Positions 1 to 64,000 of a stretch of DNA of 64,000 nt are shown one piece after another. The DNA comes from Bilabrum cf. latius. Lineage: Eukaryota. Position 1 is the stretch's first letter. The number at the start of each line of letters is the position of its first letter. The stretch is taken from positions 682,001 to 746,000 of the forward strand of contig OZ237747.1 of the NCBI GenBank assembly GCA_965178125.1. Reading direction: 5' to 3'. Made by a program: the position numbers and the translations under genes. A model generated the notes under the pieces. The model did not search any database and was not told the origin of the DNA. It saw only the letters and a list, made by a program, of their open reading frames with translations.

Positions 1-1977
1 CATCTTCGATCTGCAGCGGGCGTGGCTTCTGCTCGCTGGCAGCTGCCCGGGCCTTCTCCAGTTCATCACATGCAGATGATGCGGTCGCCGAGACAGACTC
101 CATCATGCTTATTTGGTCCGTCAGAGCCATGAAAGCGTTGTCATTATCTTCCTCGGTTGCATCCTTGGAACTGGTGACCTCCATAAAGGTACCGAGAGCC
201 CCAACGACCTTGCCAACTGAGGCAAGCACGGATCGCGTGGCTCCAATTGAAGTACCTGCAGCTGCAATCATAGCTGATACCTTTGTCTTTGCCCACGTGT
301 CCAGCTGCTTTGAGTTCCAGTACACGCGCGTGTCCTGCGGTCGCCCTTGCCGCTCCTGCTCCAGGGGGTCTCGGCGGCCCCCCGGCTGGGTGGATCGCAG
401 GCGTTTGGTAGCTCGCTCCACTGCATCGTTCTTGACCTTCTCGAACTGCTCCCCCGCATGTTTCTTTCCCCTCGACGACGCAATCAAAGTCTGCTTCCCG
501 ATGTCTGACCCATCCATGGCTTCTAGGACTTTTCCGCTCTCCTCCTCGCGTGCCTCCCAGTGCCTCTGCGCCGGCTGGCGCTTCCTCTTCCGACCCAGCT
601 TCATGTGTTCTTCACGGCCCTTACACTCCGCAATGCGCTTCTTGATGTTAATTTCATGCAGAGGGGTGTCTGAATCGTAGTCCCACAGGCCGCAGTGCGC
701 GAAGCCACTGTGTACGACATGCCCGGCGGGCTTGTCCCCACTTGGTCGCAAGATGTTGGCGAGGGCGTACGCCACTGCCCTTGGCGTCCAGTCCTTGTTC
801 GTGTACGTGGTCACCAGCTTTCGAAACTCTGTCTTGAGCGGCTTGAATACCGAAACGTCCTCTACCTGCAGTTCTGCCTGCCGAGGAGTGAGGGGGGATC
901 GTCACAATGATGAGGCGGTGGGCAAAGGCCCAGGCGATGGTGTCCAAGTCGTAATGTGCCGAGTGTCCGTCTGTGATTAGGATGGACCATTCGTTTGCCT
1001 ACCGCCCCTAGTGGTTGTCAAGATTCCACACCAACTTCTCGATGAAGTCGCGCCAGAGCTTGCTGTTGATGAACGCCTTGGGTGACGAGCGGAGGAGGTC
1101 GCGCCCATGCCGGAGCACCTCCGGGTCCTTCTTGGAGATCTCGCTCACAGTGGGAGGGGGAATGGCGTCACGGTGTTTGCCCTTTGTGATGTAGATGCTA
1201 CACACATGCTTGCCGTCTGCATCCAACGCACACAGCAGCGTGGTGGTGTGCCTCGTTCCGTACTCGACGGCGTTGCAATCCTTGGCAGTTGGCCTCCAAG
1301 CGCTAGCCTCGGGGTGATTTGATGCTCCCCCGGAAGCAGCCGAGCTACTGCTTGATGATGATGAAGATGATGGAGCCCCTGTTGAGACAAGACCTGCTGT
1401 AACTGCAGCACAGCACTGGAACCCGGACTCATTGCACACGACCACTTGACGGCGCAGTTGGATCTTGAACGTCTTGAATAGGCGGCGCAGGATGGCGAAC
1501 AGCTCCCTGACGCTGCTAGCCCTAACTAGGAATCGTTCTGGCTAGTAGTTCTCATTACGCCGCGCAGAAATCTTGAACCGCTTCTTGAATCCCTTGAGCC
1601 AGCCACGACACAGCTTGTCGTACTTGCGACGGGGGAACGCTTTCTTCATATACAGGTCTTGCCAATAGTTAGCGAAAGAAATGATGAAGTCTGGATGTGG
1701 ATGAACACCTGATCTATTCAGCTCCGAAATGAGAAGCTCCAGCTATTCCTCTGCTTCCCTAGGCAATGTCGGATTTGAACCGCCTCTCGCACCGACCGTT
1801 TGTCCGGCTGCTGCCTTCTTCACCCAGTCAGAGGCAGTCGAAGATGGAATGTCCAGACCCCGTGCTTTCAGATGGGATAGAGCATCCTATTGACTATTCA
1901 TCTGGCTCAAAACCAGGATAAAAAGCTCGAATTTGGCGCTTTTTTGGGCGTCGCTTGGGAACCACTTGGGGTTCCAT
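1..1977 (-). pseudogene. pogo/Tigger-like (CENP-B HTH + DDE_1) transposase-derived gene, frameshifted; 3' end runs off the window
   Basis: With TAG read as Gln (999, 1008, 1542, 1743, 1887) the frame gives GWLKGFKKRF, VVCNESGF, TLLCALDADGK..IYITKGK, SPKAFINS, LITDGHSAH and IPPHSS. After a 4-nt duplication (CTGC-CTGC, 874-881) it continues in a new frame as ELQVEDVSVFKPLK..SGFAHCGLWDYD. The start is uncertain: the ATG at 1977 (MEPQVVPKRRPKKR) is in a third frame. Confidence 0.75.
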
Positions 1978-2236
1978 CGCCACCTCGCACGCGCGTTTAC
2001 GATATCTGCAATACACTCACATCGAGCCTTTTGTTTAAATGTTTCAAGAACTTTTTGCTGAGTGATTACTGTTCTCACTTAGCGAAAATTCGGCGAGCTA
2101 CACGCGAATTGCAGTTTGAATGCCCATTCCGACTTGACGAGCCATCCGGATTGACGAACCTTCACCCTAGTGCAACCGAAGAGCGGTTGCAACCCAAATC
2201 GGTTTCGACGGATTTCCATGAGCTATTTCATGCGAG

Positions 2237-4290
2237 ATGCGGGACCAGCTGAAAGCAATCACGGCCCTAAAGATTTTAAATTCGGCTGCATCAGATAGGT
2301 TGCTGGTCGATACCTTGATTCGATGTGTTTACAGCGTCCCAGGTGAAGCTGATGATGTAAGGCCATTTGTGGGCAAGAAAATCAGATTAAGAGAGTATGC
2401 ACGCCGAATGAAGTGCAGTTCATGTGTTTAATATACACCTTGCAGTACCACTCATCATGGGGGCCTGAACTTCTTTTGGCATTTCAGCTGGCTGTTGGGG
2501 TGTAGTCGTCGCTTTCGATCAGCCCATCCCCAGGCCAAGCCATGATGGGATTATCGCTGTAGTATGCACCAAGTGGCAATGCTAAACTATAGGGTAAATA
2601 GCAGAAGCTGTCCAAGCCCGGCAAACGATTGCGCTTACTGGCTGCGGCAGTGCTGCCAAGTCTCCTTGGGTATCTGCTGGAGCGTCTTCGGAGAGGGAGC
2701 CAGAAGCACAGGTGGCACGCGTACCGGACGGACCATCCTTTGCGAGCACTGCATGACATATCTAGCGCTGGTGGTATGGTCGCAGCATTGGCAGCTCTGA
2801 TTCAATTTGTGCGAGTACTTGCAGGCAATCGGTCGCCGACGCTCGCACACGCCCTTGCAGGAGTGTCGCTCCAAGACACCAAAAGCATATCTGAAACACC
2901 AATAACCCATCATGACGGGAAATCTTTTTTTCCCAATGCCCCAGACCCTGGCAGGGCCTCGAACTCACACCGGGAAGAGATCCGCAGGCAGTACTTTGCC
3001 ACAGCGGTGCTCGCTCTGTTCGGCTCGCTGCAGCGAGCAGTGCCTTGGAACACGCTTGGCAGGCTGTTTCACTGGCTGCTGTCTGGTCTCAGGGTCCGAA
3101 TCGAGGGCGTGATGCGCGGCATCGCAGTGGCGATTCTGCTGCGGGTGGCAGACGAGGGTTTCAGAGCTGCCGCGGGGCGCGTCCGTCCCAGGGATCAAAA
3201 TGATAGCAGGGAACAAGATAAGGAAGATAACAGCGACAGAAATACAGGCCGGAGAAGCGAGCAGGCTGGGAGCAGCGGATCCTCACTCAAGGCAATGGCA
3301 CTGCAGTGCGATGCAGGAGGGTCGCCCCGGCACGATCCCGCCGGTGATGGTAGAGCTACGAACGAGCCAACCAAACCACCGCGAGTGGGCGGGTCAGGGC
3401 CACTGTGGACTGGTATCGGCGGGGCGGCAGCTCGCTGGCTGGCCCTGGTACTAGTTTGGGGACTCACTGCGAGGGGGAAGGGGGCGCTGGTGCGGCAGCT
3501 CAGGGACATGCAGAGACCAAAGCGTGACGAGTGCACAGGCGGTTAGAGCACGGGTAAGGGCATGGCAAGTTGGTCGGGTGGAGCGGGTGCGCACCGTCCC
3601 GCGGGTGCACTAGCCCGCGAAGGGGCCAGCAAGTCAGGCAGGGGAACAAGCTGGGGAACAAGGGCAGCAGGGGCCCTCGACGTGCTGGAGGCGGAGGGGG
3701 TGCCCGTCCGTCGATCCATCGGGTCGGCTCGTGCCGCCGCCAGGGAACAAGCCGCTAAAATGAGGTTGCAACCGCTAGGACGTTGCCTCGGCGACCCCAC
3801 TCGCCCATCTAGTGCTGCCCAGAGAACAGAGCGATGGTCTCTACAGGGAACATGGGAATACCTCGCGTCGCTAAGCAGCCGTGCAGGCCGAGGCAGGGGC
3901 AGGCGCGAGCGGCCCGCGTGCGAGTTTTGCGGCGGAGTTGCGACCAATGCCGTGGTGGCACCGTGTGGGCACTGCTACTGCCACGTGTGTCTCTGGTCGC
4001 AAGTGGGGAGGATTCGGTCAGAGCAGTAGCTAGGGGAAGGTGCAGGGCACGGTGGTACGAGCAGGGAAGAGCAATAGCAAGGCGATCCCGCCGGATGCAT
4101 TCCTGACGGCGCAGTGCCTGTGTTGCTGCCCTCGTCAGGGGCAGGTGCAGACGATCCGTTTGCAGGGGTCGGGCGTGCTGTAGGTGCACCGCATGGTAGT
4201 GCTTCCCTACCGGACGAGGACGGTGCTCCTGCACTTGCAGTGGAATGCCCGGCTTGCACAGAGCCTGTGCTGGCCGTCGAGAGGATCTGA
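2237..4290 (+). CDS. PEX2: Peroxin-2-like RING peroxin (exons 2237-2356 and 2446-4290; 7 in-frame TAG)
   Basis: Pex2/Pex12-type N-terminal motifs WGPELLL, SPGQAMMGL and LAALIQFVRVLAG..PTLAHALAG. C3HC4 RING CEFC..PCGHCYCHVC...CPAC. Intron GTAAGG..TGCAG at 2357-2445. TAG at 2503, 2560, 2590, 2599, 3544, 4027, 4075; TGA stop at 4288-4290. Confidence 0.7.
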
Positions 4291-4466
4291 AGTTTTGGTA
4301 GTTTTATTGGCTCGCAGCCTTGTCGTGTGCGTGTGGGGGCTGCATGCTGATAGACAAGAGCAAGCCATTTTCTGTTCGACTCAACAATGATGACCCATCA
4401 AAGCAGACTCAATCCATCCTGCCAACTTCGAGCAGCACAGTCCAGTGAGGTGCTTCCTACTCCCGC

Positions 4467-5435
4467 TCAGTCGCTCTTCTTGTCGGTGGCGCTCTCGCCT
4501 CCCTTCCGCTTGCCGCTCCTCTTGGGCTTGTATCCGATGTTGCGGACCAGTCCCGAGCGCGCGATCGTGTCGCGGACCCCGTCGGCGATGCCATAGAACA
4601 CCGAAGCGATGGCGAACATAGTGGAGGGGAACGCGATCACGGGCAGGTCGTTGGCCAGCCCAGTCTTGACGATGCGTGCGGCCTCCTTGACGTCCACCGG
4701 AAGGAAAGCGTCCTTTGTGCTTGCAGCAACCATGGGGGTGCTCACGAAACCGGGCTCAACCCTGTTGACCAGGATGTTCTCCCGGTAGAGCTCGGCGCGC
4801 AGCCCAGTAGCCCACGTGCTGACGGCCTTCTTGGAGGCGGCGTACGCCTGGGAACCGGAGACGCTGCCCACCATGCGGATGAGCGACGATACGATGGCGA
4901 TCTAGCCGCCCTTCTTAGTCTCCCGGAAGCTCTCGATAGCGGGAAGCACGGTGTTGTGAACGCCCTGCACGTTGATCTGCGTGACAACCTCCGCGCCCTT
5001 GCGAATGTCCTTCTGAGCACCGATTGTGCCTTCCGAAACCCCCGCGTTGGCAATCACCAGGTCAATGGGCATCTATGTATGAACGGTACGAATCATGTCG
5101 GCCATGCCTTCCTTGTTGCATACGTCCAGCTGCTTTGGAATCACAACTGCTCCTTTGGACTTGCAGAGGTCCTCAACTGCTGCAAGGCGATCCCCGTTTC
5201 TGCCAACCAAAACTAGGGTAGTTCCAACTGAGGCGTACTCAATTGCAAGGGCCTCTCCAATACCAGAGGTGGCTCCCGTGATGAGAATTGTCTTTGCCTT
5301 TGGGGCAGATGCTCGTACAAAGGTCCCGACGAAGGCGAACGGAAGCACGAGGCAATTAATCACCATAGCGAGCGCCTGGGCAATGATGGCAATAACCATC
5401 TGCATGACATACCCGAGCCTGGTACCTTCGAGCAT
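4467..5435 (-). CDS. Short-chain dehydrogenase/reductase, copy 1 (N-terminal hydrophobic segment; 2 in-frame TAG)
   Basis: TGATSGIG Rossmann motif, IANAG and catalytic YAASK. TAG at 5073-5075 and 4902-4904 join the ORF fragments in frame; TGA stop at 4467-4469. Start chosen by alignment to copy 2; an upstream ATG at 5468 is also possible. Confidence 0.9.
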
Positions 5436-5565
5436 CTTGCGCGATGGAATGGCTTTGAAACGTTTCATGCGTTTGAAGGCTTTGTTGCGTGTACTGCCAG
5501 GTGCGGTATTTGAGCGGCCACACCCTGCCGGCTAATCCTTGGAAGGGGACATAATGCCATCACTT

Positions 5566-6579
5566 TCAATCCGCTTTGATCCCACTCCTAGACCCTCTTC
5601 GCTTCCTACCATCTTGACCAGCCCCGGACTCAGTCGCAGGTCCACCAGCCCCTCCTCCGAGGTACGCCATGTCCTTGAGCACCCCGATCCTAGCGACGGT
5701 GTCGCGATTCTGGTCCGTGAGACCGCGCAGAATGCTACCCAGAAAGTACATCGAAGAGGGCGTCGTCACCACGGGAAGGTCATTGGCTAGGCCCCGACGG
5801 ATGCCCAGTGCGGCTGCCTCTGGCGTGAGAGTGAGCATTGGCTGCAGCACCGAGACTTGCGACTCAACCATGGGAGTGCTCACGAAACCGGGCTCCACGC
5901 AATTGATCAAGATCCCCTCGCGAAATAGCTGCGCTCGGAGGCCTCCTGCCCATGCGGACACGGCGCACTTTGATGCGACGTACGCCTGCATCTACGTGAT
6001 GGGCCCGACGAGCCGTACCTGGGAAGACACGATTGCAATTTGCCCGCCGCCTCCCGATTGCCGGAAGGCCTCGATGGCAGGCAGTACCGTGTTGTGCACG
6101 CCGCTTATATTGATGTCCGTCACCGCTCGAGCCGCCTTATCAAGATCGCCAAAGCATTTGCTCAGAGTGCCCTCCGACACACCCGCGTTTGCGATCACAA
6201 GATCGATAGAGTGTTTGGCGTGAACGTCGTCGATGAGCTGCTTCATAGCGGCTTGATCTCTAACATCCGCAATTCGCTCTACAACGGTGGCCTTTTTCTG
6301 TTCGCATTCTGACTTGACCTGCTTGAGGCGCTCTGCGTTTCGCCCCACTACAACCAGGGTCTTGCCCTCGGCTGCATACTCCAGCGCGAGTGCCTTACCT
6401 ATTCCACTCGTAGCGCCAGTAATAACTATGGTGCTAGGTACTGGCGCACCTCTCCAGAATGCAATGGAGAGCACGGCTGTGACGGGAAGCAGAATGGCGT
6501 TCACGATTCCAGCAACCACAGCAGCTATGTTCGCGAGAAACATTTGAACGATGTAACCGAACTTAGTACCCTCGAGCAT
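5566..6579 (-). CDS. Short-chain dehydrogenase/reductase, copy 2 (tandem paralogue; 1 in-frame TAG)
   Basis: TGATSGIG, IANAG and YVASK. TAG at 5992-5994 lies between GPIT and MQAYVASK; TGA stop at 5566-5568. Confidence 0.9.
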
Positions 6580-6752
6580 CGCTTCCACAATCTTGATTTC
6601 GAGCTTATGAGATGGACCTAGTCTGTGTCTGTCCGGTGAGAGCCAGTCTTCGCAACGGCTCCCAGCGCACCTAACACTGTCAATGCAGTGCAGTTGCAGA
6701 CGTAGTCAAATCCAGCAGAAGTGGTCAAAGCATCCTAACCACCGCCCGACCC

Positions 6753-9700
6753 TCAAGCAAAACTCCAAGAGAAGACACCTTCAGACTCCTGTGCCGCTCC
6801 GGAAGCAGACGAGAAGCTCTCAGTCGTCTTGCCAAGGCCATCGACGCCATCGCCCAACTCCACCGCAACGCTCACCCCCGCATCCAAAACGTGGGCTGCC
6901 ATCCTCACCTCTTCCGGCTTGCACCGAAGCAACTGCTCGGCTCCATCCCTCGAAACGAGGACGACACGCAGCTGCGCCCTGCGGCCCGCCGCCCATGAAG
7001 GCAGCACTACGCAATGCCAGCGGTGAGCGTAAGCGAGCACGCAGGGCGCCTGCAGCCGCATACTTGTCCCGACAAGCGATCGCTAGTCAGGTCTGGCCGT
7101 TTCTCTCTCACCGGGAGACGATGAAAATGAAGAGGAAGAAGAAGAAGCCAAGAACCCCAGCTCAAGCCGCCGAGGCACCCCTTCGGTCGCTAGGAACAGC
7201 CTCTCTTGCAAGGATTCAGGGCTTCGAGAAGTGCCATCGTGCAGTGCACCCGGAGCTTCTGCACCCTCCACGGGCGGATGTTCCCCTTCAAAGCGCACGG
7301 AACGGCGAGTCTCCTCCCCGGCGGCCCCGGGGGACGTGTGCCGTCCGTCGCTGGCCCCACTGGCAGCATGGGGGGCCTCTAGCCTCCGCCAGGCGGGGCC
7401 CTCTCCATACACGCGCACGCTGTTCCCCAGCGGAGGGTCTGCCACTGGATCACCGCCCGCGATGTTGGTGTGACGAGTGCCCACCCTCGCGCTGTTCCCC
7501 GATTCGAGGCTCCAAGCTCGAGCATCCAGGCGCTCCGCCGCCCCTCCGCCCGCAGCCCCCATCGGTCCCACAGCAACCAGCCGCCAGCCGCCGCACCGCA
7601 CGCCCACCCCACTCGTCACACCGACACTACTGTCCTCAACGCACACGGCCCAGGCGAGGCACAGCGCTCTGCCAGCTGCCAGGCCCGTGGGAAGGCGACT
7701 GCTCTCCAGCAGCTCCGCCTCGCGCCCCTAGCCCCCCTGTGCCACACCGAGGAAGGCAGCCATCCTCCACTCCAGTAACGCGCAGCCGGCCCCAGCCCCA
7801 GCAGTCTGCGAGTTGCTTGACCCAGTCGCCCTCGCAGGAGGCAGCCTCAGTTCCAGCGCGGGCTTCGAGCACCGGAGCAGCCCAGTGCCACCGTCCTGCG
7901 CGATCAGCTCAGCAAGAGGGGCGGCCCAGTCGATTGCGCGAAGCTGTTGTGATCCCAGGAGAGCCTTCGTCCGTCGAGCGTGAGCTGACAATGCACCGCC
8001 ACAGATCGTCTTGCACACTGCCGGGTGCGCATCCCCAGCAATCACCCAGTGCTCAAGGGAGGGGAGCTGGGATGGGAGCTGCGTCTGTGCTGGCGTGGCG
8101 CGACTGGACCATGTGCCGGTGGCATCTCCTCCTGTCGGCCCGTCCGAACTGAATAGGTCGACCGTCTTGGTGTATTTGGATCTCTCCGAGGCGTGTTCCC
8201 TGGCAAGGAACGTTCGCTGAGTGGCATCCATCACGTCGCTCCGTCTCTCGGCCGCCGCCTCGTCCTCGTACCCGCTGGCCGCGCCGCTCCCTCGACCAGA
8301 ACCCTTGCCCATGTCATCACCTCTGTAGGGTGCACCTGCCTCGCCATCGCTACGAAGCCGAGTCCCAGCACCATCTGAATCATCGCCCGCACCAATGGCA
8401 CGGCGGGGTACCCAACCTTCTGGTGGCAGCAGCCGACCCATGGCTAGCAGTGCAGCCTGCCGCAGGCTACCCGCGACTGCAGCTGGCGAATGCGCTGCGG
8501 TCGCCTCGAGCGCGCCGTCATCAGCGCAGCCGCCAAAGTCAAGCTTCGCCCTCGATGCGACCATTCCTGTGGGCACACCCCATGGGGTGGAAGCAACGCC
8601 GTGGTCCCAGTGGTCGCGAGTACCAGGTTTGCCAGGCATTGAGGGCGGCTCCGTATCGAGCAGCAGCCCGCACTCCTCCATGGACCACAACACGTTCAAC
8701 GTGCCCTGTCGGCCGTCGCCGAACCAGGCCACCGGCGCACCCACCACGTTCGTCGCCCGCTACAGATCCATCGCACCGTCACTCGTCACACCGCAGCCCC
8801 GAAGGTCCAGCAACCGCAGCCTGAAGGCCCAGTCTGACCCTGCATCGGGCTTCGGGGCAGCCCCCGGCCTCGTCTCCTGTGGAGCATCTAGCCAAGCCTC
8901 GCACAAATCACCGGCACACTCACCCGCGCCCCTGGCGCCTAGCCGGGGATTGCTTCGAAGCGCCAACCGAGCCATGCTGCCGTGCTCGGCTGCCGCCTTC
9001 CACAGGCAACGACATGCCTCACCGTCGATGCCCGAAAAGGACAGGTCCAGCGACTGCAGAGAGGCAAGAGCTGGAGGCTGCATCGTTGGGCCTGCGTACT
9101 GCCTCGACCACGCAGTTCCTGCAAGCTGGGCTACTCCCTCTCCAGTCAACTCAAGCGCCTCACCATTGGAGGAAGGCGGGCTGGATACTCCATCTCGGGA
9201 CAGTTGGAATCGCCCGCTTGCTGATGTTGCTGCAAAGGGGGAAGGTACGTAAGGAACGCACGATTCGATGGCCCCACGAGTTGTCCCTGCGGCCAGGGAC
9301 CCAACCCTGTCGAGTGTGGTCCTCACGAGCGACGCAAAGCTCACCTCGCTCGAACCATCGACGCCACCTGCAATGACCCGGTCACTGCCACGTGGCCTGC
9401 TCGATTCAGAAGAGGGCCACGGGCCCACCTCGCTCGGCATTTGGTCGCCTTCATCACTCTAATCATTTGTCTCGGAGCCCCTGATGGCGCTTCGTGCTCT
9501 GGGTGCGCCAGGAGAACCCTACCGACGAGGAAAGCCGGCCTTGGAAGCCAGATCCAGGAGGGACAACGCCTGCTCGATGTCCACCGGGGGATTCTCCCTG
9601 GATCCTTGGTGCTGCTTCCCCCTTCTCTTTCTGCTGCTAGAGCTCCCGCGGTGCTTGGACGAAGAGGACCTTCCACGGGCTTTGCCACTCTTAGTCGAGC

Positions 9701-11768
9701 CAGTGCCCTTCTTCCCTCTGGCGACCTTGCCTGCCTTGTCGGACTTCCCGTCATGCACGTGCTAGAGGGCCTCCCTGGCCTGATCGGCCACTGCACGGCG
9801 GACCCAAGGCGCCACATCCCTAGCCCACCACTCGTCAAACAGGCCGACCACCGCGTCAGGGACGCACGGCGCCTGCAACGCGTCGCTGATCGAAGCCACA
9901 CCCCGCGCGCCGACCATGGACCTCGACACATCAAGCCGACGCAGGTCTCCGAGGAATCGAGCCACGCGGAAATACTCCGCCGCCGCTTCAACCACAGGGT
10001 GCTGGCGGGCAGCACGGCCGTGCGTGTGCCCCTTCGCAGCCTTCCCTGCGTCGCTCCTACGCTCTTCGTCATCATCCTCTGCGCGTCCAAGCGCCTACAG
10101 CAGAGCCCGGTGCAGAGCCCATGCCGCCCGCCGCCCAGTCACCAAGTCCCGCAGCAGCAGGGGGTCCAGCCGCGAGCCCCTGAGGCTGAGGCTGAGAACA
10201 CCCTCACCGGCCGGGGCATTCGTGGAGGCACCCCCGGGCGATAAAAGAGAAGAGGAAGACGACGATGCGTGCCCTCGCCTAGAAGTCCCCCGGCCAAGGC
10301 CCGACTTGGGTCGGCCGCCCCTGCCGCTGCCTTTCCTCTTCTTCTTGCCACCCTTGCCACCAGACGAGGCAGGCGGGCCGTACGCTGCCGGGTCCTGAAG
10401 CAGCCGGTCGGCAATCGCTGACAGCGCAGCTCTAGCTGCTGCCATGTCAAGCCCGCGACCAATTGCCCGAAGCAAGTGCTCCGTGCCGCCGAGCAGCTGC
10501 TTGCCCTCGTCGTCCACACCGCTGGAGGGCTCTGTCACCTGGGGCCCGCCATCCTGCAGCGCTCCACCGAAATGCATGCCTGCGTACTCTGGCCCGATTC
10601 CGTACAGCTCTTCTTCTTCCCTTTCCTGCGGGTCCTTTTCCCTCCAGTCACGGTGCGTCTCGAGACCTGCTGCCCCCCTGCTCCTCCCGGACGTGCGGGC
10701 ATCGCGGCTCCTGCTCCTGCTTCTGCTGCGCTTGCCCCCGCCTCCCTTGCGCCTGGAATGTCCCTTCCTGCCCCTACCATGCCCATCCCTCTCGCTGCCG
10801 CCCCGCCCCAACCCATCTGCCAGCGCGCCCAGGGGCCCCCGCCGGACGAGAGACATCGAGGCGCTGTGGTCAACGAGGGACAGCCCGAGGTGCGCCAGGC
10901 CCTTGTTCCCCAGGGATGCCTCGAGGACGACCCCGCGCCCCGCATCGCCCCCAAAGTAACACCCCGTCGCGTCGAAGCACCTGATGCTCCGGTTGGTCGC
11001 AAGCCCAGCGGCGAGGGCCCCGGCGCACCCCACCCCCATTGCGGGGTTGTCGGCCAGCACCAGGGCCCTGAGGCCCCCATGCGCAGCTCCAGCCAGAGCG
11101 GAATCCTCATCGTTATCACCGTCATCTTTCTGCTCAGAGTGGTCAGTGTCCGGTGACTGCAGACGTTTGCCGCTTCTGGACCCGGCACCAGTCTCGCCTG
11201 CATCGCCCAGCTGCGGCTTAGAGCTGCGCTTCCTCTTGCGCGAGTGCTTTAGAGCCTGTCCCAGCTGCAATAGCTCCAACAAGCCGCTTGCGTGTTCCTC
11301 CCCAAGCCCCGACTGGCTGAGATCCACGCTAGTCAGCACGGTGGGCAGGGCAAGCAATTGCCCGGGCACTGAGCCCAGGACCGCGCTGCTCACTGGCATG
11401 CCAGCAAGGTCGAGAACATGGATCGGCCTCTCGCCAACATCTCCACCGCATGCTTTGCAACCTTTCTGTGCACCAGGAAGCTCCAGAGGAAGAAGCCTTG
11501 AGCAGTCGAGGTCACGAATCGTAATCTGTGAGCTACGTGGCTACTCCGCACGAACGAGCGGCTAAACCAGACCACTTTCACCGGATTCTCTGCTGTCAAG
11601 CAATTTCGAGACGGACTGTCTCAATTCGTCGATCTCGCGCTGAGCAGCTTCTTGTTTGAGCTGCGAAAGGGCCTGCTGTTTCGCCAGCAGTTCATCGACC
11701 TGATCTTCGATGGCACGATGGATTTCAACCCCAGCAGATGCTGCTGCATGTCGCCTCTGCCCTCTCAT
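6753..11768 (-). CDS. About 1670-aa protein with dispersed RI-like leucine-rich repeats and low-complexity insertions (9 in-frame TAG)
   Basis: Eight ORF-track fragments share one frame and are separated only by TAG (11562, 11541, 10095, 9762, 9519, 9459, 8760, 7728, 7083). LRR-type motifs LTSVDLSQSGLG, LRALVLADNPAMG, LRRLDVSRSMVG, LQSLDLSFSGID and LRLLDLRGCGVT. TGA stop at 6753-6755. Confidence 0.7.
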
Positions 11769-11954
11769 TGCCAAGCTTGCTGTTTGCAAGACTGCTTGTG
11801 GTTTTCTTGGGTTTTGCAATTCCGTTGCCGAAACGGCCCTCAATCAAGTTCCGCAACGCGCGGCGCCTATCTATTCGGAGTCGTTCGTGCATTTTGAATT
11901 AGAATAGAAAAGCGCTCCAAGAGCCATCAAACTCAGTTACTGGCATCTGATAGC

Positions 11955-13718
11955 ATGAGGCGCGGCACAAAATCTTCGCGAAGAGGAGTTGCGGCAAGAT
12001 AGAAAAAGCCTGAGCTCCCCAACACAGTCGAAGATCTTGACAAGGCTATCCTTGACGTGCTACAAACGATTGAAGACGACTTTATCAGGGCGAATACAGC
12101 GGTATCAACGATGATTCGAGACGCTAGACCATTCGTGCGGAATACACAAGGTGCACTGGAGACACTGGAGCCGCTGGCCAAGTTTCTTCAATCGTTCGCC
12201 AGCGAACCCCATGATGATTACCTCAAGCGTAGATTCAATACGAACGGTACCGTGGACGACGAATCTATTGGAGCCGGGCCCATTGCAGAGGATATTGGTG
12301 CAACTGGGGCCGCGCTCGGCAGTTCAACTCTGGGCGCAGCAAGTATGCCGAGCTCAGCAGCTGCCGCAGGATCTTCCAAGCAGCCCGAAACACCATCACA
12401 GGCACCAATGGAAGGATCTGTCTCTAGCGACCCTGCGACTCCGTCAGCATAGGTCACGCGCCGCCATGCCGCTGCCACTCCGCGGTCGGGCCGCTCTCAA
12501 GGCGCCTCGGCGGGCAGCTCATCGGCGATGGAAGGAGATGCAGAGCTCGAGGATGCGCTCCTGCGAGAGCCTGCTGCTCCTGCATTCCGCACGGTTGTTC
12601 CCCACACCCCGGCGGTACTGAAGGCCAGAGAACACCTGGCGAGGAGCGCCATCGGGACTCCGCTTCACGGGTCCAAGAGGCGCAAGTCGAGAGGAGGGGC
12701 AGGGGCAGGGTTTGCAACGCCGGCGCCACCGGGCGCATACGACGCGGAAGCAGACGGACCCCTCGGTCTCTTCAGTCCTCCGGTGACGACTCCGTTCTTG
12801 CGTGCGAGCATGAAGCCGCCGAGGAGCAGCATGAGGCGGCGTACAGGCACTGGTCGCAAAGCTGCCGCAAGTGGTCGCAAGGCGTCGAGGGCACCCGAAG
12901 GACAGGGACCTGGGGAACAAGCAAACGAGGGCAATGACGAGACAGGCAATGAGGATGACGACGATGCAGTCGGCATAGTCGACGACTCCGACGAGGAGGG
13001 TGGTGGGGGCGCCCTGCTGGGCTTCGTGGATGAAGAGGACGACCTGGGGCTCAGGGCGTCCGTGCTGGCGGGGCCTCTGGACTTTGCGGAGCTAGACGGG
13101 GTGCGGGGTGCAGCATCTGGGGCCGGGGCGGGGGACAGTGATGGTGACGACGTCGGCGATGATGACGACGATGACGTGCTAGCTTCCCCGGAACTGCCCA
13201 AGTTCTCCAAGCGTGCAACGATGCTGATCCGGAAATCGATGGCACCTGCAGGTATGGGCCAGGGGCCACTTTTGGAGGAGGAGGAGCATGAGGATGAGGA
13301 GGAGGATGAGGAGGGAAACACCGACGCAGGCGGCAAGGTGGAAAGCAAGCCATCGGCTGCAAGTGCTGCGCAGGAGCGCAGGCTTCAAGATGATGATGGC
13401 GGTGGCGGTTTTGTGGGCAGTGATAGCGACGAGGAGGAGGCAGGAAGCGCGGCTAGGGGCGCGGGTGATTTCAGTCTCGACTTGTTCCCTTCCCAGTTCC
13501 AAAGCGGTGCGGGCGCAGTGCAGCTGGCGGCCGTGTGGAGCCACTTCGCGGCAGAGTCTACGAGCGACGAGAGGCCGAGCTCAACTGCGGCGCAAATCTC
13601 CGATTCGCTGGATGGTTTGTCCGAGCCTGTCGCGAGGCTGCTGCTTGGGTTGCTGGTAGGCCGCGGTTTCGTGAGGGCCTCAAACGTGGGGGGCGAGGTG
13701 TTCTACAGGCTTCGGTGA
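11955..13718 (+). CDS. Putative DASH/Dam1 complex subunit Ask1-like protein with an acidic linker and a compact C-terminal domain (2 in-frame TAG)
   Basis: N-terminal VEDLDKAILDVLQTIEDDFIRANTAVS...LAKFLQSF resembles my recollection of the DASH_Ask1 pattern LEQ.ITLTLQEID.NFS.AH..V. TAG at 12000 and 12450; TGA stop at 13716-13718. The CDS is solid; the family call is tentative. Confidence 0.55.
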
Positions 13719-13973
13719 TTTGATTTCAGAATGGGCTTGACGAATGCTTGTGGAAACCCATCAGAAATCTTCAAGCCCTCAGCAAAATTGGTTCAGACAG
13801 TCAGTTCAGTCACAAGTCCACGGTGTTGGGCAGTCGGCTGCAGGCACCCAAAACGGATCGTCCTCCAACCGGCTCCACTACGCCCACGCTGGCACTACAA
13901 TCCTGGATTGAATGCAATTTCACGTATTCATCATTTAAGCGGCTGAGCAAAGCACCATGGGCGCCTCGCCGCC

Positions 13974-16900
13974 TCACGACCTCTCCTCGCCCTCCTCATT
14001 CTCCCCGTGGTATGACTCGGCGCTCCGGTGCTCCTGCAGCTCAAGCTGAGCGTCGTCTTCGTCCACCACGTCCTCGTCATCGCTCTCGTCCATGGACGTG
14101 ATGGCAACACCGCCGGACGTGTGCAGCACGCCGCCGCCACCGCCCGCCTCGGTAGAGGCCACGAGGGCCGCATCGGACACCTGCAACCCGGGATCCGGCG
14201 AGATGCCACGGCCAAAGATGGCCCCGCGCATCGCACCGCCCGGCCGGCTCCCGGGCGCCTCCAGCTCAAAGTCGACACCCGCATGACCGCGACCTGTCGC
14301 ACCGGGCTGCCCCAGGCGGCCATCGTCCACACGATGTGCACCGTCCCTGTCGCCAGCAACGAAGCCCCCCAAGTGCTCCTCCTCAACCTCCTCAAGATCG
14401 TCCATGGAGCCCTGCAGCTCCATAGAGCTGCCAAGTCCCGCTTCCGCTCCCGAGCGGACCCCCTGGCCGGCGCTGTTGTGCCCGCCGGAGCCCGACCCAG
14501 ACCCTGATCCAGACCTGGATGCGGGCACCGACCCAGATCCTGGGGCATGCTACGGTCTCGAGAGACTTCCGGCAAGCTCCGCACGGGTGGGTCCACCGGG
14601 CAACCCGAATCCGCTGGGGTTGTGACCCTACCTCTGCCTGTCGTCTACCGTCGCCGCAGTGGGAAGGAAGTCGCCTTGTTCGGGAGCGGCCCCGTTGGCC
14701 GAGCTGGGCTGCATCCCGGCAGAATCGGGACCAGACTCTCCCGTCGCACTTTGATGGGCAGAGCCAAATTGACGGCTGCCATCCTGCGTACCACTGACAC
14801 CTCCACCCAATGAACTGGATGGAGCGTACGCCATGCGGCCACCCAGCCTGCCGCGCATGCGCTGCACCTGCGCACGAGGCCCAGTCCCCTGGCTGAACCG
14901 GGTGTCCACGCTCTGCCCCGGGCGGCTCTGCGTGCCCAGCGTGAGCACAGACCCGGGGCGACCCCTAGCAGACTGAGAATCGCCTGCCATGAGTCCCCTC
15001 CTCAGCTCCATGGACTGGGACGAGGCGTCAGCCTCCGCCAGCACGTCCAGCTCCAGCCCTGCAACGAGGGCTCCAACGGACACCAGCAGCAAGTACAGGA
15101 AGCAGATCGCAAGCACTACGCCAGCCGGCCACTCTGCATTAGGCCGGGGGGTGACTCCAGCCAAGCGCACGACGAGGAAGCCCATCGTGGGCAGCATGAG
15201 CACCACATGCGGTATCAGAGCCTGCTACCGGAGAAGGTCAGGGAAGGCCTCAGGGCGCCGCAGCATGGCCTTCAGCGGCATGGCGGTGCAGGTACAGCAC
15301 GGCAGGCGTGCCTGCAGAAGCATTGCAAAGTTGCTGCCAATCAGGCAGGACAAAGTCTGGCACAAAAAGAAGAACGCACGGTGGCTCCAGTGCCGCGAGA
15401 GCCAGGCCTCCAGCACTGGGTCACTGCTCACCCCGCCCTGTCGCAACAGAATGCTCCTGTACCACGCCTGCCACACGTTCAACAGGACGAAGATGCCCAG
15501 CGCGATGCAGAGCGTGAGGCTCCCAGCCCACTGCTCCTCCATCAGCACCTTGAGGGCGTACACGTACACGCTACCCACGGCCAGCACTGCCGCCGAGGGC
15601 ACGATGATGAGGTACGGCTGCATGCCCTGGCTCATGAACCGGGGCGTAAGCGTGGCCTTAGAGGCAGTAATAACGCTGGACGAGGCTTCGGAACGGACAG
15701 AGGCGAGGTACCTTTCGCCCTGCATGCTAGGATCACTGCGCACGCTGGCGCCTCCATTCACGGAGCCTCTTCCGGACGCAATGCCACCCGAGTTGCCACG
15801 GGATGAGGTGAATTCAGGGGTCTGCTGCGGCAGCTCCTGCCCGTCGTGATCGACGCCGTAAGGAGCGTTGAAGCGGCCCAGCGGGCGCACCCCCCTCCCC
15901 GCGTCGGGGCCGGGGGGGACAAAGTCTCCCTGTGACATGGCCGTCTGCCCCTCCTCGGATCGGAAGGTGGTGCGCCGTGCCTCCCAGCCCCTCTCCCGCT
16001 CGGGGCCCACACTTCTTGCGCCGACGTTGCTGGACATTCCTCCCGCGTCGGAATTAGTGGAGCCGGTAAAACTCGGGTCGCTGGCGCCGGCTAGTCTCGC
16101 TGGATCCGTGCCAAGCGCCGTACTCCGCGTGCCTTTGGTCCTGTCGTCGGAATCCGGTCCAGACCCAGATCCAGATCCAGATCCCGACCCCTTCTCTTGC
16201 CGTACCACGGACCCTGACGTGGACCCTTGGCCCGACCGCACTGACTTGCCGTCCGTGACAGAGAGCACACCCAGGTCCTCGGTGTCTTCGTCACCCTACG
16301 CGCTGCTGCCGACCAGGAGCGCTATGGTCACAGTCAGAATCACCAGGCCGAACTGACCGCCAAGGGCCGCAAAGAAGATCTCGAAGAGCCAGGTGGCAGA
16401 GCAAACCATGGCATACTGGTGGTTCTTGCACAGCAGCAGGAACTCGAGTCCGGGGCGGTGGTCCGTCGTGGCGTACTGCATCATCGATCGGAGCGTGTCA
16501 CCGGCGATGCTGTCTGTAGGAGACGCAAAGAGGTCCATGATCTGGTAGCCCATCATGCGCGGGCTGTTGAGAGCCGTTGCGTAGTCAGTGGAGCCCAGGT
16601 CGCCGGGCCCAGCGTACCGACCGCCGTGGAATTCCACCCATGGCGCGAGCTCGCCTCCGGTGATCGCCCGCGAGGAGGCACCCACAATGTGGTCGTCGTC
16701 CTGCCCGTAGGTACCGCTGGGAGGTGCCCGTCGGTATGAGGGCCAGATCACGACCAACACCCTCATGCCCGGAGGATTCTCGTACTGGAGTGGTGTGTCC
16801 TGCTCCAGTAGCACCTGGATGCGAGTTGGCTCGGCCTGCAGTATAACATCTAGCAGCTCTGCCTGGATCGCGTCTGCGAGCGCCTCTGCGTTGGAAGAGC

Positions 16901-19001
16901 CCCTGGGATACTCGGCCGGGTCGGCCTAGACAGTCAAGGTCACGCGGACCACCTCTTCGTGCAGCTCGCCCCAGCTCTTGATCCCATGCTTGTGGAAGTC
17001 GCGGCGGTACGGGGACTCCTTGGCCCAGGGACTCACGCACCGGGGCTTGCTCCAGGGCGCAGGGTACGTGTCCGCATACTTGTCGCCTGTGGCCAGGTCA
17101 CCGACGATGCCGTTGGGCTCGGTCGAGTTGCTGTCCCTCGCGACCTCCTTGTCGCCGTTCATCAGGTACTGCGGCGTGTAGAAGTACCGGGTCGGAAGGT
17201 TGCTCTGCCCCTGCATCTGTGCGCGGCGCCGCATTTCGGCGACCAGGTTCCGCTCTGCCTGCAGCTCGCGGCTGCCATGCCACGCGGGCCCACTCCAGCC
17301 CGCCATCCAGTTTCTGGCGATAGGCGCCCCGATGAGCACATGGTCGTTCTGCTCGCATCGGGCCACAACACCGACCCTCCCAGAGAAGTACCCCGCGGTG
17401 GTAGTGTTGACGAACTCCCAGACACCCCCTTCGATCGGCGGGAGTGCCTGGGAGAACTGCGGTGCTACCCGGCGCCGCTTGTCATTCGACACGATCGCAA
17501 CGTGGGAGATGGTCCCGAATGCAGACGCGATCTCTGGCGAGCCGATCGTGAATGACTGGTTCTTTGCGAGCAAGTCCACGGCTGTGGGTGCCATCCTAGT
17601 CGGCCGCATGCATTTGCCGCAGGAAGCTGCTGCGTCCGTCATCCAACTACCGCTGCACCTGCAGTGCTGGCACTTGTTCCAGCTCCAGCCCACCCCCAGC
17701 TCACCGTCCAGGTAGATCTGAGGGACCTGTGTGGTGGGGTGCTGCCCGTAGTACATATAATGCTGCCTCATCGTGGTCAGCTTGAATGCACAGGCCATGG
17801 TACTGCAACTGAAGGTTCGGAAGTGGGCTCCGGGCATAGGGGAAGGCCCCGCAAGAGCGGCAGAGTAGCTCCCCGCTGCTGCTTCCACCACCCCCCTATC
17901 TTGACCATTCCATGGAGAGACCCCACCACCGTGATCGTGGGTAGACGGCACACGCGGAACCGGTGACACGCTCGCTCCCACTACCTACGGAGAAGGAGTC
18001 GGAGACGGGGTCACGCTCGGTGTGGGCGAGGGGGAGGGGTAGGCGTCGCTGATGTTGAGTTCCATCGCCGACACCAGGCAATTGGGAGAGTTGTACCGGA
18101 GGCTGACCAAGTCGTCCCCGCGCGCTCCGGTGGATGCAACTCGTTCAGGACTCCAATTTGTGCGGTTAATGTCGGCGCACAGGACATTGAAGTCGAACAG
18201 CGGGCCGTTGTACCGTGTGAAAAAAAGCTCATAGCTGAGCTTGGGAGCTCGATCGAACGACGTATCGTTCATCGGATACTGTCCCCTGTCTGGCTCGTAG
18301 AGCCAGGAACCCGGTGGATCTACTTGAAGGTATGCGTTTGCGCCAAGCTGCGCCGCGTTTAGTCCCCAATGGGTGCCAGCTCCGCTCTGGACGCTCCTTT
18401 TTGGGTCCGTGGACCCGGCGCACGTGCCTCGCGAGCCGGACAGCCTGCCATCCCGGGCTTCGATGCCTTTCCGCATGCCAAATCCAGCGTATACTCCCGT
18501 TGGTGCCTCGCCGGGCACATCGATAAGCGGCCAGAATGACTGCATGTCCTCGCCCTCGGCCACAACGGAGCGCAACGTCGGCGTGAATGCCACAATCCCG
18601 CCGTGGCCTGCAGATTTGTGCAGGACAGGGACCGGTGCAACGGCAGAAGATGATAGAATCTCTTGAAGAGTTGCATTCAGAGGCTCTCCGTTCCAAGATC
18701 TCTGCAATCGATCGCACTTAGAGCGAGCCCGGACGGGATACCCGCTCGCGACGTAGCTCAGCTCTGCTGAGCGATCCAGTTGCTATCCATGCAAAGATGT
18801 AGCTGTCAGTGCGTCGGCATCGATTTGCTCGAAAGCTTCGTCGTCAACTCTAAAGCCAGAGCTATCCAGCGTAGCCTAAAACTCGCCCTGATACTCTGGA
18901 ACGCACCCAAGCAGCGTGCGGTCCGATCCAGCCGATACAGGGTCGCAGGCTGCCAGAAGCGACAGAGATGCAACTACACTTACACTTAATAATCCCTGCA
19001 T
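13974..19001 (-). CDS. About 1675-aa membrane protein of unknown function: signal peptide, large extracellular region, several TM helices, acidic tail (8 in-frame TAG)
   Basis: Seven fragments share one frame and are joined through TAG (18876, 18783, 17985, 16926, 16296, 15225, 14628, 14550). The start MQGLLSVSVVASLSLLAACDPVSAG is signal-like. There is a PSPTPS linker near 18000 and hydrophobic stretches at about 16300-16410 and 15050-15620. TGA stop at 13974-13976. Confidence 0.7.
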
Positions 19002-19215
19002 TGGACCTCCTTGGTATGGCCCTGAGCTGGGGGGGTGAGAGCCGCGCTTCACGTTAATGGCGTCGCTGCGGTCAAAATTGCCTTCAGCAGCGACTTCTGA
19101 TGCGACCAATTGCCACGATACTAGCAATTTGGGCACACTACGCCAATCAATAGCACACAGCTGAGATGCTTGCTGTGCAGCGGAGCGAAAAGTTCAAGCG
19201 ACACCCACAGCCAAG

Positions 19216-19239
19216 ATGGTCGCACAAATGGTCGCACAA
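19216..19239. repeat. 12-bp tandem duplication ATGGTCGCACAA x2 in an intergenic spacer
   Basis: Directly visible as atggtcgcacaa atggtcgcacaa, about 215 bp upstream of the 19001 start codon. Confidence 0.8.
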
Positions 19240-19355
19240 ATCTGCGTTCATCTCAGACCGCGATATCTACGCGCAACAAAAAAGCGGAGGACAGGTATTA
19301 CCGCCAAGGTAGTTCGATCTAGTCATAAAGAAGTGTAAAGTTTGTTTACAAGCAT

Positions 19356-22300
19356 TCAAAGGCGCCGAATGGCGTCTTCCACCGCGCCTTGCATGGCGGG
19401 CGGCAGTCGCTGCCAGGCCGCCTGCACGGCATCCTTTGCACCGCTTGATCGCAGATCCCGCAGCAAAGCCGCGATTTCCTTGCAGGTCTCAGGTCGGGCC
19501 ATCGTGATCTCGTCGTCCCCGCCGCCGCCTGCGACGGAACACAAAACAGTGGCGCCTACCCTCACGACCTGCTGCACCGCAGCGGGCGAGCAGAAAGCGG
19601 GGTTCTTCGCCCTGGCCTGCTTCACCATGAGGTCGTGGCAGTACTTTGCCTCGGGCTCATCGTCCCGGATGGGCAGATTCTGCAGCCAGGTGGTCCAGAT
19701 CTTGTCCTTGGGAACGGCACCCTAGATCTCTGGAGATGCCTTTGGCAGCACCTGCATCATCAGCTTGCCCATCGAAGACACCGCATTCTCGGTCGCAAGA
19801 TTGTTCTCCTCCTCCCTCGCACCCTCCGAAGACACGACGGAATGCAGGACCCTCAGCAGCACCCCCACCTTGGGGGCAAGGGGCGCCGGCTGCCTCTCCG
19901 CCACAATCCCAACCCCGTAGCAGCACACCATGCGAATCTCCTCGTCGTCTGAACCCAGACCTGCCACGAGCTCCGGCATGAGAGCCGGGAGCACTGCCAA
20001 GGCAGGGGGGCCGCACCACTCCACCAGGTCAACGTACTGGCACAGCGCGTTGTGGTAGAGGGCGGACTGCTGCGGAGACAGGCGGGCGATTCCAAACTTG
20101 GACCCGAGCGTGAGGTGCCTTGCCCACGTGTCGTGCAGGTATTTCTTGAACAAGGGGAGGTACGCCCCCCTGATGTTCTTGCAGATGTACCCCAGCGCGT
20201 CGATGCACTCCGTCGTGAGCTCCTTCTCATCCTCCAGCATCTCATCAAGGAACTCGAGTGCCTCCTCGTCCACGTCTCCCTGCTCTATCACCTCCTTCTC
20301 CTGCGCCTCCCGCCGATCCAGCGACTCTTTCACGATGCCAGAGAGCACGCCAACGGCCCTGTCGCTCACCGCAGGCGGCAGGGGAATGAGCGGCTTGCTG
20401 CTGTGCACATACTCGATGATATCCTCGTCCCCACCGGAGAGGCAGTGGATGAACACGAGCCGCAGAGCGTCGCACATGTTGCTCTTGACCAGTGTGCTGT
20501 GCTCCTTGACTGCCGCGTCCTGCAGCGCCTTCATCACCTGGCTTGCCAGGGGCAGTGCCTCCCTACCGACGGCGTCAGGGGCCAGCCTTCGATCCATTAG
20601 AAGGTGCTGCATGTACGAGCCGAGCAGCTCGGCAGCGCACAGCGACGCCTTGGCTCGAACCTCCTGGAAGCTCTTGAAGCCGATGCATGGAAGGACCGCC
20701 CCCGCGATTGCCTTGGCGTGCGGGCCGATCGCCTTGCCCATGTCCTGCACGAACGAGTGCAGCGCCTCGAGTGCCATGGTCTTGTCCTGCACCTGCTGCG
20801 TGTTGAGGTTCAGCTGCATGGCCACGCCGGAGCCCAGGAACTCCATGGTCATGCTGGACACGCCGTCCTCCTTGGTGGCCTCACCGCCGGTGGTCTCGTC
20901 CTTGACACTGGAGGTGAACTCCACCTCCTGCTTGGCGTAGTCAAGCAGTCGAGGCAGCACCGCGGGCAGGTACTTGCTGAAGCCTCCCTCCAGCACCTTT
21001 GCGATCGACATTAGGGCGCCGATGACGGCGGGCCTCAGCAGGCTGTCCCCGAGCAAGCGCTTGGACACCTCGCTTCGCAGCAAGAGGCTGAGCACCCCAT
21101 CGGCGTCTCTGCTGAAGGTTTCTTTGCCGACCGCCTGGCACAGCAGCCCGATGCACTCGACGGCACGGGCCTTCATCTGCGTCACTGCGTCCCCGTCGGA
21201 GCTGGAGCTCGTGATGAGCGACCGCACCCCGGGCATCAGCGCCTTGTAATACTTGGCGAAGGCCTCGTCCCCGATGGCATTCGCGACGTTGCTGGTGGCC
21301 GTCAGTGCGGCCGAAGTAATCTCCGGCTTGCCGCACTTGAGCAAAGGCACCAGCCCGCCGATGAGCTTGTCAGCGTGGGGCGCAAGGCAAGAGGCGGGGC
21401 AGAACTCCGGGTGGGCCCAATCCACGATGGCGGTGGCGGCCTGGGCGCAGACCCGGGGTGGGTTCCCGCTCTTCATGTCGCACGACATGGCCAGGATGGG
21501 GAACACGTTCCCTGCCGCGGCCTTGTGCAGCGCACCCTTCTAGTGCTTCTTGGCGTCCTCGATCTTGGCGGCGAAGGACTGCCCGATGCACGACAGCGCG
21601 CCCAGGGCGGCGTGCCTCACCCGCGGGTGCGGCTCCGCCCGGGGCGTGGCGCGCTGCGCCACCATGGCGGCCATGGCAACCCTCTGCTTGAGGTCGACGT
21701 CCTGGGCCCTCTCCCTCATCGACGCAGCCACGATCCCAACCGCCGCTGCGGCCGCTCTCCGCCTCTGCCAGGGGGCGGTCGAGTCCCTCGACAAAGTCGA
21801 GCTGAGCGCGGGCAGGATGACAGGAAGCACGGCCTTGTACCCTAGCGCGTTCGCGAGACGGTACAGCGCGGCCTCCGCTGACCTCTGTGGACTGCCGCTG
21901 TCGTCCTCTCCGCTCTCGTCTCCCTCCAGGTCAAAGGTGCCAGAGACCCACGCGGAGTCGTCGTCCACCTCGGTCATGAGCTGCAGGCAGGTCAGCAGAG
22001 TCTCGTTGGCGAACCCAGGTACGGCGCGGGCCATGCCGCCGGCTGACACGGCCATCGACACTAGGAATTCCATGGCGGCGTTGCGGCTTGTCTGGTCCCT
22101 GTCCGTTGTCTTGGCCAGGCCGGTGAGGGCGCGCAGCATGTTCGCCAGGTGAGGCTGGAACACGTCGGGCCTCTGCGCCGCCAGCGTGCTGAGGTGTCCC
22201 AGCGCCAGAGCAGCGTCCTCGTCGTTGCCGCCCTTGACCATGCCGCCGACGGCAGACATGACGCGACCGAACGCGGGCTGCACGCGCTCCCTGTCTGCCT

Positions 22301-23494
22301 TTCCGTCAAGGTTGCTCGCGAACGTGCATAGAGACTGGATGGCGGCCAGCACGACGGCTGAGCTGTTCCCTGGCTGCATGCCCTTCATGCACAGATTCAA
22401 AATGTCCTTGGCGTGGCCGGTGGCGCGGTCGGCCATGAGGATTACGAGGCACGATAGGAGGTGCATGCCTGCCTCCCTGGTCGAGGGGTCGCTGTGGCCC
22501 GCCGCCTGGGTCACAACTGGGAACAGCTCCGGCCAAGGGGCCGGCGTGCACACGGTAAGCTGCGCGATGCAGTTGCCGATGCGGCACCGGACCGCGTGGG
22601 ACGTCTCGCGCTGGAAGGCGCCCACAAGGCTAGCGCGCGCTGCAATGACAGAAAACGTACTTGAAAAGGCGCGGAAATGGTGTGTCTGTACGCAACGATG
22701 GTATTTGGTACGAAATCGGTCATATTGCTGGCTGGCATTTCGAAAATGGGAGACCAGCCCATATGGTTTCCATCACACGTGTTCAAAGTAAGCGTTAGCA
22801 GTTGGGTTACCTAAACGTTACCATGCAACTACAACTGATATGCGAAGTATCGAAGGTATCTCACTCGCAGCGTGGACAGCAGGGCTCAGCTTGCCGAACG
22901 GCTTGCCTTGCGTGAACAGGAGCTTTCGCAGAAGCACGGCGGCTACTAGTCTTCCTGCCTCGGCCTTGCAACCAGAGATAGTTTTGATCAACAGATCAAC
23001 GGTTCCAGGCGGGTTCGATTTAACCAAGCCTTTGTACATGTTGGCGGCCTGTGTGCAGAGGTCGGGGGCATGCGCGACAGGATCCAGCCAGATTGAGATG
23101 AGCGAGTGGAATTCGGCCAAACTTTGCATTGCAGATCATACAAGGCGAACGCCAGCGTCAAACAACAGCGCAGACATCCATGGTAAGCAATGGGTGGACA
23201 GATCGCCCTGACCGGAAGCTGCCCTACAACACACGGCCATTCTTCGCTATATCCCCAGCAAACGAAACTCTTGCTGCTGTACTTTATTCTCTTCAATCTT
23301 TCTTCTTACCCTCTCGCGGATGCCATCATCCTCTGCCAATATCTGCTGCAAAACTCCTTGGAACTGCTCCGGTCTGCGATTCAAATCAACAGCCAATTCG
23401 AAAGGGAATTCTGAATGAACTCGTTTCTATCAAGTCATTCCATCATACAACAACGGTAGTTAATCAATCATTGTACTCACGTAGGGACAGCCAT
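19356..23494 (-). CDS. Importin-beta family HEAT-repeat karyopherin, importin-5/Kap121-like (exons 23494-23481, 23373-23310, 23048-22865, 22639-19356; 2 in-frame TAG)
   Basis: Spliced N-terminus MAVPTPEQFQGVLQQILAEDDGIRER-AANMYKGL. Motifs WPELFP, HPRVRHAA, KARAVECIGLLCQAVGKETF, ATENAVSSMGK and WLQNLPIRDDEPEA. All three introns are GT..CAG and phase-consistent. TAG at 21540 and 19722; TGA stop at 19356-19358. Confidence 0.85.
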
Positions 23495-23783
23495 ATTGCA
23501 ACTATTAAGGAGTCGCGTACAAAGCAGTGTTTGAACTTTGCTCTTGCCTTTCGAAATGAAAATAGAGATTTATTGGCCATCCAGTAGCACGCTACAAACA
23601 GTTTGAACGCCGCGATTTCAAACTGTCCAGCAATATTCTAGCCGTCGAGGCGACGTTTAGTGCAGCCTTGTCAGTCCCAGTTGGTCTTGTGCAGTCTTTG
23701 TACGTTCCTGACTGGCTGCAAGCCGAAGAAGGCTCCAAGCTGCGTGGAAGAATCGAATCGCAACTGCAACTCAACGACTCGCC

Positions 23784-26700
23784 ATGCGCAGTTCCGTTCC
23801 GGGAACTCTACGGAGTTGGCAGACTGAGTACGACCAGAAATATGACGATAAGATGAAAGATAATGCAGGGGCAAGTGGGACGTCAGTCTCAGACCCGCGG
23901 TCAGCCGCAGCCGCATCGACAAGAACCGCGTCGCAAGGTGCGCGGCAGGGATCGGCTGCTGACGGCTGGTACGATGAAACGGAGCCTCCGAGCGAGTACG
24001 GTGGCGTAATGATGGGAGATGCTAGCTTCGATGCGGGTACAAGTGGTTAGATCGACGGCGGGGCAGAGCAAGAGAGCAAAGACGCAACACCGCCGCGTCG
24101 CAACGCAGCAGCGGCTGCCGCCGTTCGGGCCAGCCTTTAGCAGACGCCTGAACCCAGACCGAAACCACCAGTATCAGCAGACATCGGCAACGGGTACCCG
24201 AGCGCAGCGTACGGCCCGTCCCGGGATGAATACCGCCCTCGCGGCCCGGAGGCCGGGGCCGGTGCTCGCCCCGGCCCTCTCTCAGACCACGAGTTCGTGC
24301 ACCTGGTGTCCTCCCTGAGAGCCCTCGGGTACGACGAGCCCGCGGACAGGGAGAGCGCGCCCCTCCTGCAGAGGCTGCTGGACGACCTGGTTGCAACCAC
24401 GGAGACCTACGAGGCCGTGCGCCAGAGGGCCGAGCGAGAGGCCTCGCTCAAGGAGGAGGGCGCCGCGGCGCTGGTTCCGCTGCAGACGGAGTGCGCCCGG
24501 CTGGTGCGTGAGAACAACCAGCTGCACCTGGAGCTCGTTCGCTAGAAGGAGCAGTCGGCCCAGCGAGGGCTGCGCGAGGAGGTCCAGGCGGGGCGCATGC
24601 GTGACGAGCTGACGACGCTTCGGTTCGTGGCCAAGCGCCAGAAGGCCGCCCTCAAGAAGGCGGAGCGCAAGGGGAGGCGCATGATGGCTCGCATCCACCT
24701 GCTTCGGTCCGACGAGGAAACCGCCGAGAGGCTGGGGCTCACAGGAGAGGGCAGCGAGGGGCTTGACGACTCCGAGTCCGAGTCCGAGGGCGACGACGAC
24801 GACGAGGGGCGGCGGGAAGAGGGGGAAGAGGGGGATGACTTTGACCCATTCGCAGAGGCAGACGCGCTCGCTGGTGTCAGGCGAGGGCGCGACGACGAGG
24901 ACGGGCCTCTCGGTGCGAGCGATGCCTCAGACCGCAGCGAGGGCGGGCCCATGGACCCCATGGCGGGGACCATGCGGCGCCCCCTGGGCAGCATGCTGCG
25001 CGGGAGCAGGACCGGCCTGGGGAACAGCAGGCCCCCGCACCGGCGCGCGCCTGGCTCGGACAGCGCCGAGGAGATGCAGGCGGAGCTGGAGGCGCTCAGG
25101 CAGGCCCTCGAACTGAGCAAGGGGGAGGTGGCCAGGGCACACAGAGCGCTGGAGGCCGCGGCGGAGGGCACCCGGGCCGCGGAGGGTGCAGCGCACGGTG
25201 CTGCTGCCGCGACGGCGGCGGCCGCTGCGGTGGTGGCAGCAGGCCGCGGCCATGACTGGTCACGCGGCGGCGCCCAAGGCGCCTCTGCTGCTGGGGGCCC
25301 TGCAGGACCAGAGGCCGAAGAGGCAAAGGCACGGGCAACCCGCCTCGAGGTGGAGTGCAGGTCGCTCAGGGAACAAGTGAGGGCCCTGGCGGATGAGCTG
25401 CGCGTGCAGGGCGGGGGCAGCTTGCTGGGTGGCGGGCCCGGATCCAGCAGGCCAGGACCAGGACGTGGATCTGGCAGCGCGGCCGCCCTGAGGTACAGCG
25501 GTGAGGCCAGCCCCAGCCGGGACGTGCAGACGCAGCGGCTGACGGCTGCGCTGGCGGCAGAGAGGCATCGAGCAGAGGAAGCAGAGAGGGAGCTGGACGC
25601 AGCGCGCACCGAGCTGCTCGCCGTGAGGTCGGGGGCCGTGTCAGCGGACGGGTCTGGCTCTGGGTCTGGCTCTGGCTCTGGATCTGGCGGTTCTTCGGGC
25701 ATGGGTGGTGCCGATGCGTCTGGGAGCGGGTCCAGCCGCGGAGGCCGCAAGAATGCCGTCGACGAGGACGAGGACGATGACCTGGCAGGGGAGGCCGACA
25801 GAGTGGCGGCATCGAGGGCCAGGGCTGCAGCCGTGGCCGCGCTGGCCGCCGCCAGGGACGAGGCGGAGGCTGCGGCACAGCGAGCCGCTGCCGCGCGCGG
25901 TGAGGCTGCTTCGGCCCGGGAGCGGGCGGCCCGGCTCGAGGAGCAGGCGAGGGAGGCGAAGGCGGCGAGGACGAGGGCAGTCGCCGAGGCCCGGGCCGCT
26001 GTTGAGGCGCTCACCACGGCTCGCGCAGAGCTTGAGGGGGAGAGGCACGGCCGCAGGTCAGCGGAGGCGAGGTGCGCCGGGCTGGATCGCGCGCGGCAGG
26101 AGCTCGAAAGAGACGCCGCGCAGGCGCGTCAGGCGGCCCGGAGGGCCGAAGAGGAGCTGGAGCAGGAGAGGAGAGCCAGGCTCAGCGCGGAAGAGGCCGC
26201 GGAGGAGGGGGATGCCGGGGCAGCGGCCGTGAGGCGCGAGCGGGACTCGCTGCGGGGCCGGACGACGGCACTGGAGGAAGAGAGGGACGCAGCGCGGCGC
26301 CGCGCAGACGATGCGGAACAAGAGGCGAGGGAGTGGCGGGAGCGCGCCGCTCGCGCGGCGGAGGAGGAGCAGGAGGCTAGGGAACACAAGGCCGAGTCGG
26401 AGGCCGCCACCGCCGAGGCCCGCGCCCAGGAGCAGCGCTGGAGGGCGCATGCCGCGGACGCAGAGGCCAGGGCACGCAAGGTGGAGGAGGAGCTGGCGCA
26501 CCGAGAGGCCACCGGGGGCGACCTGGGCTACGTCCCCGGGAGGGGTCCCGCGGACGGCAGACAGGACAGGGAGGTGGAGGACGACGGCACTCCGGATGCC
26601 ATCGCCAGCGCTGCCGTCCTCCGGAGCAGGCTCTCGGGCGCGAGGGAAGAGGCAGCCAGGCTGCGGGCCCGGGCTGCTGCAGCGGATGCGAGGGCGAAGG

Positions 26701-29273
26701 ACGCCGAGCAGGCGGCTGCGACGGCCCGGGAGCGGCGGGACCTGGCGACGAGCAGCCAGCGGGAGGCTGCTGCGCGGGCCCAGGAGTGCGAGAGGGCCAT
26801 CGTGGAGGAGAGGCACATGCGGTCGGAGGCGGAGCGGACCGCGCGGGAGGCCGAGGCGGGCCGCAGGCACACCGAGTCGCTGCTGCAGTCCGCGAGGAGG
26901 GCGCTGGAGGCCAGGGAACAAGCCAACGAGGGCGAGGGTGCCCAGCGCTCCGCCGAGATCGCCGCCCGGGCCGCCGCGGAGCGCCGGGCGGCCGCTGCCG
27001 ACGCCAGGGCGGGCGAGGCCGCCGAGGCCCTGAGGCAGGCCCAGGCCGCCGCCGAGCACGCCGAGCGTCGCGCAGCAGACGCCGAGTCCCGGGCCTCGGC
27101 CGCCCTGAAGGAGGCCTCCGAGGCGCAGGCCATCGCGGGGGAGGCGAGGGCGGCTGCGGCGCGGAGCGAGGCGGCGGCGGAGGCAGAGCAGGCCGCTCGG
27201 CAGCGCACCGCCAAGCAGCTGGAGCGGGCCGAGGAAGCGGTGACGAGAGAGGCCGCGGGCAGGGCACAGGCAGTGCGGGAGCGGGACGCGCTCGCCCAGC
27301 TGTGCGAGAGGTCCGATGCGTCGAGGCAAGAGGCGGAGCGGTCCGTGGAGGAGGCCGCGGGGGCCGTGGAGCAGTGGAGGAAGCGGTGCGACGAGGCGGA
27401 AGAGGCCCTGCATGAGGCCAAGGGGAGGGCTAGGGAGGCGGAGGAGGAGGCGCAGGCCGCCAGGAGCGCTCTGGCGGGCAGGGACGCAGCGGCGGATGAC
27501 GCGACCAGCAGAGCCGAGGCGGAGCTAGAGGCGGCTAAAGCGGCGCAGAGGCGCGAGGCGGACGCCCGGGAGGCGGCGCGCAGGGTGGAGGCCCGGCTGG
27601 AAGACGCGGAATCGAGGCTGAGGCAGGCGGCCCGCGACATCAACGCGCGCGACAGGGCCAACCAGGAGCTGAGGAGGGCCCTTGCCGAGCAGAGGGAGAG
27701 GGCGGCCGCTGCTTCCAACGAGGCGAGGGAGAGGGCGGCCGAGGTGGAGAGCACCGGGAGCGACATGCACGCGCTAGTGAGGCAGGCCCAGCAGCTGACC
27801 GCAGAGGCCAGTTAGGAGAGGCGGAGGAGGTCCGAGGCAGAGGCCGCGCTGGAGCAGGAGGCTGCAAGATCGGCGGCCCTGAGGCAGCGGCTGAGCGACG
27901 CGTCCAGGGAGAGGGGCCAGCTGGAGGCGGCCTTCCGAACGGCGTGCGAAGAGCGGTCCGCGCTGCTTGCACGGTGCGAAGCCGCGGAGAGCCTTCGAGC
28001 CGACATCGAGAGGCGAGCGGCGCGCGCTGCCAGCGGTCGTGCGCACGCCGAGGAGGCTGCCCAGCAGCTGGAGGCGGCGCTGCAGGACGAGAGGATGGCG
28101 AGGCACGCGGCGGAGAGCGCCAACGAGAGGCTGAGCGCAGCCCTAGGGGACGCGAGGGGTCAGCTGCAGGGCGTGGCTGCGGGGATGGGCGAGGGCGGGA
28201 GGGAGCAGCAGCGGGCCGGCGCCACGCCCACGCAGCTGGTGGAGGCGGCGGCGCACGCCCGGGAGCTTGCTGCTGCTCGGCAGGAGGTGGAGCGCTGGAG
28301 GGCGTCGTGGGAGGAGAAGAGGGAGGAGTGCCAGCGGATGCAGAGGGCGGTGCGGGAGCTGCAGCTGCGGTGCGCCTCTCTGGAGCGGGTATGCGCCGAG
28401 GAGCGCATGCGGAACATCACGGCGCCGCGCGGTTTCGGCGGCGGGGTTGCTCCTGTCGACACAGGCCGGGGGGACGTGGGCGACGTGGACCGGTCCGGGT
28501 CAGGATCGGAGCACAGCGGCGGTCATGGCAGCAGTCACGGGCGGGTGGGTGGCTCCCAGGGCGGGTACGGGGACGGTGCAGATGCTGCCGAGGGCGATGA
28601 CGTGGCATCCGTGCCCATGGTGAGCGCTGACGTCCATCGATTCCTGGATGAGGAGGACGACGAGGAGGACGAGCAGGGGGCGGGGTCTGCTGGGCAGCGC
28701 GCCGGTGGCACGAGAGTCGGGGTGTCGATCCGCATGTCCAGGGACAGGGACAGGAACAGGGGTGGGGGTGGCGGTGGAAACCGGCAGGGCGATCTTGCCG
28801 GGTCGGAAGGATCCCAGGGAACAAGCGGGTCGGACGGCGTGGGCCAGGACCAGGACCTGCGCGGGGCTGCGCGAGCCCTCGAGGGTGTCGGCGGCAGCGG
28901 CAGGCGCAGCGGTATGACGAGTGGTTCTGCAAGTGTGACGAGTGAGAGGGATCGGTCGTCTCGATCCCGGATCGGCGTGTCTCACGGGCGCGGTCCCGGC
29001 GGGGCGACGGACGGCGCAGCGGGGTCGCGGCCCAGCACCGCCTCGAGCAGCGGCGGCAAGGGGCGTGGGGCCGGTGAGGCCGGTGCGAGGGCGGGTCACC
29101 AGGGACTTGACGCGAGCGAAGACGGGGAGGGTTCCCTGGCATCGTTCGAGAACGAGCTGGGAGAGGCTCTGGGGGCCGGATACGGTCGTGATGGCGACGA
29201 AGACGGCGAGGGCGAGGGATTAGGCGAGGACGGGGAGGACAACGACGATATGGATCAAGACGAAACGGAGTAA
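23784..29273 (+). CDS. CEP135/BLD10-like centriolar coiled-coil protein (4 in-frame TAG; ends in TAA)
   Basis: LRALGYDEPADRESAPLLQRLLDDLVATTE...PLQTECARLVRENNQLHLEL matches the CEP135 N-terminal signature (LGY..L..E..PLV.KLF.DLVHTTE...ENARL.RENN.L.LEL) and is followed by a long A/E/R-rich coiled coil. TAG at 24048, 24138, 24543, 27813; TAA at 29271-29273. Alternative start at 23853. Confidence 0.75.
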
Positions 29274-29633
29274 AACCGCGGTGCTAATGGGCGCAGTCTG
29301 AGCTACCTGTTGGTGCGTGTTGGCCTGTGACTGCTATCAAATTTGCTATTTTATCGATGCCCCTGATGACGTTCGTTCGGTGATGAAATCTGGATTTACT
29401 GGCTTGCAAAAATGCACGCAACCTCGAGTTGCACCTCGATCCTCCATTTGTCTCATTTTCAAGCTGAATATAAAGCCTAGAGGCTCACTGAGAAGACATT
29501 TATACTCTCTGTAAGATTTCATGGCGATGTGGTCCACGATTTTACTTCCTCCTGCCCGATTTCTAGCAATTTTTTGGATGCTCGATCGCATCACGAACTC
29601 TTCGACATTTCATGAGCATGACCAGCGCAGGTA

Positions 29634-32600
29634 ATGTCGTCCGTGCGAGCAGCGGCCCGAAAATGCCGACGGTCTGGCAGTAAGGTGGCAGCAGCGTTGT
29701 CGCAACTGCTCCCTAAAAGGTCGAAGGCGATCCACGAGGGAATCGTGGGGACATGCAGTGGATCAAGCTATGGCTCTGGGAACGGGAGCTCGAATCGGAG
29801 TGAAGCTGGAATGCCCTTTGGACTGTATGCATCGTTAGCCGCTGCGGCAGCAATTGGCTCCACTGGAACAAGCACTCGATCGCAGGGAGAGGATTTTGAT
29901 GTTGAATCTGTGCGAGCTGCAGAGCTCATGCTGCAGCGCGCTGCAGAGCAGGCTGAGTCTGGTGCACATGATTCTTCTCGAATTGGTAGCGCCTCCTTAT
30001 CACCTGACGGGGCTTTTGTAGCTGAACGGTCGGAATTTTTCTCTGCGGCAGTGGCCACTGCGAAGCGAACCGCATCGGAGCGGCAGTCCGCAGAGGCAGC
30101 CCGGCTGATGCGGCAGTCATCGAGCCCTACCGTTTCAAAACGGGAGGCCTGGACTCTGTAGAACAAAGCTGATGCGCTTGCGAAGGAGGCGGCCGCACTA
30201 GCTGCCGTGGAGCGGTCGAGTCGGGGGCCGTCCAGTGCACTCGTCACAGCCTTTCGGCAAGGCGAGCACGCGGCCATGCTTGCCATGTAGAAGCGTCTCG
30301 AAGCATCGAACGCAACCGCTGCTGGATCTGCCTCCGTAGCAGCAGACGCTTCCGAGCTGGGGGACGCTGGGATCGCAGCCGAGCTCCGCAGACTCGGGGA
30401 GCTGCTCGCCGTCGCGGTTGCAACCGAGGAGGCGGCGGCCGCGAGGGATGCCGAGGCCAGGGCCCGCTTCTAGGACCGGCAGCGGGCCACGGCGGCCATC
30501 AGAGCAGAGAGGAGGGCCCACCGAGCCTCGCTCACCCGCGCCTCCCTGCAGGCCAAATTCGCGGCGGAGCAGGTTGAGAGGCACGTGGAGGAAGCCTAGT
30601 AGAAGGCAAAGGCGAGGGCGAAGGCAGAGGCAGACAAGCGGGTCGCGGCTCTCCGGGCAGTCCGGGCAGAAGCGGCGCTGGCAGCTGCTGCCGCCCAGCA
30701 GCTCTCGACTGCGGCGCAAGAGGCCTTGATTCGGGCTCGGCTGGGCGTGCTCGACACTGTGGCATCTGGGCTCGTGCGTCTGGAAGCCTCCATTTCCAAG
30801 GCGCGTGCGCAAAAGGAAGCGACTGAATCGATCGAGAAGGGCGTCGCGCTGGCGCTGGAGGACGCAGAAGCTGCTGCAGCCGCCATCAGCACCATCGTGA
30901 AGGCTGAGGCAGGCTCCGCCAAACAGGGGCGCCGCGCAGATTGGGCCGTCTTGCAGCAGGCTCTCGCTCTCATGGGAGCATCCCTGGATGGGGCGAGGCT
31001 GGGTGGGCTTGCCGCTGGGAGCAGGTCCGGCCCCGGGAGCGCGGCGCTGGGGGCACTGCAGTCTGCCGCGAGGCAGGCTCACACCCTGGCCGATGCGATC
31101 GGTGCCATGGCGGAGGCAGACGATGCCGCAGCGCTGGGAGCCACCAGCGCACGCGCTGCACTGGAGGCGCGTGCTGCTGCTGCCGAGCTGCGGGTAGGGG
31201 AACTGACGTCGTCCCTCCGGGAGGCACAGGCGCACGCTGCGATCGCCGAGCACGCGCTGACCATGTCAGAGGCCGCCCGCAAGAAGGAGGCCAAGGAATC
31301 GGCGAGGAGGGAGGGCGAGGCTGCCAGCAGGAGGCACAGGATCGCAGTGGCGTACCTTGAAGCAGCCGACGAGGCCGAGGCCACCAAGCGTGCTGCCGCC
31401 AGCGCTCAGAGCAAGCTTGAGGGGATGCTGGCCTCTGCCATTGAGGCTGGCAAGGAGCAGAAACTGGCCACTTGCAGGGAGCAGGGCAGGCGCATGCGAG
31501 CGGAGGCCGATTTGGAGGACGCAAAGCTGACGGAAGCTGCTGTCGAGCTGGTCGGGGCCAGCATCGGCAAGCTGATGGAGGCCTTCCAAACCATGCGAGA
31601 GGAGAAACAGGTGCAGCAGCAGGAGTCCAAGACGGAGGAGGGGACTATCGAGGCGAATGATGAGAAGGACTTGAAAGCTAATTCCAGCGCTGGATCCACC
31701 GGTGCCTAGCCAGCCCCCTCATCAGAGCCCAGTGACTTGGACTTGGCGCAGTCTGCCAGCAGCATGGCCTCTCTGCTGCAGTGGGCCGAGGACGTGGCGT
31801 CGCTTGCAGAGTCAGCCGCTCAAAAAGCGGATGATGACGTCAAGCAAGCGGAGCAACTTGCGGGCGCGCAGAGCAAGCGCGCGGAAACCGCCGAGGCAGC
31901 TGCGGCGGCAGCGATTCGAGAGCGCGACGCTGCAACGAACGGCCAGAAGCTCGCCCGGATTGCGCTGGGCAAGGCTCTCGACATGGTTGAGGCTGCAGAG
32001 CAGAACGAGAAGGCCTACCGAGCGCAAATCTCAGACAGTCTGGCAGACGCCGCGGCGGAGGCGGAGGAACTCCTGGAGATGATGATGGCTCGTGCAGAGG
32101 CCAAGGTGGAGAGGGAGGTGCTCGTGGGTCTTGACATGGCCTGCACCGGCCTCTGCGTCGCGGAAGACCAGCGGCAGCGGCTGGATGAGCTGTCTGCTCT
32201 CGGAGGAAGGCTGCTGGGCACGGCTGCCTCTAACTCGGATCTCGTGCATCGGCTGGATGAGGCCAGGAGGCAGGAGGCAGACGAGGCCGAGGCAAGGCTA
32301 GAGCTGGCCATTGCCGACCATGCGTCCGATGTTGCGGATGCCTTGTGGGCGCTTGAGAAGGCCGTCTCTCAGAAAGAGGAGGCCGTCGCAGCATTCGAGA
32401 TGTCGCGCATGCAGGCGCGCGCCCAGGCGTCAAAAACAGATGCTGTCATCGAGCAGCTCATTGAGGAGAAGCTCAAGTCGAATGCCACGATCAAGAAGCA
32501 CGAAGACGATGTCAAGAACAAGGACAGGCAGCTGGCCCAGGCAAGGTCTTAGGCAGATGCCGCTCGCGCCGAGCTGACCGAGGTGGCACTGCAGGTGGCG

Positions 32601-33386
32601 GCGCTGGAAGCGGCCAACAGCGACCTCCATTCCGTGACTGAGCTGGCCACCAACGTCGCCATGGAGCGTGGTAGGCTGCTTGAGGAGACGCGGGACCAGC
32701 TGTCCGTAGCCCAGAGCAAGCTTGCCGCGAGCGACGAGGAGGTCAAGCGGCTGCAGGGCTCCCTCGAAGCGATGGACGCGGAGGTGCAGCGCAGCAAGGA
32801 CGCGGTCAAGGGTGCCGAGCGTGCGCTGGATGCTGCGCAGAGCAAGCAAGACATGGTTGGGACTGGCGCCAACGACAGCAAGAGCTCAGCCGCTATCGCG
32901 CTGGCAACCCGAGACGACGGAGCCGTGCTCCAGGACGACATCTACGCTTCTGTCGTGGACGCCAACGCTGCCGTTGCACTCGAGGAGGCAGATGCCGCAA
33001 AGGCTGCCAGGTCGGCAGCCGAGGCCAGCCTCAAGCAGGCTGCCTACGACCGTGACGCTGCCCGGGCGGAAGTGTCTAGGCTTCGGGAGCGGCTGTCCAT
33101 CGCGATGCGGCAGCAGCAGCGGATTCGCAAGCGGCTCGAGTACGCCGTTTCGCAGGAAATCTCCCAGCGCAGCGCTGCGTAGGGCGCACTGCAGGCAGCC
33201 AAGGCGGCCCTCATGAAAGCAGAGCAGAGGGCGGAGGAGCTGGAGAGCCAGCGTGTTGAAGCAATGCACAAACGGTCTGTCACGACGACGAGGCCAAGGG
33301 CGGTCCCAGTCGCCGGTGGGGATGAAGACGGTTCAGTAGCTGCCATTGAGGCTGAGGGGTAGGCGGGTGCAGGCGGGCGGCAGTGA
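29634..33386 (+). CDS. About 1250-aa Ala/Glu-rich coiled-coil protein of unknown function (9 in-frame TAG)
   Basis: One frame runs through TAG at 30159, 30288, 30471, 30597, 30600, 31707, 32550, 33180 and 33360, with continuous coiled-coil composition across each TAG. TGA stop at 33384-33386. Confidence 0.75.
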
Positions 33387-33529
33387 TGGAAATTCCACTT
33401 TGGAATTGAGGTCGGGTGTATGGAAGCATGCAGATGCACAGCGGATTGCTTTGCTCTCGTACGCATCCGAAACGAGATGTGCACGATCTTCTTTTGTGCA
33501 AAATAGTCACCAGCAATATTACGCACTAT

Positions 33530-34474
33530 TCATAGCTTTGCCCTGCTGGGCAGAGTCCCGTAGACTGGCAGTGCAGACTTGTCTCCTCCCGGCGGCCCCA
33601 GCAGCGGCTTGTACACGAGCGAGCTGCCGCCATCGACAGCCCACGTCTGCGCCGTCACGTAGGATGATCCCTCCGACAGCAAAAACACAACGGCCGATGA
33701 TGTTTCTTCCACGGTCCCAAGGCGATTGCTTGGCAATACCTTCACGATTTCCGGCAAGAGAACATCTGCTGCGTCGCCGTAGTTTGCCATCGCCGACTCA
33801 GAATAGATGATGCCTGGTGCCACAGCATTCACTCGCACTCCTGCCGGGGCCCATTCGGCAGCAAGGGTTTGTGTCAGGGATACTACACCCGCTCTACTAG
33901 CTGCACTGTGAGCAAAGCCAGGGAATCCTGTGTTAAGCTCTAGCACGATGGACACGATAGAGCCGCCATGCTCGCTCATCCACTGCGTGTAGCATTCGCG
34001 ACACATAAGGAACGTTCCCACAAGATTCGTCTCAAGCACAGCGTGCATCCCATTCCGAGAAATGCTCTCAGCTGGGCAAATGTACTGTCCTCCGCCGTTG
34101 CCTACCAAGCCATCGATTCTGCCGAAAGCCTTCAATACGCCAGAGACGAACGCGGCACACTGCTCCTCCTTGCGAATGTTGAGCGCTTTCGCCATAAGTC
34201 TGCTTGAAACGGGTAAGGAGCCCAATGGGCCTTTGCGGGTATAGCTGGACTGCTCTGCCTAGAACTTCGCTCCTACAAGGTCCCGCCCGGCCTCTTCGAG
34301 GTTCGACAGCTTCCGACTTCCTATGGCCACACACCCACCAAGCCTGAGAATCTCGGAAGTGATCTATTTGCCTATTCCAGTTCCTCCACCTGTGACGATG
34401 AAAACTTTTCCCTTCAAGAGATCATCGCGAAAAACGCTTCGGTACTTGCCGCTCGCCTCACGGGCTCCTGCCAT
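33530..34474 (-). CDS. PECR: Peroxisomal trans-2-enoyl-CoA reductase-like SDR with PTS1 (-AKL); 2 in-frame TAG
   Basis: YRSVFRDDLLKGKVFIVTGGGTGIGK, NGGGQY, AHSAASRAG, AAEWAPAGVRVNAVAPGIIYS and a C-terminal AKL-TGA. The Rossmann motif is connected to the rest of the protein only through TAG at 34364 and 34259. Confidence 0.85.
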
Positions 34475-34661
34475 AGATAATTCAAAGTCAGCGAGCCAAG
34501 CTTTGACGAAATTAGGAGCGCGTAGCAACCCTTATCGCAAGACTAGCGCACTAACTTGCCGTTCTTGTGTGAATTAAAGCTTTGTGGAGGCAATTGCGAT
34601 TTGAGAATGAGAACCAATCCTTCTAATTCCGGCCGGGTCGAATGCGATTCATTTCGAAAGG

Positions 34662-36554
34662 ATGCGTATCATGAGTTTCGGACTATACACTGTGTTAGGG
34701 GGTTTCATCTATATTCACTCTGCTCTGGCAGTTTCAAACTGCACTTTCGTGTCAGGGGTCGAGTACTTCCACCAAGACATCGCGAAGATCGCAACCAACG
34801 ATCAGATCGGGTGCTGCAACGCATGCATGTCGCACAGCGGATGCTCACACTTCACATTCGAGCCATCTGAGACACATGAATCGCATGATTGTTACCTGAA
34901 GAGCGGAAACGCGACGGTGGAGTCAAAGACTGGCGCAATCTCGGGTTGGTGCAAAGCGTCACCTCCTGGCCCTGCCATCAATGTGTCAGTGTCACTTGCC
35001 GGTAGGTCTCCAATTAGCACAACTAGTGGGTACTTTGCAGGCTGGAACATCGATACAAGCGCGAACCGGGGATTCTTTGAGCGCGACATTGGGCCGAACA
35101 ATCCCGAACTGCAGTATCTTGCAGCGGAGCTGAAGCCATCCGTCCTGAGATGCGGCGGTACAGGCAACGACCACATTTCATACTGTGGTTTCAATTCATC
35201 CACCGCGTCATCAACTTTGGGATCTGACCTCTGCCTGAACACGACATGGTGGAACAACCTGGTCTCTCTCTCAAGCGCATCGGGTGCCCCGCTGGTGTTC
35301 GGCCTGAATCTGCTCCATCGCACGAGCGATGACGAATGGGACTCGTCACAGGCAGAAGCCCTTCTCAGGTACGCGCTCGCTCGCGGGCAGACGATCTGGG
35401 GGCTGGAGCTCGGCAACGAGGAGGACGACCATTTCTCAGTGGACGCAACGGTCGATGGATTCGTGCAGCTGCAGCAGCTTGTCACGAACCTCTACGGGGA
35501 CAAGTCTGCCAACCCACACGGCCTACCGGTGCCGAAACTCCTTGGGCCAGACCCACATTCCCTTCACAAGTCCTCTGGGCTGCCTTCTGATCATGATTTT
35601 CAGTTCTTGGTGCAGTTCGCCCAGTAGACCCAGAGCAAGCACCCGGGCATGATACACGCCTATACGCACCACGAGTACACCGAGCTGACGGCAGACGTCG
35701 CACTTGACCCTGAGTTCTTGGATAATACTTACGGCATCGGACGTCAAGTGGTGGAAGCCATCCGTGCAGCGGGCCGACAGGCTGTACTTGACGCAACTGA
35801 TGCAGCGCCCGGCTCAGCCCAGCAGCAGCCCGAGATATGGGCGGGTGAGATTGCCGGACACAACGGCGGTGGGGTGCCCGGATTCGCGGGGATGCTGAGG
35901 CATAGCTACTGGTACGCTGATGCGCTGGGTGCGAAGGCAAAGGCTGGATACGGAGCGGTGTGTCGACAGGACCTCATCGGAGCTTCGTACGGTCTGCTGT
36001 CGGACTCGTTCGAAGCTGGCGAGGGGACACAGGCAATCCAGCACACTGCTTTGCGGGGCCAATTTGGTGCATAGACCACGCCAGGCGTGTCACCCATTAC
36101 GGTGCATCCTGATTATTGGGTCAATCTGGTGTTCAGTCGCGTATTGGGGACAGACGTGTTCAACGCAACAGTGGCGCAAGACGACTCCATGCAAGCAGCA
36201 GCCACTGGCAGTGGCACCGGGGGGTACCTGCGGGCCTACGCGCACAGCTGCGCCGGCAGCACCGATGCGGCGTGCCTTGCGCTCCTTCTGATCAACGTCA
36301 ACCAGGAGCAGGACTATAGCGTCCAGCTGCCTGAACAGCAGCAGGATAGTGCCGGACAGTGGAAAGTGTGGGCGCTGGGACAGGCAAGCGGCGCGGGTCT
36401 AGACTCCCCGCGGATAGCTCTCAATGGTATCGAGCTGGTTCGGTCCACTGACGGTAAGCTGCCATCGGCTGACCCAAAGGTGCTCGCGCCACCACCGTCC
36501 TCTGGTCGGTTGCTGGTACCCGCCACTTCGATCGTTTTTGTTTAGATCAGCTGA
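34662..36554 (+). CDS. Secreted heparanase-like glycoside hydrolase (GH79-like) with an N-terminal PAN/Apple domain; 3 in-frame TAG
   Basis: Signal peptide; PAN-like CCNACMSHSGCSHFTF..CYLKS; LRCGGTGND, FGLN, WGLELGNE (acid/base), YTHHEY, IWAGE (nucleophile), WYADALG, RQDLIGASYGLL, PDYW and LRAYAHSC. TAG at 35625, 36072, 36543; TGA stop at 36552-36554. Confidence 0.85.
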
Positions 36555-36636
36555 CTGTGATGAACCACTTCGATGTGAATTGAAATTTGGACAAGCAAGT
36601 ATTTGTAGGACAAGCAAAGCCGTCACCGCACATCGA

Positions 36637-38916
36637 TCAGTGCACGAAGGCCACAAACTTCGCATTCTCTGGAGGACACGCCCCATCCAGCGTGTGCGAC
36701 CACCCAGCGTTCGCCCCCCCGCCGGGCAGCTTGCACCGGATCAGCTCCCTCGCAGTCGAGCTCGACCTGTGCGCATCCCCCCACCCGATCCACGAGTCCA
36801 GCTTGCCTAGACCCTCGCAGTTCTTGTCGTTCGACACGAAGTGGCGCTGTGATGCATCCATGCACCGGAAGATGGGCACTGGGCTGGGCTTCCACGTGCC
36901 TGGCACCACCCCATCTCGCATTCCGCCCAGCGGGCGCATGTCATCGCCGGGTCCCTGCCTCCACTGTCCCCCTCCCACCCCCACACCCGCACGCACCACT
37001 CCCGACGAGTCCGCCACCAGCCCCTCGCCCAACTCCCCATTCATCAGTGGCTCCGGCAAGCTCCGCACCTGGAAGGGTCCCTAAAGAGCAGCGGGGCCGT
37101 CGATCACCGAGCGATCCACGCAGACCTCCATGCCCCCGGGCCCGATGAAGTTGCAGTTCTCCTTCCAGGTCCCGCCGCGCACCAGCTCCTCAAACTCCGG
37201 CTTGCTCGATGTAAGCAGTGTCTGGCCCTGAGGTACCCCTGGCACGCCGGCCGCGATGGTCAGGGACCAAACAGGAGTCCAGCTCTCCAGCGATGTGTCA
37301 AACTCGCAGCACATTTCGCCTGCCACTGTGCACGGGAGCGAGCCCGCCCCAGCTGCGTCCGACCACAGCTGCACCTAGTCGCCCAGCAGCGCCTGCAGCC
37401 GGATGACTCGGTTGCAGCTGGCCGTGATGTTGATGTCCCGGGTGCCATGGGTTACAGTAGGCTCCAGATCTCTGCCAATGTCCTCTCCGTACGTGTCCAC
37501 GAAGAGCCTGTACTTGAGCGTGTCGTTGGGCAGACCTTGGGAGAATATGTAAGGGCTCTGCTGTCCGGATGGAAGCACGAACGGATTCTTCTGAGGCTAC
37601 GCACAGAGCTCGTTGTATCCGTCTAGGAACAGGAAATCGGATGGTTGGCGGATGGCGGTCCCAAACTGCCTCTTGAGAGTAGCCCCGTTGAGCTTGCCCG
37701 CACCTCCAAACGGTAGAGAAGCGTAGCTTGCCTGGTAGCTTGGGCTCACGCTCATCGCCGTACCATTGAAGCCGACGTTCGCACTCTTGGTCTGGTACTA
37801 ATTGCATGGAGACACGCCCCTGCCTCCAGTTAGCGTGGTGAAGTTGTTCCCCTCGTTTCTGCACCGAGCCATGAATGACCAACGGCCCTGATCAAACGAC
37901 TGTTGGCCAAACTCGGCCCACATCTCCTGCACAATCACGTCGTTGCGCCCACCGTTGGACTGCACCTTGGCCACCAGAGCAGGGTCAGGGGTGTTGGGCG
38001 TGATCCACAGCTTCTTGCCGCTCTTGGGATCCCTCTGGATCAGCCCCACAGAGTTGATCGTTGCGTTGTTGTAGATGGAATCCAAGTCGGCCTGCCACGT
38101 CGTGCAGCCGGTCACGAGCCTCCCCCACACCGCCAGGTTTGGAGTGTGCTCGCCCGCCTGTCGCATCTTGGTCCACTCGTCAGCCAGGGCCTGTGTGGGC
38201 CTGGCCTGGATCTCCAGCTGCTGATTGGAAGGGTGGCACAGGTTGGTTGCATCTGTGGCCACATAGTCCACGCCGGCCTGAAGGAGCTCCTGGGCCTGCC
38301 GCCGGGTAGTCTAGGGGATGTCTGGGCAATCGGGGATGTTTGGCGTGTCGCCGGGCTGGTGGCGGTAGACGCAGTAGTAGCCTGCAAGGGGCTTCGACAT
38401 ATAGTACAGGCCGTCAGCTTGCCCCTCCATGCCGTACTTGTCGTAGATGTCGCTCGTGTCGAGGGCTCCGTCGGACATGATAACCTCCTCGAGCGAGAGC
38501 TGCTTGCCGCCCTTCGCCGCGATCGCCGCGAGAGTGGTAGCAGCGGGGCCGTGCCATCCTGAATACTGGATGCCTACGATGGGACCTGTGCTTGAAGCGC
38601 CATGCACCTGGGATCGAATGGTAGATGAGCCGTTCGCAACAGCACCTGCCGATCTTGGCTGCACGTCAACGTAGCCAATGGCCGCGGGTGAAGAGCGTCC
38701 TGCGTTGGTACCATACAGATAGATCCTGGTGGCAAACGACAGATGCATAGATTGCTCTAGAACCTCGAAGCAGCTTGGATCGGTTGTGCTAGCTTGCGTT
38801 GGAACGAGGATTCCTGGCGGCTGTGCTAGCGCGAGCAGGCCGTTCAATGACTGTTGCGGGCAAACCTGAAACGCATATGTAGAATAAAGAAAGAGAGCGG
38901 TTGCGATGACTATCAT
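36637..38916 (-). CDS. Secreted putative glycoside hydrolase (GH99/GH71-like barrel motifs) with a Cys-containing C-terminal repeat domain; 5 in-frame TAG
   Basis: Signal-like MIVIATALFLYSTYAFQ; VGIQYSGWH, PLAGYYC, QAQELLQAGVDYVATDATN, FLFLDGYNE and FVDTYGEDIGRDLEP; C-terminal VPIFRC...HFVSNDKNCEG. TAG at 38311, 37798, 37597, 37375, 37081; TGA stop at 36637-36639. Confidence 0.6.
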
Positions 38917-39032
38917 GCCTTGCTTGTGCGGTTGAAGGGCCGCTGTTGGGGTGTGGTATTTTTCAGATCGTTTCAAAAGTACGCCTTACAAACGATGGAT
39001 TTCAACGGCAATCCAGAGATACACGCCCGAAA

Positions 39033-40988
39033 ATGGAGGTGATCGTTCAGTATGAAAAGAAACGCTCGGAATTTGGGCATCACTGTACCTTTGAGGACTC
39101 TCCTGCTAGGATTCTAGAGAGCACAGTCTCAAGGTGAGTTGTAGATCCACCGTTTTGTTGAGCGAATGCAGTACGGGGTGCACAAGAAGGCTCCAGCGCG
39201 CCCCTCATGTAATCTTGTTCGTGCCCATGTGTGCTTTTTGTGTTCAAAGTCCAACAAGGCGCCAGCTTGATGCATTGCGAACGCTTACCACCGAAGTTTC
39301 TCTCACTCCGCAGCCATGAGCACGACAAGAAGTTTTTGGTCCGTTAGCCCGCTGTCACCACGCTTGACACTTAGCCAAGGACCGCTGAACATAGCGTAAA
39401 TACAGATACTGTTATTTCCAAAAGCTAGGGCATGAAGCACACTGAGGGTGGATGGCCAGAGAACGTGGATGGTACCGAGGCAGAGCAGGTTGAAAGGTAC
39501 CTCAAGAAAGCAAACAAGGATCAGTCAACCAAAATGGCGGTTCAGACATTGGGATTTATCGTTGATACCTGCATCAAGTAGAACAATACGATCGATATTT
39601 ATGAGAACTACTTCGAGGGCGAGAGTGTTGATGTCTCGTCCGAGCCTCCCTCGGCCAAGGGACTCGCAGTGTTTCGAGATGCCGCCCGCGTCAAGCGAAC
39701 CGTCACCGGGATGCATTGGCACCCAGACGGAGACAAGCTAGCAGCCGCGTACTCCATCCTGAACTTTCAGGATGACCGCATGATGCACGGCCGCCTGCCG
39801 ATGAAGTCGTTCGTGTGGGATGTTGCCAACCCCAACCAGCCCATGAGCACGCTGGTGCCCCCCAGCCCGCTCGTGTCTCTTCGATGGAACCACAAGATGC
39901 ACACAGTGCTGGCAGGCGGTTCCTACAATGGTCTCGTCCACGTCTTCGACGTGAGGGCAGACCAGGGCTCCGTGCTCACGGCGCAGAGCACGAGCGAGGT
40001 GTCAGACTCGCACCACGACCCCGTCTACGGCGTGCATTGGATCAACAGCAAGACGAACAGGACCTTCGTGTCCACTTCCACTGATGGACAGCTCCTGTTC
40101 TGGGACATGAGTAACCTCTCCAAGCCGTACCAGGTCATGCACCTCTACGATAAGTCGCAGAGGCTGCTGGGCGGCTCCTCGATCGACTACAACCCGGAGG
40201 CCCAGGGCAAGTTTCTGGTAGGCACAGAGCAGGGCGTTGTGTGCCAGGTGAACACCAAGAAGAAGGGCAAAGACATGGTGTCGATGAAGGATGCAGGCGC
40301 TGGCAAGCACCACGGTCCCATCTACGACATCCACAGGAATCCGCAGTAGCCTGCTTACTTCATGACTGTGGGTGACTGGACCGCTCGCGTGTGGACAGAC
40401 GACAACGTGAGCACTCCTCTGCTCACCACGCCCTACTGCAAGAGCTATCTCACCGGCGGGGCGTGGTCTCCCACCCGAGCAGGCGTGTTCTTCACGATCC
40501 GGATGGACGGTCTCATGGACTGCTGGGACCTGTTCCACAGACAGAGCGCGGTGGCCTACAGCCACAAGGTCAGCGACTTTCCCTTGTCCAGCATTAGCGT
40601 GCAGGGGTCGGCGCAGTCGGGGGGCGGCAGGCTGCTTGCGGTGGGCGACAGCAGCGGAACCGTGTCTCTGCTGGAAGTGTCGAGTTCTCTGGCCCAGGGC
40701 AGCGCAGCTGAGAAGCAGCAGATCGACTCTATGCTCAAGAGGGAGAGCAACAGGGAGAGGAACCTGTTCCTTCGGTCCCAGGAGCTGGCAAGGAAGGCGC
40801 GGAGGGCCGAGCAGCAGGCCAGCGATGCGGTCTCCAAGGAGGCAGGGGGCAAGGAAGACGAGATGGAGGAGACGCTCAGGAAGGTCGACGCGGAGTTCTT
40901 GGCGATGATCAAGGAAGCGGAGGAGGACGACGACAAGGACGTGGAGGAGGACGAGGAAGATGGTGCCGCGAGCGGGGCGGGGCGATGA
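39033..40988 (+). CDS. DNAI2: Axonemal outer-arm dynein intermediate chain 2 (WD40) (exons 39033-39133 and 39314-40988; 5 in-frame TAG)
   Basis: MEVIVQYEKKRSEFG, GMKHTEGGWP, CIK*NNTIDIYENYF, WHPDG.KLAAAYS, SHHDPVY, FLVGTEQG, HHGPIY, TVGDWTARVW and WSPTRAGVFF. Intron GTGAG..CGCAG at 39134-39313. TAG at 39345, 39372, 39426, 39579, 40347; TGA stop. Confidence 0.9.
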
Positions 40989-41165
40989 TCTTGTCTTGTT
41001 TGGCGTAAGGTGGTGACATTTATGCGCAACACGTGTGGTTCTATCGAGTATCAGCGGCTTTCAAAGGGCTCAGCCAGTCAAACCCTGAAGAAGAAAAAGA
41101 AGAAGAAGACAAAAATTGGTTGCCGTAAATACATCTGCACTGAATTTTCGCAGGTTCTTTGGTCA

Positions 41166-44100
41166 ATGTCATCAGCTGGAAGATTAACTCATGCTTCGAA
41201 TGCCAGCTCTCGCTTGATATGGCGGCAAATAGTAGGCAGCGAGCTACCACGCCGGAGTTGGACTGGAGGCACATCGAGACGAACGCTGCACACATGCAGC
41301 AGCATTGTGTCACCGAAAGTTGCATTTGCCGGGAACCACGGATTCTGCGAGTTTTGTAAAGTTCGTCGAAGACTGCATACGGGTTCCACTAGTCGAGGAA
41401 GAGTACAAGGGAGCAGCGCCGGGCACAGCGGGCTGAATCGCAGCAGTCTGTCCCTGTGGCGGGAACCCAGTTGGACTTAGTCGCAAAAGTCGCAAGCTTT
41501 GAACAACATGTTGCACGCGATTCGGCACGGAACTCCTGTCGCTGCTGAAGCGGAGCGACTTGCAGTTCACCTGTGGCGGTCACGGCAAGTCCTTGAAATT
41601 CTGGCGATTGGGGAAACGCTAGCTCGTTGGAGCGCCTCGAGTGGTCTTTCTCAAAGCATTGCTTCGGTTTGGCTTGCATCCAGCCACTGGGTGGCCACAT
41701 CTAGCGGCTCGGAAGCGACCCGAGCCGAGTCAGTGGAGGCATCTGTTGCGATTGTGCTCGATGCCATTGCTCGATTGGTAGATGAACGCCTTATTACAGA
41801 TGCGTCCTTCTTAGAATCCAGTAAACCCGCTGGAATAGAGACTGAAATGAATTCTGCTGACTACTTTTTGCGAAAGCGGCGGCTGGTTGCCATCAGCAAG
41901 CACGTTTCCGAGTGGCATCTTGCCCGGCCAGGCTCCGACGCCCTCTCCGTCAATGCCTCAGATTCGGTCGCAGCCAGACGCCTTGAAGAGAGCGACGCTA
42001 AAACGAAGGCTGCTGTGCCTGGCGCGTTATTGGAAGAGATGCTTGGGTCGCCCTCCTCGACCATCACGCCACCACTGCTCGGCCGTCTGCTCTCCGTGTG
42101 CCTGGCGATGCCTCACGACAGTGGGATCCCTGCGGCGGTCGCACTGGTGAGAGTGGCTTGGAAGAGGTTTGGCGTACTGCCCACGCCACAGGACCACAGC
42201 CTTCTAGTGGAGAGATCCGCAGACTTTGCCGCCTACGTCGACAGTGCCCAGAGGGGCACTCAGCGCAGCGCAGCGGCGGGAGCTTCCACGCCGCACTCGT
42301 CACAATAGCAATCTCTTCCGCTGAACGGTCCTGGGAGTGAGCCCTGGCGCCTGGTAGCGTGGGGCAAGTACGAACAGGCTGCCTCTGTGTGGCTAGAGCG
42401 TCTGCTAAGCGCGCGAGGGCTTCGGGAGCCGCCCGCCCTCGCCAGGGCTAACTTGAGGCAGCTGTGCCAGGTGGCTGAATCGCAGCACCAAGAAAAAGGC
42501 ACCTCGTATGGTACGGCATCTACAGGCGGAGCTGCTGTAGGTAGCGGTCCAGAGCTGGTATCACCGGACCGTGTGCTGGAGGCCTGGATGGAGTCTGTGA
42601 AGGTGCCCAGTGGAGCAACGAAGGTTGACTCTGTTTTCCTGCCCGATGCAGATAGCCTGTGCACTGCAGTGCAATGCTTAGTATCCATGGGTGCATTGGA
42701 TCATGCTGCAGAGGCAGTTCGGGTCGCGCAGAGCAAATCGCACGAAGAGGCAGCTCGGATTCGAATGATGGAGGGTGTTGTTGAGCCTAGCTCGGGATTG
42801 CCTCCAAAGCTGTTGGCCGATTGGATTTCTGTCTTTGGGCTGCCTAAAGTGGCTCTTTGTACTGTCTCTAAAGCCCTTGGAGACGCAGGCAGGGTAGAGG
42901 ATGCAATGCAGCTACTCTCTGGCGAAGCTTAGGGCGTGGATGCTGCTCGTTCGGCTTCACCTCTCGCGCTGCTGCTTTCCTCTCTTGGCTACACATCTTA
43001 GGCGTACGGAGACATTATGCAATGGCAACGGGAGGCCACCAGCTAGCATAGCGACTCATCTTCCGGCCAACGATCTCTCCTGCAAGGCAGCATACGATCT
43101 GCAAGATACAGTGCGCGAGCCATGCGGCTCCATAGAGAGGCCGTCGTGGGGCAAGCCATCCGACTGCTGCTGCAGACCGGACGCCCAGATCAGGCAATGA
43201 ACGTAATGACTACCATGCGACCTACTCTAGTGCAAGATGTCAGCGTGTTGTTTTCCATTTGTAAGGCCATGGTGGAGCAGCAGCAGTGGAGGAAGCTGCG
43301 CCTGCTCGGCACTCTCTTCGAAATTGGCACGAAGTCTCGTGATTCTCATTAGCACATTAGGGCAGAAGAAGTGATCGCTCTCGAGGGTGCTCGAGCTGCC
43401 ATCTGTTTCGGTGCAGCGGCAACTGGTGATTTGCCCGGGATAGTTCAACTGCTGCAGTCTATGGATTCTCGACGGTTGCCACGGTCGAAACCGGACTCTA
43501 TGCCCAAGTCTGGGTACCCGTGGAGTGCCTGGCTGGGCAAGTCCGATGAAGCTATTGGGCAAGGTGTTCAGCCATCTGGTGGCAGCAGTATCGCATCGCT
43601 GCCCCTCACGCTAGTGGGGCTCGCTGGAGATGCAGCAGCGCGGGCAGCAGCGCTGCCCTCGATCGTCGGGCAGCAGTCCCCTGGCATGGACCCTGAGGTG
43701 GCAGATATAGATTCATCGGCTTGGTTTGGGCCCATAGTCATCCTGGCTCAAAGCCAATCCCCGACTGGACAAGTATTGGGTGGATTGGGCAGCGTGAGAA
43801 TGCCGCCTGGAGCTGCATGTCCAGGCGGGTATGCTGGTTCCGAGGCACCGCTCGGCAGCTCGCAGCTCCCGGCTCGAAGGAAGGCATGGGACGAGGCAGT
43901 GCAAGCCTATCGGCTGGGTCCAATCCGCAGCGCAATGCAGCGAGCAGGTAGCTTTGGTGAACTCGCGCAACAGGGCGCACCGGTTGCCAATGGAATCGCA
44001 GGACAGCAGGCTTTCACGCCCTCCCAGCTGCTGTTTGAGGCCGCCAGCAATCCTTCTTGGTCTGAGCGCAACTCGTTCGTATCACTGTCACCCAGGGGTC

Positions 44101-47100
44101 GCCAGCGTCAGGCGCTTGGCCTGCCACCGCTAGCACTCGAGATCCTATAGGCATCTGCTGAATATATCAAGCATATTCGCGAACATGGCTAGCAGCAGGT
44201 AGCTTCTGTAGCTCAGAGCGCTTGTGCCAAGGCAATTTTGTCGGCCGCGAGGACAGTAAGTAGAGGTCGAATGACTGTTAGCAACCTCGATGTGGTGGCG
44301 CTGCTGCTAGAGAGGGGTTGCTTTGAAGATGCCGCGACAGAGCTCACTGCTGCTCTTGTTCAGTGCAGCGACCAAGGCGAAGATGGCGACGGCCCATTGC
44401 TTCAACAGATGCCGTGGTGGTTGCCCTCCGTTGTCTTTGCTTCGGCAGCCCAAAGTGGAGCTGCTGCTCAGGCGACGCTGCTGGCTCGGACCATGCTTTC
44501 AATGCCAGTTGCGAGTCGCCGCTTGCAGGCTCACGTCGACCAAGGCAAACCGGCTTATCAGGTCGGGTTCCTTGCGATGATGTCGCAAGGTCACCACGCC
44601 TAGGCAGCAGAACTGGCCCTGGCATTCTAGCAAGCAGGATTGGTCAGACCTCTGGGTGGTCTTTCTTTCCTTGTCGATGTATGCTTAGCGGGGCTTCGTC
44701 CGGGATCAGCATCTGACCTTATTGGCGGGGCTTCAGCTGGCCGAAATTTCCCTATCAGTACTTCTTCGGTCGAGCGGAACGTAGGTGGCATGTTCGTTAA
44801 TGCAGTGACTCTGCACAATAAGCGAAGCAGCTCCGCTGCGAATCGTGCTGGCCGGCCCCAATCGATTCCAATCGTTGGAAGCGGCCAGGCAGCCGGCGAA
44901 GGCGTTCTATCCTATCTGAAGCTGCCACCGTTGCCGGGCACCCAAGGCCCCGCATCTGCTCGCCGAGCCCCTGCGGCTGCAGCGGTGCAGGGGACAGCCT
45001 CGGATGGCAGACTGCTGTCGTGGCAAGAGACCCCAGCTCTCACGCTTTGGCGGCTGTGCCACGCGACGACTTCAGAGAAGATGTAGGACGCCCGCAAAGA
45101 GACACTTCTGGCCCTTGCAGATGGAGCTGCTCTCAAGGCGCTGTCGGTATGTGGAGACCATTGGGGTGTCGCGAGGGTTCTCACTGGTCTAGCTATGCGA
45201 CCGAATCGGCACTTGCTGGCTCCTTCTGCGAGAAAGCAGGAAAGGGACAGTCGGGCCGGTATTCCGTGGTTTGACCCCAGCCCCTGTCTTAGTGGTGGAC
45301 TTGACGATGGTTCCGGGTGCACTCAGGCTGTGCGTAGAGCTGCGCATGCGTGCGTAGATGCGGCGCAGGGGAGGGGTACTGCCGTGTCTCACGGTCGGCT
45401 GCGAAATGCTTGTGCGAAAGCCGCTGAGCATCACGATGCATTTGCATGGTAGCGACAGCGAAGCTGGATCATCGAAAATTTGCAGCGTGCTTGGAGTGGC
45501 AGTGTTATGCAAGCTGGGCAGCTGCCCGGGAAGAGCAGCCGTCCGGTCTTCCGTCTGCCGAGGCCGCAAGGTGCTTCGAATGATGGAGGCGCGCTTGGTG
45601 CTTCGAGCACCTTCCCGCCCATCTGGGCTCTTCTCGATGCCATTCGAGAGGGGACTCGCCCTCATCCTATGGTGCCAGTGCTACGAGTGGCCCAGTTGTC
45701 ATTAGCTGCGGTGCTGGACGGCACTGAGTCAATCTTGCCGTCGACCCTGGGGTCAGTGCCGCGGTCAGCTCGTGTAGTAGAGTGCAGCGCGCCCTCATCC
45801 AGTGCCGGCACTCCGCTGCTTGACATGGTTTCAGGTGCTCCGAAAGGAAACAAGAAGCTGCCTGGAGGGCCAATTAGTCTGCCTGGATACGATGCGCGCG
45901 AACTTGTCGCGCTCACGGATGCACTCAAGCGTGATATGCGAACTCCCGACAAACTAGTGGCTTGCAGTGTGCTAGCGGCGACAACAGCGTGGAGCTGTGC
46001 CAGCCTCGGATTGCCAATGAGTCCAACTTCTCTCGCATCATTGATTGATGTGCTGAGTAGTGCAATGGACGACACCACAGCGGTGTCAGTGCTGTTAGAC
46101 CGAGCAGGATCAGGATCGGTCGCGGCTACCCAAGGTAAGGTGGCAGAAGGCAAGGTTGCGAGTGGCAACACAGCGGAGAGCCCAGAGTAGCACAGCGCGC
46201 TAGTCTAGAAACAGTGGGACAGCATGCTGCAAGTAGGTTCTTTAGCACTGCTCGGCGGGATAGCGCGATCAAAGCACCCAGTCGCGGGATCAGACGACGT
46301 GTGGAACAAGGCCATTCGGCTTGGCGTGTCGTGCAGGCTGCCTCACTCGGACATTGGAACGCTCGTGGAGATGGCCCTCTAGAGCTATGCTGTGCTGGAT
46401 GCCCTCGTCCTGTAGTAGGCTGCTGATGCGATGAGTGCTGGCGGAATGGAACAAGCCGCATGGGTATGTCGTGGCTTGGCCGGCGAGGGGTTGCAAGCTG
46501 AGAGCTAGCAGAGACTGTGTAGCAGCTGCTGGACAACGCAGTCTGCTAGTCGTGTTCTGTCTGTGTCTTTCAAGCCCGGTATATCGCGTGGAGAGGTGCC
46601 GTCGGGCCTTGGCAAGTTGGTTGTTCGTGTCGGCGCAAGGCGGACGGGTCATGTCCAGGACGAATCGAGTGGCGACAAGATGCACAGCGGTCCCGACGCA
46701 GGCGTTGCCCAAGCTGTGCCAAAGCAGCTCGAACAGCCTGCCACAGCTCGACTAGACATACACTCGAGTGGACTACAAGTTCAACAACCACCAGCAGGGC
46801 GTTTACAATCCGACCCTCTGCCATCAGCAGATACCGCTTTTGGGTCGGTACCAGACGAGCGCGATGTAGTGCTGGATCAAGAGGACCAGGGTATCGCGCT
46901 TCCGTCCGGGCTGCACGATCTGCTGCAGCGACTGGAGGCGGAAGATGCAGTGTATCGCCGAGCGATGCCGCTGCAGGGAGGTCCTGACGATGCCGATGCA
47001 TTTGCGGACCTGTTTGGCCTGGAGGAGGGCGATGAAATGCTGGATGCAAGGAGCGACGGTGCGACGATCGACCCACAGTTAAGCGTTGAGGTGGAAAGCG

Positions 47101-47609
47101 ACGAAGATGAAGTTGAAAGCGACGCGAGCGATGAAGATGGCACGGATATTTCAGCACTTGGGGATCACGCCGATGAGATGGGTAGTGAAGGGGGCGCCCT
47201 AGCAACCGGTTGGCTAGCTGGTGAAGACCACGCCTTCTTCGCGCGAAGCCGATTTGCACCCATGGCTACCAGTGGGAGAGATCGCGCCGCAACCGGGCCA
47301 GATGCCCAGGCTGCCCTGTCAGTTGGTTGGTGGAAGGCGGTGCAGCAACGAGCGTAGCACGGTCTAGAGCTGCGTCGTAGGGTCAGCTAGGACTGGTACG
47401 GAATGGGCGCATCCGAATCTGGTGGCTCTAGTGCCTCTCACCGAGGCAACGAGACAGGAGCCCTCGTGGAAAGGTCTGCAAGGCGTGACTAGCAGCAGGG
47501 TGAGGGCGACGCCGGGGATCATCCATGGGCGTCAGTTGGAATTGGGCAGTCACCAGCTGGTGAAGTGGGGGACGGGGGCGGCACTAACGGTGCCAACCAC
47601 AGGCAGTAA
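41166..47609 (+). CDS. About 2147-aa protein of unknown function with a possible mitochondrial presequence and degenerate PPR-like helical repeats (21 in-frame TAG; ends in TAA)
   Basis: A 6.4-kb single frame with no TAA or TGA until 47607. The N-terminus is R/S-rich and poor in acidic residues. LCTVSKALGDAGRVEDAMQLL and GQAIRLLLQTGRPDQAMNVMTTM resemble PPR units. Confidence 0.65.
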
Positions 47610-48457
47610 CTAGGCCATCGTGTGCACTGCTAGTCTAGCTCTTTTGTTTGATGTGGGCAGAAACCTGGAACCCGAGCTTCGAGCCCATCAACAGTGTGCT
47701 GGCGCAGATGCGACGTGGGGTCGCACGGGTCCAAGCTGGGCTGCCCGGCGGCGCCGAGGCCCAGAATTGCCGGCTGCAAGCTTGTCTAGAACAATTGAAA
47801 CTATCTGCGCGTAAATTATGAAATCAGTGTGGCTATCAATCGAATCAAAAGTTGCAAACCAGGTCGCCTCGCTACTGTTACGTGCAATTGCAAGTCGGTC
47901 TCCGAGCAAGCAGCGTCGTCATCGATAGATGGCGCGAGCCCCAACGCCGTAACTGGATCAAATGTTGATGCCCACCTACATGATCTATGACAGACCCTCA
48001 AAACTAAGCACAAAGCGCCTCGAGCGATGCGCTGCTATCATATGCTGGCCCCGGTTGACACCCCTTCAATCCCTGGAGCAGTTGCTCAGCTGCCCTGTGC
48101 TATCTGCCTGCTACCATCTCTTCACGCTCCAATCAAATGACTCTGGTCTAAAACCCCACCAGGCATTTGTTTCTTGTTCTTGAGCCAGGCCATCAGCCCT
48201 CACTTCGCAGCAGAACTGATGCTGCATACGTCTCCTAATATTGCGGGGCTGAGGCAACGTGTTGCGAACTCGATGCAGCCTCTATCGCGGCGTTAGGACG
48301 CCAAAAGCGGCTCGGCTACGCCAAAGTAGAGGCCAGCTTGTCTCAAGACACACCTTTTTGCTAGCCAGACTGCCCGCAGCAAGCAACACACAGCACGTCG
48401 CGGTGCGTGGGCTAGGAAACGACTGCTTTGCATCATGCCGCATGTCTGCTAGACTAA

Positions 48458-49446
48458 TCACACCAGCAGGACTGCGTTGATGCAGCCGTCATTCTCTGGA
48501 ACATTCGTGACCTGGGCGTACTTGCCCCAAACAACCTTGCCTGACGGTGTGACGAGTCCGAGGTCGCTGACATTCACCTCGATGACTGTCCCCTTGGTGA
48601 TCACGCCGAGGGTCGTGTACATCTGAGAAGAGGGGTTCTTCTTGACACCCAAAATATCGAGCTGCACGGTGGTTTTCAATTCCGGGTGGGTGACGTTGGC
48701 CTTCTTGAACCGGAGTCCCATGGGCCTGATGAACCGCTCGTACTTGGGTGGCTTGCGGGTGAAGCCCTCGCCCACGTACGTGACTTTCGTGACCATGCGC
48801 TTCCACGCCTTCTTCTGCCGCTTGCCGGTCTTGATGACCTTGAACATCTCGTCGTCGGCGACGGGCTTGACCTTGGGAACCGGCACGGACCACTTGCCGG
48901 CCTTCTCCTTTCGCTTCTGTTTCACAGTGTTGGAGAGGACCTTGGCGCGAGCAGAGCCATCTCGGTCAAGCAAATACGCTGGGAGAGCGAGCTCCGCCTT
49001 TGGCTCCTTCTTCTTTTTTGCCTTCGCCTCCTTCTCTGAATGCTCGGCAATCCTGTGAGAACATGGTGAGGTTGATCTGGCAAGCATTGCATCAAGGTTA
49101 CACTTCCACAACATCAAATAAATTAATCTGCTATCTTACGTTTTCTTCATCTGAATCTTCTCCTTGTATCGCTTCTGATGAATCAGTTTGGCTCTAATTC
49201 CACGCGCTTTCTTGGCCATCTGGGAAGATACATGGGCTGCGCGCGCCTCTCGCTTGCGCTGTTTTTCATTATGATCCAAGCGCTTGCCGTAGCGCTTCTA
49301 CCACAGCTCCATGTGCTCATTTTGGGGCTGCGATCGCGAGTGAGAATCAAGGTACACACAGAAAACCCGTAATAATCCATTCTTTCGATACTTTACGCAG
49401 TGAAGTAGAGATATAATAGTGATATCAAATGATTTTAGCTAACCAT
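48458..49446 (-). CDS. NSA2: Ribosome biogenesis protein NSA2 (exons 49446-49444, 49327-49140, 49052-48458; 1 in-frame TAG)
   Basis: [67 protein letters not shown] and the canonical end [18 protein letters not shown] at 49298-49300. Confidence 0.95.
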
Positions 49447-49805
49447 TGTATCTGGAACGTATTATTCTGATCGCAGTCTTCCAAAAGGTGTTCCCGAACC
49501 GAACTATGAACAATTCCGGTTATTAATGTAACGAAATGAATCATAACTCAAACATGGAGGTTGTCAACATTTCCTCCAACAAATAGCTAGGAAGGCAGTG
49601 TCATTGAGCACTGCGTGGGTGACTTATTTTAAAGTATCTATTGTGCGCCTATAGGCTCTGAGAATATCAATAAGATTGACCGACTGCACCTGTGAAGCTG
49701 TCTTGGTTGCCACCAACGGGTGTCGACACACCGAGTAGCCAAGGAGCAGGTTGGGTTTAGCAATATTGCGTAAGCTTTCTACGCTGAATTAATTTAGTTG
49801 CCAGA

Positions 49806-52800
49806 ATGTCCTAGCGTGGTCCAACGATGGATCGCGCCGGGAGATAGCGCGAAGCAGGCTAGTTTGTGTCGACAGGGTTGGACCCGCAGTAGGATCGAGG
49901 CAGCCTGCCCAGCACCCCGCTGGCTCAAGTTCGCCACGACCCTGGATTGGGGGATCACGTAGACGATGGCAGGGGTACCCCTGTTTGGACCAGAAAGGGT
50001 AAGATTGAGCTACCCTTTACCGCCGACAGTTGCATGTCTGACCGTGAAGCACCCGAGCAGCTTGCCTGTAGATGAGCATCATTCTCACTTGTCGCAGTTG
50101 AGGGCGATGCAGATGATGGTCTAGAGGGGTTTCGAGGTGGTCTTTACAAACGCAAAGATTTTTTGGGGGTCGAAGAGGAAGGTAAGAGATACACGCGGTA
50201 TGGTTCAAGCTTTGGGTGGCGTGTGTGCGACCACAAATCTAATTCCAGCCCCCCCCGCCTAGCGCTTCCGGTTCGCAGCTAAACTGCATCCAAGTCGCAC
50301 TTATTACTACCGCAAGCATGCCGATTTGGACAGGCTTGTGGAGCAGTGCAGCAAGCGATTGGAAAAGGACCCGGACTCCGTCAAGGCGCTCTCCATCCGC
50401 GCCTCTTGCTTGGTAAAGAAGAAAGACTGGGCCAGAGCCCTGGCAGATTACGACCGGCTGCATGGCTTGCAAGGGGGCAGCGTGACCTTGTTCTACCACC
50501 GGGGCATGTGCAACGAGCGACTCAGCCATCTTGACGACGCCATCCGCGACTATACCTCCGTGCTGGAGCTGGACCCAGATCACGTCAACGCGGCGTACGC
50601 AAGGGGGTCCTGCCACAACCTCAAGGGGAACTTTGGCCGCGCGATCGAGGACTACAACCACGCGTTGCTGCGAGACAAGGTGAAGGGCAAGACGCAGGGA
50701 GGGGCGGCGGGGGCGAGGAGAAGCCCCTCGTCCAACAGGAAGGGTTCCTTCCTGGTGGGCGCCAACGAGTACGTCATTCGCAGGGAACAAGAGGTCAGGG
50801 AGCGCATTGCAAAGGGACTCACGCCCAAGCCGGCCACCATCGCCTCCGCGCTTAGCGACGTGCCACGGGGTGCCAGCGTGGCCACCGCGCTCTTGGAACA
50901 GCCCCCACCCGGGGGTCGGGGGGGACCCAGGCAGGACGGGGGGTCACACGGTGACACTGGTCTCCGCACACTCTCCAGCATGGGTCTGGGCAGCCGGGAT
51001 TCTAGCTCCGAATCCAGGTCAGGCGGCCCGTCCACGCAGCCGAGCCCCATTGCAGGCAGTGCCCATAGCGGAGCCGGCGGCGCCGCGCAGGCCAGGTCCG
51101 GCGCCGTATCCCCCGGATCTCCTGGGAGCGGCGGCATGCTGGGGGTGCAGTCTCCGCCTCGGCTCCCTGGCCAGAGGGAGGGCGAGGGCTCAGGGAACAG
51201 CGGGCGTGGGCCTGGTGGGGCGGCCGGCGGCAGGGGCAGCGGCGCGCAGTCTGGGGGCTTCTTGTCCCCTGAAGTGGGAAGGACCCCTGCTGCGCACGGT
51301 GCGCGGGGTGCGGGCGACCGGGATGGAGAACAAGGCAGGACCCGGAAAGCCGGGGGAGCGAGCGCTGGAATTGGACCTGGGGCAGGGGCAGGGGAGGGGA
51401 TCGATGGGTCGGGAAAGGGAGGTGTGGGCGGCAGCTTCTTCCCGCCAGAGACGCCCGGCGCTGCACCGCAAGGAAATGCACCCGGTCCCAGTGAAGACGG
51501 CGACTCGTCGCGCCCTGGATCCATCCGTCGCCCGCGTACATCCTCGTCTGAGAGCGCGGGCGGGCTGGGAATGGCCAGCGGCATCCAGGCGGCCATGACG
51601 CCCACCAACGCGGGGGCGGGCACGGGATCGGCCAGGAGCACGCCGGTGTCTGCCCCACGATCGCGCGGCGCCCCTGGTTCCGTTCGAGAGTCCTCCTCCT
51701 CCTCCTCCGGTGGAAGAGGCACCAGCCGCACCAGCGCCTCGTCCGCTGCTACGGGAGGGAGCAGGAGGCCCTCGGGCGTGTCCGCGGCCGGGTCCGCTGC
51801 GGCGGACAAGCACCACGCCGAGGGCTTCGCGCTAAGGAAAAGCGGTGACTTCCGCGGCGCCATCGAGGCCTACACGCGGGCGATCGAGGCGGATCCCAGG
51901 CACTTCAAGGCCTACTTCAACAGGGGCTTCGCGCACGACAAGCTCAAGTCTTTCATGCGTGCCATCGGGGACTACACGCAGGCGCTAGCGATCGACCCCA
52001 AGAACGCCTACGCGTTCTACAACCGCGGGATTTCACACGACAGAGCGGGCATGTACGCGGAAGCCATCCGGGATTTCACGAGCGCAATCGAGCTGCTGCC
52101 CCACAACGCGGACTTCTTCCACAACCGAGGCTTCTGCTACCGCAAGCAAGGCGAGTTCGAGAAGGCGATTGGGGACTACTCCCAGGCGCTGCGGATCGAC
52201 CCCCGGCACTTCAAGGCCGTGTACAACAGGGCCTTCAGCTACGACAAGCTGAGTCGGTTCGCGGACGCGGTTGCGGACTACACGGCCGCCATCAGCCTGG
52301 ACCCGCGCAACTCCAACGCCTTCCACAACCGAGGCAGCACCCTCGACAAGATGGGCCGCGCGGAGGAAGCCATCGTGGATTTCTCCAAGGCGATCCAGCT
52401 GGACCCCCGCGCGGCGTGCTCGTACAACTCGAGGGGCCTTTCAAGGGACAGGACGGGAGAGAGGGACGCTGCCATCGCCGATTTCACAGAGGCGATCAAG
52501 CTGGACCCTTCAAACCCCGTGTACAGGCACAACCGGGGCTTCTGTCACCGTAACCGCGGCGATTTCGCCAAGGCCATCGAGGATTATTCCCTCGCGATCG
52601 AGTCGGACCCTTCCAACGCGGCAGCCTACTCCAACCGAGGCTACGCGTGGCGCAAGCTGGGCGAGTACGAGCGAGCCGTGGCGGACTACACCAAGGCTCT
52701 GGACCTTGACCCCGACAACGTGAAGACGTACAATAACCGGGGCTATTCGTTCGCCAAGAGTGGCAAGTACGATCTTGCCATCGCCGACTACAGCCAGGTC

Positions 52801-53433
52801 ATCAGACTTGACGCGACCAACAGCCACGCCTTCCACAACCGAGGCATTTCGTACGACAAGAAAGGACAGTTCGAGCAAGCCATTCGGGATTTCACCAGGG
52901 TGCTCGAGCTGGACAGCTCCAACGCGAACGCATACTTCAACCGAGGCTCCACCCACGACTCGATCGGCGCGTACGACAAGGCCATCGCTGACTACACGAG
53001 GGCACTCGAGCTTGACAGGCAGGTGTCGGGCTCGCCCCCGAATGGGCCGCAGGGGACAGGCGCAGGGCAGGCTAGCGCGGGCGGTATCGCGGCAGGGAGC
53101 GGCGACCCTCCCGTGCTGGCTGGGAGGGGCGATGTGGCACGGGGTGGTGTGACGAGAGTGGGCGCCACTGCTGCCCCCGGAGGCAGGGGTGGCAGGAGAC
53201 AAGGTGAAGCCGGCGGGAGAGCAGCGGCAGGCCCTGGCAGAGGTGCAGTGGGCCGACAGCGGGGCGGGGCTCCAGGCAGCAGCGCCACGCCTTCCGTGGG
53301 CGCCGGCAGCCGGCCAGGCTCATCGGCAGCGTCCAGCGCCAAGCAGCCACCCAGAAGCGGTGCACGTCGCACTGTCGGCGGCAGAGGCTATGCAAGTGCT
53401 CGAAGACCTGGCGGTCGCGGTGCCAGAGGCTGA
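49806..53433 (+). CDS. TPR-repeat protein with about 3 N-terminal and 12 tandem C-terminal TPRs (exons 49806-49998, 50098-50181, 50279-53433; 4 in-frame TAG, all in exon 1)
   Basis: 34-aa repeats AY.NRG..Y...G.Y..AI.DYT.A..LDP at about 51800-53015. Two phase-1 GTAAG..CGCAG introns. TAG at 49812, 49845, 49860, 49890; TGA stop at 53431-53433. Confidence 0.85.
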
Positions 53434-53683
53434 GCCGGCGGGGTAAGGTGGGCGAGAACTTTTTTTTTCCAACTTGCACTGTGTTGTATGAACTTGAACC
53501 TGGATTGTGTCCAATTTGAGGTGTTGCCACAGGCATAGGCCTCTGTTGCTTTTGCAGCTGCATTTATTCTTCGCGAAAGCTTGCTCTGGCGTCAATGCAC
53601 TCAAACAAGCAAGGCAGTCGCCTGCAGCCCCAGCCGCTGCAGCGGACTGGGACCCCCTCCATGACCTATCAGGAGCCACACGC

Positions 53684-54069
53684 TCAGTTCAGCTGCGAAA
53701 ATGGAAAATGCTTGTGCAAAGAATACAAACGATAGCATTGCACGGTCTAGCGTTGCCTGGCCTAGTCCGTTAGGCAAGCTCTGCGTTGCCGTTGGTGCTC
53801 ACCTTCTTGAACCCGATCAAAGGGGCACGCTCGCGGAAGCACCGACGGCAGATGTTCAAGTGATACTTTCGGATGAGGCCGATGCGTGCAGAGCACACGC
53901 GGCTGCGCGACCATAACAAGAGGAGGAGCTGGAAACATTGTGATGGCAGTGTCCGAGGCGTGCAATTGGTCCCCACTTGATGCGTCAAATAGGCGAATCA
54001 GGTGCCTACTCACCACTGGCGGCCACCCTTAGCGCGATCGCGCGGATGCGTGTTCTGGAGCGAAGGCAT
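53684..54069 (-). CDS. RPS29: 40S ribosomal protein S29 (uS14), 54 aa (exons 54069-54014, 53902-53803, 53692-53684)
   Basis: Spliced product [54 protein letters not shown] with a CxxC..CxxC zinc motif; GTGAG..CAG introns. The only gene in the window without a TAG. Confidence 0.92.
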
Positions 54070-54228
54070 ATCTCTCCCAATTACCCTATATGTCTCGAAG
54101 GTCGCGTTGGTGGTTGCTGATCCGATCCGTGCGCGGCGCCGATTTGTTGCGTTCTATTTTGTAGAAAGCTGATTATTTTGCCGGATTCCTGAAACAGTCC
54201 ACTTTACCTGACTTTCGGCGAAAACAAT

Positions 54229-54844
54229 ATGGCTGTTAGGCCGAAGAAGCTTTTTGATGCCGTATAGGACCTTCCGCCGAGGAAGGGATTCCCCAATATT
54301 GTGAAATCGTGAGATAAGCAAAGCAACGGAGCTGCTGGTACACTCTGCCCTTTGTTATCCTCAGTACGACACCAACGATTTTGGGTAGCATGCAAAATTG
54401 ATATTGCAGTGTATATGGGCCAAATGTTAGGCGGGGCCCTGGTGGTGTGGCCCTGCTGGGCATTCTCGTAGGCACCACAGTTGTGTCTTGGGCGTACTGG
54501 TTGCGCAGCCGGCAGGACGATGAGTGAGAACATCCGAACGTAGCAGCTGTTGCCATGTAGAATGTTTTCGTGGTTGTTTCATGCTTCCCGAGTTACTGCT
54601 GGTCCTGAACGTGCACCGCAGCTACTTTCGGCTGGCAAAGATGAACGAGAGGTACGAACGTGCGCATGTCTTGCAAGCTAGGGAAGAAGCTTCGTATGCC
54701 AAGAGATTGAAGCGGCAAATTGACCTTGAGCGAGAATGGAGTAAGGATGTGCCTGGTTACGTAGTGAACCAGAGCGTGTATTACACAAAGAAGGGCGAGA
54801 GGCCGCACATTGATCCTACGGACCCTCGCATGAAGCGCCACTGA
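54229..54844 (+). CDS. NDUFA13: Mitochondrial complex I subunit NDUFA13/B16.6/GRIM-19 (exons 54229-54308, 54410-54523, 54622-54844; 1 in-frame TAG)
   Basis: V*DLPPRKGFPNI (family motif QDMPP.GGY), RRGPGG plus a TM helix, LQARE and KDVPGYVVNQSVY. Phase-consistent GTGAG..CAG introns. TAG at 54265-54267; TGA stop. Confidence 0.85.
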
Positions 54845-55126
54845 GTGGCACCCGTGGCGCTGGGAGCAGTGCATGGATAGGATTTGAAGATAAAGTATGA
54901 ACTTCTGCAAGTAATGTGCAAGTTGCGATCCGCGTTGTCATCATGGTCGAATCACCGTAGTCCCGAACCTCCACACGAGCACGAGCCACCGACCAGAACG
55001 GCTGGGCTGGGCAGACACATCACCACCGATAAACATGCAAGCCATGCGCGCGCTACGCCAAGTAGCACGCTCACTCAAAAACATACCAATTTTCGCCCCT
55101 GTCGAGTCGGCATCCGTCCGTAGACC

Positions 55127-56801
55127 TCACTTGCCGGCGCCGCCGGTGGCAGCTCCAGGCGCGGAGGCGGCAGCAGCAGCAGCGGCCGACGCACCCGGCG
55201 CATCCGAGTCGTAGTTGAGCGAGGGCCGCAGCCATCGCTCCACCTCCTCCACGGGCATGCCCTTCCTGGAGGCATAGTCCGCGATCTGGTCCTGGCCCAG
55301 CTTGCCAACGGCGAAGTACTCGGCCTCCTCGTTGGCGAAGACAAGCGCCGACACGGCGGACGCGGGCAGCATCGCGAGCGAATCGGTCAGCTTGAGGCCG
55401 ATGGACTCCTCCACATTCAGCAGCTTCCACATGGTGTTCTTCTCCGTGTGGTCGGGCTGCGAGGGGTACCCAGGCGCGGGCCGAATCCCGTCGTACTTGA
55501 CCTTGAGGAGATCGCCCTTGGACAAAGTGGCTGCCTCCTCGGGCGCGAAGCCCCAGAGCTCGCGCCTCATGCGCGCGTGCAGCTGCTCGGCGAATGCCTC
55601 GGCGATCCGGTCCGCCAGCGCCTGCAGCATGATCTTGGAGTAGTCGTCGTGGTCCGCCTCGAACTCCTTGAGCTTGTCCTCCACACCGAACACGCCCACA
55701 GCGAACGCGCCCAGGTAGTCTGCCTTGCCGCTCGCCTTGCTGGCGATGAAATCGCTCAGGCACAGGTAGGGCTCGTCCGTCTCCTTCTCCGCCTGCTGCC
55801 GCAGCCCGGCGTACACTGCCTGCGCCTTGGCACCCTTGCGGCCCTCCTCGTCGTCGCCCGTCTCCGTGCCGTAGATCTCGATGTCGTCACCGACAGAGTT
55901 GGCAGGGAAGATGCCGCAGACCCCGCGGGCCTCCAGCCACTCCTCCTCCACGATCTGGTTGAGCATGGCGAGCGCGTCGTTGTGCAGCTTCTTCGCTTCC
56001 TCGCCCACGTCGGCGTCGTTGAAGATCTTGGGGTATCCCCTGTTCGGGTACTTGCCTCTGAGCTCCCATGTCTGGAAGAAGGGGTTCCAGTCGATGTAGT
56101 CGAGCAGCTCTGCGATGTTCTGGTCCTCGATGACGGTGATTCCCTTCGCCTTGGGCTTGGGGGGGTCCTTGCGCGCCGCCCAGTCGATCTGCATGCCCTT
56201 GCCCCTGACCTCCTCGATGGGTAGGTACACCCTGTCCTCCAGTCCGGCGTAGTGCTCCTCCCTCATCTCCTCGTACAGGTCATCGATCTCCTGCACGTAC
56301 TCTGTCCGCCTGGCCTTGTCCTCGTCCAGCAGGCTCTGCACCACCGTCACGGAGCGGGATGCGTCAAGCACGTGGATGACCGGGTGGTCCGTGGTGAAGT
56401 AGTGAGGGGCGACCTTGACGGCCGTGTGCATGCGCGACGTGGTGGCGCCGCCGATCAGCAGGGGCAGGTTGAGGCCGGCCTTGGCCATCTGCTTGGCCAC
56501 AAACACCATCTCGTCCAGTGAGGGAGTGATGAGGCCAGACAGGCCGATCACGTCCACCTTCTCCTCGATGGCCCTCTTGATGATCTGGTCGCAGGGCTGC
56601 ATGACGCCCATGTCGATCACCTTGTAGTTGTTGCAGCCAAGCACCACGCCCACGATGTTCTTGCCGATGTCGTGCACATCACCCTTGACAGTAGCCATCA
56701 GCACCTTGCCGGCGTACATGTCGTCCCCTGCGGTAGAAGGGTCCACTCCCATCTTCTCCATCTTGAGCTTCTTCTCCTCTTCCATGAAGGGGATCAGGTG
56801 C

Positions 56802-56835
<34 letters not shown>

Positions 56836-57428
56836 TCACCTGGGGCAGGAACATCTTGCCGCTGCCGAACAGGTCACCGACCACGTTCATGCCGCCCATG
56901 AGGGGTCCCTCGATCACCTTGAGTGGCACCTAGAGAAGCTGCCGGGCCTCCTCCGTGTCCTCGATGATGTACTTGGGCAGGCCCTTGACAAGGCTGTACG
57001 TCAGGCGCTCCTCGATCGGCTTGCTGCGCCAGGCCTCGGCAGACACGGCGGCCACGACCCCCCCGGCCTTGGCAGCGTCCGCCTTCTCCTTCTCAAGAAG
57101 CGACCGCTCGAGCAGCCTCTCGGTTGCGTCGTCCCTGCGACACAGCACGGCATCCTCCACGAGCTCGAGGAGGTCCTTGGGGATGTCATCGTAGACCTGG
57201 AGCATGCCCGCGTTCACGATGCCCATGTCCATGCCGGCCTGGGTTGCGTGGTACAAGAACGCGGAGTGCATCGATTCGCGGATCACGTTGACGCCGCGGA
57301 AGCCGAATGACAGGTTGGACACGCCGCCGCTGATCTTCGCGTGCGGGCACTGCTTCTTGATCTCGCTGCAGGCCTCGATGAAGTCCAGGCCGTACCGGTT
57401 GTGCTCCTCGATACCAGTGGCAATTGTC

Positions 57429-57460
<32 letters not shown>

Positions 57461-59436
57461 AGGGAACCCGACCTTGGGTCCCACCAGCATGTCGTAGGAT
57501 CGCTTGCAGATGCGGATCTTCTCGTCTCTGGTGGCCGCCTGGCCCTCCTCGTCGAAGGCCATGACCACACAGGCGGCACCGTAGCGCTTGACGAGCTTGG
57601 CGTGCTCGATAAACTTCTCCTCGCCCACCTTGAGGGAGATAGAGTTCACGATGCACTTGCCCTGGGCGTTCTTGAGGCCCATCTCCACGATCTCGAACTT
57701 GCTCGAGTCCACCATCAGAGGCACCCGCGCGATGTCAGGCTCGGTGGCAAGGATCCGCAGGAATTTCTGCATGGCCTTGACACCGTCCAGCATGCCGTCG
57801 TCCACGTTGACGTCGATGACCTGTGCGCCATCCTCCACCTGCTTGCGCGCCACCGCCATGGCCTCCATGTAGTTGCCCTCCAGTATGAGGCGCTTGAACT
57901 TGCGGCTGCCCGCGATGTTGCACCTCTCGCCGATGTTGACGAACCCGAGCTGGTCGTCCACCTTGGTGTGCTCCAGCCCCGACAGAATCATGACGGGCTC
58001 CCTCTCCTTCCACTCGCGGGGCTTGTGCTTGGACACAGCCGTGGCGATGGCGTTAATGTGCTCAGGGGTCGACCCGCAGCACCCTCCCGCGAGGTTGAGC
58101 AGCCCTTCCTCCGCGAAATCGCCCAGGTCCTCCCCCATCTCTTCCGGGGTGGCGTCGTACCCACCCATGGCGTTGGGCAGGCCGGCGTTGGGGTACGTGA
58201 AGAAGTACGTGTCGGCGAAGGCAGCGAGCCTCTGCACGAACGGCTTCATCTGCTTGGCGCCGAGTGCGCAGTTGAGGCCGACGGCGAAGGGCTTGGCGTG
58301 CCTGATCGAGGTATAGAAGGCCTCGCCGGTCTGCCCGCTGAGAGTCCGACCGGACTGGTCCACTAGAGTGCCTGACACGAACACTGGAAGCTTCCTGCCG
58401 ATCTTTTCGAACACCTGGTCCACGGCAAAGAGGGCCGCTTTTGCGTTCGCAGTGTCGAAGATGGTCTCCACCAGCACAACGTCGATGCCTCCCTCGATGA
58501 GTGCCTCGACTTGCTGGCTGTACGCCACCACCAGCTCGTCAAAGGTCACGTTGCGGACGGAGGGGTCCTCCACGTCGGGACTAATACTGAGCGTGCGGTT
58601 GGTAGGGCCCACGGCGCCCAGCACGAAGCGGGGCCTGCTGGGGTCCTTCGCCGTGATCTCGTCGCAGGCGCGGCGCGCAATCCTGGCGCTCTCACGGTTC
58701 AGCTCAGGGACGAGGTCTTCCATTCCGTAGTCGGCCTGGGCAATCGTAGTGCCGCTGAAAGTGTTAGTTTCCACGAAGTCTGCGCCGCCCTCCAGGTACT
58801 GGCAATGGATTTTGTGGATCACATCGGGCTGCGACAACGTCAGCACGTCGTTGTTGCCCTTGATGTCCATGTTGTAGTCCACGAAGCGCTCGCCGCGGAA
58901 ATCTTCCTCTTCGAACTTGTGCTTCTGCGAGATAAGTTCAGAGGCATTTTACGAGCTTCGGGCGCAGTAGCATCCAACGCACAGCTAATCGCTCTCGAGC
59001 GCAAGCAACACACGAGGTCGCAACCGGCCGCATTAAAAATGCCAGACGGTGGTCTCTGCCCGTAAATCTCATAATGTAATTTGTACTGTATGCGGGATGG
59101 CAACTCCACGCCAACGAATAAGTCCAAACACCATGTGCCCCCGCCCACCAACTCGCTTACCTGGATCATAGTCCCCATGGCACCGTCGATCACCATGATT
59201 CTCTGCTTCAGAGTTTTGTGAAGATACTCAAAGATATCAGACTTGCCTGCATTGGAGAAAATAATGGAGTTGTCGGGCTGGAGGCGTAGGAGTATGCAGT
59301 CGCTGACGTCGCCAACTACCGCAGCCGAATAGATCCATGATTAACTCCTCTTACCGCGAATATACGTCTCCCCGGTGTCAGCAGAACTAGAGTTTGCTGG
59401 CCCGGCATCGCCTCCTGCACCCGATACTGCTGCCAT
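55127..59436 (-). CDS. MTR: Cobalamin-dependent methionine synthase MetH (exons 59436-59355, 59246-59161, 58924-55127; 1 in-frame TAG)
   Basis: [45 protein letters not shown]12-binding [20 protein letters not shown] and the activation-domain motif [12 protein letters not shown] at 56930-56932 lies within the cap domain ([18 protein letters not shown]); TGA stop at 55127-55129. Confidence 0.97.
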
Positions 59437-59620
59437 CGCGCACGGAAAGTAATCGTTCGTGAAGAGGACGCTGTCCTACAGCTGGCGCCCGCGCACTAGG
59501 TTCCGCAATCGCGCGGCGACAGAAGCAGTGACTTTGGGTTGCATGCATGCAAGCAAACGAAAAAGCCTGATCTCTTTTCCAACAATACACAATACGCATG
59601 CCAGGACAAACACACCAGTC

Positions 59621-62600
59621 TTACACACCATTTTCGATCTTCCTCAGGAGCCGCGACGCATCATCCAACGCATCGTCGGCATCGCAGTCCTCCCCGCCAA
59701 TGCCCCGGGAGGACCCCTCCCCAGAGCGAGATCTGCCGTCTGCCCCAGCAGCACCATGCAACCCGCCTGTCGGATCTACACCGAGTGCTGCCCACCCCGT
59801 GCCGGAGCCCTTCCCCGAGTTTTCCCCTGCATCGGCCACTGCGGCATCTGCCCCGTCCCACGCGGCGTGTTCCGCGGCATCGCCGTAGAGGCGCCGCGCA
59901 CCTTGCGGAGCGTACGAATAGGCGGACGGGTCCTCCGCAGCATGCGTACGGGCTGGCTTCTGCCACGTCATCTCAGAAGCTCGCGGCTGTGCGCCTCTGG
60001 TGAAGCCAACCCTCTCGTTCCCCAGGTGTACCCCGCCGCTGTTGAGGGGCTCCAGGTGCTGCCTGTGGGACAGGAAAACCGGAACTGCCACGCCGCACCC
60101 GTCATCATCCTCTACTGACTTGTGTTCCTCAGAGTGGAGGGCCCCCCTCGCCTCTCTTACCCCACCTCGCAAGGACCCGCCACCAGCTGCAAGCCTACTG
60201 CCAACCGGCGCGCCCCTTGGTGCCTCCTCCCAGCCGTACTATTCCCTCAGCCTCGCCCTTTCCTCCGCAGGCAGCTCGTATAGCGCAACACCAGACGAGA
60301 TCGTGTCCCTTTCTTCATCCGCCTCCAAAGGTGCCAGCCCCTGTCCCATAGAGGCCAGTGTGGCGGGGTCGGTGACCTGATCAGCCGAGGCAGCACCTGC
60401 GGAGGCCTCCGCCGCAAGGGCGCCTCGCCCCGCCCATGTGCTCCCCAGTGCCCTGCTGATGTACCCCGCCTGCAGCTCCAGCCGCTGTTCTCTGTCCAGG
60501 GCCGCAGAAGAACGCCCGCTGCGGGTACGACTCGCCTGCAGGCGTTCCACAGGATCGAAGCTTGGGGCACCCCCGCCCCGTCCTATGCGTCTAGCCCCGG
60601 TCGCTCGGCGCGTTGCTCTCTTGCGCTTCTTCGCGCGGCGCCTCTTAAAGCGGAACCTCGGGGGCATGCCTAGCTCGGATGGCTTTGCCAGAAGCACCGT
60701 CTCACCGGATGGCATTGCTCCCGCGCCCTGAGCACAACTGGCTGTTACCACCGGCCCCGCCAAGATCTACCTGCGCCCCTGCAGCCTTGCTCTGTGCAGG
60801 GCTCGCCCCGCGCCGCTCCGCGGATCCTTCGATAGAACAATACCGCGGTGTCTGGCCAGCGGAACCGCACCGGCGCCGCGCCCTATCCTGGATCGAACGG
60901 CGCGGCGGCTGCTTGCCAGGCCCTCGGATGCGGCACCGAACGCATCCGTCTCTGGTGCCGCCGCGCTCGCGCCATACACGAGTCTTCGCAGGCGATGCAC
61001 GGCGCGCTCGAGCCTGGATGCCTTGTCTTCCGACTGCTTGGCCGAGCGCTCTGCGTCTTTCCTGCGCTGCTCCGCGCTCGCATTCGCGTCAGCAAGCCGC
61101 ATGACCCTGTACTCGGCGGCGATCGCCCTCATCCGCAGCGACTCGGCCTTGCTTCTCGCCTGCTTGGAAGCCTGCCGGGCCCGCCTGGCCTCCTGCTCTC
61201 CTAACCTCCTGCGGTCGTCTGCCTTGTAGGCTGCTGCCTCCGCCTCCGCCTTGGCTTCCTTGGCTTCCGCCTTGGCTGCTGCTAGCCGACGCACGGCCTC
61301 GTCGGCCTCGACTGCCCGTGCATGCCTCTCCTCTGCTGCTCGGAGCCTGTCCGCCTCTGCCCGCGCTCTGTGCGCGCTCTCCTCCGCCGCGCGGTGCCGT
61401 GCGGAACCAACGCTGGCTTCGTGTTCCCTGGCCATGGCCTGCACCTGTTCTCCGTGGGATGACTGCAGGGCCATGATGTGCGCTCGCGCGTCCTGCAGCT
61501 CGCCCTACACCCTCGCCTCCCTGCGCTCGGCCTCGACACGAGCAGCGTCCCTTGCCGCGGCCACCTCCGCTTCCCTCCTGGCCTCTGCCTCCGCCAGCTT
61601 TGCATGCAGCTCGGCTCGGGCCGCCGCTCGTATGGCATCCTCTCGGATGGCAGCGCGCCTAGATCCGCTGCTGGTTGACTTGGACGAATGGCTGCCACCG
61701 CCAGACTACGATCCAGCCGAACGCGATCCGGAACTGGAACCTGAGCCGGTGCCGGAGGCAGAGGAGGAGGAGGAGGAGGGTTGTCGCACTGGCCTCGCGG
61801 ATGATCTGCCCGTCCTCCGACTCGCCCGGCTGCTTGCCACTGAGGATCTGCCCGTCCTCCGACTCGCCCGGCTGCTTGCCACTGACCCGGTTCTGCTCCT
61901 TTGGCGTGTGCCGCTACCTGCCAACGACCGTGCTGCGATCGAACCCGCCCTGGATCGCGACACCGAAGCTGCTGCCGATGCGGCGCGCCGTGAGCGGGCT
62001 GAACCGGGCACAGACACAGACCCGGACGGTCGTCTCGAGCCAAGCTAGCTGCCGCGAGTGGCACTCCGGCGGCGCGCTGACGCCTTGGGAGCCATAAGTC
62101 TAGCCTTCTGCCGACTGTCGGCCGGCGCAGTAGCTACAGATGCCTTGCCTGTGACGCCAATGCGGCCGACTCTGCCTGTGGCAACAAGAGGATCGGGCAC
62201 GCTGGCCGACGGACCACGCGCGCTGAGGCGGGCACGACTGCTCTGCTTGGATGTCCTAGATGCCTGCGACCTCTTACTGCTGCCTCCTGCGCTCCTTGCA
62301 ACGGACGCCACGGATCGCGCCTTTCTTTGCGATGATGATGATGCTCGACTGGCTCCGCCGACCGACCCAGCTCTGCTCCTCCTCGCCGCGCTGCTCACGG
62401 ACCCAGACCTGCTCTTTGACGCAACGGGTAGGCCACTGCTGCTTTTCGAAGCCTTCCGCCTGCTTGCTACTGAGCCGGACTTGCGCGATGCATTGCTAAG
62501 GCTGCTCCGCCGCGGTGGAACTGAACTTGTCCGGTTCCTGCTGCCTCGCGAAGAGCTAGCTGATACCCTGCTGCTAGAGACCGCTTTGGAATGGAGCGGC

Positions 62601-64000
62601 GGTCTGCTGCTGGATCGGTTCACGGTTCCTGCCCCTGCATGCTTCAGACCCGTTTCTTCGTCCGAAAAGGAGGCGCTCCTACCTCTCCCACTTTCACCGC
62701 TGCCACTGCTCGGCGAGCTCAAGGCGGAGGCAGCACCTCGGACGGCCCACCCGCCGAGCTCGAGGTCACGGCTGTCACCCTGCAGGTCGTCCTCGTCCTG
62801 CTTCTCGTCCTGTCGTGCATCGTGTTGGCTACCCTGCAACCCGTGACGTGTCTCGTCACCTGCCCCGATCGGCGCGTCGCCCGATCTAGCGCCCATGTCT
62901 GGGATAGGCAAGTCGGGCCGCTGGCGAATCAGCAAACCTGGCGGGATGCCAGAGCTGTCTGAGGACTGCCCAGGCGAGGAACGCAAAGACACAAAGTGGG
63001 AAGGCTCCGCAGAGGCTGGCACAAGACCGCTCAGCGCATCTCTCGCGACATCAACCTCTTGCCTGTCATTTGCAGGGCTGGTCGCGTGCTGGGACTTGAC
63101 GTTTGCACTTTCTGGGGATGACTGCTGCTCACTCTTCGCTTGTTGCGAGCTACCATCCGCTAGAGCTGGTGGAGTACCAGTATCAGAATTACTGGGCCTG
63201 CCTAGGCTGCCGTCAGCATCAGCACCGTGCTAGCGGTCACTACCAGGGGAAGCATCCTCCTCCTGCTCGTGCTCCTGCAGCTGCTGAAAGGGCGAATCGC
63301 AAGCAAATCCAGAGGCAGCCGCTAGAGCAATGCGAGCTCTTTCTGCGTCAGATAGGAGCCGCCGACCAGCCGGTGACTCGGCTCCAGGCCCGGCAACGGA
63401 TGCTGACGCTCGCCTGGACCTCTGCTTGTGGGAGTTCTGTGTTTGTGCCTTGCTGCCATGACTTGGTGCCGCGCGGGGTTGCTTTGGTGATACAGTAGCC
63501 TTCAACCACAGCTGTTCCTGTCGGCTTACCGATTTCCGGCTTTTTTTGGATTGCTTTCCGCTGCTTATCCGGCTACGGACGGATGTGGAGAGGCTGTGGC
63601 TCCTTGCTTGTCTCGCCACCCTGCTGTCCTTCCGGCCTGCGACAGACGACGAATCTCCGTCTGATTTCTTGCTCTTTGACCTGCTTGAGATGCTCCTGTG
63701 GCTATTTGTTTCATTGATGATGCCAACGGGGAAGCCGCCAGGTCCCAGTTCCGGTGACTTGTGGCTGCCACGCGCGCTGCCATCCACACGCATGCCCCTG
63801 CGGCTGCCTCTGCGACCGCTGCCACTGCCACTGCCGCTGCTTGCCGTGCTCCTCTCACCTCCGCTGCCGCCATTGCTCCCTCCAGTCGACGGTGCACTGC
63901 TGCCACCGCCACGGCTGACGGCCCCGCCGCTCTGTCCTCCGCCCTACGCGGAGGCAGCAGCAGCCGAGCCAACGCTCGCACCACCGTGCTGAGGCAGACC
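59621..64000 (-). CDS. Large Ser/Arg/Ala-rich low-complexity protein with a coiled-coil segment; 5' end off the window (at least 6 in-frame TAG; ends in TAA)
   Basis: Six fragments share one frame and are joined through TAG at 63230, 62045, 61706, 61505, 60767 and 60239. TAA at 59621-59623. Confidence 0.65.
61803..61885. repeat. 42-bp-period direct repeat (x2) inside a CDS, encoding SVASSRASRRTGRS twice
   Basis: gatctgcccgtcctccgactcgcccggctgcttgccactga occurs at 61803 and at 61845. Confidence 0.9.

Follow-up and report, generated by a model that had tools for sequence, protein, structure and literature searches.

The window, that is, the whole 64-kb stretch of DNA analysed here, is nuclear DNA with a GC content of ~0.60 and few introns. 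Gene models described below end in TGA unless TAA is given, and the TAG triplets counted are in frame. A DDE-transposase-like ORF (654..2078, minus strand, five TAG) has a weak match to DDE_3 (E = 0.0029) and is followed by the gene of a PEX2-like peroxin (2356..4290, plus strand, seven TAG) with Pex2_Pex12 and RING domains. Two tandem paralogous short-chain dehydrogenase (SDR) genes follow on the minus strand (4467-5765, three TAG; 5566-6705, one TAG); when their translations were compared by eye, one TAG of the 4467-5765 gene was found opposite Gln (GGXIAIVSS vs GGQIAIVSS). Also on the minus strand are genes for a large LRR-like protein (6753..11843, nine TAG), the large membrane protein unk1739 (13974..19193, eight TAG) and an importin-beta of the Importin-5 / Kap121 type (19356..22772, TAG at 21542-21540 and 19724-19722). 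Two coiled-coil proteins are encoded on the plus strand (23712-29273, four TAG, stop TAA; 29622-33386, nine TAG), and beyond them lie a short-chain dehydrogenase of type SDR-c with C-terminal AKL (33530..34531, minus strand, two TAG) and a GH79-type glycosidase with a PAN domain (34611..36554, plus strand, three TAG, one at 36543-36545). The next gene, unk782 (36637..38985, minus strand), encodes a conserved protein with 470 homologues and no assigned family; the first bases of its five TAG are at 38313, 37800, 37599, 37377 and 37083.

The axonemal outer-arm dynein intermediate chain 2, DNAI2 (39033..40988, plus strand), was identified by Pfam and PDB matches. Exon 1 (39033-39131) and exon 2 (39312-40988) are separated by an intron at ~39132-39311, with the GT..AG joint seen in contigs from three sequencing runs (X5, X6, and X7), and the spliced frame begins MEVIVQYEKK, as in Cafeteria. 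All five TAG are in exon 2. At 39345..39347 there is Gln in Cafeteria and in sequence P0003, and TAG in a divergent environmental relative (metagenomic locus L001); at 39426..39428 there is Gln in P0002, P0003, and Cafeteria, and again TAG in L001. The other three are CAG in L001: 39372..39374, which is Ala in Cafeteria; 39579..39581, where all 119 homologues have Gln and the spliced RNA contigs are unchanged; and 40347..40349, which is His or Asn in most homologues.

Downstream of DNAI2 is a large lineage-specific protein, unk2206 (41166..47609, plus strand), with 21 TAG and a TAA stop. The ribosome biogenesis gene NSA2 (48458..49446, minus strand, Pfam S8e) has three exons, the first ending with the start ATG at 49446-49444, the second at 49327-49139 and the third at 49051-48458; its TAG is in exon 2, at 49300-49298. 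In the gene of a TPR-repeat protein (49774..53433, plus strand, introns ~49998-50096 and ~50180-50276), the 1052 codons of the last exon include zero TAG. The TAG triplets of this gene are in an intron or the uncertain 5′ part. NDUFA13, named in the original prediction as TAG-bearing, could not be kept as such: its identifiable exon (54524-54844) has no TAG, and the GRIM-19 score is 23.6 bits against a Pfam cut-off of 25. The cobalamin-dependent methionine synthase MetH (55127..58948, minus strand, TAG at 56932-56930) has five Pfam domains in order; its N-terminal exon was not found in the window. The last model, a low-complexity or coiled-coil protein (59621..64000, minus strand, stop TAA), runs off the window and has seven TAG, six of them past the first ATG.

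Between the stop and the first ATG (or, failing that, the start of the exon), the 19 gene models comprise 18,178 codons with 94 in-frame TAG, and 18 of the 19 have at least one; the stop-to-stop frames of the same models have 99. These figures are close to the approximately 98 TAG in 20 of 21 models given earlier. With 561 CAG and 149 CAA in the same models (GC3 0.71), TAG makes up ~12% of Gln codons. It is least frequent in the most conserved genes (0.8 per 1000 codons in MetH, 1.9 in the importin). With TAG as a stop, the longest frames measure 1090, 1057, and 673 aa; with TAG as sense, they reach 2207, 1854, 1740, 1697, and 1460 aa, while treating TAA as sense leaves ORF lengths practically unaltered. 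The earlier statement that domains continue in frame across TAG was borne out: homology is uninterrupted over TAG in MetH (residues 7-1249 match human MTR, E = 0), the importin (residues 44-1134 of 1138 align to IPO5 87-1092 of 1096), DNAI2, the SDRs, PEX2, and GH79. With in-frame TAG in nearly all genes and homology unbroken across it, UAG is a sense codon here, as first proposed.

Glutamine had been proposed as the amino acid, with enrichment for Gln in the columns at TAG sites as a check. Summed over 10 such sites, the column log-odds are +12.0 for Q, followed by -4.6 for S, -9.9 for H, and -10.4 for N; the same procedure applied to 12 control codons gave back each one's own residue. In unk782, Q accounts for 100 of the 129 non-gap residues in one TAG column and for 75 of 117 in another. 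Some columns are dominated by other residues, namely N, T/A, S, and H in DNAI2, Arg or Thr in MetH, and Glu in the importin. In fragments of unk2206 from close relatives (85-94% identical), five TAG positions have Q, Q, S, Q, and E, and three of four fragments end exactly before one of the TAG in the window. Overall, six of nine predicted protein fragments from relatives end just before a TAG (three) or a Gln codon (three) of the window (P = 5e-7).

A codon map was made between the window genes and 17 kb of the divergent relative (loci L001/L009). The 18 aligned TAG of the window face CAG eight times, CAA once, TAG twice, and other codons seven times, with no non-Gln codon at more than two of them; conversely, the relative's 19 TAG face nine CAG, two TAG, and eight others here. 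The proportion of TAG facing CAG, CAA, or TAG (11/18, 61%; P = 1e-10 vs a 5% background) is the same as for the CAG codons of the window (60/98, 61%), so that UAG and CAG are exchanged between the species at a rate equal to CAG conservation. The 39% of CAG codons that face non-Gln codons resemble the 7/18 TAG that do so, while other control codons face Gln-type codons rarely (GAG 4%, AAG 1%, TAC 0%, TGG 0%). In unk782, the four aligned sites are CAG, CAG, CAG, and CAA in the relative. Together, the log-odds, the homologue columns, and the codon exchange between orthologues, all of them comparisons of aligned sequences, support the reading of UAG as glutamine. Since the relative has in-frame TAG of its own and uses the same code, the code is common to a clade.

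DNAI2 also places the organism. Its best named match is Cafeteria roenbergensis (61% identical), and in a FastTree reconstruction with 120 sequences it falls in a clade of nine (support 0.993) of which Cafeteria is the sole named member. The window has no rRNA gene. On the strength of this one gene, the organism is a heterotrophic, bicosoecid-like stramenopile flagellate related to Cafeteria, and neither a fornicate nor a ciliate. C. roenbergensis resembles it in lineage, in its GC-rich genome, and in having few introns; its full-length DNAI2 (599 aa), compared at the protein level, has Gln at three of the five TAG positions.

Taken together, the data very probably reflect a nuclear code in which UAG has changed from stop to Gln, with termination left to UGA, the main stop, and to UAA (NCBI table 15). 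Under this code, decoding of UAG would fall to a tRNA-Gln(CUA) or to an equivalent reader, and eRF1 would have lost recognition of UAG while keeping that of UAA and UGA; new TAG codons would arise mostly from the dominant CAG codon by C-to-T transitions. There is no eRF1 gene in the window, and no tRNA gene either there or in the 17 kb of the relative. A variant in which UAG is read by the normal tRNA-Gln(CUG), through a first-position mismatch and efficient read-through at a weakened eRF1, would fit with this lack of a tRNA(CUA), with the minority status of TAG among Gln codons (94 vs 561 CAG), and with its rarity in MetH and the importin. The missing tRNA is however uninformative in a search limited to 64 kb plus 17 kb, and 94 TAG in essential genes, with up to 21 per gene, would seem to call for near-complete read-through. 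Other eukaryotes with UAG or UAR reassigned to Gln are known to carry cognate suppressor tRNAs. Mismatch reading by tRNA-Gln(CUG) is thus considered unlikely.

UAG could also have a double meaning depending on context: Gln within coding sequences, but termination close to the 3′ end of certain mRNAs. Condylostoma, karyorelict ciliates, and (for UAA) Blastocrithidia have codes of this type. The models terminate in TGA (16) or TAA (3) and never in TAG, in line with the earlier claim that no gene ends there. There is some circularity in this count, since TAG was read through when the frames were defined; by the same token, any terminal TAG would be hidden. Two TAG are indeed close to a TGA, three codons before it in GH79 and eight in the 29622-33386 coiled-coil gene, and RNA contigs of three runs end at 37011-37035, 46-70 nt past the unk782 TAG at 37083, a distance not unlike the length of the 3′ UTRs in neighbouring genes (roughly 45 nt). 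However, the unk782 frame beyond this TAG encodes a C-terminal domain conserved to the last residue in sequence P0154 and in the environmental relative, where the site is CAA, and the near-terminal GH79 TAG at 36543-36545 must be sense because it is CAG in the relative. The C-termini fixed by homology (unk782, importin, NSA2, GH79) are followed by TGA in four of four cases, and none of the four is at a TAG (19 genes examined, with frames delimited reading TAG through). Nor are TAG depleted toward gene ends, the counts by decile of gene length being 17, 9, 12, 3, 9, 10, 6, 9, 12, and 7 over the 19 genes. A double meaning therefore appears very unlikely, and UGA termination is upheld by 16 of the 19 models, the four homology-fixed C-termini among them.

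Returning to the reassignment to Gln, some homologues have E, S, A, H, N, or R opposite individual TAG, which might suggest that a different amino acid is meant (Glu, Leu, Ser, Tyr, Lys, or Trp). The log-odds given above run strongly against S, H, and N, no non-Gln codon recurs at more than two of the 18 orthologous sites, and TAG behaves as CAG does, unlike GAG, AAG, TAC, TGG, TTG, and TCG, making this highly improbable.

Still harder to credit is a standard code, with the TAG due to assembly or sequencing error, pseudogene lesions, or editing to CAG in mRNA. Runs X5 and X7 (from one study) and X6 (from another) provided spliced contigs with the joints 39131>39312, 49051>49139, and 49327>49444, while a DNA-like contig from run X1 retains the introns; the three are taken as RNA because their contigs lack introns, the runs not being on record as such. 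Their spliced contigs cover the five DNAI2 TAG and the one in NSA2 with no other letters, which is the persistence of UAG in mRNA proposed as a check, here seen in assembled contigs of three runs and two studies. The TAG in these two genes can therefore be neither assembly errors nor completely edited from U to C. Gene-sized contigs for the SDR-c gene at 33530..34531 in the same three runs likewise have no other letters, and across the four runs, from three studies, the letters are identical, with no differing letter over the whole 20 kb. The comparison was one of assembled contigs, which drop rare variants; partial editing at TAG sites would be invisible in them and may occur, and the escape of a minority edited form is the sole point in favour of a standard code. 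The TAG are moreover in housekeeping genes with intact domains, and a second species has them too, some at shared sites and some at different Gln positions.

Equally hard to accept is a code with both UAA and UAG as Gln (code 6, as in ciliates and Hexamita), UAA being merely infrequent at high genomic GC: of the three stop triplets, TAA has the lowest count on the two strands of the window (338, vs 844 TAG and 1535 TGA), but there is none within the 18,178 codons of the models, where ~25 would be expected if TAA:TAG followed CAA:CAG (149:561), and reading through it does not lengthen ORFs. TAA was found upstream of frames, at an intron donor of NSA2, at the ends of ORFs, or in sequence that looks non-coding, and nowhere else. 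Three ORFs end in it and are followed by non-coding-looking sequence, these ends being without homology support; in the relative, it follows two homology-fixed C-termini, those of unk782 and GH79, which are identical in the two species and followed by TGA here. UAA is thus still a stop, as had been claimed.

Table 15 itself is known from other nuclear genomes. The accessible text of McGowan et al. (2024, PMC11687900) describes it in the phyllopharyngean ciliates Hartmannula sinica and Trochilia petrani, which likewise have UAG alone reassigned to Gln, UAA as stop, UAG at conserved Gln columns, and no sign of a double meaning. There UAA is found at 93.5-100% of aligned C-termini, whereas the GC-rich stramenopile examined here has UGA in 16 of 19 models. 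The earlier UAG-only cases listed in that text are the fornicate Iotanema spirale and the ciliate Protocruzia tuzeti, with the same codon and amino acid as here and UAA not reassigned, in unrelated supergroups; the original prediction had cited Iotanema and the phyllopharyngeans as precedents, in agreement with this source, which adds Protocruzia. Given these unrelated supergroups, the PEX2-like gene, a probable complex I protein (GRIM-19, below cut-off), and the Cafeteria-like DNAI2, an origin independent of Iotanema and Protocruzia is likely. According to the same text, UAR is reassigned to Gln (table 6) in many ciliates, Hexamita, Streblomastix, Ulvophyceae, and Amoeboaphelidium; in these, too, Gln has captured stops one transition away from CAG and CAA, while here UAA is not sense. 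It counts just a handful of nuclear codes that give UAG and UAA different meanings (Iotanema, Protocruzia, phyllopharyngean ciliates, a rhizarian, and Scotinosphaera).

Full-text literature searches turned up no description of an altered nuclear code in stramenopiles, and the accessible portions of the Cafeteria literature, the four-genome paper included, make no mention of one in that genus. As far as these searches show, the stramenopile lineage is thus new, an addition to the rare codes that split UAG from UAA. Its GC-rich genome and predominance of UGA are relevant to the way in which a stop codon is freed for reassignment, and because the change is common to a second, strongly diverged species from metagenomes it should be datable by sampling bicosoecids. 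Growing Cafeteria-like flagellates is usually easy, which would open the role of tRNA and eRF1 in the code to bench study.

Relatives of these flagellates are known giant-virus hosts. Giant viruses and phages with TAG = Gln have the same codon meaning and the same stops, TAA and TGA; their hosts are unidentified or bacterial, while the present case is a cellular eukaryote, and organisms of this kind would be candidate hosts for those giant viruses that lack an identified one. The accessible text on the GVMAGs V2 giant-virus catalogue (PMC13524828) has code 15 among the codes tested. The combined proposal that a Cafeteria-like clade of at least two deeply diverged species independently adopted UAG = Gln in a GC-rich genome and also hosts the TAG = Gln giant viruses (with TAA/TGA stops) that occur in metagenome catalogues and lack their own decoder is speculative and, as a whole, rather unlikely. 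More immediately, gene callers set to the standard code truncate most proteins here, and the database fragments, 85 to 476 aa in length, show such truncation.

The window has a GC content of about 0.60, and its long open frames are grouped in blocks, with the strand alternating from block to block. The longest frames measure 1090, 1057, and 673 aa when translated with the standard code and 2207, 1854, 1740, 1697, and 1460 aa once TAG is treated as sense; reading TAA as sense leaves frame lengths almost unchanged. Translations with TAG masked as X were searched against Pfam, giving matches to a cobalamin-dependent methionine synthase (MetH, five domains), an importin-5-type karyopherin, the axonemal dynein intermediate chain DNAI2, a long TPR protein, three short-chain dehydrogenases (SDRs), a PEX2-like RING peroxin, a GH79 glycosidase with a PAN domain, NSA2, and, weakly, a GRIM-19/NDUFA13 exon. 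Domains run on across the X positions in ordinary eukaryotic genes. In PDB alignments, MetH residues 7–1249 match human MTR (E = 0), importin residues 44–1134 match IPO5, and DNAI2 matches the Chlamydomonas and Tetrahymena chains, all through the TAG positions.

The 19 stop-to-stop frames contain 99 TAG. Limiting the count to the part between the first ATG (or known exon start) and the stop gives 94 in 18,178 codons, present in 18 of the 19 gene models; the sole exception is the TPR gene, where TAG falls in an intron or in the uncertain 5' part. They are evenly distributed along gene length; their frequency per 1000 codons is lowest in MetH (0.8) and importin (1.9) and highest, at ~10, in lineage-specific genes. 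With 561 CAG and 149 CAA in the models, ~12% of glutamine codons would be TAG. The original prediction placed in-frame TAG in a series of housekeeping genes; this is the case for MetH, importin, DNAI2, NSA2, and the PEX2-like gene, but the NDUFA13 exon identified here has none.

Five lines of evidence agree on glutamine as the probable meaning of UAG. Among 119 DNAI2 homologues, one TAG column is Q in all 119, and the other four are mostly N, T/A, S, and H, with Q present in each; the closest relatives have Q, A, Q, Q, and H at these positions. For unk782 (36637–38985, minus strand), a protein without an assigned family, columns were drawn from 150 cluster representatives. Leaving gaps aside, two TAG sites have Q in 100 of 129 and in 75 of 117 residues; Q is also found at a third site in a 96%-identical fragment and at a fifth in a 55%-identical protein, and the remaining site falls in an alignment gap. 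Codetta-like log-odds over the ten TAG sites of these two genes are +12.0 for Q, with S (−4.6), H (−9.9), and N (−10.4) as runners-up, and all 12 control codons give back their own standard residue. In unk2206 (41166–47609, plus strand), a large lineage-specific protein, Q, Q, S, Q, and E stand opposite TAG in fragments 85–94% identical. Six of nine fragments among the relatives' predicted proteins stop just before a window TAG (three) or Gln codon (three; P = 5e-7), as expected if the relatives' gene caller stopped at their own TAG. The column of the MetH TAG is variable (human has Arg, E. coli Thr) and the first importin TAG is opposite Glu in IPO5, both uninformative; a homologue search with unk1739 (13974–19193, minus strand; a large membrane protein) gave just one fragment, which is 86 aa long and covers no TAG site.

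Scanning metagenomes with DNAI2 recovered two loci (L001 and L009) of a divergent relative. Amino-acid identities of the orthologues are 94% for DNAI2, 67% for unk782, 67% for GH79, and 47% for unk2206. The DNA is only ~80% identical, and megablast against the window matched just 395 bases (at 81.5%), so the species were compared at the protein and codon level. Gene order is unlike that of window positions 33400–47600: the relative has an unk2206-like gene past unk782, on the side away from DNAI2, and GH79 downstream of DNAI2. Its frames of 776, 892, 588, and 1383 aa emerge only with TAG read through; among them is an ABC transporter whose 16 TAG fall both inside its domains and between them. 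Eighteen window TAG could be aligned, opposite CAG in eight cases, CAA in one, TAG in two, and other codons in seven; conversely, 19 TAG of the relative are opposite window CAG (nine), TAG (two), and other codons (eight). The codon-map control with CAG is decisive. The share facing CAG, CAA, or TAG is 61% both for window CAG (60 of 98) and for window TAG (11 of 18), compared with 4% for GAG, 1% for AAG, and 0% for TAC and TGG; against a 5% background, the TAG figure has P = 1e-10. TAG behaves as if synonymous with CAG, and the code predates the split between the two species. The expected enrichment for Gln at TAG sites is borne out both by these 11 of 18 orthologous sites and by the log-odds (Q +12.0 vs. 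S −4.6).

Three other loci from the same scan (L006, L011, and L012) have AT-rich contigs (GC 0.32–0.42), and their DNAI2 homologues are more distant. Taking TAA as sense lengthens their frames from 460 to 697, 428 to 587, and 372 to 485 aa, respectively, and they look like UAA-sense organisms, e.g., ciliates.

Eleven public sequencing runs contain the window stretch or part of it, and assembled contigs from four of these (X1, X5, X6, and X7) were compared with positions 33401–53400. X5 and X7 belong to one study, X6 to another. A single 44.5-kb contig of X1, which may be the window's own source, spans the whole interval with introns kept and no differences. The contigs of the other three are of gene size and lack five GT..AG introns: the DNAI2 joint 39131>39312 and NSA2 joints 49051>49139 and 49327>49444 are found in X5, X6, and X7, and two TPR gene joints in X5 only. 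Because introns are missing, these contigs were treated as transcripts, although the records do not list these runs as RNA. No differing letters were reported in any of the four runs over these 20 kb. Six TAG lie within the spliced contigs of DNAI2 and NSA2, with no differences, and two TAG of SDR-c (a short-chain dehydrogenase gene, 33530–34531, minus strand) and five of unk782 are also within gene-sized contigs. Depth in X5 is flat, ~19 throughout; its long unk2206 contig may therefore be DNA and was left out of the RNA evidence. Editing of a minority of transcripts would be compatible with these data, as contigs, unlike raw reads, cannot reveal a minority edited form. Since TAG is unchanged in spliced contigs, assembly error and complete U-to-C editing are excluded. 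On this evidence UAG is present in mRNA, as originally predicted, and occupies glutamine positions. A protein database entry (P0001), a 425-aa DNAI2 fragment of the same organism encoded by 39651–40985, has Q at the TAG of 40347, so some gene caller had already read TAG as Gln on a 2161-nt contig.

The 19 models end in TGA (16) or TAA (3) and never in TAG, but TAG had been read through in drawing the frames, so C-termini fixed by homology were checked. That of unk782 (...FVAFVH) is identical in database entry P0154 and in the relative; importin aligns to within four residues of the IPO5 end; the NSA2 end coincides with that of its Pfam domain; and the GH79 end matches the relative's. All four are followed by TGA, in keeping with the original observation that no gene ends in TAG. 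In the relative, TAA directly follows the corresponding unk782 and GH79 ends. No internal TAA was found in the 18,178 codons of the 19 models, where use like CAA would give ~25 by our own arithmetic from codon counts; with the three TAA frame ends and the two in the relative, UAA is still a stop, as had been proposed. TAA upstream of frames is at the NSA2 intron donor or in apparently non-coding sequence. A TAG three codons before the GH79 TGA is read as sense because the relative has CAG there. Judged on these 19 genes, a double stop and sense meaning of UAG is not supported. Transcript contigs of X5, X6, and X7 do end at 37011–37035, 46–70 nt past the unk782 TAG at 37083, but a stop at this TAG was rejected: the downstream domain and C-terminus are conserved, which argues for an assembly break. 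The break is inside the unk782 coding frame, beside a G-rich stretch encoding GVGVGGG.

ARAGORN found no tRNA in the 64-kb window or in L001, L009, and L011, and no Rfam family matched in the window. By analogy with other reassignments, UAG would be read by a tRNA-Gln(CUA), and eRF1 would lack UAG recognition while keeping that of UAA and UGA.

The best named match to DNAI2 is from Cafeteria roenbergensis (61%), and the remaining named matches are all stramenopiles. In a FastTree reconstruction of 120 sequences, the window's DNAI2 belongs to a nine-sequence clade (support 0.993) with Cafeteria as its sole named member, which as a single-gene placement suggests a Cafeteria-like organism. The flagellar dynein, peroxin, methionine synthase, and probable complex I exon would fit a free-living aerobic flagellate.

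The code is that of NCBI table 15, with UAG alone reassigned to Gln and UAA kept as a stop. As UAG-only changes to Gln, one survey lists those of Iotanema spirale and Protocruzia tuzeti as well as two origins among phyllopharyngean ciliates, including both precedents originally cited; it also gives UAG as Leu in a rhizarian and as Ser in Scotinosphaera (PMC11687900). No stramenopile nuclear code change was found in the literature covered, which included few subscription journals and no supplements, nor is one mentioned in the portions consulted of PMC12560768, PMC13768787, PMC11412368, and PMC10120064; because coverage is incomplete, its absence from print is provisional. Provisionally, then, the code is a known one but its major lineage is new, and the GC-rich, UGA-terminating background is unusual. 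Unrecognised host associations have been raised for alternatively coded giant viruses in the GVMAGs V2 paper (PMC13524828), and Cafeteria is the host of a giant virus (PMC6972860). As a lead, a Cafeteria-like clade with UAG = Gln is a natural candidate host for giant viruses with TAG = Gln and TAA/TGA stops.

A DDE-transposase-like ORF (654–2078, minus strand; weak Pfam match, E = 0.0029) has five in-frame TAG, so this mobile element appears to be written in its host's code. At 4467–6705 (minus strand) is a tandem pair of paralogous membrane-anchored SDR genes whose stop-to-stop frames overlap by ~200 nt. Between DNAI2 and unk2206, an A-rich tract (41082–41117) reads as a Lys run in one frame; reads look cut there, and the read comparison passed over it as a repeat.

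The five introns (39132–39311, 49052–49138, 49328–49443, 49998–50096, and 50180–50276) are short (87–180 nt); their donors read GTAAG, GTGAG, or GTTAG and their acceptors CAG, and in four of them a CTCAC motif, possibly the branch site, is found 5–15 nt before the acceptor. The NSA2 start codon (49444–49446, minus strand) is the final three bases of exon 1, with an intron directly after the ATG. In three runs the NSA2 transcript contigs extend ~650 nt beyond its stop (47808–48457, minus strand), without a convincing ORF, as far as the 3' end of unk2206, which is convergent; possible explanations for this extension are a long 3' UTR, a convergent transcript that overlaps, and a non-coding RNA.

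Follow-up and report, generated by a model that had tools for sequence, protein, structure and literature searches.

Nuclear DNA with UAG read as glutamine, very probably from a heterotrophic stramenopile related to Cafeteria

Reassignment of UAG alone to glutamine is known from ciliates, with two origins in phyllopharyngeans and a further case in Protocruzia tuzeti, and from the fornicate Iotanema; the accessible part of the source that lists these cases contains no stramenopile (PMC11687900). In Iotanema spirale (Fornicata, Metamonada), UAG is glutamine and UAA is a stop (PMC5304391; PMC11687900, available sections), and the GTS motif in the eRF1 of this organism is altered by T32G (PMC5304391, available sections). 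Nuclear UAG has other meanings in the rhizarian exLh, where it encodes leucine, and in Scotinosphaera, where it encodes serine (accessible part of PMC11687900). Code 15, in which TAG is glutamine, is also used by crAss-like phages as a late-gene strategy in bacteria (accessible part of PMC9523058). The nuclear genome of Cafeteria roenbergensis has a GC content of ~70% and 1.67-1.89 introns per gene, and in the accessible portion of its source only the mitochondrial code is flagged as non-standard (PMC6972860).

In the window, i.e. the whole stretch of 64,000 nucleotides analysed here, 95 in-frame TAG codons were found among the 18,254 codons of 17 long frames, together with 162 CAA and 566 CAG. 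TAG makes up 11.5% of the glutamine-type codons and is present in almost all genes, and frames of 1138-2206 aa appear once it is read as sense. The length of open reading frames was also considered as a test of the code and was rejected as non-specific. TAG as sense opens 24 frames of at least 500 aa and nine of at least 1000 aa; length alone does not discriminate, because TGA as sense gives comparably long frames (32 and seven, respectively). The frame ends point to TGA and TAA as the stops, with 17 of 20 frames ending in TGA and three in TAA. A code in which both UAA and UAG are glutamine (table 6), the outcome in the majority of lineages with altered meanings of these codons, is extremely improbable here. 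The two codons usually change jointly (accessible part of PMC11687900), and TAA is scarce in such GC-rich DNA (338 against 844 TAG in raw counts of both strands), but about 27 in-frame TAA would be expected from the CAA:CAG ratio of 162:566 alongside 95 TAG, and none was found in the 18,254 codons. Moreover, reading by table 6 barely lengthens the frames, adding 14-81 codons at few ends, and two orthologues have their terminus at the identical residue, marked by TGA in the window but by TAA in the sister species. At the level of sequence, the code pattern is confirmed as that of NCBI table 15, in which UAG would stand for glutamine and UGA (dominant) and UAA remain stops.

The window carries eukaryotic nuclear DNA, and its GC content is as high as the initial annotation had described (0.583-0.735 per 4-kb bin, positions 24001-60000); ciliate macronuclear genomes are typically AT-rich. 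The same annotation had noticed centriolar, peroxisomal, flagellar and complex I genes, all of which were recovered. The centriolar one is a CEP135/Bld10-like coiled-coil gene (23712..29273, + strand), a stop-to-stop frame of 1853 aa with four in-frame TAG and a TAA end, whose N-terminus matched PDB chains named 'Centrosomal protein, putative' (E 1e-8), 'Basal body protein' (1.8e-6) and CEP135 (1.9e-4). An Ala/Glu-rich coiled-coil ORF of no family lies at 29622..33386 (+; 1254 aa, nine in-frame TAG, TGA end). The peroxisomal genes comprise a short-chain dehydrogenase (33530..34531, - strand; adh_short_C2, E 6.8e-41; two in-frame TAG, TGA end) and a Pex2/Pex12 and RING peroxin-like frame (2356..4290, +; seven in-frame TAG). 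The translation of the dehydrogenase closes with ...SRAKL, a PTS1-like tail, and judging by this AKL tail the enzyme is likely peroxisomal. The peroxin-like frame is located outside positions 23784-59436, as is an importin-5-like gene (19356..22772, -; two in-frame TAG). A gene with PAN and glycoside hydrolase 79-like domains (Glyco_hydro_79n, 1e-13; PAN_4, 6.8e-7) occupies 34611..36554 (+) and has three in-frame TAG and a TGA end. The 782-aa ORF at 36637..38985 (-), with five in-frame TAG, ends in TGA and its sister orthologue in TAA; it is of no known family, and even relaxed Pfam thresholds produced no reliable match for this frame or for a 606-aa frame.

The flagellar gene encodes axonemal dynein intermediate chain 2 (DNAI2; 39033..40988, +), with exons at 39033-39131 and 39312-40988 separated by a 180-nt GT..AG intron, five TAG (at 39345, 39372, 39426, 39579 and 40347) and a TGA end. 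Next to it lies a 2206-aa frame of no known family (40989..47609, +) with 21 in-frame TAG and a TAA end, which is 38% identical to its orthologue on metagenome contig L001 and is overlain without gaps by a transcript-run contig spanning 41143-47829. The ribosome-biogenesis gene NSA2 (48458..49446, -; Ribosomal_S8e, E 3.2e-37) has three exons, introns of 87 and 116 nt, a single TAG at 49298-49300 and a TGA end. A TPR-repeat protein gene (49774..53433, +) has introns of 99 and 97 nt close to its 5' end. The ribosomal protein S29-like gene (53563..54100, -), assigned by eye from its zinc-ribbon C-terminus, has introns of 110 and 111 nt, no TAG, a TGA end and a poly(A) loose end at 53563. The complex I subunit is GRIM-19/NDUFA13 (54229..54844, +), with three exons, introns of 101 and 98 nt, a TAG at 54265-54267 and a TGA end. 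Its Pfam match, obtained with one exon as query, was under the 25-bit cut-off (PF06212, E 5.5e-5, 23.6 bits), and 17 of its 19 PDB matches at E<=1 were NDUFA13/B16.6 chains (best E 0.0013). B12-dependent methionine synthase, MetH (55127..59193, -), consists of a main exon at 55127-58927 and an upstream exon from 59164, and ends in TGA; its only TAG (56930-56932) links two abutting table-11 ORFs. Spliced contigs, compared over the 20 kb of 39100-59099, define nine GT..AG introns (87, 97, 98, 99, 101, 110, 111, 116 and 180 nt), and the 5' intron of MetH, derived from a loose contig end, measures ~236 nt. The earlier intron range of 87-261 nt holds from 87 to ~236 nt; none of the introns seen within 39100-59099 reached 261 nt. 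A scan of the window against Rfam families gave no match and no rRNA.

The identity of the amino acid was read from alignments. At DNAI2 residue 123, TAG occupies an invariant glutamine column (119 of 119 homologues among the matches listed). The seven nearest homologues have glutamine at residue 72, as do the four nearest aligned ones, including Cafeteria, at residue 45. The residues opposite TAG are His or Asn at position 379 (111 of 119 homologues among the matches listed) and Thr, Ala or Ser at position 54 (74 of 119 among the matches listed). The TAG of MetH falls in a variable column, and its flanks align without gaps to 18 of 18 homologues. In GRIM-19, the TAG stands opposite a glutamine of the B16.6 chain, in a sole and weak PDB match (E 2.5). 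A closer comparison is offered by the sister species, represented by metagenome contigs L001 and L003, in which DNAI2 is identical at 96% of amino acids (tblastn) and 81% of nucleotides. Across three orthologous genes, 20 TAG positions are unshared with these contigs, and CAG or CAA stands opposite 16 of them; the remaining four face Ala, Ser and, twice, Glu, and two additional TAG are common to both. Alignments of the 2206-aa frame with three L003 frames (27-50% identity over 32-151 residues) were excluded from this count because they were too weak. DNAI2 is distantly related on contigs L002 and L004-L010 (35-66% local identity), which gave no usable codon evidence.

Spliced GT..AG contigs were present in runs X5, X6 and X7, from two studies, and absent from DNA run X1, one of the DNA runs (X1-X4) that contain the entire window; the RNA status of X5-X7 is a predicted label, with X5 labelled 'probably DNA', and no run containing the window is recorded as RNA. 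Runs X8-X14, which contain a small share, were left out of this comparison, and differences in depth between genes were not counted as evidence of expression. No base differences were listed in the sequencing runs on 39100-59099, which covers eight TAG codons (in DNAI2, MetH, NSA2 and GRIM-19). TAG is unchanged in the spliced transcript contigs, and RNA editing is therefore unlikely. The probability that UAG specifies an amino acid other than glutamine, or reflects low-level readthrough or editing, is close to negligible. The four unshared positions facing Ala, Ser or Glu and the several TAG in variable columns would fit another amino acid, but the 16 glutamine codons opposite unshared TAG and the TAG at an invariant glutamine do not, and a codon of such frequency in almost all genes, unaltered at eight sites in transcript contigs, speaks against readthrough and editing. 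The claim of the initial annotation that UAG is a sense codon is borne out by its count in the long frames, the gap-free MetH flanks, the unshared-TAG comparison and the transcript contigs. Taken together, these results demonstrate that UAG is translated, stands for glutamine and is unedited in spliced mRNA, and that the trait is common to the sister species.

UAG might still be ambiguous in the manner known from Condylostoma and karyorelict ciliates, with a sense meaning inside genes and, depending on context, termination at the ends of some. TAG stops are invisible by construction, because TAA and TGA were used to bound the frames, and TAG lies at most ten codons from the stop in two frames, the GH79-like gene (three codons upstream of its TGA) and the 1254-aa coiled coil (eight). 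The near-end TAG of the GH79-like gene, however, is glutamine in the sister species, and both proteins extend as far as a TGA or TAA. Of 18 frames, 16 either lack TAG or have none closer than 39 codons to the stop, and NSA2, MetH, DNAI2, GRIM-19 and the PTS1 dehydrogenase end in TGA with C-termini that fit their families (...AKL in the dehydrogenase). An ambiguous UAG is therefore considered very improbable, and a code with UGA and UAA as the stops is preferred.

The initial annotation had suggested a bicosoecid-like lineage outside the groups known to read UAG as glutamine, which the top named matches and two phylogenies support. The top named match of both MetH (71% identity) and DNAI2 (63%, among the matches listed) was the marine flagellate Cafeteria roenbergensis (Bicosoecida), ahead of the next named match by ~9 and 7 points, respectively, among the matches listed; diatom, labyrinthulomycete, pelagophyte and green-algal MetH matches were at ~57-62%. 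All 10 named organisms among the 120 DNAI2 matches listed are, we assume, stramenopiles. The importin search returned five distant matches of 24-27% identity, the best named being Phytophthora cactorum (25%). The named matches of the MetH, DNAI2 and importin searches, which we take to be stramenopiles and green algae, included no ciliates. The exclusion of ciliates rests on these best matches, because the trees were built without ciliate sequences. Trees of MetH and DNAI2, which had been proposed as a check, agreed with the searches. In the MetH tree (27 rows), the query is sister to Cafeteria and two metagenome rows with SH-aLRT 95, within a nine-row clade supported at 99. In the DNAI2 tree (50 rows), the query and L001 (100) belong, together with the Cafeteria clade, to a clade of 10 rows (99); oomycetes and ochrophytes fall outside it, and the query stem is long (0.48). 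Both are single-gene, 'quick' trees (SH-aLRT only), midpoint-rooted and built without ciliate or fornicate rows, and Cafeteria is the sole named member of the query's clade in each. Fornicates are anaerobes without classical complex I, and a fornicate origin is countered by the spliced NDUFA13/GRIM-19 gene and its transcript contigs.

The affinity to Cafeteria could reflect sparse named sampling or a long-branch artefact, with the organism belonging to another stramenopile group or supergroup. The single named taxon in the clade, the long DNAI2 stem, the quick single-gene trees and an importin too divergent to inform leave some room for this. Nevertheless, two unlinked genes (MetH and DNAI2) agree, the lead in identity holds over all other named matches, and a 34,402-nt metagenome contig of the Cafeteria clade carries both MetH and DNAI2, like the window. 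A placement away from bicosoecids is thus judged quite improbable. The matches and trees show an apparent stramenopile lineage, with a bicosoecid as its nearest named relative, and its exact position would be in or beside Bicosoecida (Bigyra, Opalozoa).

The explanation held with high confidence is that the window is nuclear DNA of a heterotrophic stramenopile related to Cafeteria, with UAG as glutamine and UGA and UAA as stops in the pattern of table 15. The code change may have arisen on the query lineage after its split from the Cafeteria clade, separately from ciliates and Iotanema; the standard code of the relatives is deduced from full-length predicted proteins and not from DNA. The predicted decoder of UAG is a tRNA-Gln whose CUA anticodon pairs with this codon but not with UAA, and eRF1 may have lost affinity for UAG. 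The tRNA gene scan found none in the window, L001 or L003, and the window contains no eRF1 gene. A tRNA-Pro(CGG), located on the unrelated contig L010, was the sole tRNA recovered. An independent origin of the code, as the initial annotation had proposed, is the most likely reading; it is supported by the Cafeteria affinity and by the absence of stramenopiles from the list in the accessible part of PMC11687900. No nuclear code change in a stramenopile was found in the literature searched, and the finding therefore adds a new lineage to a code variant already known. The arguments are evenly balanced on whether a nuclear stop codon is here seen reassigned for the first time in stramenopiles, as a clade-level trait beside Cafeteria in at least two species that arose in a GC-rich genome with UGA already the main stop. 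If so, the change would have started from a mutated tRNA-Gln(CUA) and passed through an ambiguous intermediate, rather than following AT-driven loss of the codon, and the organism, being aerobic and free-living and occurring in several sequencing runs, could become a tractable model for the uncoupling of UAG from UAA. Each lineage that splits the two codons is a natural experiment on their discrimination by eRF1 and tRNA, and a stramenopile case would add an independent origin to a major group without a reported nuclear code variant. In practice, standard-code gene calling truncates proteins at each TAG, so that MetH appears as two ORFs and DNAI2 is broken into fragments. Surveys of environmental eukaryotes will therefore mis-annotate this organism unless its code is inferred beforehand.

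Among the known systems, Iotanema shares the code pattern of the window. In both, UAG alone has become glutamine, with the same predicted route of tRNA-Gln(CUA) and eRF1 weakened for UAG, as far as the available sections on Iotanema extend. The two differ in supergroup and in the main stop, which is UAA in Iotanema, according to those sections, and TGA in the window (17 of 20). The window encodes a complex I subunit, whereas Iotanema lives anaerobically and has a reduced mitochondrion. The UAG-only ciliates share the reassignment and the route of detection through environmental genomes (accessible part of PMC11687900). They are alveolates, whereas the window's named best matches and both trees point to stramenopiles. 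In exLh and Scotinosphaera, nuclear UAG is likewise uncoupled from UAA, but the amino acid and the lineage differ, as the available descriptions indicate. The crAss-like phages, by what is accessible of their description, do not represent a cellular nuclear code, whereas the housekeeping genes of the window are eukaryotic and spliced. Cafeteria and the window are both GC-rich, with few introns and MetH of the unfused type, so far as the accessible account of Cafeteria goes. Cafeteria has glutamine at DNAI2 residues 45, 72 and 123, where the window has TAG, and its DNAI2 and MetH are full-length predicted proteins; with its genome sequenced, it would serve as a close standard-code comparator.

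Under standard stops several conserved genes of the window are broken, and the gene of the B12-dependent methionine synthase MetH (55127-59193, minus strand; five Pfam domains, E 1e-20 to 1e-114) falls into two abutting ORFs (55127-56929 and 56930-58948). Taking TAG as sense opens frames that are 1138 to 2206 aa long. Frame length by itself is no proof of such a reading: TGA, the commonest stop triplet on the two strands together (1535, against 844 TAG and 338 TAA), gives 32 frames of at least 500 aa when taken as sense, compared with 24 for TAG. The meaning of TAG is decided by the comparison of the predicted proteins with homologues. In MetH, the single TAG lies in a variable column, and the flanking conserved sequence is gap-free against 18 of 18 homologues. 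The gene of axonemal dynein intermediate chain 2 (DNAI2; 39033-40988, plus strand) contains five TAG codons, which correspond to Gln in 119/119 homologues at residue 123, in the 7 nearest homologues at residue 72, and in the 4 nearest homologues aligned at the site at residue 45. The homologues have His or Asn at residue 379 (111/119) and Thr, Ala or Ser at residue 54 (74/119), and these two TAG codons are neutral on the meaning of TAG. Across 17 stop-to-stop frames (18,254 codons), 95 TAG, 162 CAA and 566 CAG were counted, TAG making up 11.5% of Gln-type codons. Two adjoining short-chain dehydrogenase paralogues on the minus strand (4467-5765 and 5566-6705) have stop-to-stop frames that share 200 nt; by eye, one TAG of the former stands against Gln in the latter, in the motif GGQIAIVSS. 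A 425-aa fragment of the same organism's DNAI2 (P0121), present in a public protein collection with members that derive from a metagenome and from assemblies of public runs, has one TAG read through as Gln; therefore, at least one gene caller chose a TAG-readthrough model for that contig.

The same use of TAG was found in a sister species. Two metagenome contigs from one sample, L001 and L003, jointly carry a DNAI2 gene 81% identical in DNA, its protein being 96% identical in the best tblastn segments and 93.8% and 91.3% in pairwise alignments. Their long frames likewise require TAG as sense, with 37 TAG, 47 CAA and 120 CAG in 4206 codons. TAG positions were compared in three orthologous genes, namely the 782-aa ORF (36637-38985, minus strand), DNAI2 and GH79 (34611-36554, plus strand), leaving out the 2206-aa frame (40989-47609, plus strand), whose three alignments were weak. 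Opposite the TAG codons of the window, L001/L003 has a Gln codon 8 times, TAG twice, Ala once and Ser once; opposite those of L001/L003, the window has CAG 8 times, GAG twice and TAG at the two shared positions. With both directions combined, 16 of 20 unshared positions are therefore swaps between TAG and a Gln codon.

Of 20 frames, 17 end in TGA and 3 in TAA. Moreover, the 782-aa ORF and GH79 stop at a residue that is the same in the window, where the codon is TGA, and in the L001/L003 relative, where it is TAA, and table 6, in which UAA and UAG are both Gln, adds short tails and nothing more. Therefore, UAG encodes Gln, and UAA and UGA terminate. UAG might conceivably terminate at some sites as well, a use to which nothing in the 64 kb points.

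Seven sequencing runs contain at least half of the sampled words of 39200-49199, and four (X1, X5, X6 and X7) were compared with 39100-59099. The DNA run X1 contains this whole stretch in identical form and is not independent, because it may be the source. In three runs from two studies (X5, X6 and X7), contigs jump over nine segments (87-180 nt) that begin with GT and end with AG on the gene strand; none of these joints is present in X1. Such contigs are spliced transcripts, the RNA label of these runs being a software guess that marks X5 as 'probably DNA'. No base differences were listed for any of the four runs over 39100-59099, and the contigs span eight TAG codons (five in DNAI2, one each in MetH, NSA2 and GRIM-19) without a change of letter; TAG is thus present in mRNA. 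A MetH 5' intron of ~236 nt is indicated by a contig with a loose end at 58927 that resumes at 59164. Short introns, as described in the initial annotation, were recovered, its upper value of 261 nt not being found within the 20 kb compared. The first coding exon of NSA2 (49444-49446, minus strand) is, judging by splice junctions, apparently ATG alone, directly followed by a 116-nt intron. At 53563-54100 (minus strand), a small gene interrupted by introns of 110 and 111 nt, and marked by a poly(A) loose end at position 53563, encodes a C-terminal zinc-ribbon typical of ribosomal protein S29, as named by eye without a family search; it has zero TAG and stops at TGA.

The gene content read from the sequence by the initial annotation was matched. 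Besides MetH, the Pfam search identified an importin-5-like protein, a GH79 and PAN protein, a TPR protein and NSA2 (Ribosomal_S8e, E 3.2e-37). DNAI2 has WD40 matches, all under their curated cut-offs, and owes its name to homologues labelled dynein intermediate chain 2 by their sources. A dehydrogenase ends in AKL, and one exon of GRIM-19/NDUFA13 matches its family at Pfam E 5.5e-5 (under cut-off); in the PDB, 17 of 19 matches at E<=1 are NDUFA13/B16.6 chains. The N-terminus of the coiled coil at 23712-29273 resembles CEP135/Bld10 chains (best E 1e-8). The high GC also held, at 0.57-0.74 per 4-kb bin in the window and 0.583-0.735 over 24001-60000; the maximum of 0.735 (24000-28000) falls on the CEP135-like gene, in its coiled coil rich in Ala, Glu and Arg, where long spurious frames open on both strands. 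A 474-aa frame at 654-2078 (minus strand) with 5 in-frame TAG has weak sub-threshold matches (DDE_3, E 0.0015; Tc5 transposase HTH, E 0.022) and may be a pogo/Tc5-like transposase relic. The tRNA scan found no tRNA genes and Rfam gave no family match within the 64-kb window.

The suggestion that the lineage is bicosoecid-like, outside the known UAG=Gln groups, is supported by both proteins. For MetH, Cafeteria roenbergensis is most identical (71.1%), followed by metagenome proteins (70.6, 69.7 and 68.8%) and by named matches at ~57-62%, which we assign by organism name to diatoms, labyrinthulomycetes, pelagophytes and green algae. For DNAI2, with the window's own fragment set aside, the best matches lie at 70, 66 and 64%, Cafeteria, the most identical named organism, reaches 63%, and nine further named organisms among the 120 matches listed, which we take to be ochrophytes or oomycetes, reach 51-56%. 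The two phylogenies, proposed beforehand as a check, were computed in IQ-TREE 'quick' (LG+C20 PMSF, SH-aLRT support alone, midpoint root), and both place the window with the Cafeteria clade. In the MetH tree (27 rows), the window protein is sister (95) to Cafeteria and two metagenome rows, and all of these fall in a 9-row clade (99). In the DNAI2 tree (50 rows), the window and L001 group at 100 on a long stem (0.48) and share a 10-row clade (99) with the 6-row Cafeteria clade. MetH and DNAI2 occur together, as in the window, on a metagenome contig (34,402 nt) that belongs to the Cafeteria clade; importin homologues are too divergent to inform lineage. MetH of the window, Cafeteria and their clade is unfused (~1250-1350 aa), and the top matches by bit score (P0001-P0095) are mostly ~1900-2140 aa, with MetH as the C-terminal 1250 residues behind a long N-terminal extension, many carrying PF02007. 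Taxonomy look-up gives Cafeteria as Bigyra, Opalozoa, Bicosoecida, and the organism may lie either inside Bicosoecida or beside it.

Summarizing, the initial observation is confirmed and its inference supported: a known code variant occurs in a lineage where it was previously not known and is common to at least two species. The full-text literature searched, with most subscription journals outside its reach, contained no stramenopile with a reported nuclear code variant. Cafeteria has 1.67-1.89 introns per gene at a GC content of ~70%, and passages of its genome report flag the mitochondrial code alone as non-standard (PMC6972860). UAG-but-not-UAA as Gln is described, in discussion passages of one source, for two phyllopharyngean ciliate lineages, Protocruzia tuzeti and Iotanema spirale, along with reassignment of UAG to Leu in a rhizarian and to Ser in Scotinosphaera (PMC11687900). 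UAG=Gln in the present lineage is most likely of independent origin. UAG would be read here by tRNA-Gln(CUA), together with a changed eRF1; for Iotanema, placed in Fornicata by the look-up, excerpts of the original report describe a predicted CUA-anticodon tRNA and a change in the GTS motif of eRF1 (PMC5304391).

Follow-up and report, generated by a model that had tools for sequence, protein, structure and literature searches.

A code with UAG as glutamine and both UAA and UGA as stops in DNA from a Cafeteria-related stramenopile

The stretch of DNA analysed here (64 kb; hereafter, the window) is very probably translated with a cytoplasmic code in which UAG specifies glutamine, while UAA and UGA both serve as stops; we put the probability of this reading at about 0.9. 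This rare code corresponds to NCBI table 15 and is that of Iotanema spirale. The source is a flagellate stramenopile whose nearest named relative is Cafeteria. The nearest named homologue of the window's outer-arm dynein intermediate chain 2 (IC2) was that of Cafeteria roenbergensis (61% identity), and the two proteins fell into one clade (SH-aLRT 99). The window is probably nuclear DNA from a heterotrophic stramenopile with high GC and few introns that stands near this bicosoecid. A metagenome relative (L001/L009, 17 kb), whose IC2 gene has 81% nucleotide identity to that of the window, was used for comparison and is called the sister species below. The features discussed are collected in Table 1.

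Table 1. Positions, strands, in-frame TAG codons and stops of the genes considered in the window.
Feature	Position	Strand	In-frame TAG	Stop and remarks
Coiled-coil protein, 1,829 codons	23784..29273	+	4	TAA at 29271, context GAG TAA AAC
GH79/PAN-domain gene	34662..36554	+	3	TGA; TAA in the sister orthologue, one residue away
Gene of unknown family	36637..38985	-	5	TGA; sister orthologue closed by TAA at the same residue
Outer-arm dynein intermediate chain 2 (IC2)	39270..40988	+	5	TGA
CDS of 2,147-residue protein, no known family	41166..47609	+	21	TAA
TAA stop of the 6.4-kb gene	47607..47609	+		Context CAG TAA CTA
S8e-family gene	48458..49446	-	1	TGA; two introns; PF01201, E 2e-37
Ribosomal protein S29e/S14 gene	53684..54069	-		TGA; two introns
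GRIM-19/NDUFA13-like gene	54229..54844	+	1	TGA; two introns
Cobalamin-dependent methionine synthase (MetH)	55127..59436	-	1	TGA; two 5' introns (236 and 108 nt)
5'-open gene	59621..64000	-	7	TAA at 59623-59621, context GTG TAA GAC

Codons were counted in 19 gene models of the window, which together comprised 17,881 codons. In frame, these models contained 96 TAG codons and neither TAA nor TGA, and they ended in TGA in 16 cases and in TAA in three. UGA is a stop, and the commoner one in the window; it also closes the S8e-family (presumably NSA2-like), S29e and GRIM-19-like genes. The ranking of UGA as the major and UAA as the minor stop, which was part of the original prediction, was thus upheld, with 16 out of 19 in the present count against 17 out of 20 in the earlier one. 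The number of in-frame TAG codons was close to the 107 expected from the off-frame rate, and therefore TAG was not avoided. For TAA, the same calculation gave an expectation of 38.5 against zero observed (P ~2e-17). The 5' part of one model, a TPR gene, is doubtful; this model contributed 1,143 codons and four TAG, and the conclusions were unaffected by it. The GC content of the window was approximately 61%, and the GC3 of its genes ranged from 0.56 to 0.88. The S29e/S14 gene was assigned by a match to PF00253 with an E-value of 8e-6 that covered one exon piece of 33 residues and scored 25.8 bits, the cut-off being 27; for this gene, a loose T run at 53563 is compatible with a poly(A) tail. 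The GRIM-19-like gene matched PF06212 on its last exon with an E-value of 4e-5 and a score of 24 bits (cut-off, 25). A tRNA scan of the 64-kb window returned no genes, and the eRF1 gene was absent from these 64 kb.

Within the window, TAG is densest (approximately 1%) in the 6.4-kb frame at 41166-47609. Counting confirmed that its 2,147 sense codons include 21 TAG, no TGA and no TAA before the terminal one, as had been predicted. Glutamine codons in this frame were CAA (45), CAG (59) and TAG (21), so that all three are in free use, as also noted earlier, and UAG accounts for 17% of them. In the remaining five frames of the identical 6.4 kb, there were 5-11 TAA, 15-40 TAG and 19-42 TGA. From the off-frame rates, the probability of 2,147 codons without either TAA or TGA was ~8e-18. 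A contig of sequencing run X5 covered positions 41143-47829 and matched the window with no other letters, no gaps and no joint. An in-frame ATG is also present further 5', at 41022, beyond this contig. The N-terminus of an orthologue was detected in the sister species (L001, 1-2676(-); 40% identity over 763 residues, E 1.5e-132). The comparison concerns the N-terminus only, because the contig ends before the C-terminal part of the orthologue. No Pfam family was found for the protein at E-values up to 5 beyond a best match to TFCD_C (E 0.059). When its last 999 residues were searched against representative sequences, only four fragments were obtained (P0121-P0124), none of which extended to the C-terminus of the 6.4-kb protein, since there is a TAG 39 codons upstream of the end. 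This frame is regarded as a normal protein gene that evolves fast and is transcribed.

The meaning of TAG was then derived from homologues. At residue 104 of IC2, where the window has TAG, glutamine was found in 119 of 119 homologues in the alignment, and the closest relatives carried glutamine at three of the five IC2 TAG sites. It should be considered that the protein database rendered the window's own TAG as Q (P0001), and therefore full-length database proteins are uninformative about the codes of their organisms. At the nucleotide level, 35 codon pairs containing TAG were available between the window and the sister species: 17 were TAG/CAG, one was TAG/CAA and two were TAG/TAG. The other 15 pairs had non-glutamine partners, 10 of these coming from a 41%-identical alignment. 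Leucine or serine partners were found in two of the 35 pairs (CTC and CTA), both in that same alignment, and AAG, TTG, TCG, TGG and TAY did not occur as partners in any of the 35. In IC2, all seven TAG pairs with the sister species were TAG/CAG (5) or TAG/TAG (2). TAG and CAG interchange freely between the window and this relative. A database fragment with 87% identity spanned two TAG sites of the window and had glutamine at one of them, and a second fragment had glutamine at the only such site that it spanned. One close relative had serine opposite a window TAG. When the TAG sites of MetH and importin were compared with solved structures, they fell at variable or gapped positions and were uninformative. 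Reading of UAG as serine, as in Scotinosphaera, was considered because serine occupied one of the IC2 TAG columns in 52 of 119 homologues; it was ruled out by the invariant glutamine column and the CAG partners. Taken together, the invariant glutamine and the 18 of 35 pairs with CAG or CAA bear out the predicted use of TAG as a sense codon and show that UAG encodes glutamine.

The TAG codons might in principle be repaired by U-to-C RNA editing, or the 6.4-kb frame might be a dead gene. The fact that this gene has no Pfam family and combines this with the highest TAG density would fit such an explanation. Its orthologue at the protein level and the improbable length without TGA or TAA do not, and TAG is also present in conserved genes, including IC2, MetH and importin. 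Additional information came from the sequencing runs. In a 19.9-kb stretch with ten GT-AG introns, contigs of X5, X6 and X7 skipped nine, six and eight introns, respectively, whereas the DNA run X1 skipped none. That X5-X7 are RNA is a guess, X5 itself being labelled "probably DNA"; here they were taken as RNA in view of their spliced contigs and uneven depth. UAG was unedited in contigs of the intron-splicing runs: the X5 contig kept every TAG of the 6.4-kb frame, and the TAGs at 42306 and 47355 were unchanged in X6 contigs. Editing or gene death is therefore regarded as extremely unlikely.

To our knowledge, UAA and UAG are almost always reassigned jointly. One competitor that concerns UAA is the table 6 code, with both codons read as glutamine, in which TAA would be rare owing to the high GC content and the terminal TAAs would be sense codons upstream of a TGA. 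The high GC3 agrees with this explanation, and an in-frame TGA does follow each terminal TAA after 14-81 codons. However, CAA made up 21% of all CAR codons, and if TAA were related to TAG as CAA is to CAG, 25 in-frame TAA codons would be expected; there were none among 96 TAR codons (P ~2e-10). In the 6.4-kb gene alone, where the share of CAA was 43%, the corresponding probability was ~7e-6. This absence of internal TAA from the genes of the window had been predicted and was confirmed over all 17,881 codons, although a count in reading frames that were initially delimited with TAA as a stop is circular, which a listing delimited by TGA only cures in part. In that listing, the ORFs ending beyond 47607, 29271 and 59621 were 2,220, 1,872 and 1,540 codons long, and the TAA codons lay 14, 19 and 81 codons before their ends, respectively. 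Because cutting at TGA only added just these few 3' codons, TAA is confined to the very ends. The joint probability that all three TAAs would fall in the last 0.6-5% of the TGA-delimited ORFs was ~4e-6. Moreover, the 81 codons past the TAA at 59621 were rich in Cys and Trp and overran the start of MetH. Since, in addition, TAA of the sister species replaces TGA of the window at conserved protein ends (see below), the table 6 code is considered highly improbable.

Whether UAA is a stop was checked at conserved C-termini in the window and the sister species. In two orthologue pairs, the window gene stops at TGA and its sister-species counterpart at TAA. For the gene at 36637..38985, the window reads FVAFVH-TGA and the sister species FVAYVH-TAA, with the stop at the same residue, and readthrough of the latter would fuse that gene in frame with the next one. 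For the GH79 gene, SIVFV(TAG)IS-TGA corresponds to SIVFLQIES-TAA. In 4,228 in-frame codons of the sister species, no TAA was found, and three of its genes end in TAA. The original prediction had cautioned that no TAA ended a protein with an alignable C-terminus. This no longer applies, as the protein ending at 59621 matched the C-terminus of its orthologue P0125 to the last residue at 70% identity; P0125 is a protein-level record whose end is known from a gene call, and it is the one orthologue that was found with the 205-residue TAG-free tail of this gene. A search with the last 799 residues, a low-complexity query for which near lengths only were considered, gave no homologue at E <=0.001.

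Another explanation for the rarity of TAA is that this codon is neither a stop nor a sense codon and is simply avoided, the three G-TAA sites being splice donors or lying beyond the true protein ends. As the original prediction had warned, all three TAAs are indeed preceded by G. The local donor consensus was GT[AG]AG, and GTAAGA, which is present at 59624, was its commonest form (four of ten confirmed introns). GTAACT at 47606 and GTAAAA at 29270 did not fit this consensus. No joint was listed in runs X1, X5, X6 and X7 at the GTAA of 47606 or 59624, though ten introns were found nearby; contigs of these runs lose rare isoforms. Since the X5 contig runs unbroken through 47606 with no differences, the GTAA at this position is not used as a splice donor in this contig. 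Of the three sites, the one at 59624 alone fits the consensus, and does so exactly. The gene call of P0125 ends at the residue of the 59621 TAA, just ~185 nt separate this TAA from the MetH ATG at 59436, and the three sister TAA stops are preceded by T, C and T. An avoided or donor TAA is therefore judged very unlikely. It was concluded that in this sample of 64 kb of the window and 17 kb of the sister species, UAA serves as a stop and not as a sense codon. The TAA codons noted at 29271, 47607 and 59621 were confirmed as the ends of their frames; evidence from reads or orthologues concerns those at 47607 and 59621, and the one at 29271 is a probable stop.

A context-dependent code of the Condylostoma or Blastocrithidia type was also considered, with UAG, or UAA, acting in both roles, as sense codon and as stop, according to its position near the 3' end. 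TAG was found three and eight codons before TGA in two genes, and these codons could in principle be real stops. Nevertheless, TAG was needed as a stop in none of the 19 models, and TAA was internal in none. In the GH79 gene, the TAG at three codons from the TGA pairs with CAG of the sister species, and the residues beyond it are conserved. On these 19 models, such a code is held to be highly unlikely, though occasional termination at UAG would be compatible with a sample of this size.

According to the 2017 report on Iotanema spirale (Metamonada, Fornicata), the nuclear code of this organism has UAG as glutamine and UAA and UGA as stops (PMC5304391). The same report ties the GTS, NIKS and YxCxxxF motifs of the eRF1 N-domain to UAG recognition, names the eRF1 positions Thr32 and Leu69 (human numbering), and predicts a tRNA-Gln(CUA) together with an altered eRF1. 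The codon table is identical to that of the window, and by extension from that report the organism studied here may be predicted to have a tRNA-Gln with anticodon CUA, which would pair with UAG and not with UAA, and an eRF1 that would have lost recognition of UAG and kept that of UAA and UGA. However, Iotanema is an anaerobic metamonad, whereas the window comes from an unrelated lineage, a stramenopile in which genes for complex I and MetH are present. The primary stop is UAA in the former, according to the same text, and UGA in the latter (16 of 19), and Iotanema is described there from a transcriptome only, whereas the window is genomic DNA. NCBI table 15 ("Blepharisma nuclei; some phages: TAG=Q") yields the same long ORFs in the window as does TAG=Q; it is a formal table, and the users named for it are ciliates and phages, with no stramenopile among them.

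Decoupling of UAG from UAA is already known in other lineages and is not new in itself. PMC11687900 describes UAG alone as glutamine, with UAA as a stop as in the window, in two phyllopharyngean ciliate lineages and in Protocruzia tuzeti, the changes being independent and recent. These ciliates have AT-rich macronuclear genomes, whereas the window belongs to a GC-rich stramenopile with introns of ~100 nt. Both codons encode glutamine in many ciliates, hexamitin diplomonads, ulvophycean algae, Streblomastix and Amoeboaphelidium (PMC11687900); these table 6 lineages share UAG as glutamine with the window, but read UAA as glutamine too, unlike the window, where TAA is absent from inside the genes and ends proteins. 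Other changes of UAG alone are those of the rhizarian exLh (leucine) and the green alga Scotinosphaera (serine), as given in PMC5304391 and PMC11687900; UAG and UAA are decoupled and UAA is a stop in both, as in the window, and the amino acid differs. In the literature, UAG/UAA decoupling was not found reported for any stramenopile. The present case may be the first nuclear code change in this group, an independent and fairly recent transfer of UAG to glutamine with UAA and UGA as stops that is common to at least two Cafeteria-related species-level lineages; we give this proposal even odds.

For the source organism, table 15 is the correct annotation choice. Annotation with the standard code breaks genes at TAG, as exemplified by the fragmentary database proteins P0121-P0124, and annotation with table 6 would overrun real TAA stops. 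Splits between UAG and UAA show that the translation machinery can distinguish the two codons, and each independent split helps to define which changes of eRF1 and tRNA are sufficient. Direct reading of tRNA-Gln(CUA) and eRF1 was not possible in the 2017 work on Iotanema and exLh. If the first-stramenopile reading is true, both the predicted tRNA-Gln(CUA) and the underlying substitutions in eRF1 would be directly readable here, because genomic DNA exists. A free-living stramenopile that is GC-rich, has an assembled genome and uses UGA as the main stop presents the split in a setting unlike that of Iotanema or the ciliates.

A 6.4-kb frame on the forward strand was translated: of its 2,147 sense codons 21 were TAG, TGA was absent, and TAA occurred nowhere before the terminal one at 47607; the original observation of such a frame was confirmed by codon counts. 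Both CAA (45) and CAG (59) were common, and TAG made up 17% of the Gln codons. The remaining five frames over the same 6.4 kb contained 5-11 TAA, 15-40 TAG and 19-42 TGA. At these off-frame rates, the chance of a frame lacking TAA and TGA was ~8e-18. Chance therefore does not explain why the frame is free of TAA and TGA, and TAG was wholly unavoided. The gene evolves fast, with 40% identity to its sister-species orthologue versus the 93% kept by the dynein intermediate chain gene IC2. That it is a dead gene was rejected, since it was covered end to end by a contig from a sequencing run with spliced contigs, was open for TAA and TGA, and had an orthologue at the protein level (E 1.5e-132).

The census was extended to 19 gene models (17,881 codons). 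In frame, TAG occurred 96 times and neither TAA nor TGA occurred, which bears out the claim that no gene of the window has an internal TAA; the other two frames held 77 TAA, 214 TAG and 573 TGA per 35,762 triplets. The expected number of in-frame TAA was 38.5 if unconstrained and ~25 if TAA:TAG tracked CAA:CAG, and the probability of finding none was ~2e-17 and ~2e-10, respectively. Because ORFs delimited by TAA cannot hold TAA, ORFs delimited by TGA alone were also compared. The three TAA-ended ORFs were lengthened by just 14, 19 and 81 codons, and the joint chance of three rare sense codons lying so near the ends, in ORFs 2,220, 1,872 and 1,540 codons long, was ~4e-6. In the window, TAA does not serve as a sense codon.

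The window (~61% G+C) was crowded with long ORFs on both strands when TAG was read through, and Pfam and solved structures identified ordinary eukaryotic nuclear genes.

Features of the window and the evidence for them
Feature	Coordinates	Strand	Evidence or remark
ORF	654-2078	-	415 codons, 5 TAG
Coiled-coil gene	23784-29273	+
GH79/PAN protein	34662-36554	+	Pfam/solved structures
36637 gene	36637-38985	-
Outer-arm dynein intermediate chain 2 (IC2)	39270-40988	+	Pfam/solved structures
A-rich tract	41082-41117		in-frame reading KKKKKKKTK
6.4-kb gene	41166-47609	+	translation
Cobalamin-dependent methionine synthase (MetH)	55127-59436	-	Pfam/solved structures
IPO5-type importin			Pfam/solved structures
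TPR protein			Pfam/solved structures
Short-chain dehydrogenase			Pfam/solved structures
Pex2/12-RING protein			Pfam/solved structures
S8e-family gene	within 40500-60400		small; found via contig joints; presumably NSA2-like
Ribosomal S29e gene	within 40500-60400		small; found via contig joints
GRIM-19-like gene	within 40500-60400		small; found via contig joints

Between 24000 and 28000 the coiled-coil gene reached 72-75% G+C with a strong coding-strand purine excess (AT skew <=0.47, GC skew 0.23), and its product has long Ala/Glu/Arg-rich helices. The first ORF of the table showed an unusual CAA:CAG excess (10:2) and no match in a Pfam search; one stretch of it may be similar to the part of pogo/Tc5-type transposases that holds the DDE motif.

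Contigs of four public sequencing runs (X1, X5, X6 and X7) were aligned to 40500-60400. X1 behaved as DNA, since its depth was flat (11.3) and no introns were skipped. Depth was very uneven in X5, X6 and X7, and ten GT-AG introns (87-236 nt) were skipped by their contigs (9, 6 and 8 of 10, respectively); these runs were RNA only by automatic guess, X5 being even labelled 'probably DNA', and the RNA reading rests on the spliced contigs. The local donor consensus from the ten introns was GT[AG]AG, and contig joints gave MetH two 5' introns and an ATG at 59436. The IC2 contigs stopped just short of the A-rich tract (X6 at 40978, X7 at 41034). This tract, in the gap that separates the IC2 stop from the 6.4-kb gene, was masked as a repeat in the read comparison and is a possible 3' end of IC2. 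For the 6.4-kb gene the contig extended to 47829, and for the S8e-family gene, which converges on it, the contig began at 47812; the two 3' ends would therefore abut or overlap by ~18 nt, although transcript ends cannot be proved from contigs.

The top named IC2 homologue was that of Cafeteria roenbergensis (61% identity), and the remaining named matches were all stramenopiles. In a quick single-gene tree (39 rows, including 38 of 119 other homologues), the window's IC2 and the Cafeteria group shared one clade (SH-aLRT 99), with ochrophytes and oomycetes on the opposite side. In a metagenome scan, a sister species (IC2 identity 93% in protein, 81% in DNA) was represented by contigs L001 and L009. 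On these lay orthologues of IC2, of the 36637 and GH79 genes, and of the N-terminal part of the 6.4-kb gene. Gene order over 34611-47609 differed between the species: in the sister species, the 36637-gene orthologue had the orthologue of the 6.4-kb gene at its opposite flank and on the other strand, IC2 was followed by an ABC transporter, and the GH79 gene was inverted.

In the window TAG, which supplied 12% of the Gln codons counted in the census (96 of 796), means glutamine. The IC2 column at residue 104, a TAG, was Q in 119/119 homologues; the other four IC2 TAG columns were variable, and the closest relatives had Q at 3/5 sites. In codon-level alignments with the sister species, 35 pairs contained TAG: 17 TAG/CAG, 1 TAG/CAA, 2 TAG/TAG and 15 others, 10 of them from the alignment of the 6.4-kb protein, where identity was 41%. 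All seven IC2 pairs were TAG/CAG or TAG/TAG. None of the 35 had AAG, TTG, TCG, TGG or TAY as partner, so the pattern is that of synonymous C/T change within Gln. Fragments of an 87%-identical relative had Q at 1/2 (P0121) and 1/1 (P0122) window TAG sites, and S opposite one site. Editing of UAG in RNA was excluded at the covered sites, where contigs of the splicing runs carried the TAGs unchanged. In the database protein for the window's IC2 (P0001), residue 360, encoded by TAG, stood as Q, so the gene caller took TAG as Gln on this contig; unlike it, the close relatives' fragments P0121-P0124 were broken at TAG. An organism's code is therefore not readable from its full-length database proteins.

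TAA at alignable C-termini was found in the sister species, where the orthologues of two genes ended in TAA and the window had TGA (...FVAYVH-TAA against ...FVAFVH-TGA for the 36637 gene; ...SIVFLQIES-TAA against ...SIVFV(TAG)IS-TGA for the GH79 gene). The ABC transporter on L009 also ended in TAA, and IC2 ended in TGA in both species. The bases before these three TAA were T, C and T, which makes GT splice donors impossible there, and read-through at the 36637-gene orthologue would give an in-frame fusion to the neighbouring gene. TAA is a working stop. The window (61% G+C) had 16 TGA stops and 3 TAA stops, and the 17 kb from the sister species (56-58% G+C) had 1 and 3, respectively, an apparent difference in usage on numbers too small to test.

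It had been cautioned that the window's own three TAA ends, all in a G-TAA context, might be splice donors. This did not hold at 47607, where a single X5 contig spanned 41143-47829 with no difference and no joint, and where GTAACT misfits the consensus. At 59621 the caution stood in part: GTAAGA matches the consensus, yet no joint was found there in the contigs of the four runs over 40500-60400. P0125, a 70%-identical orthologue, ended at the identical residue (...ALDDASRLLKEIEQGI against ...ALDDASRLLRKIENGV). The MetH start codon lies only ~185 nt beyond on the same strand, and this gap (59437-59620) must therefore fit the 3' end of the preceding gene and the MetH promoter with its 5' UTR; read-through would add 81 Cys/Trp-rich codons overlapping the MetH start. 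Because GTAAGA fits a donor and P0125 is known only as protein, 59621 was the weakest covered site on sequence alone. What supports the TAA at 29271, outside 40500-60400, is its position near the ORF end and the poor donor fit of GTAAAA. A code in which codon meaning depends on context is improbable on the present sample, in which nothing calls for one.

The window's codon table is identical to NCBI table 15 and to the code of Iotanema (UAG Gln; UAA/UGA stop). PMC5304391 argues for Iotanema that sense UAG with stop UAA leaves only anticodon CUA. By that argument, UAG would be decoded here by a tRNA with anticodon CUA, arising most simply from a duplicated tRNA-Gln(CUG) (PMC5304391), and the code would also require an eRF1 with weakened UAG recognition. 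Both tRNA(CUA) and the altered eRF1 are predictions; a tRNA scan found no tRNA genes in the 64-kb window. UAG-only changes are described (PMC5304391, PMC11687900) in a rhizarian (Leu), in Scotinosphaera (Ser) and, as Gln or Leu, in ciliates (Protocruzia and phyllopharyngeans), so the decoupling of UAG from UAA is itself already known. In a literature search, with most subscription journals and supplements outside its scope, no listed paper reported a change of the nuclear code for a stramenopile.

The sister-species ends and the codon census support the earlier reading of UAG as sense and UAA as still a stop. This Cafeteria-related stramenopile has UAG as Gln and UAA/UGA as stops, and at least one sister species has the code too. 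The kind of code is already known; what is new is its member in a Cafeteria-related stramenopile.
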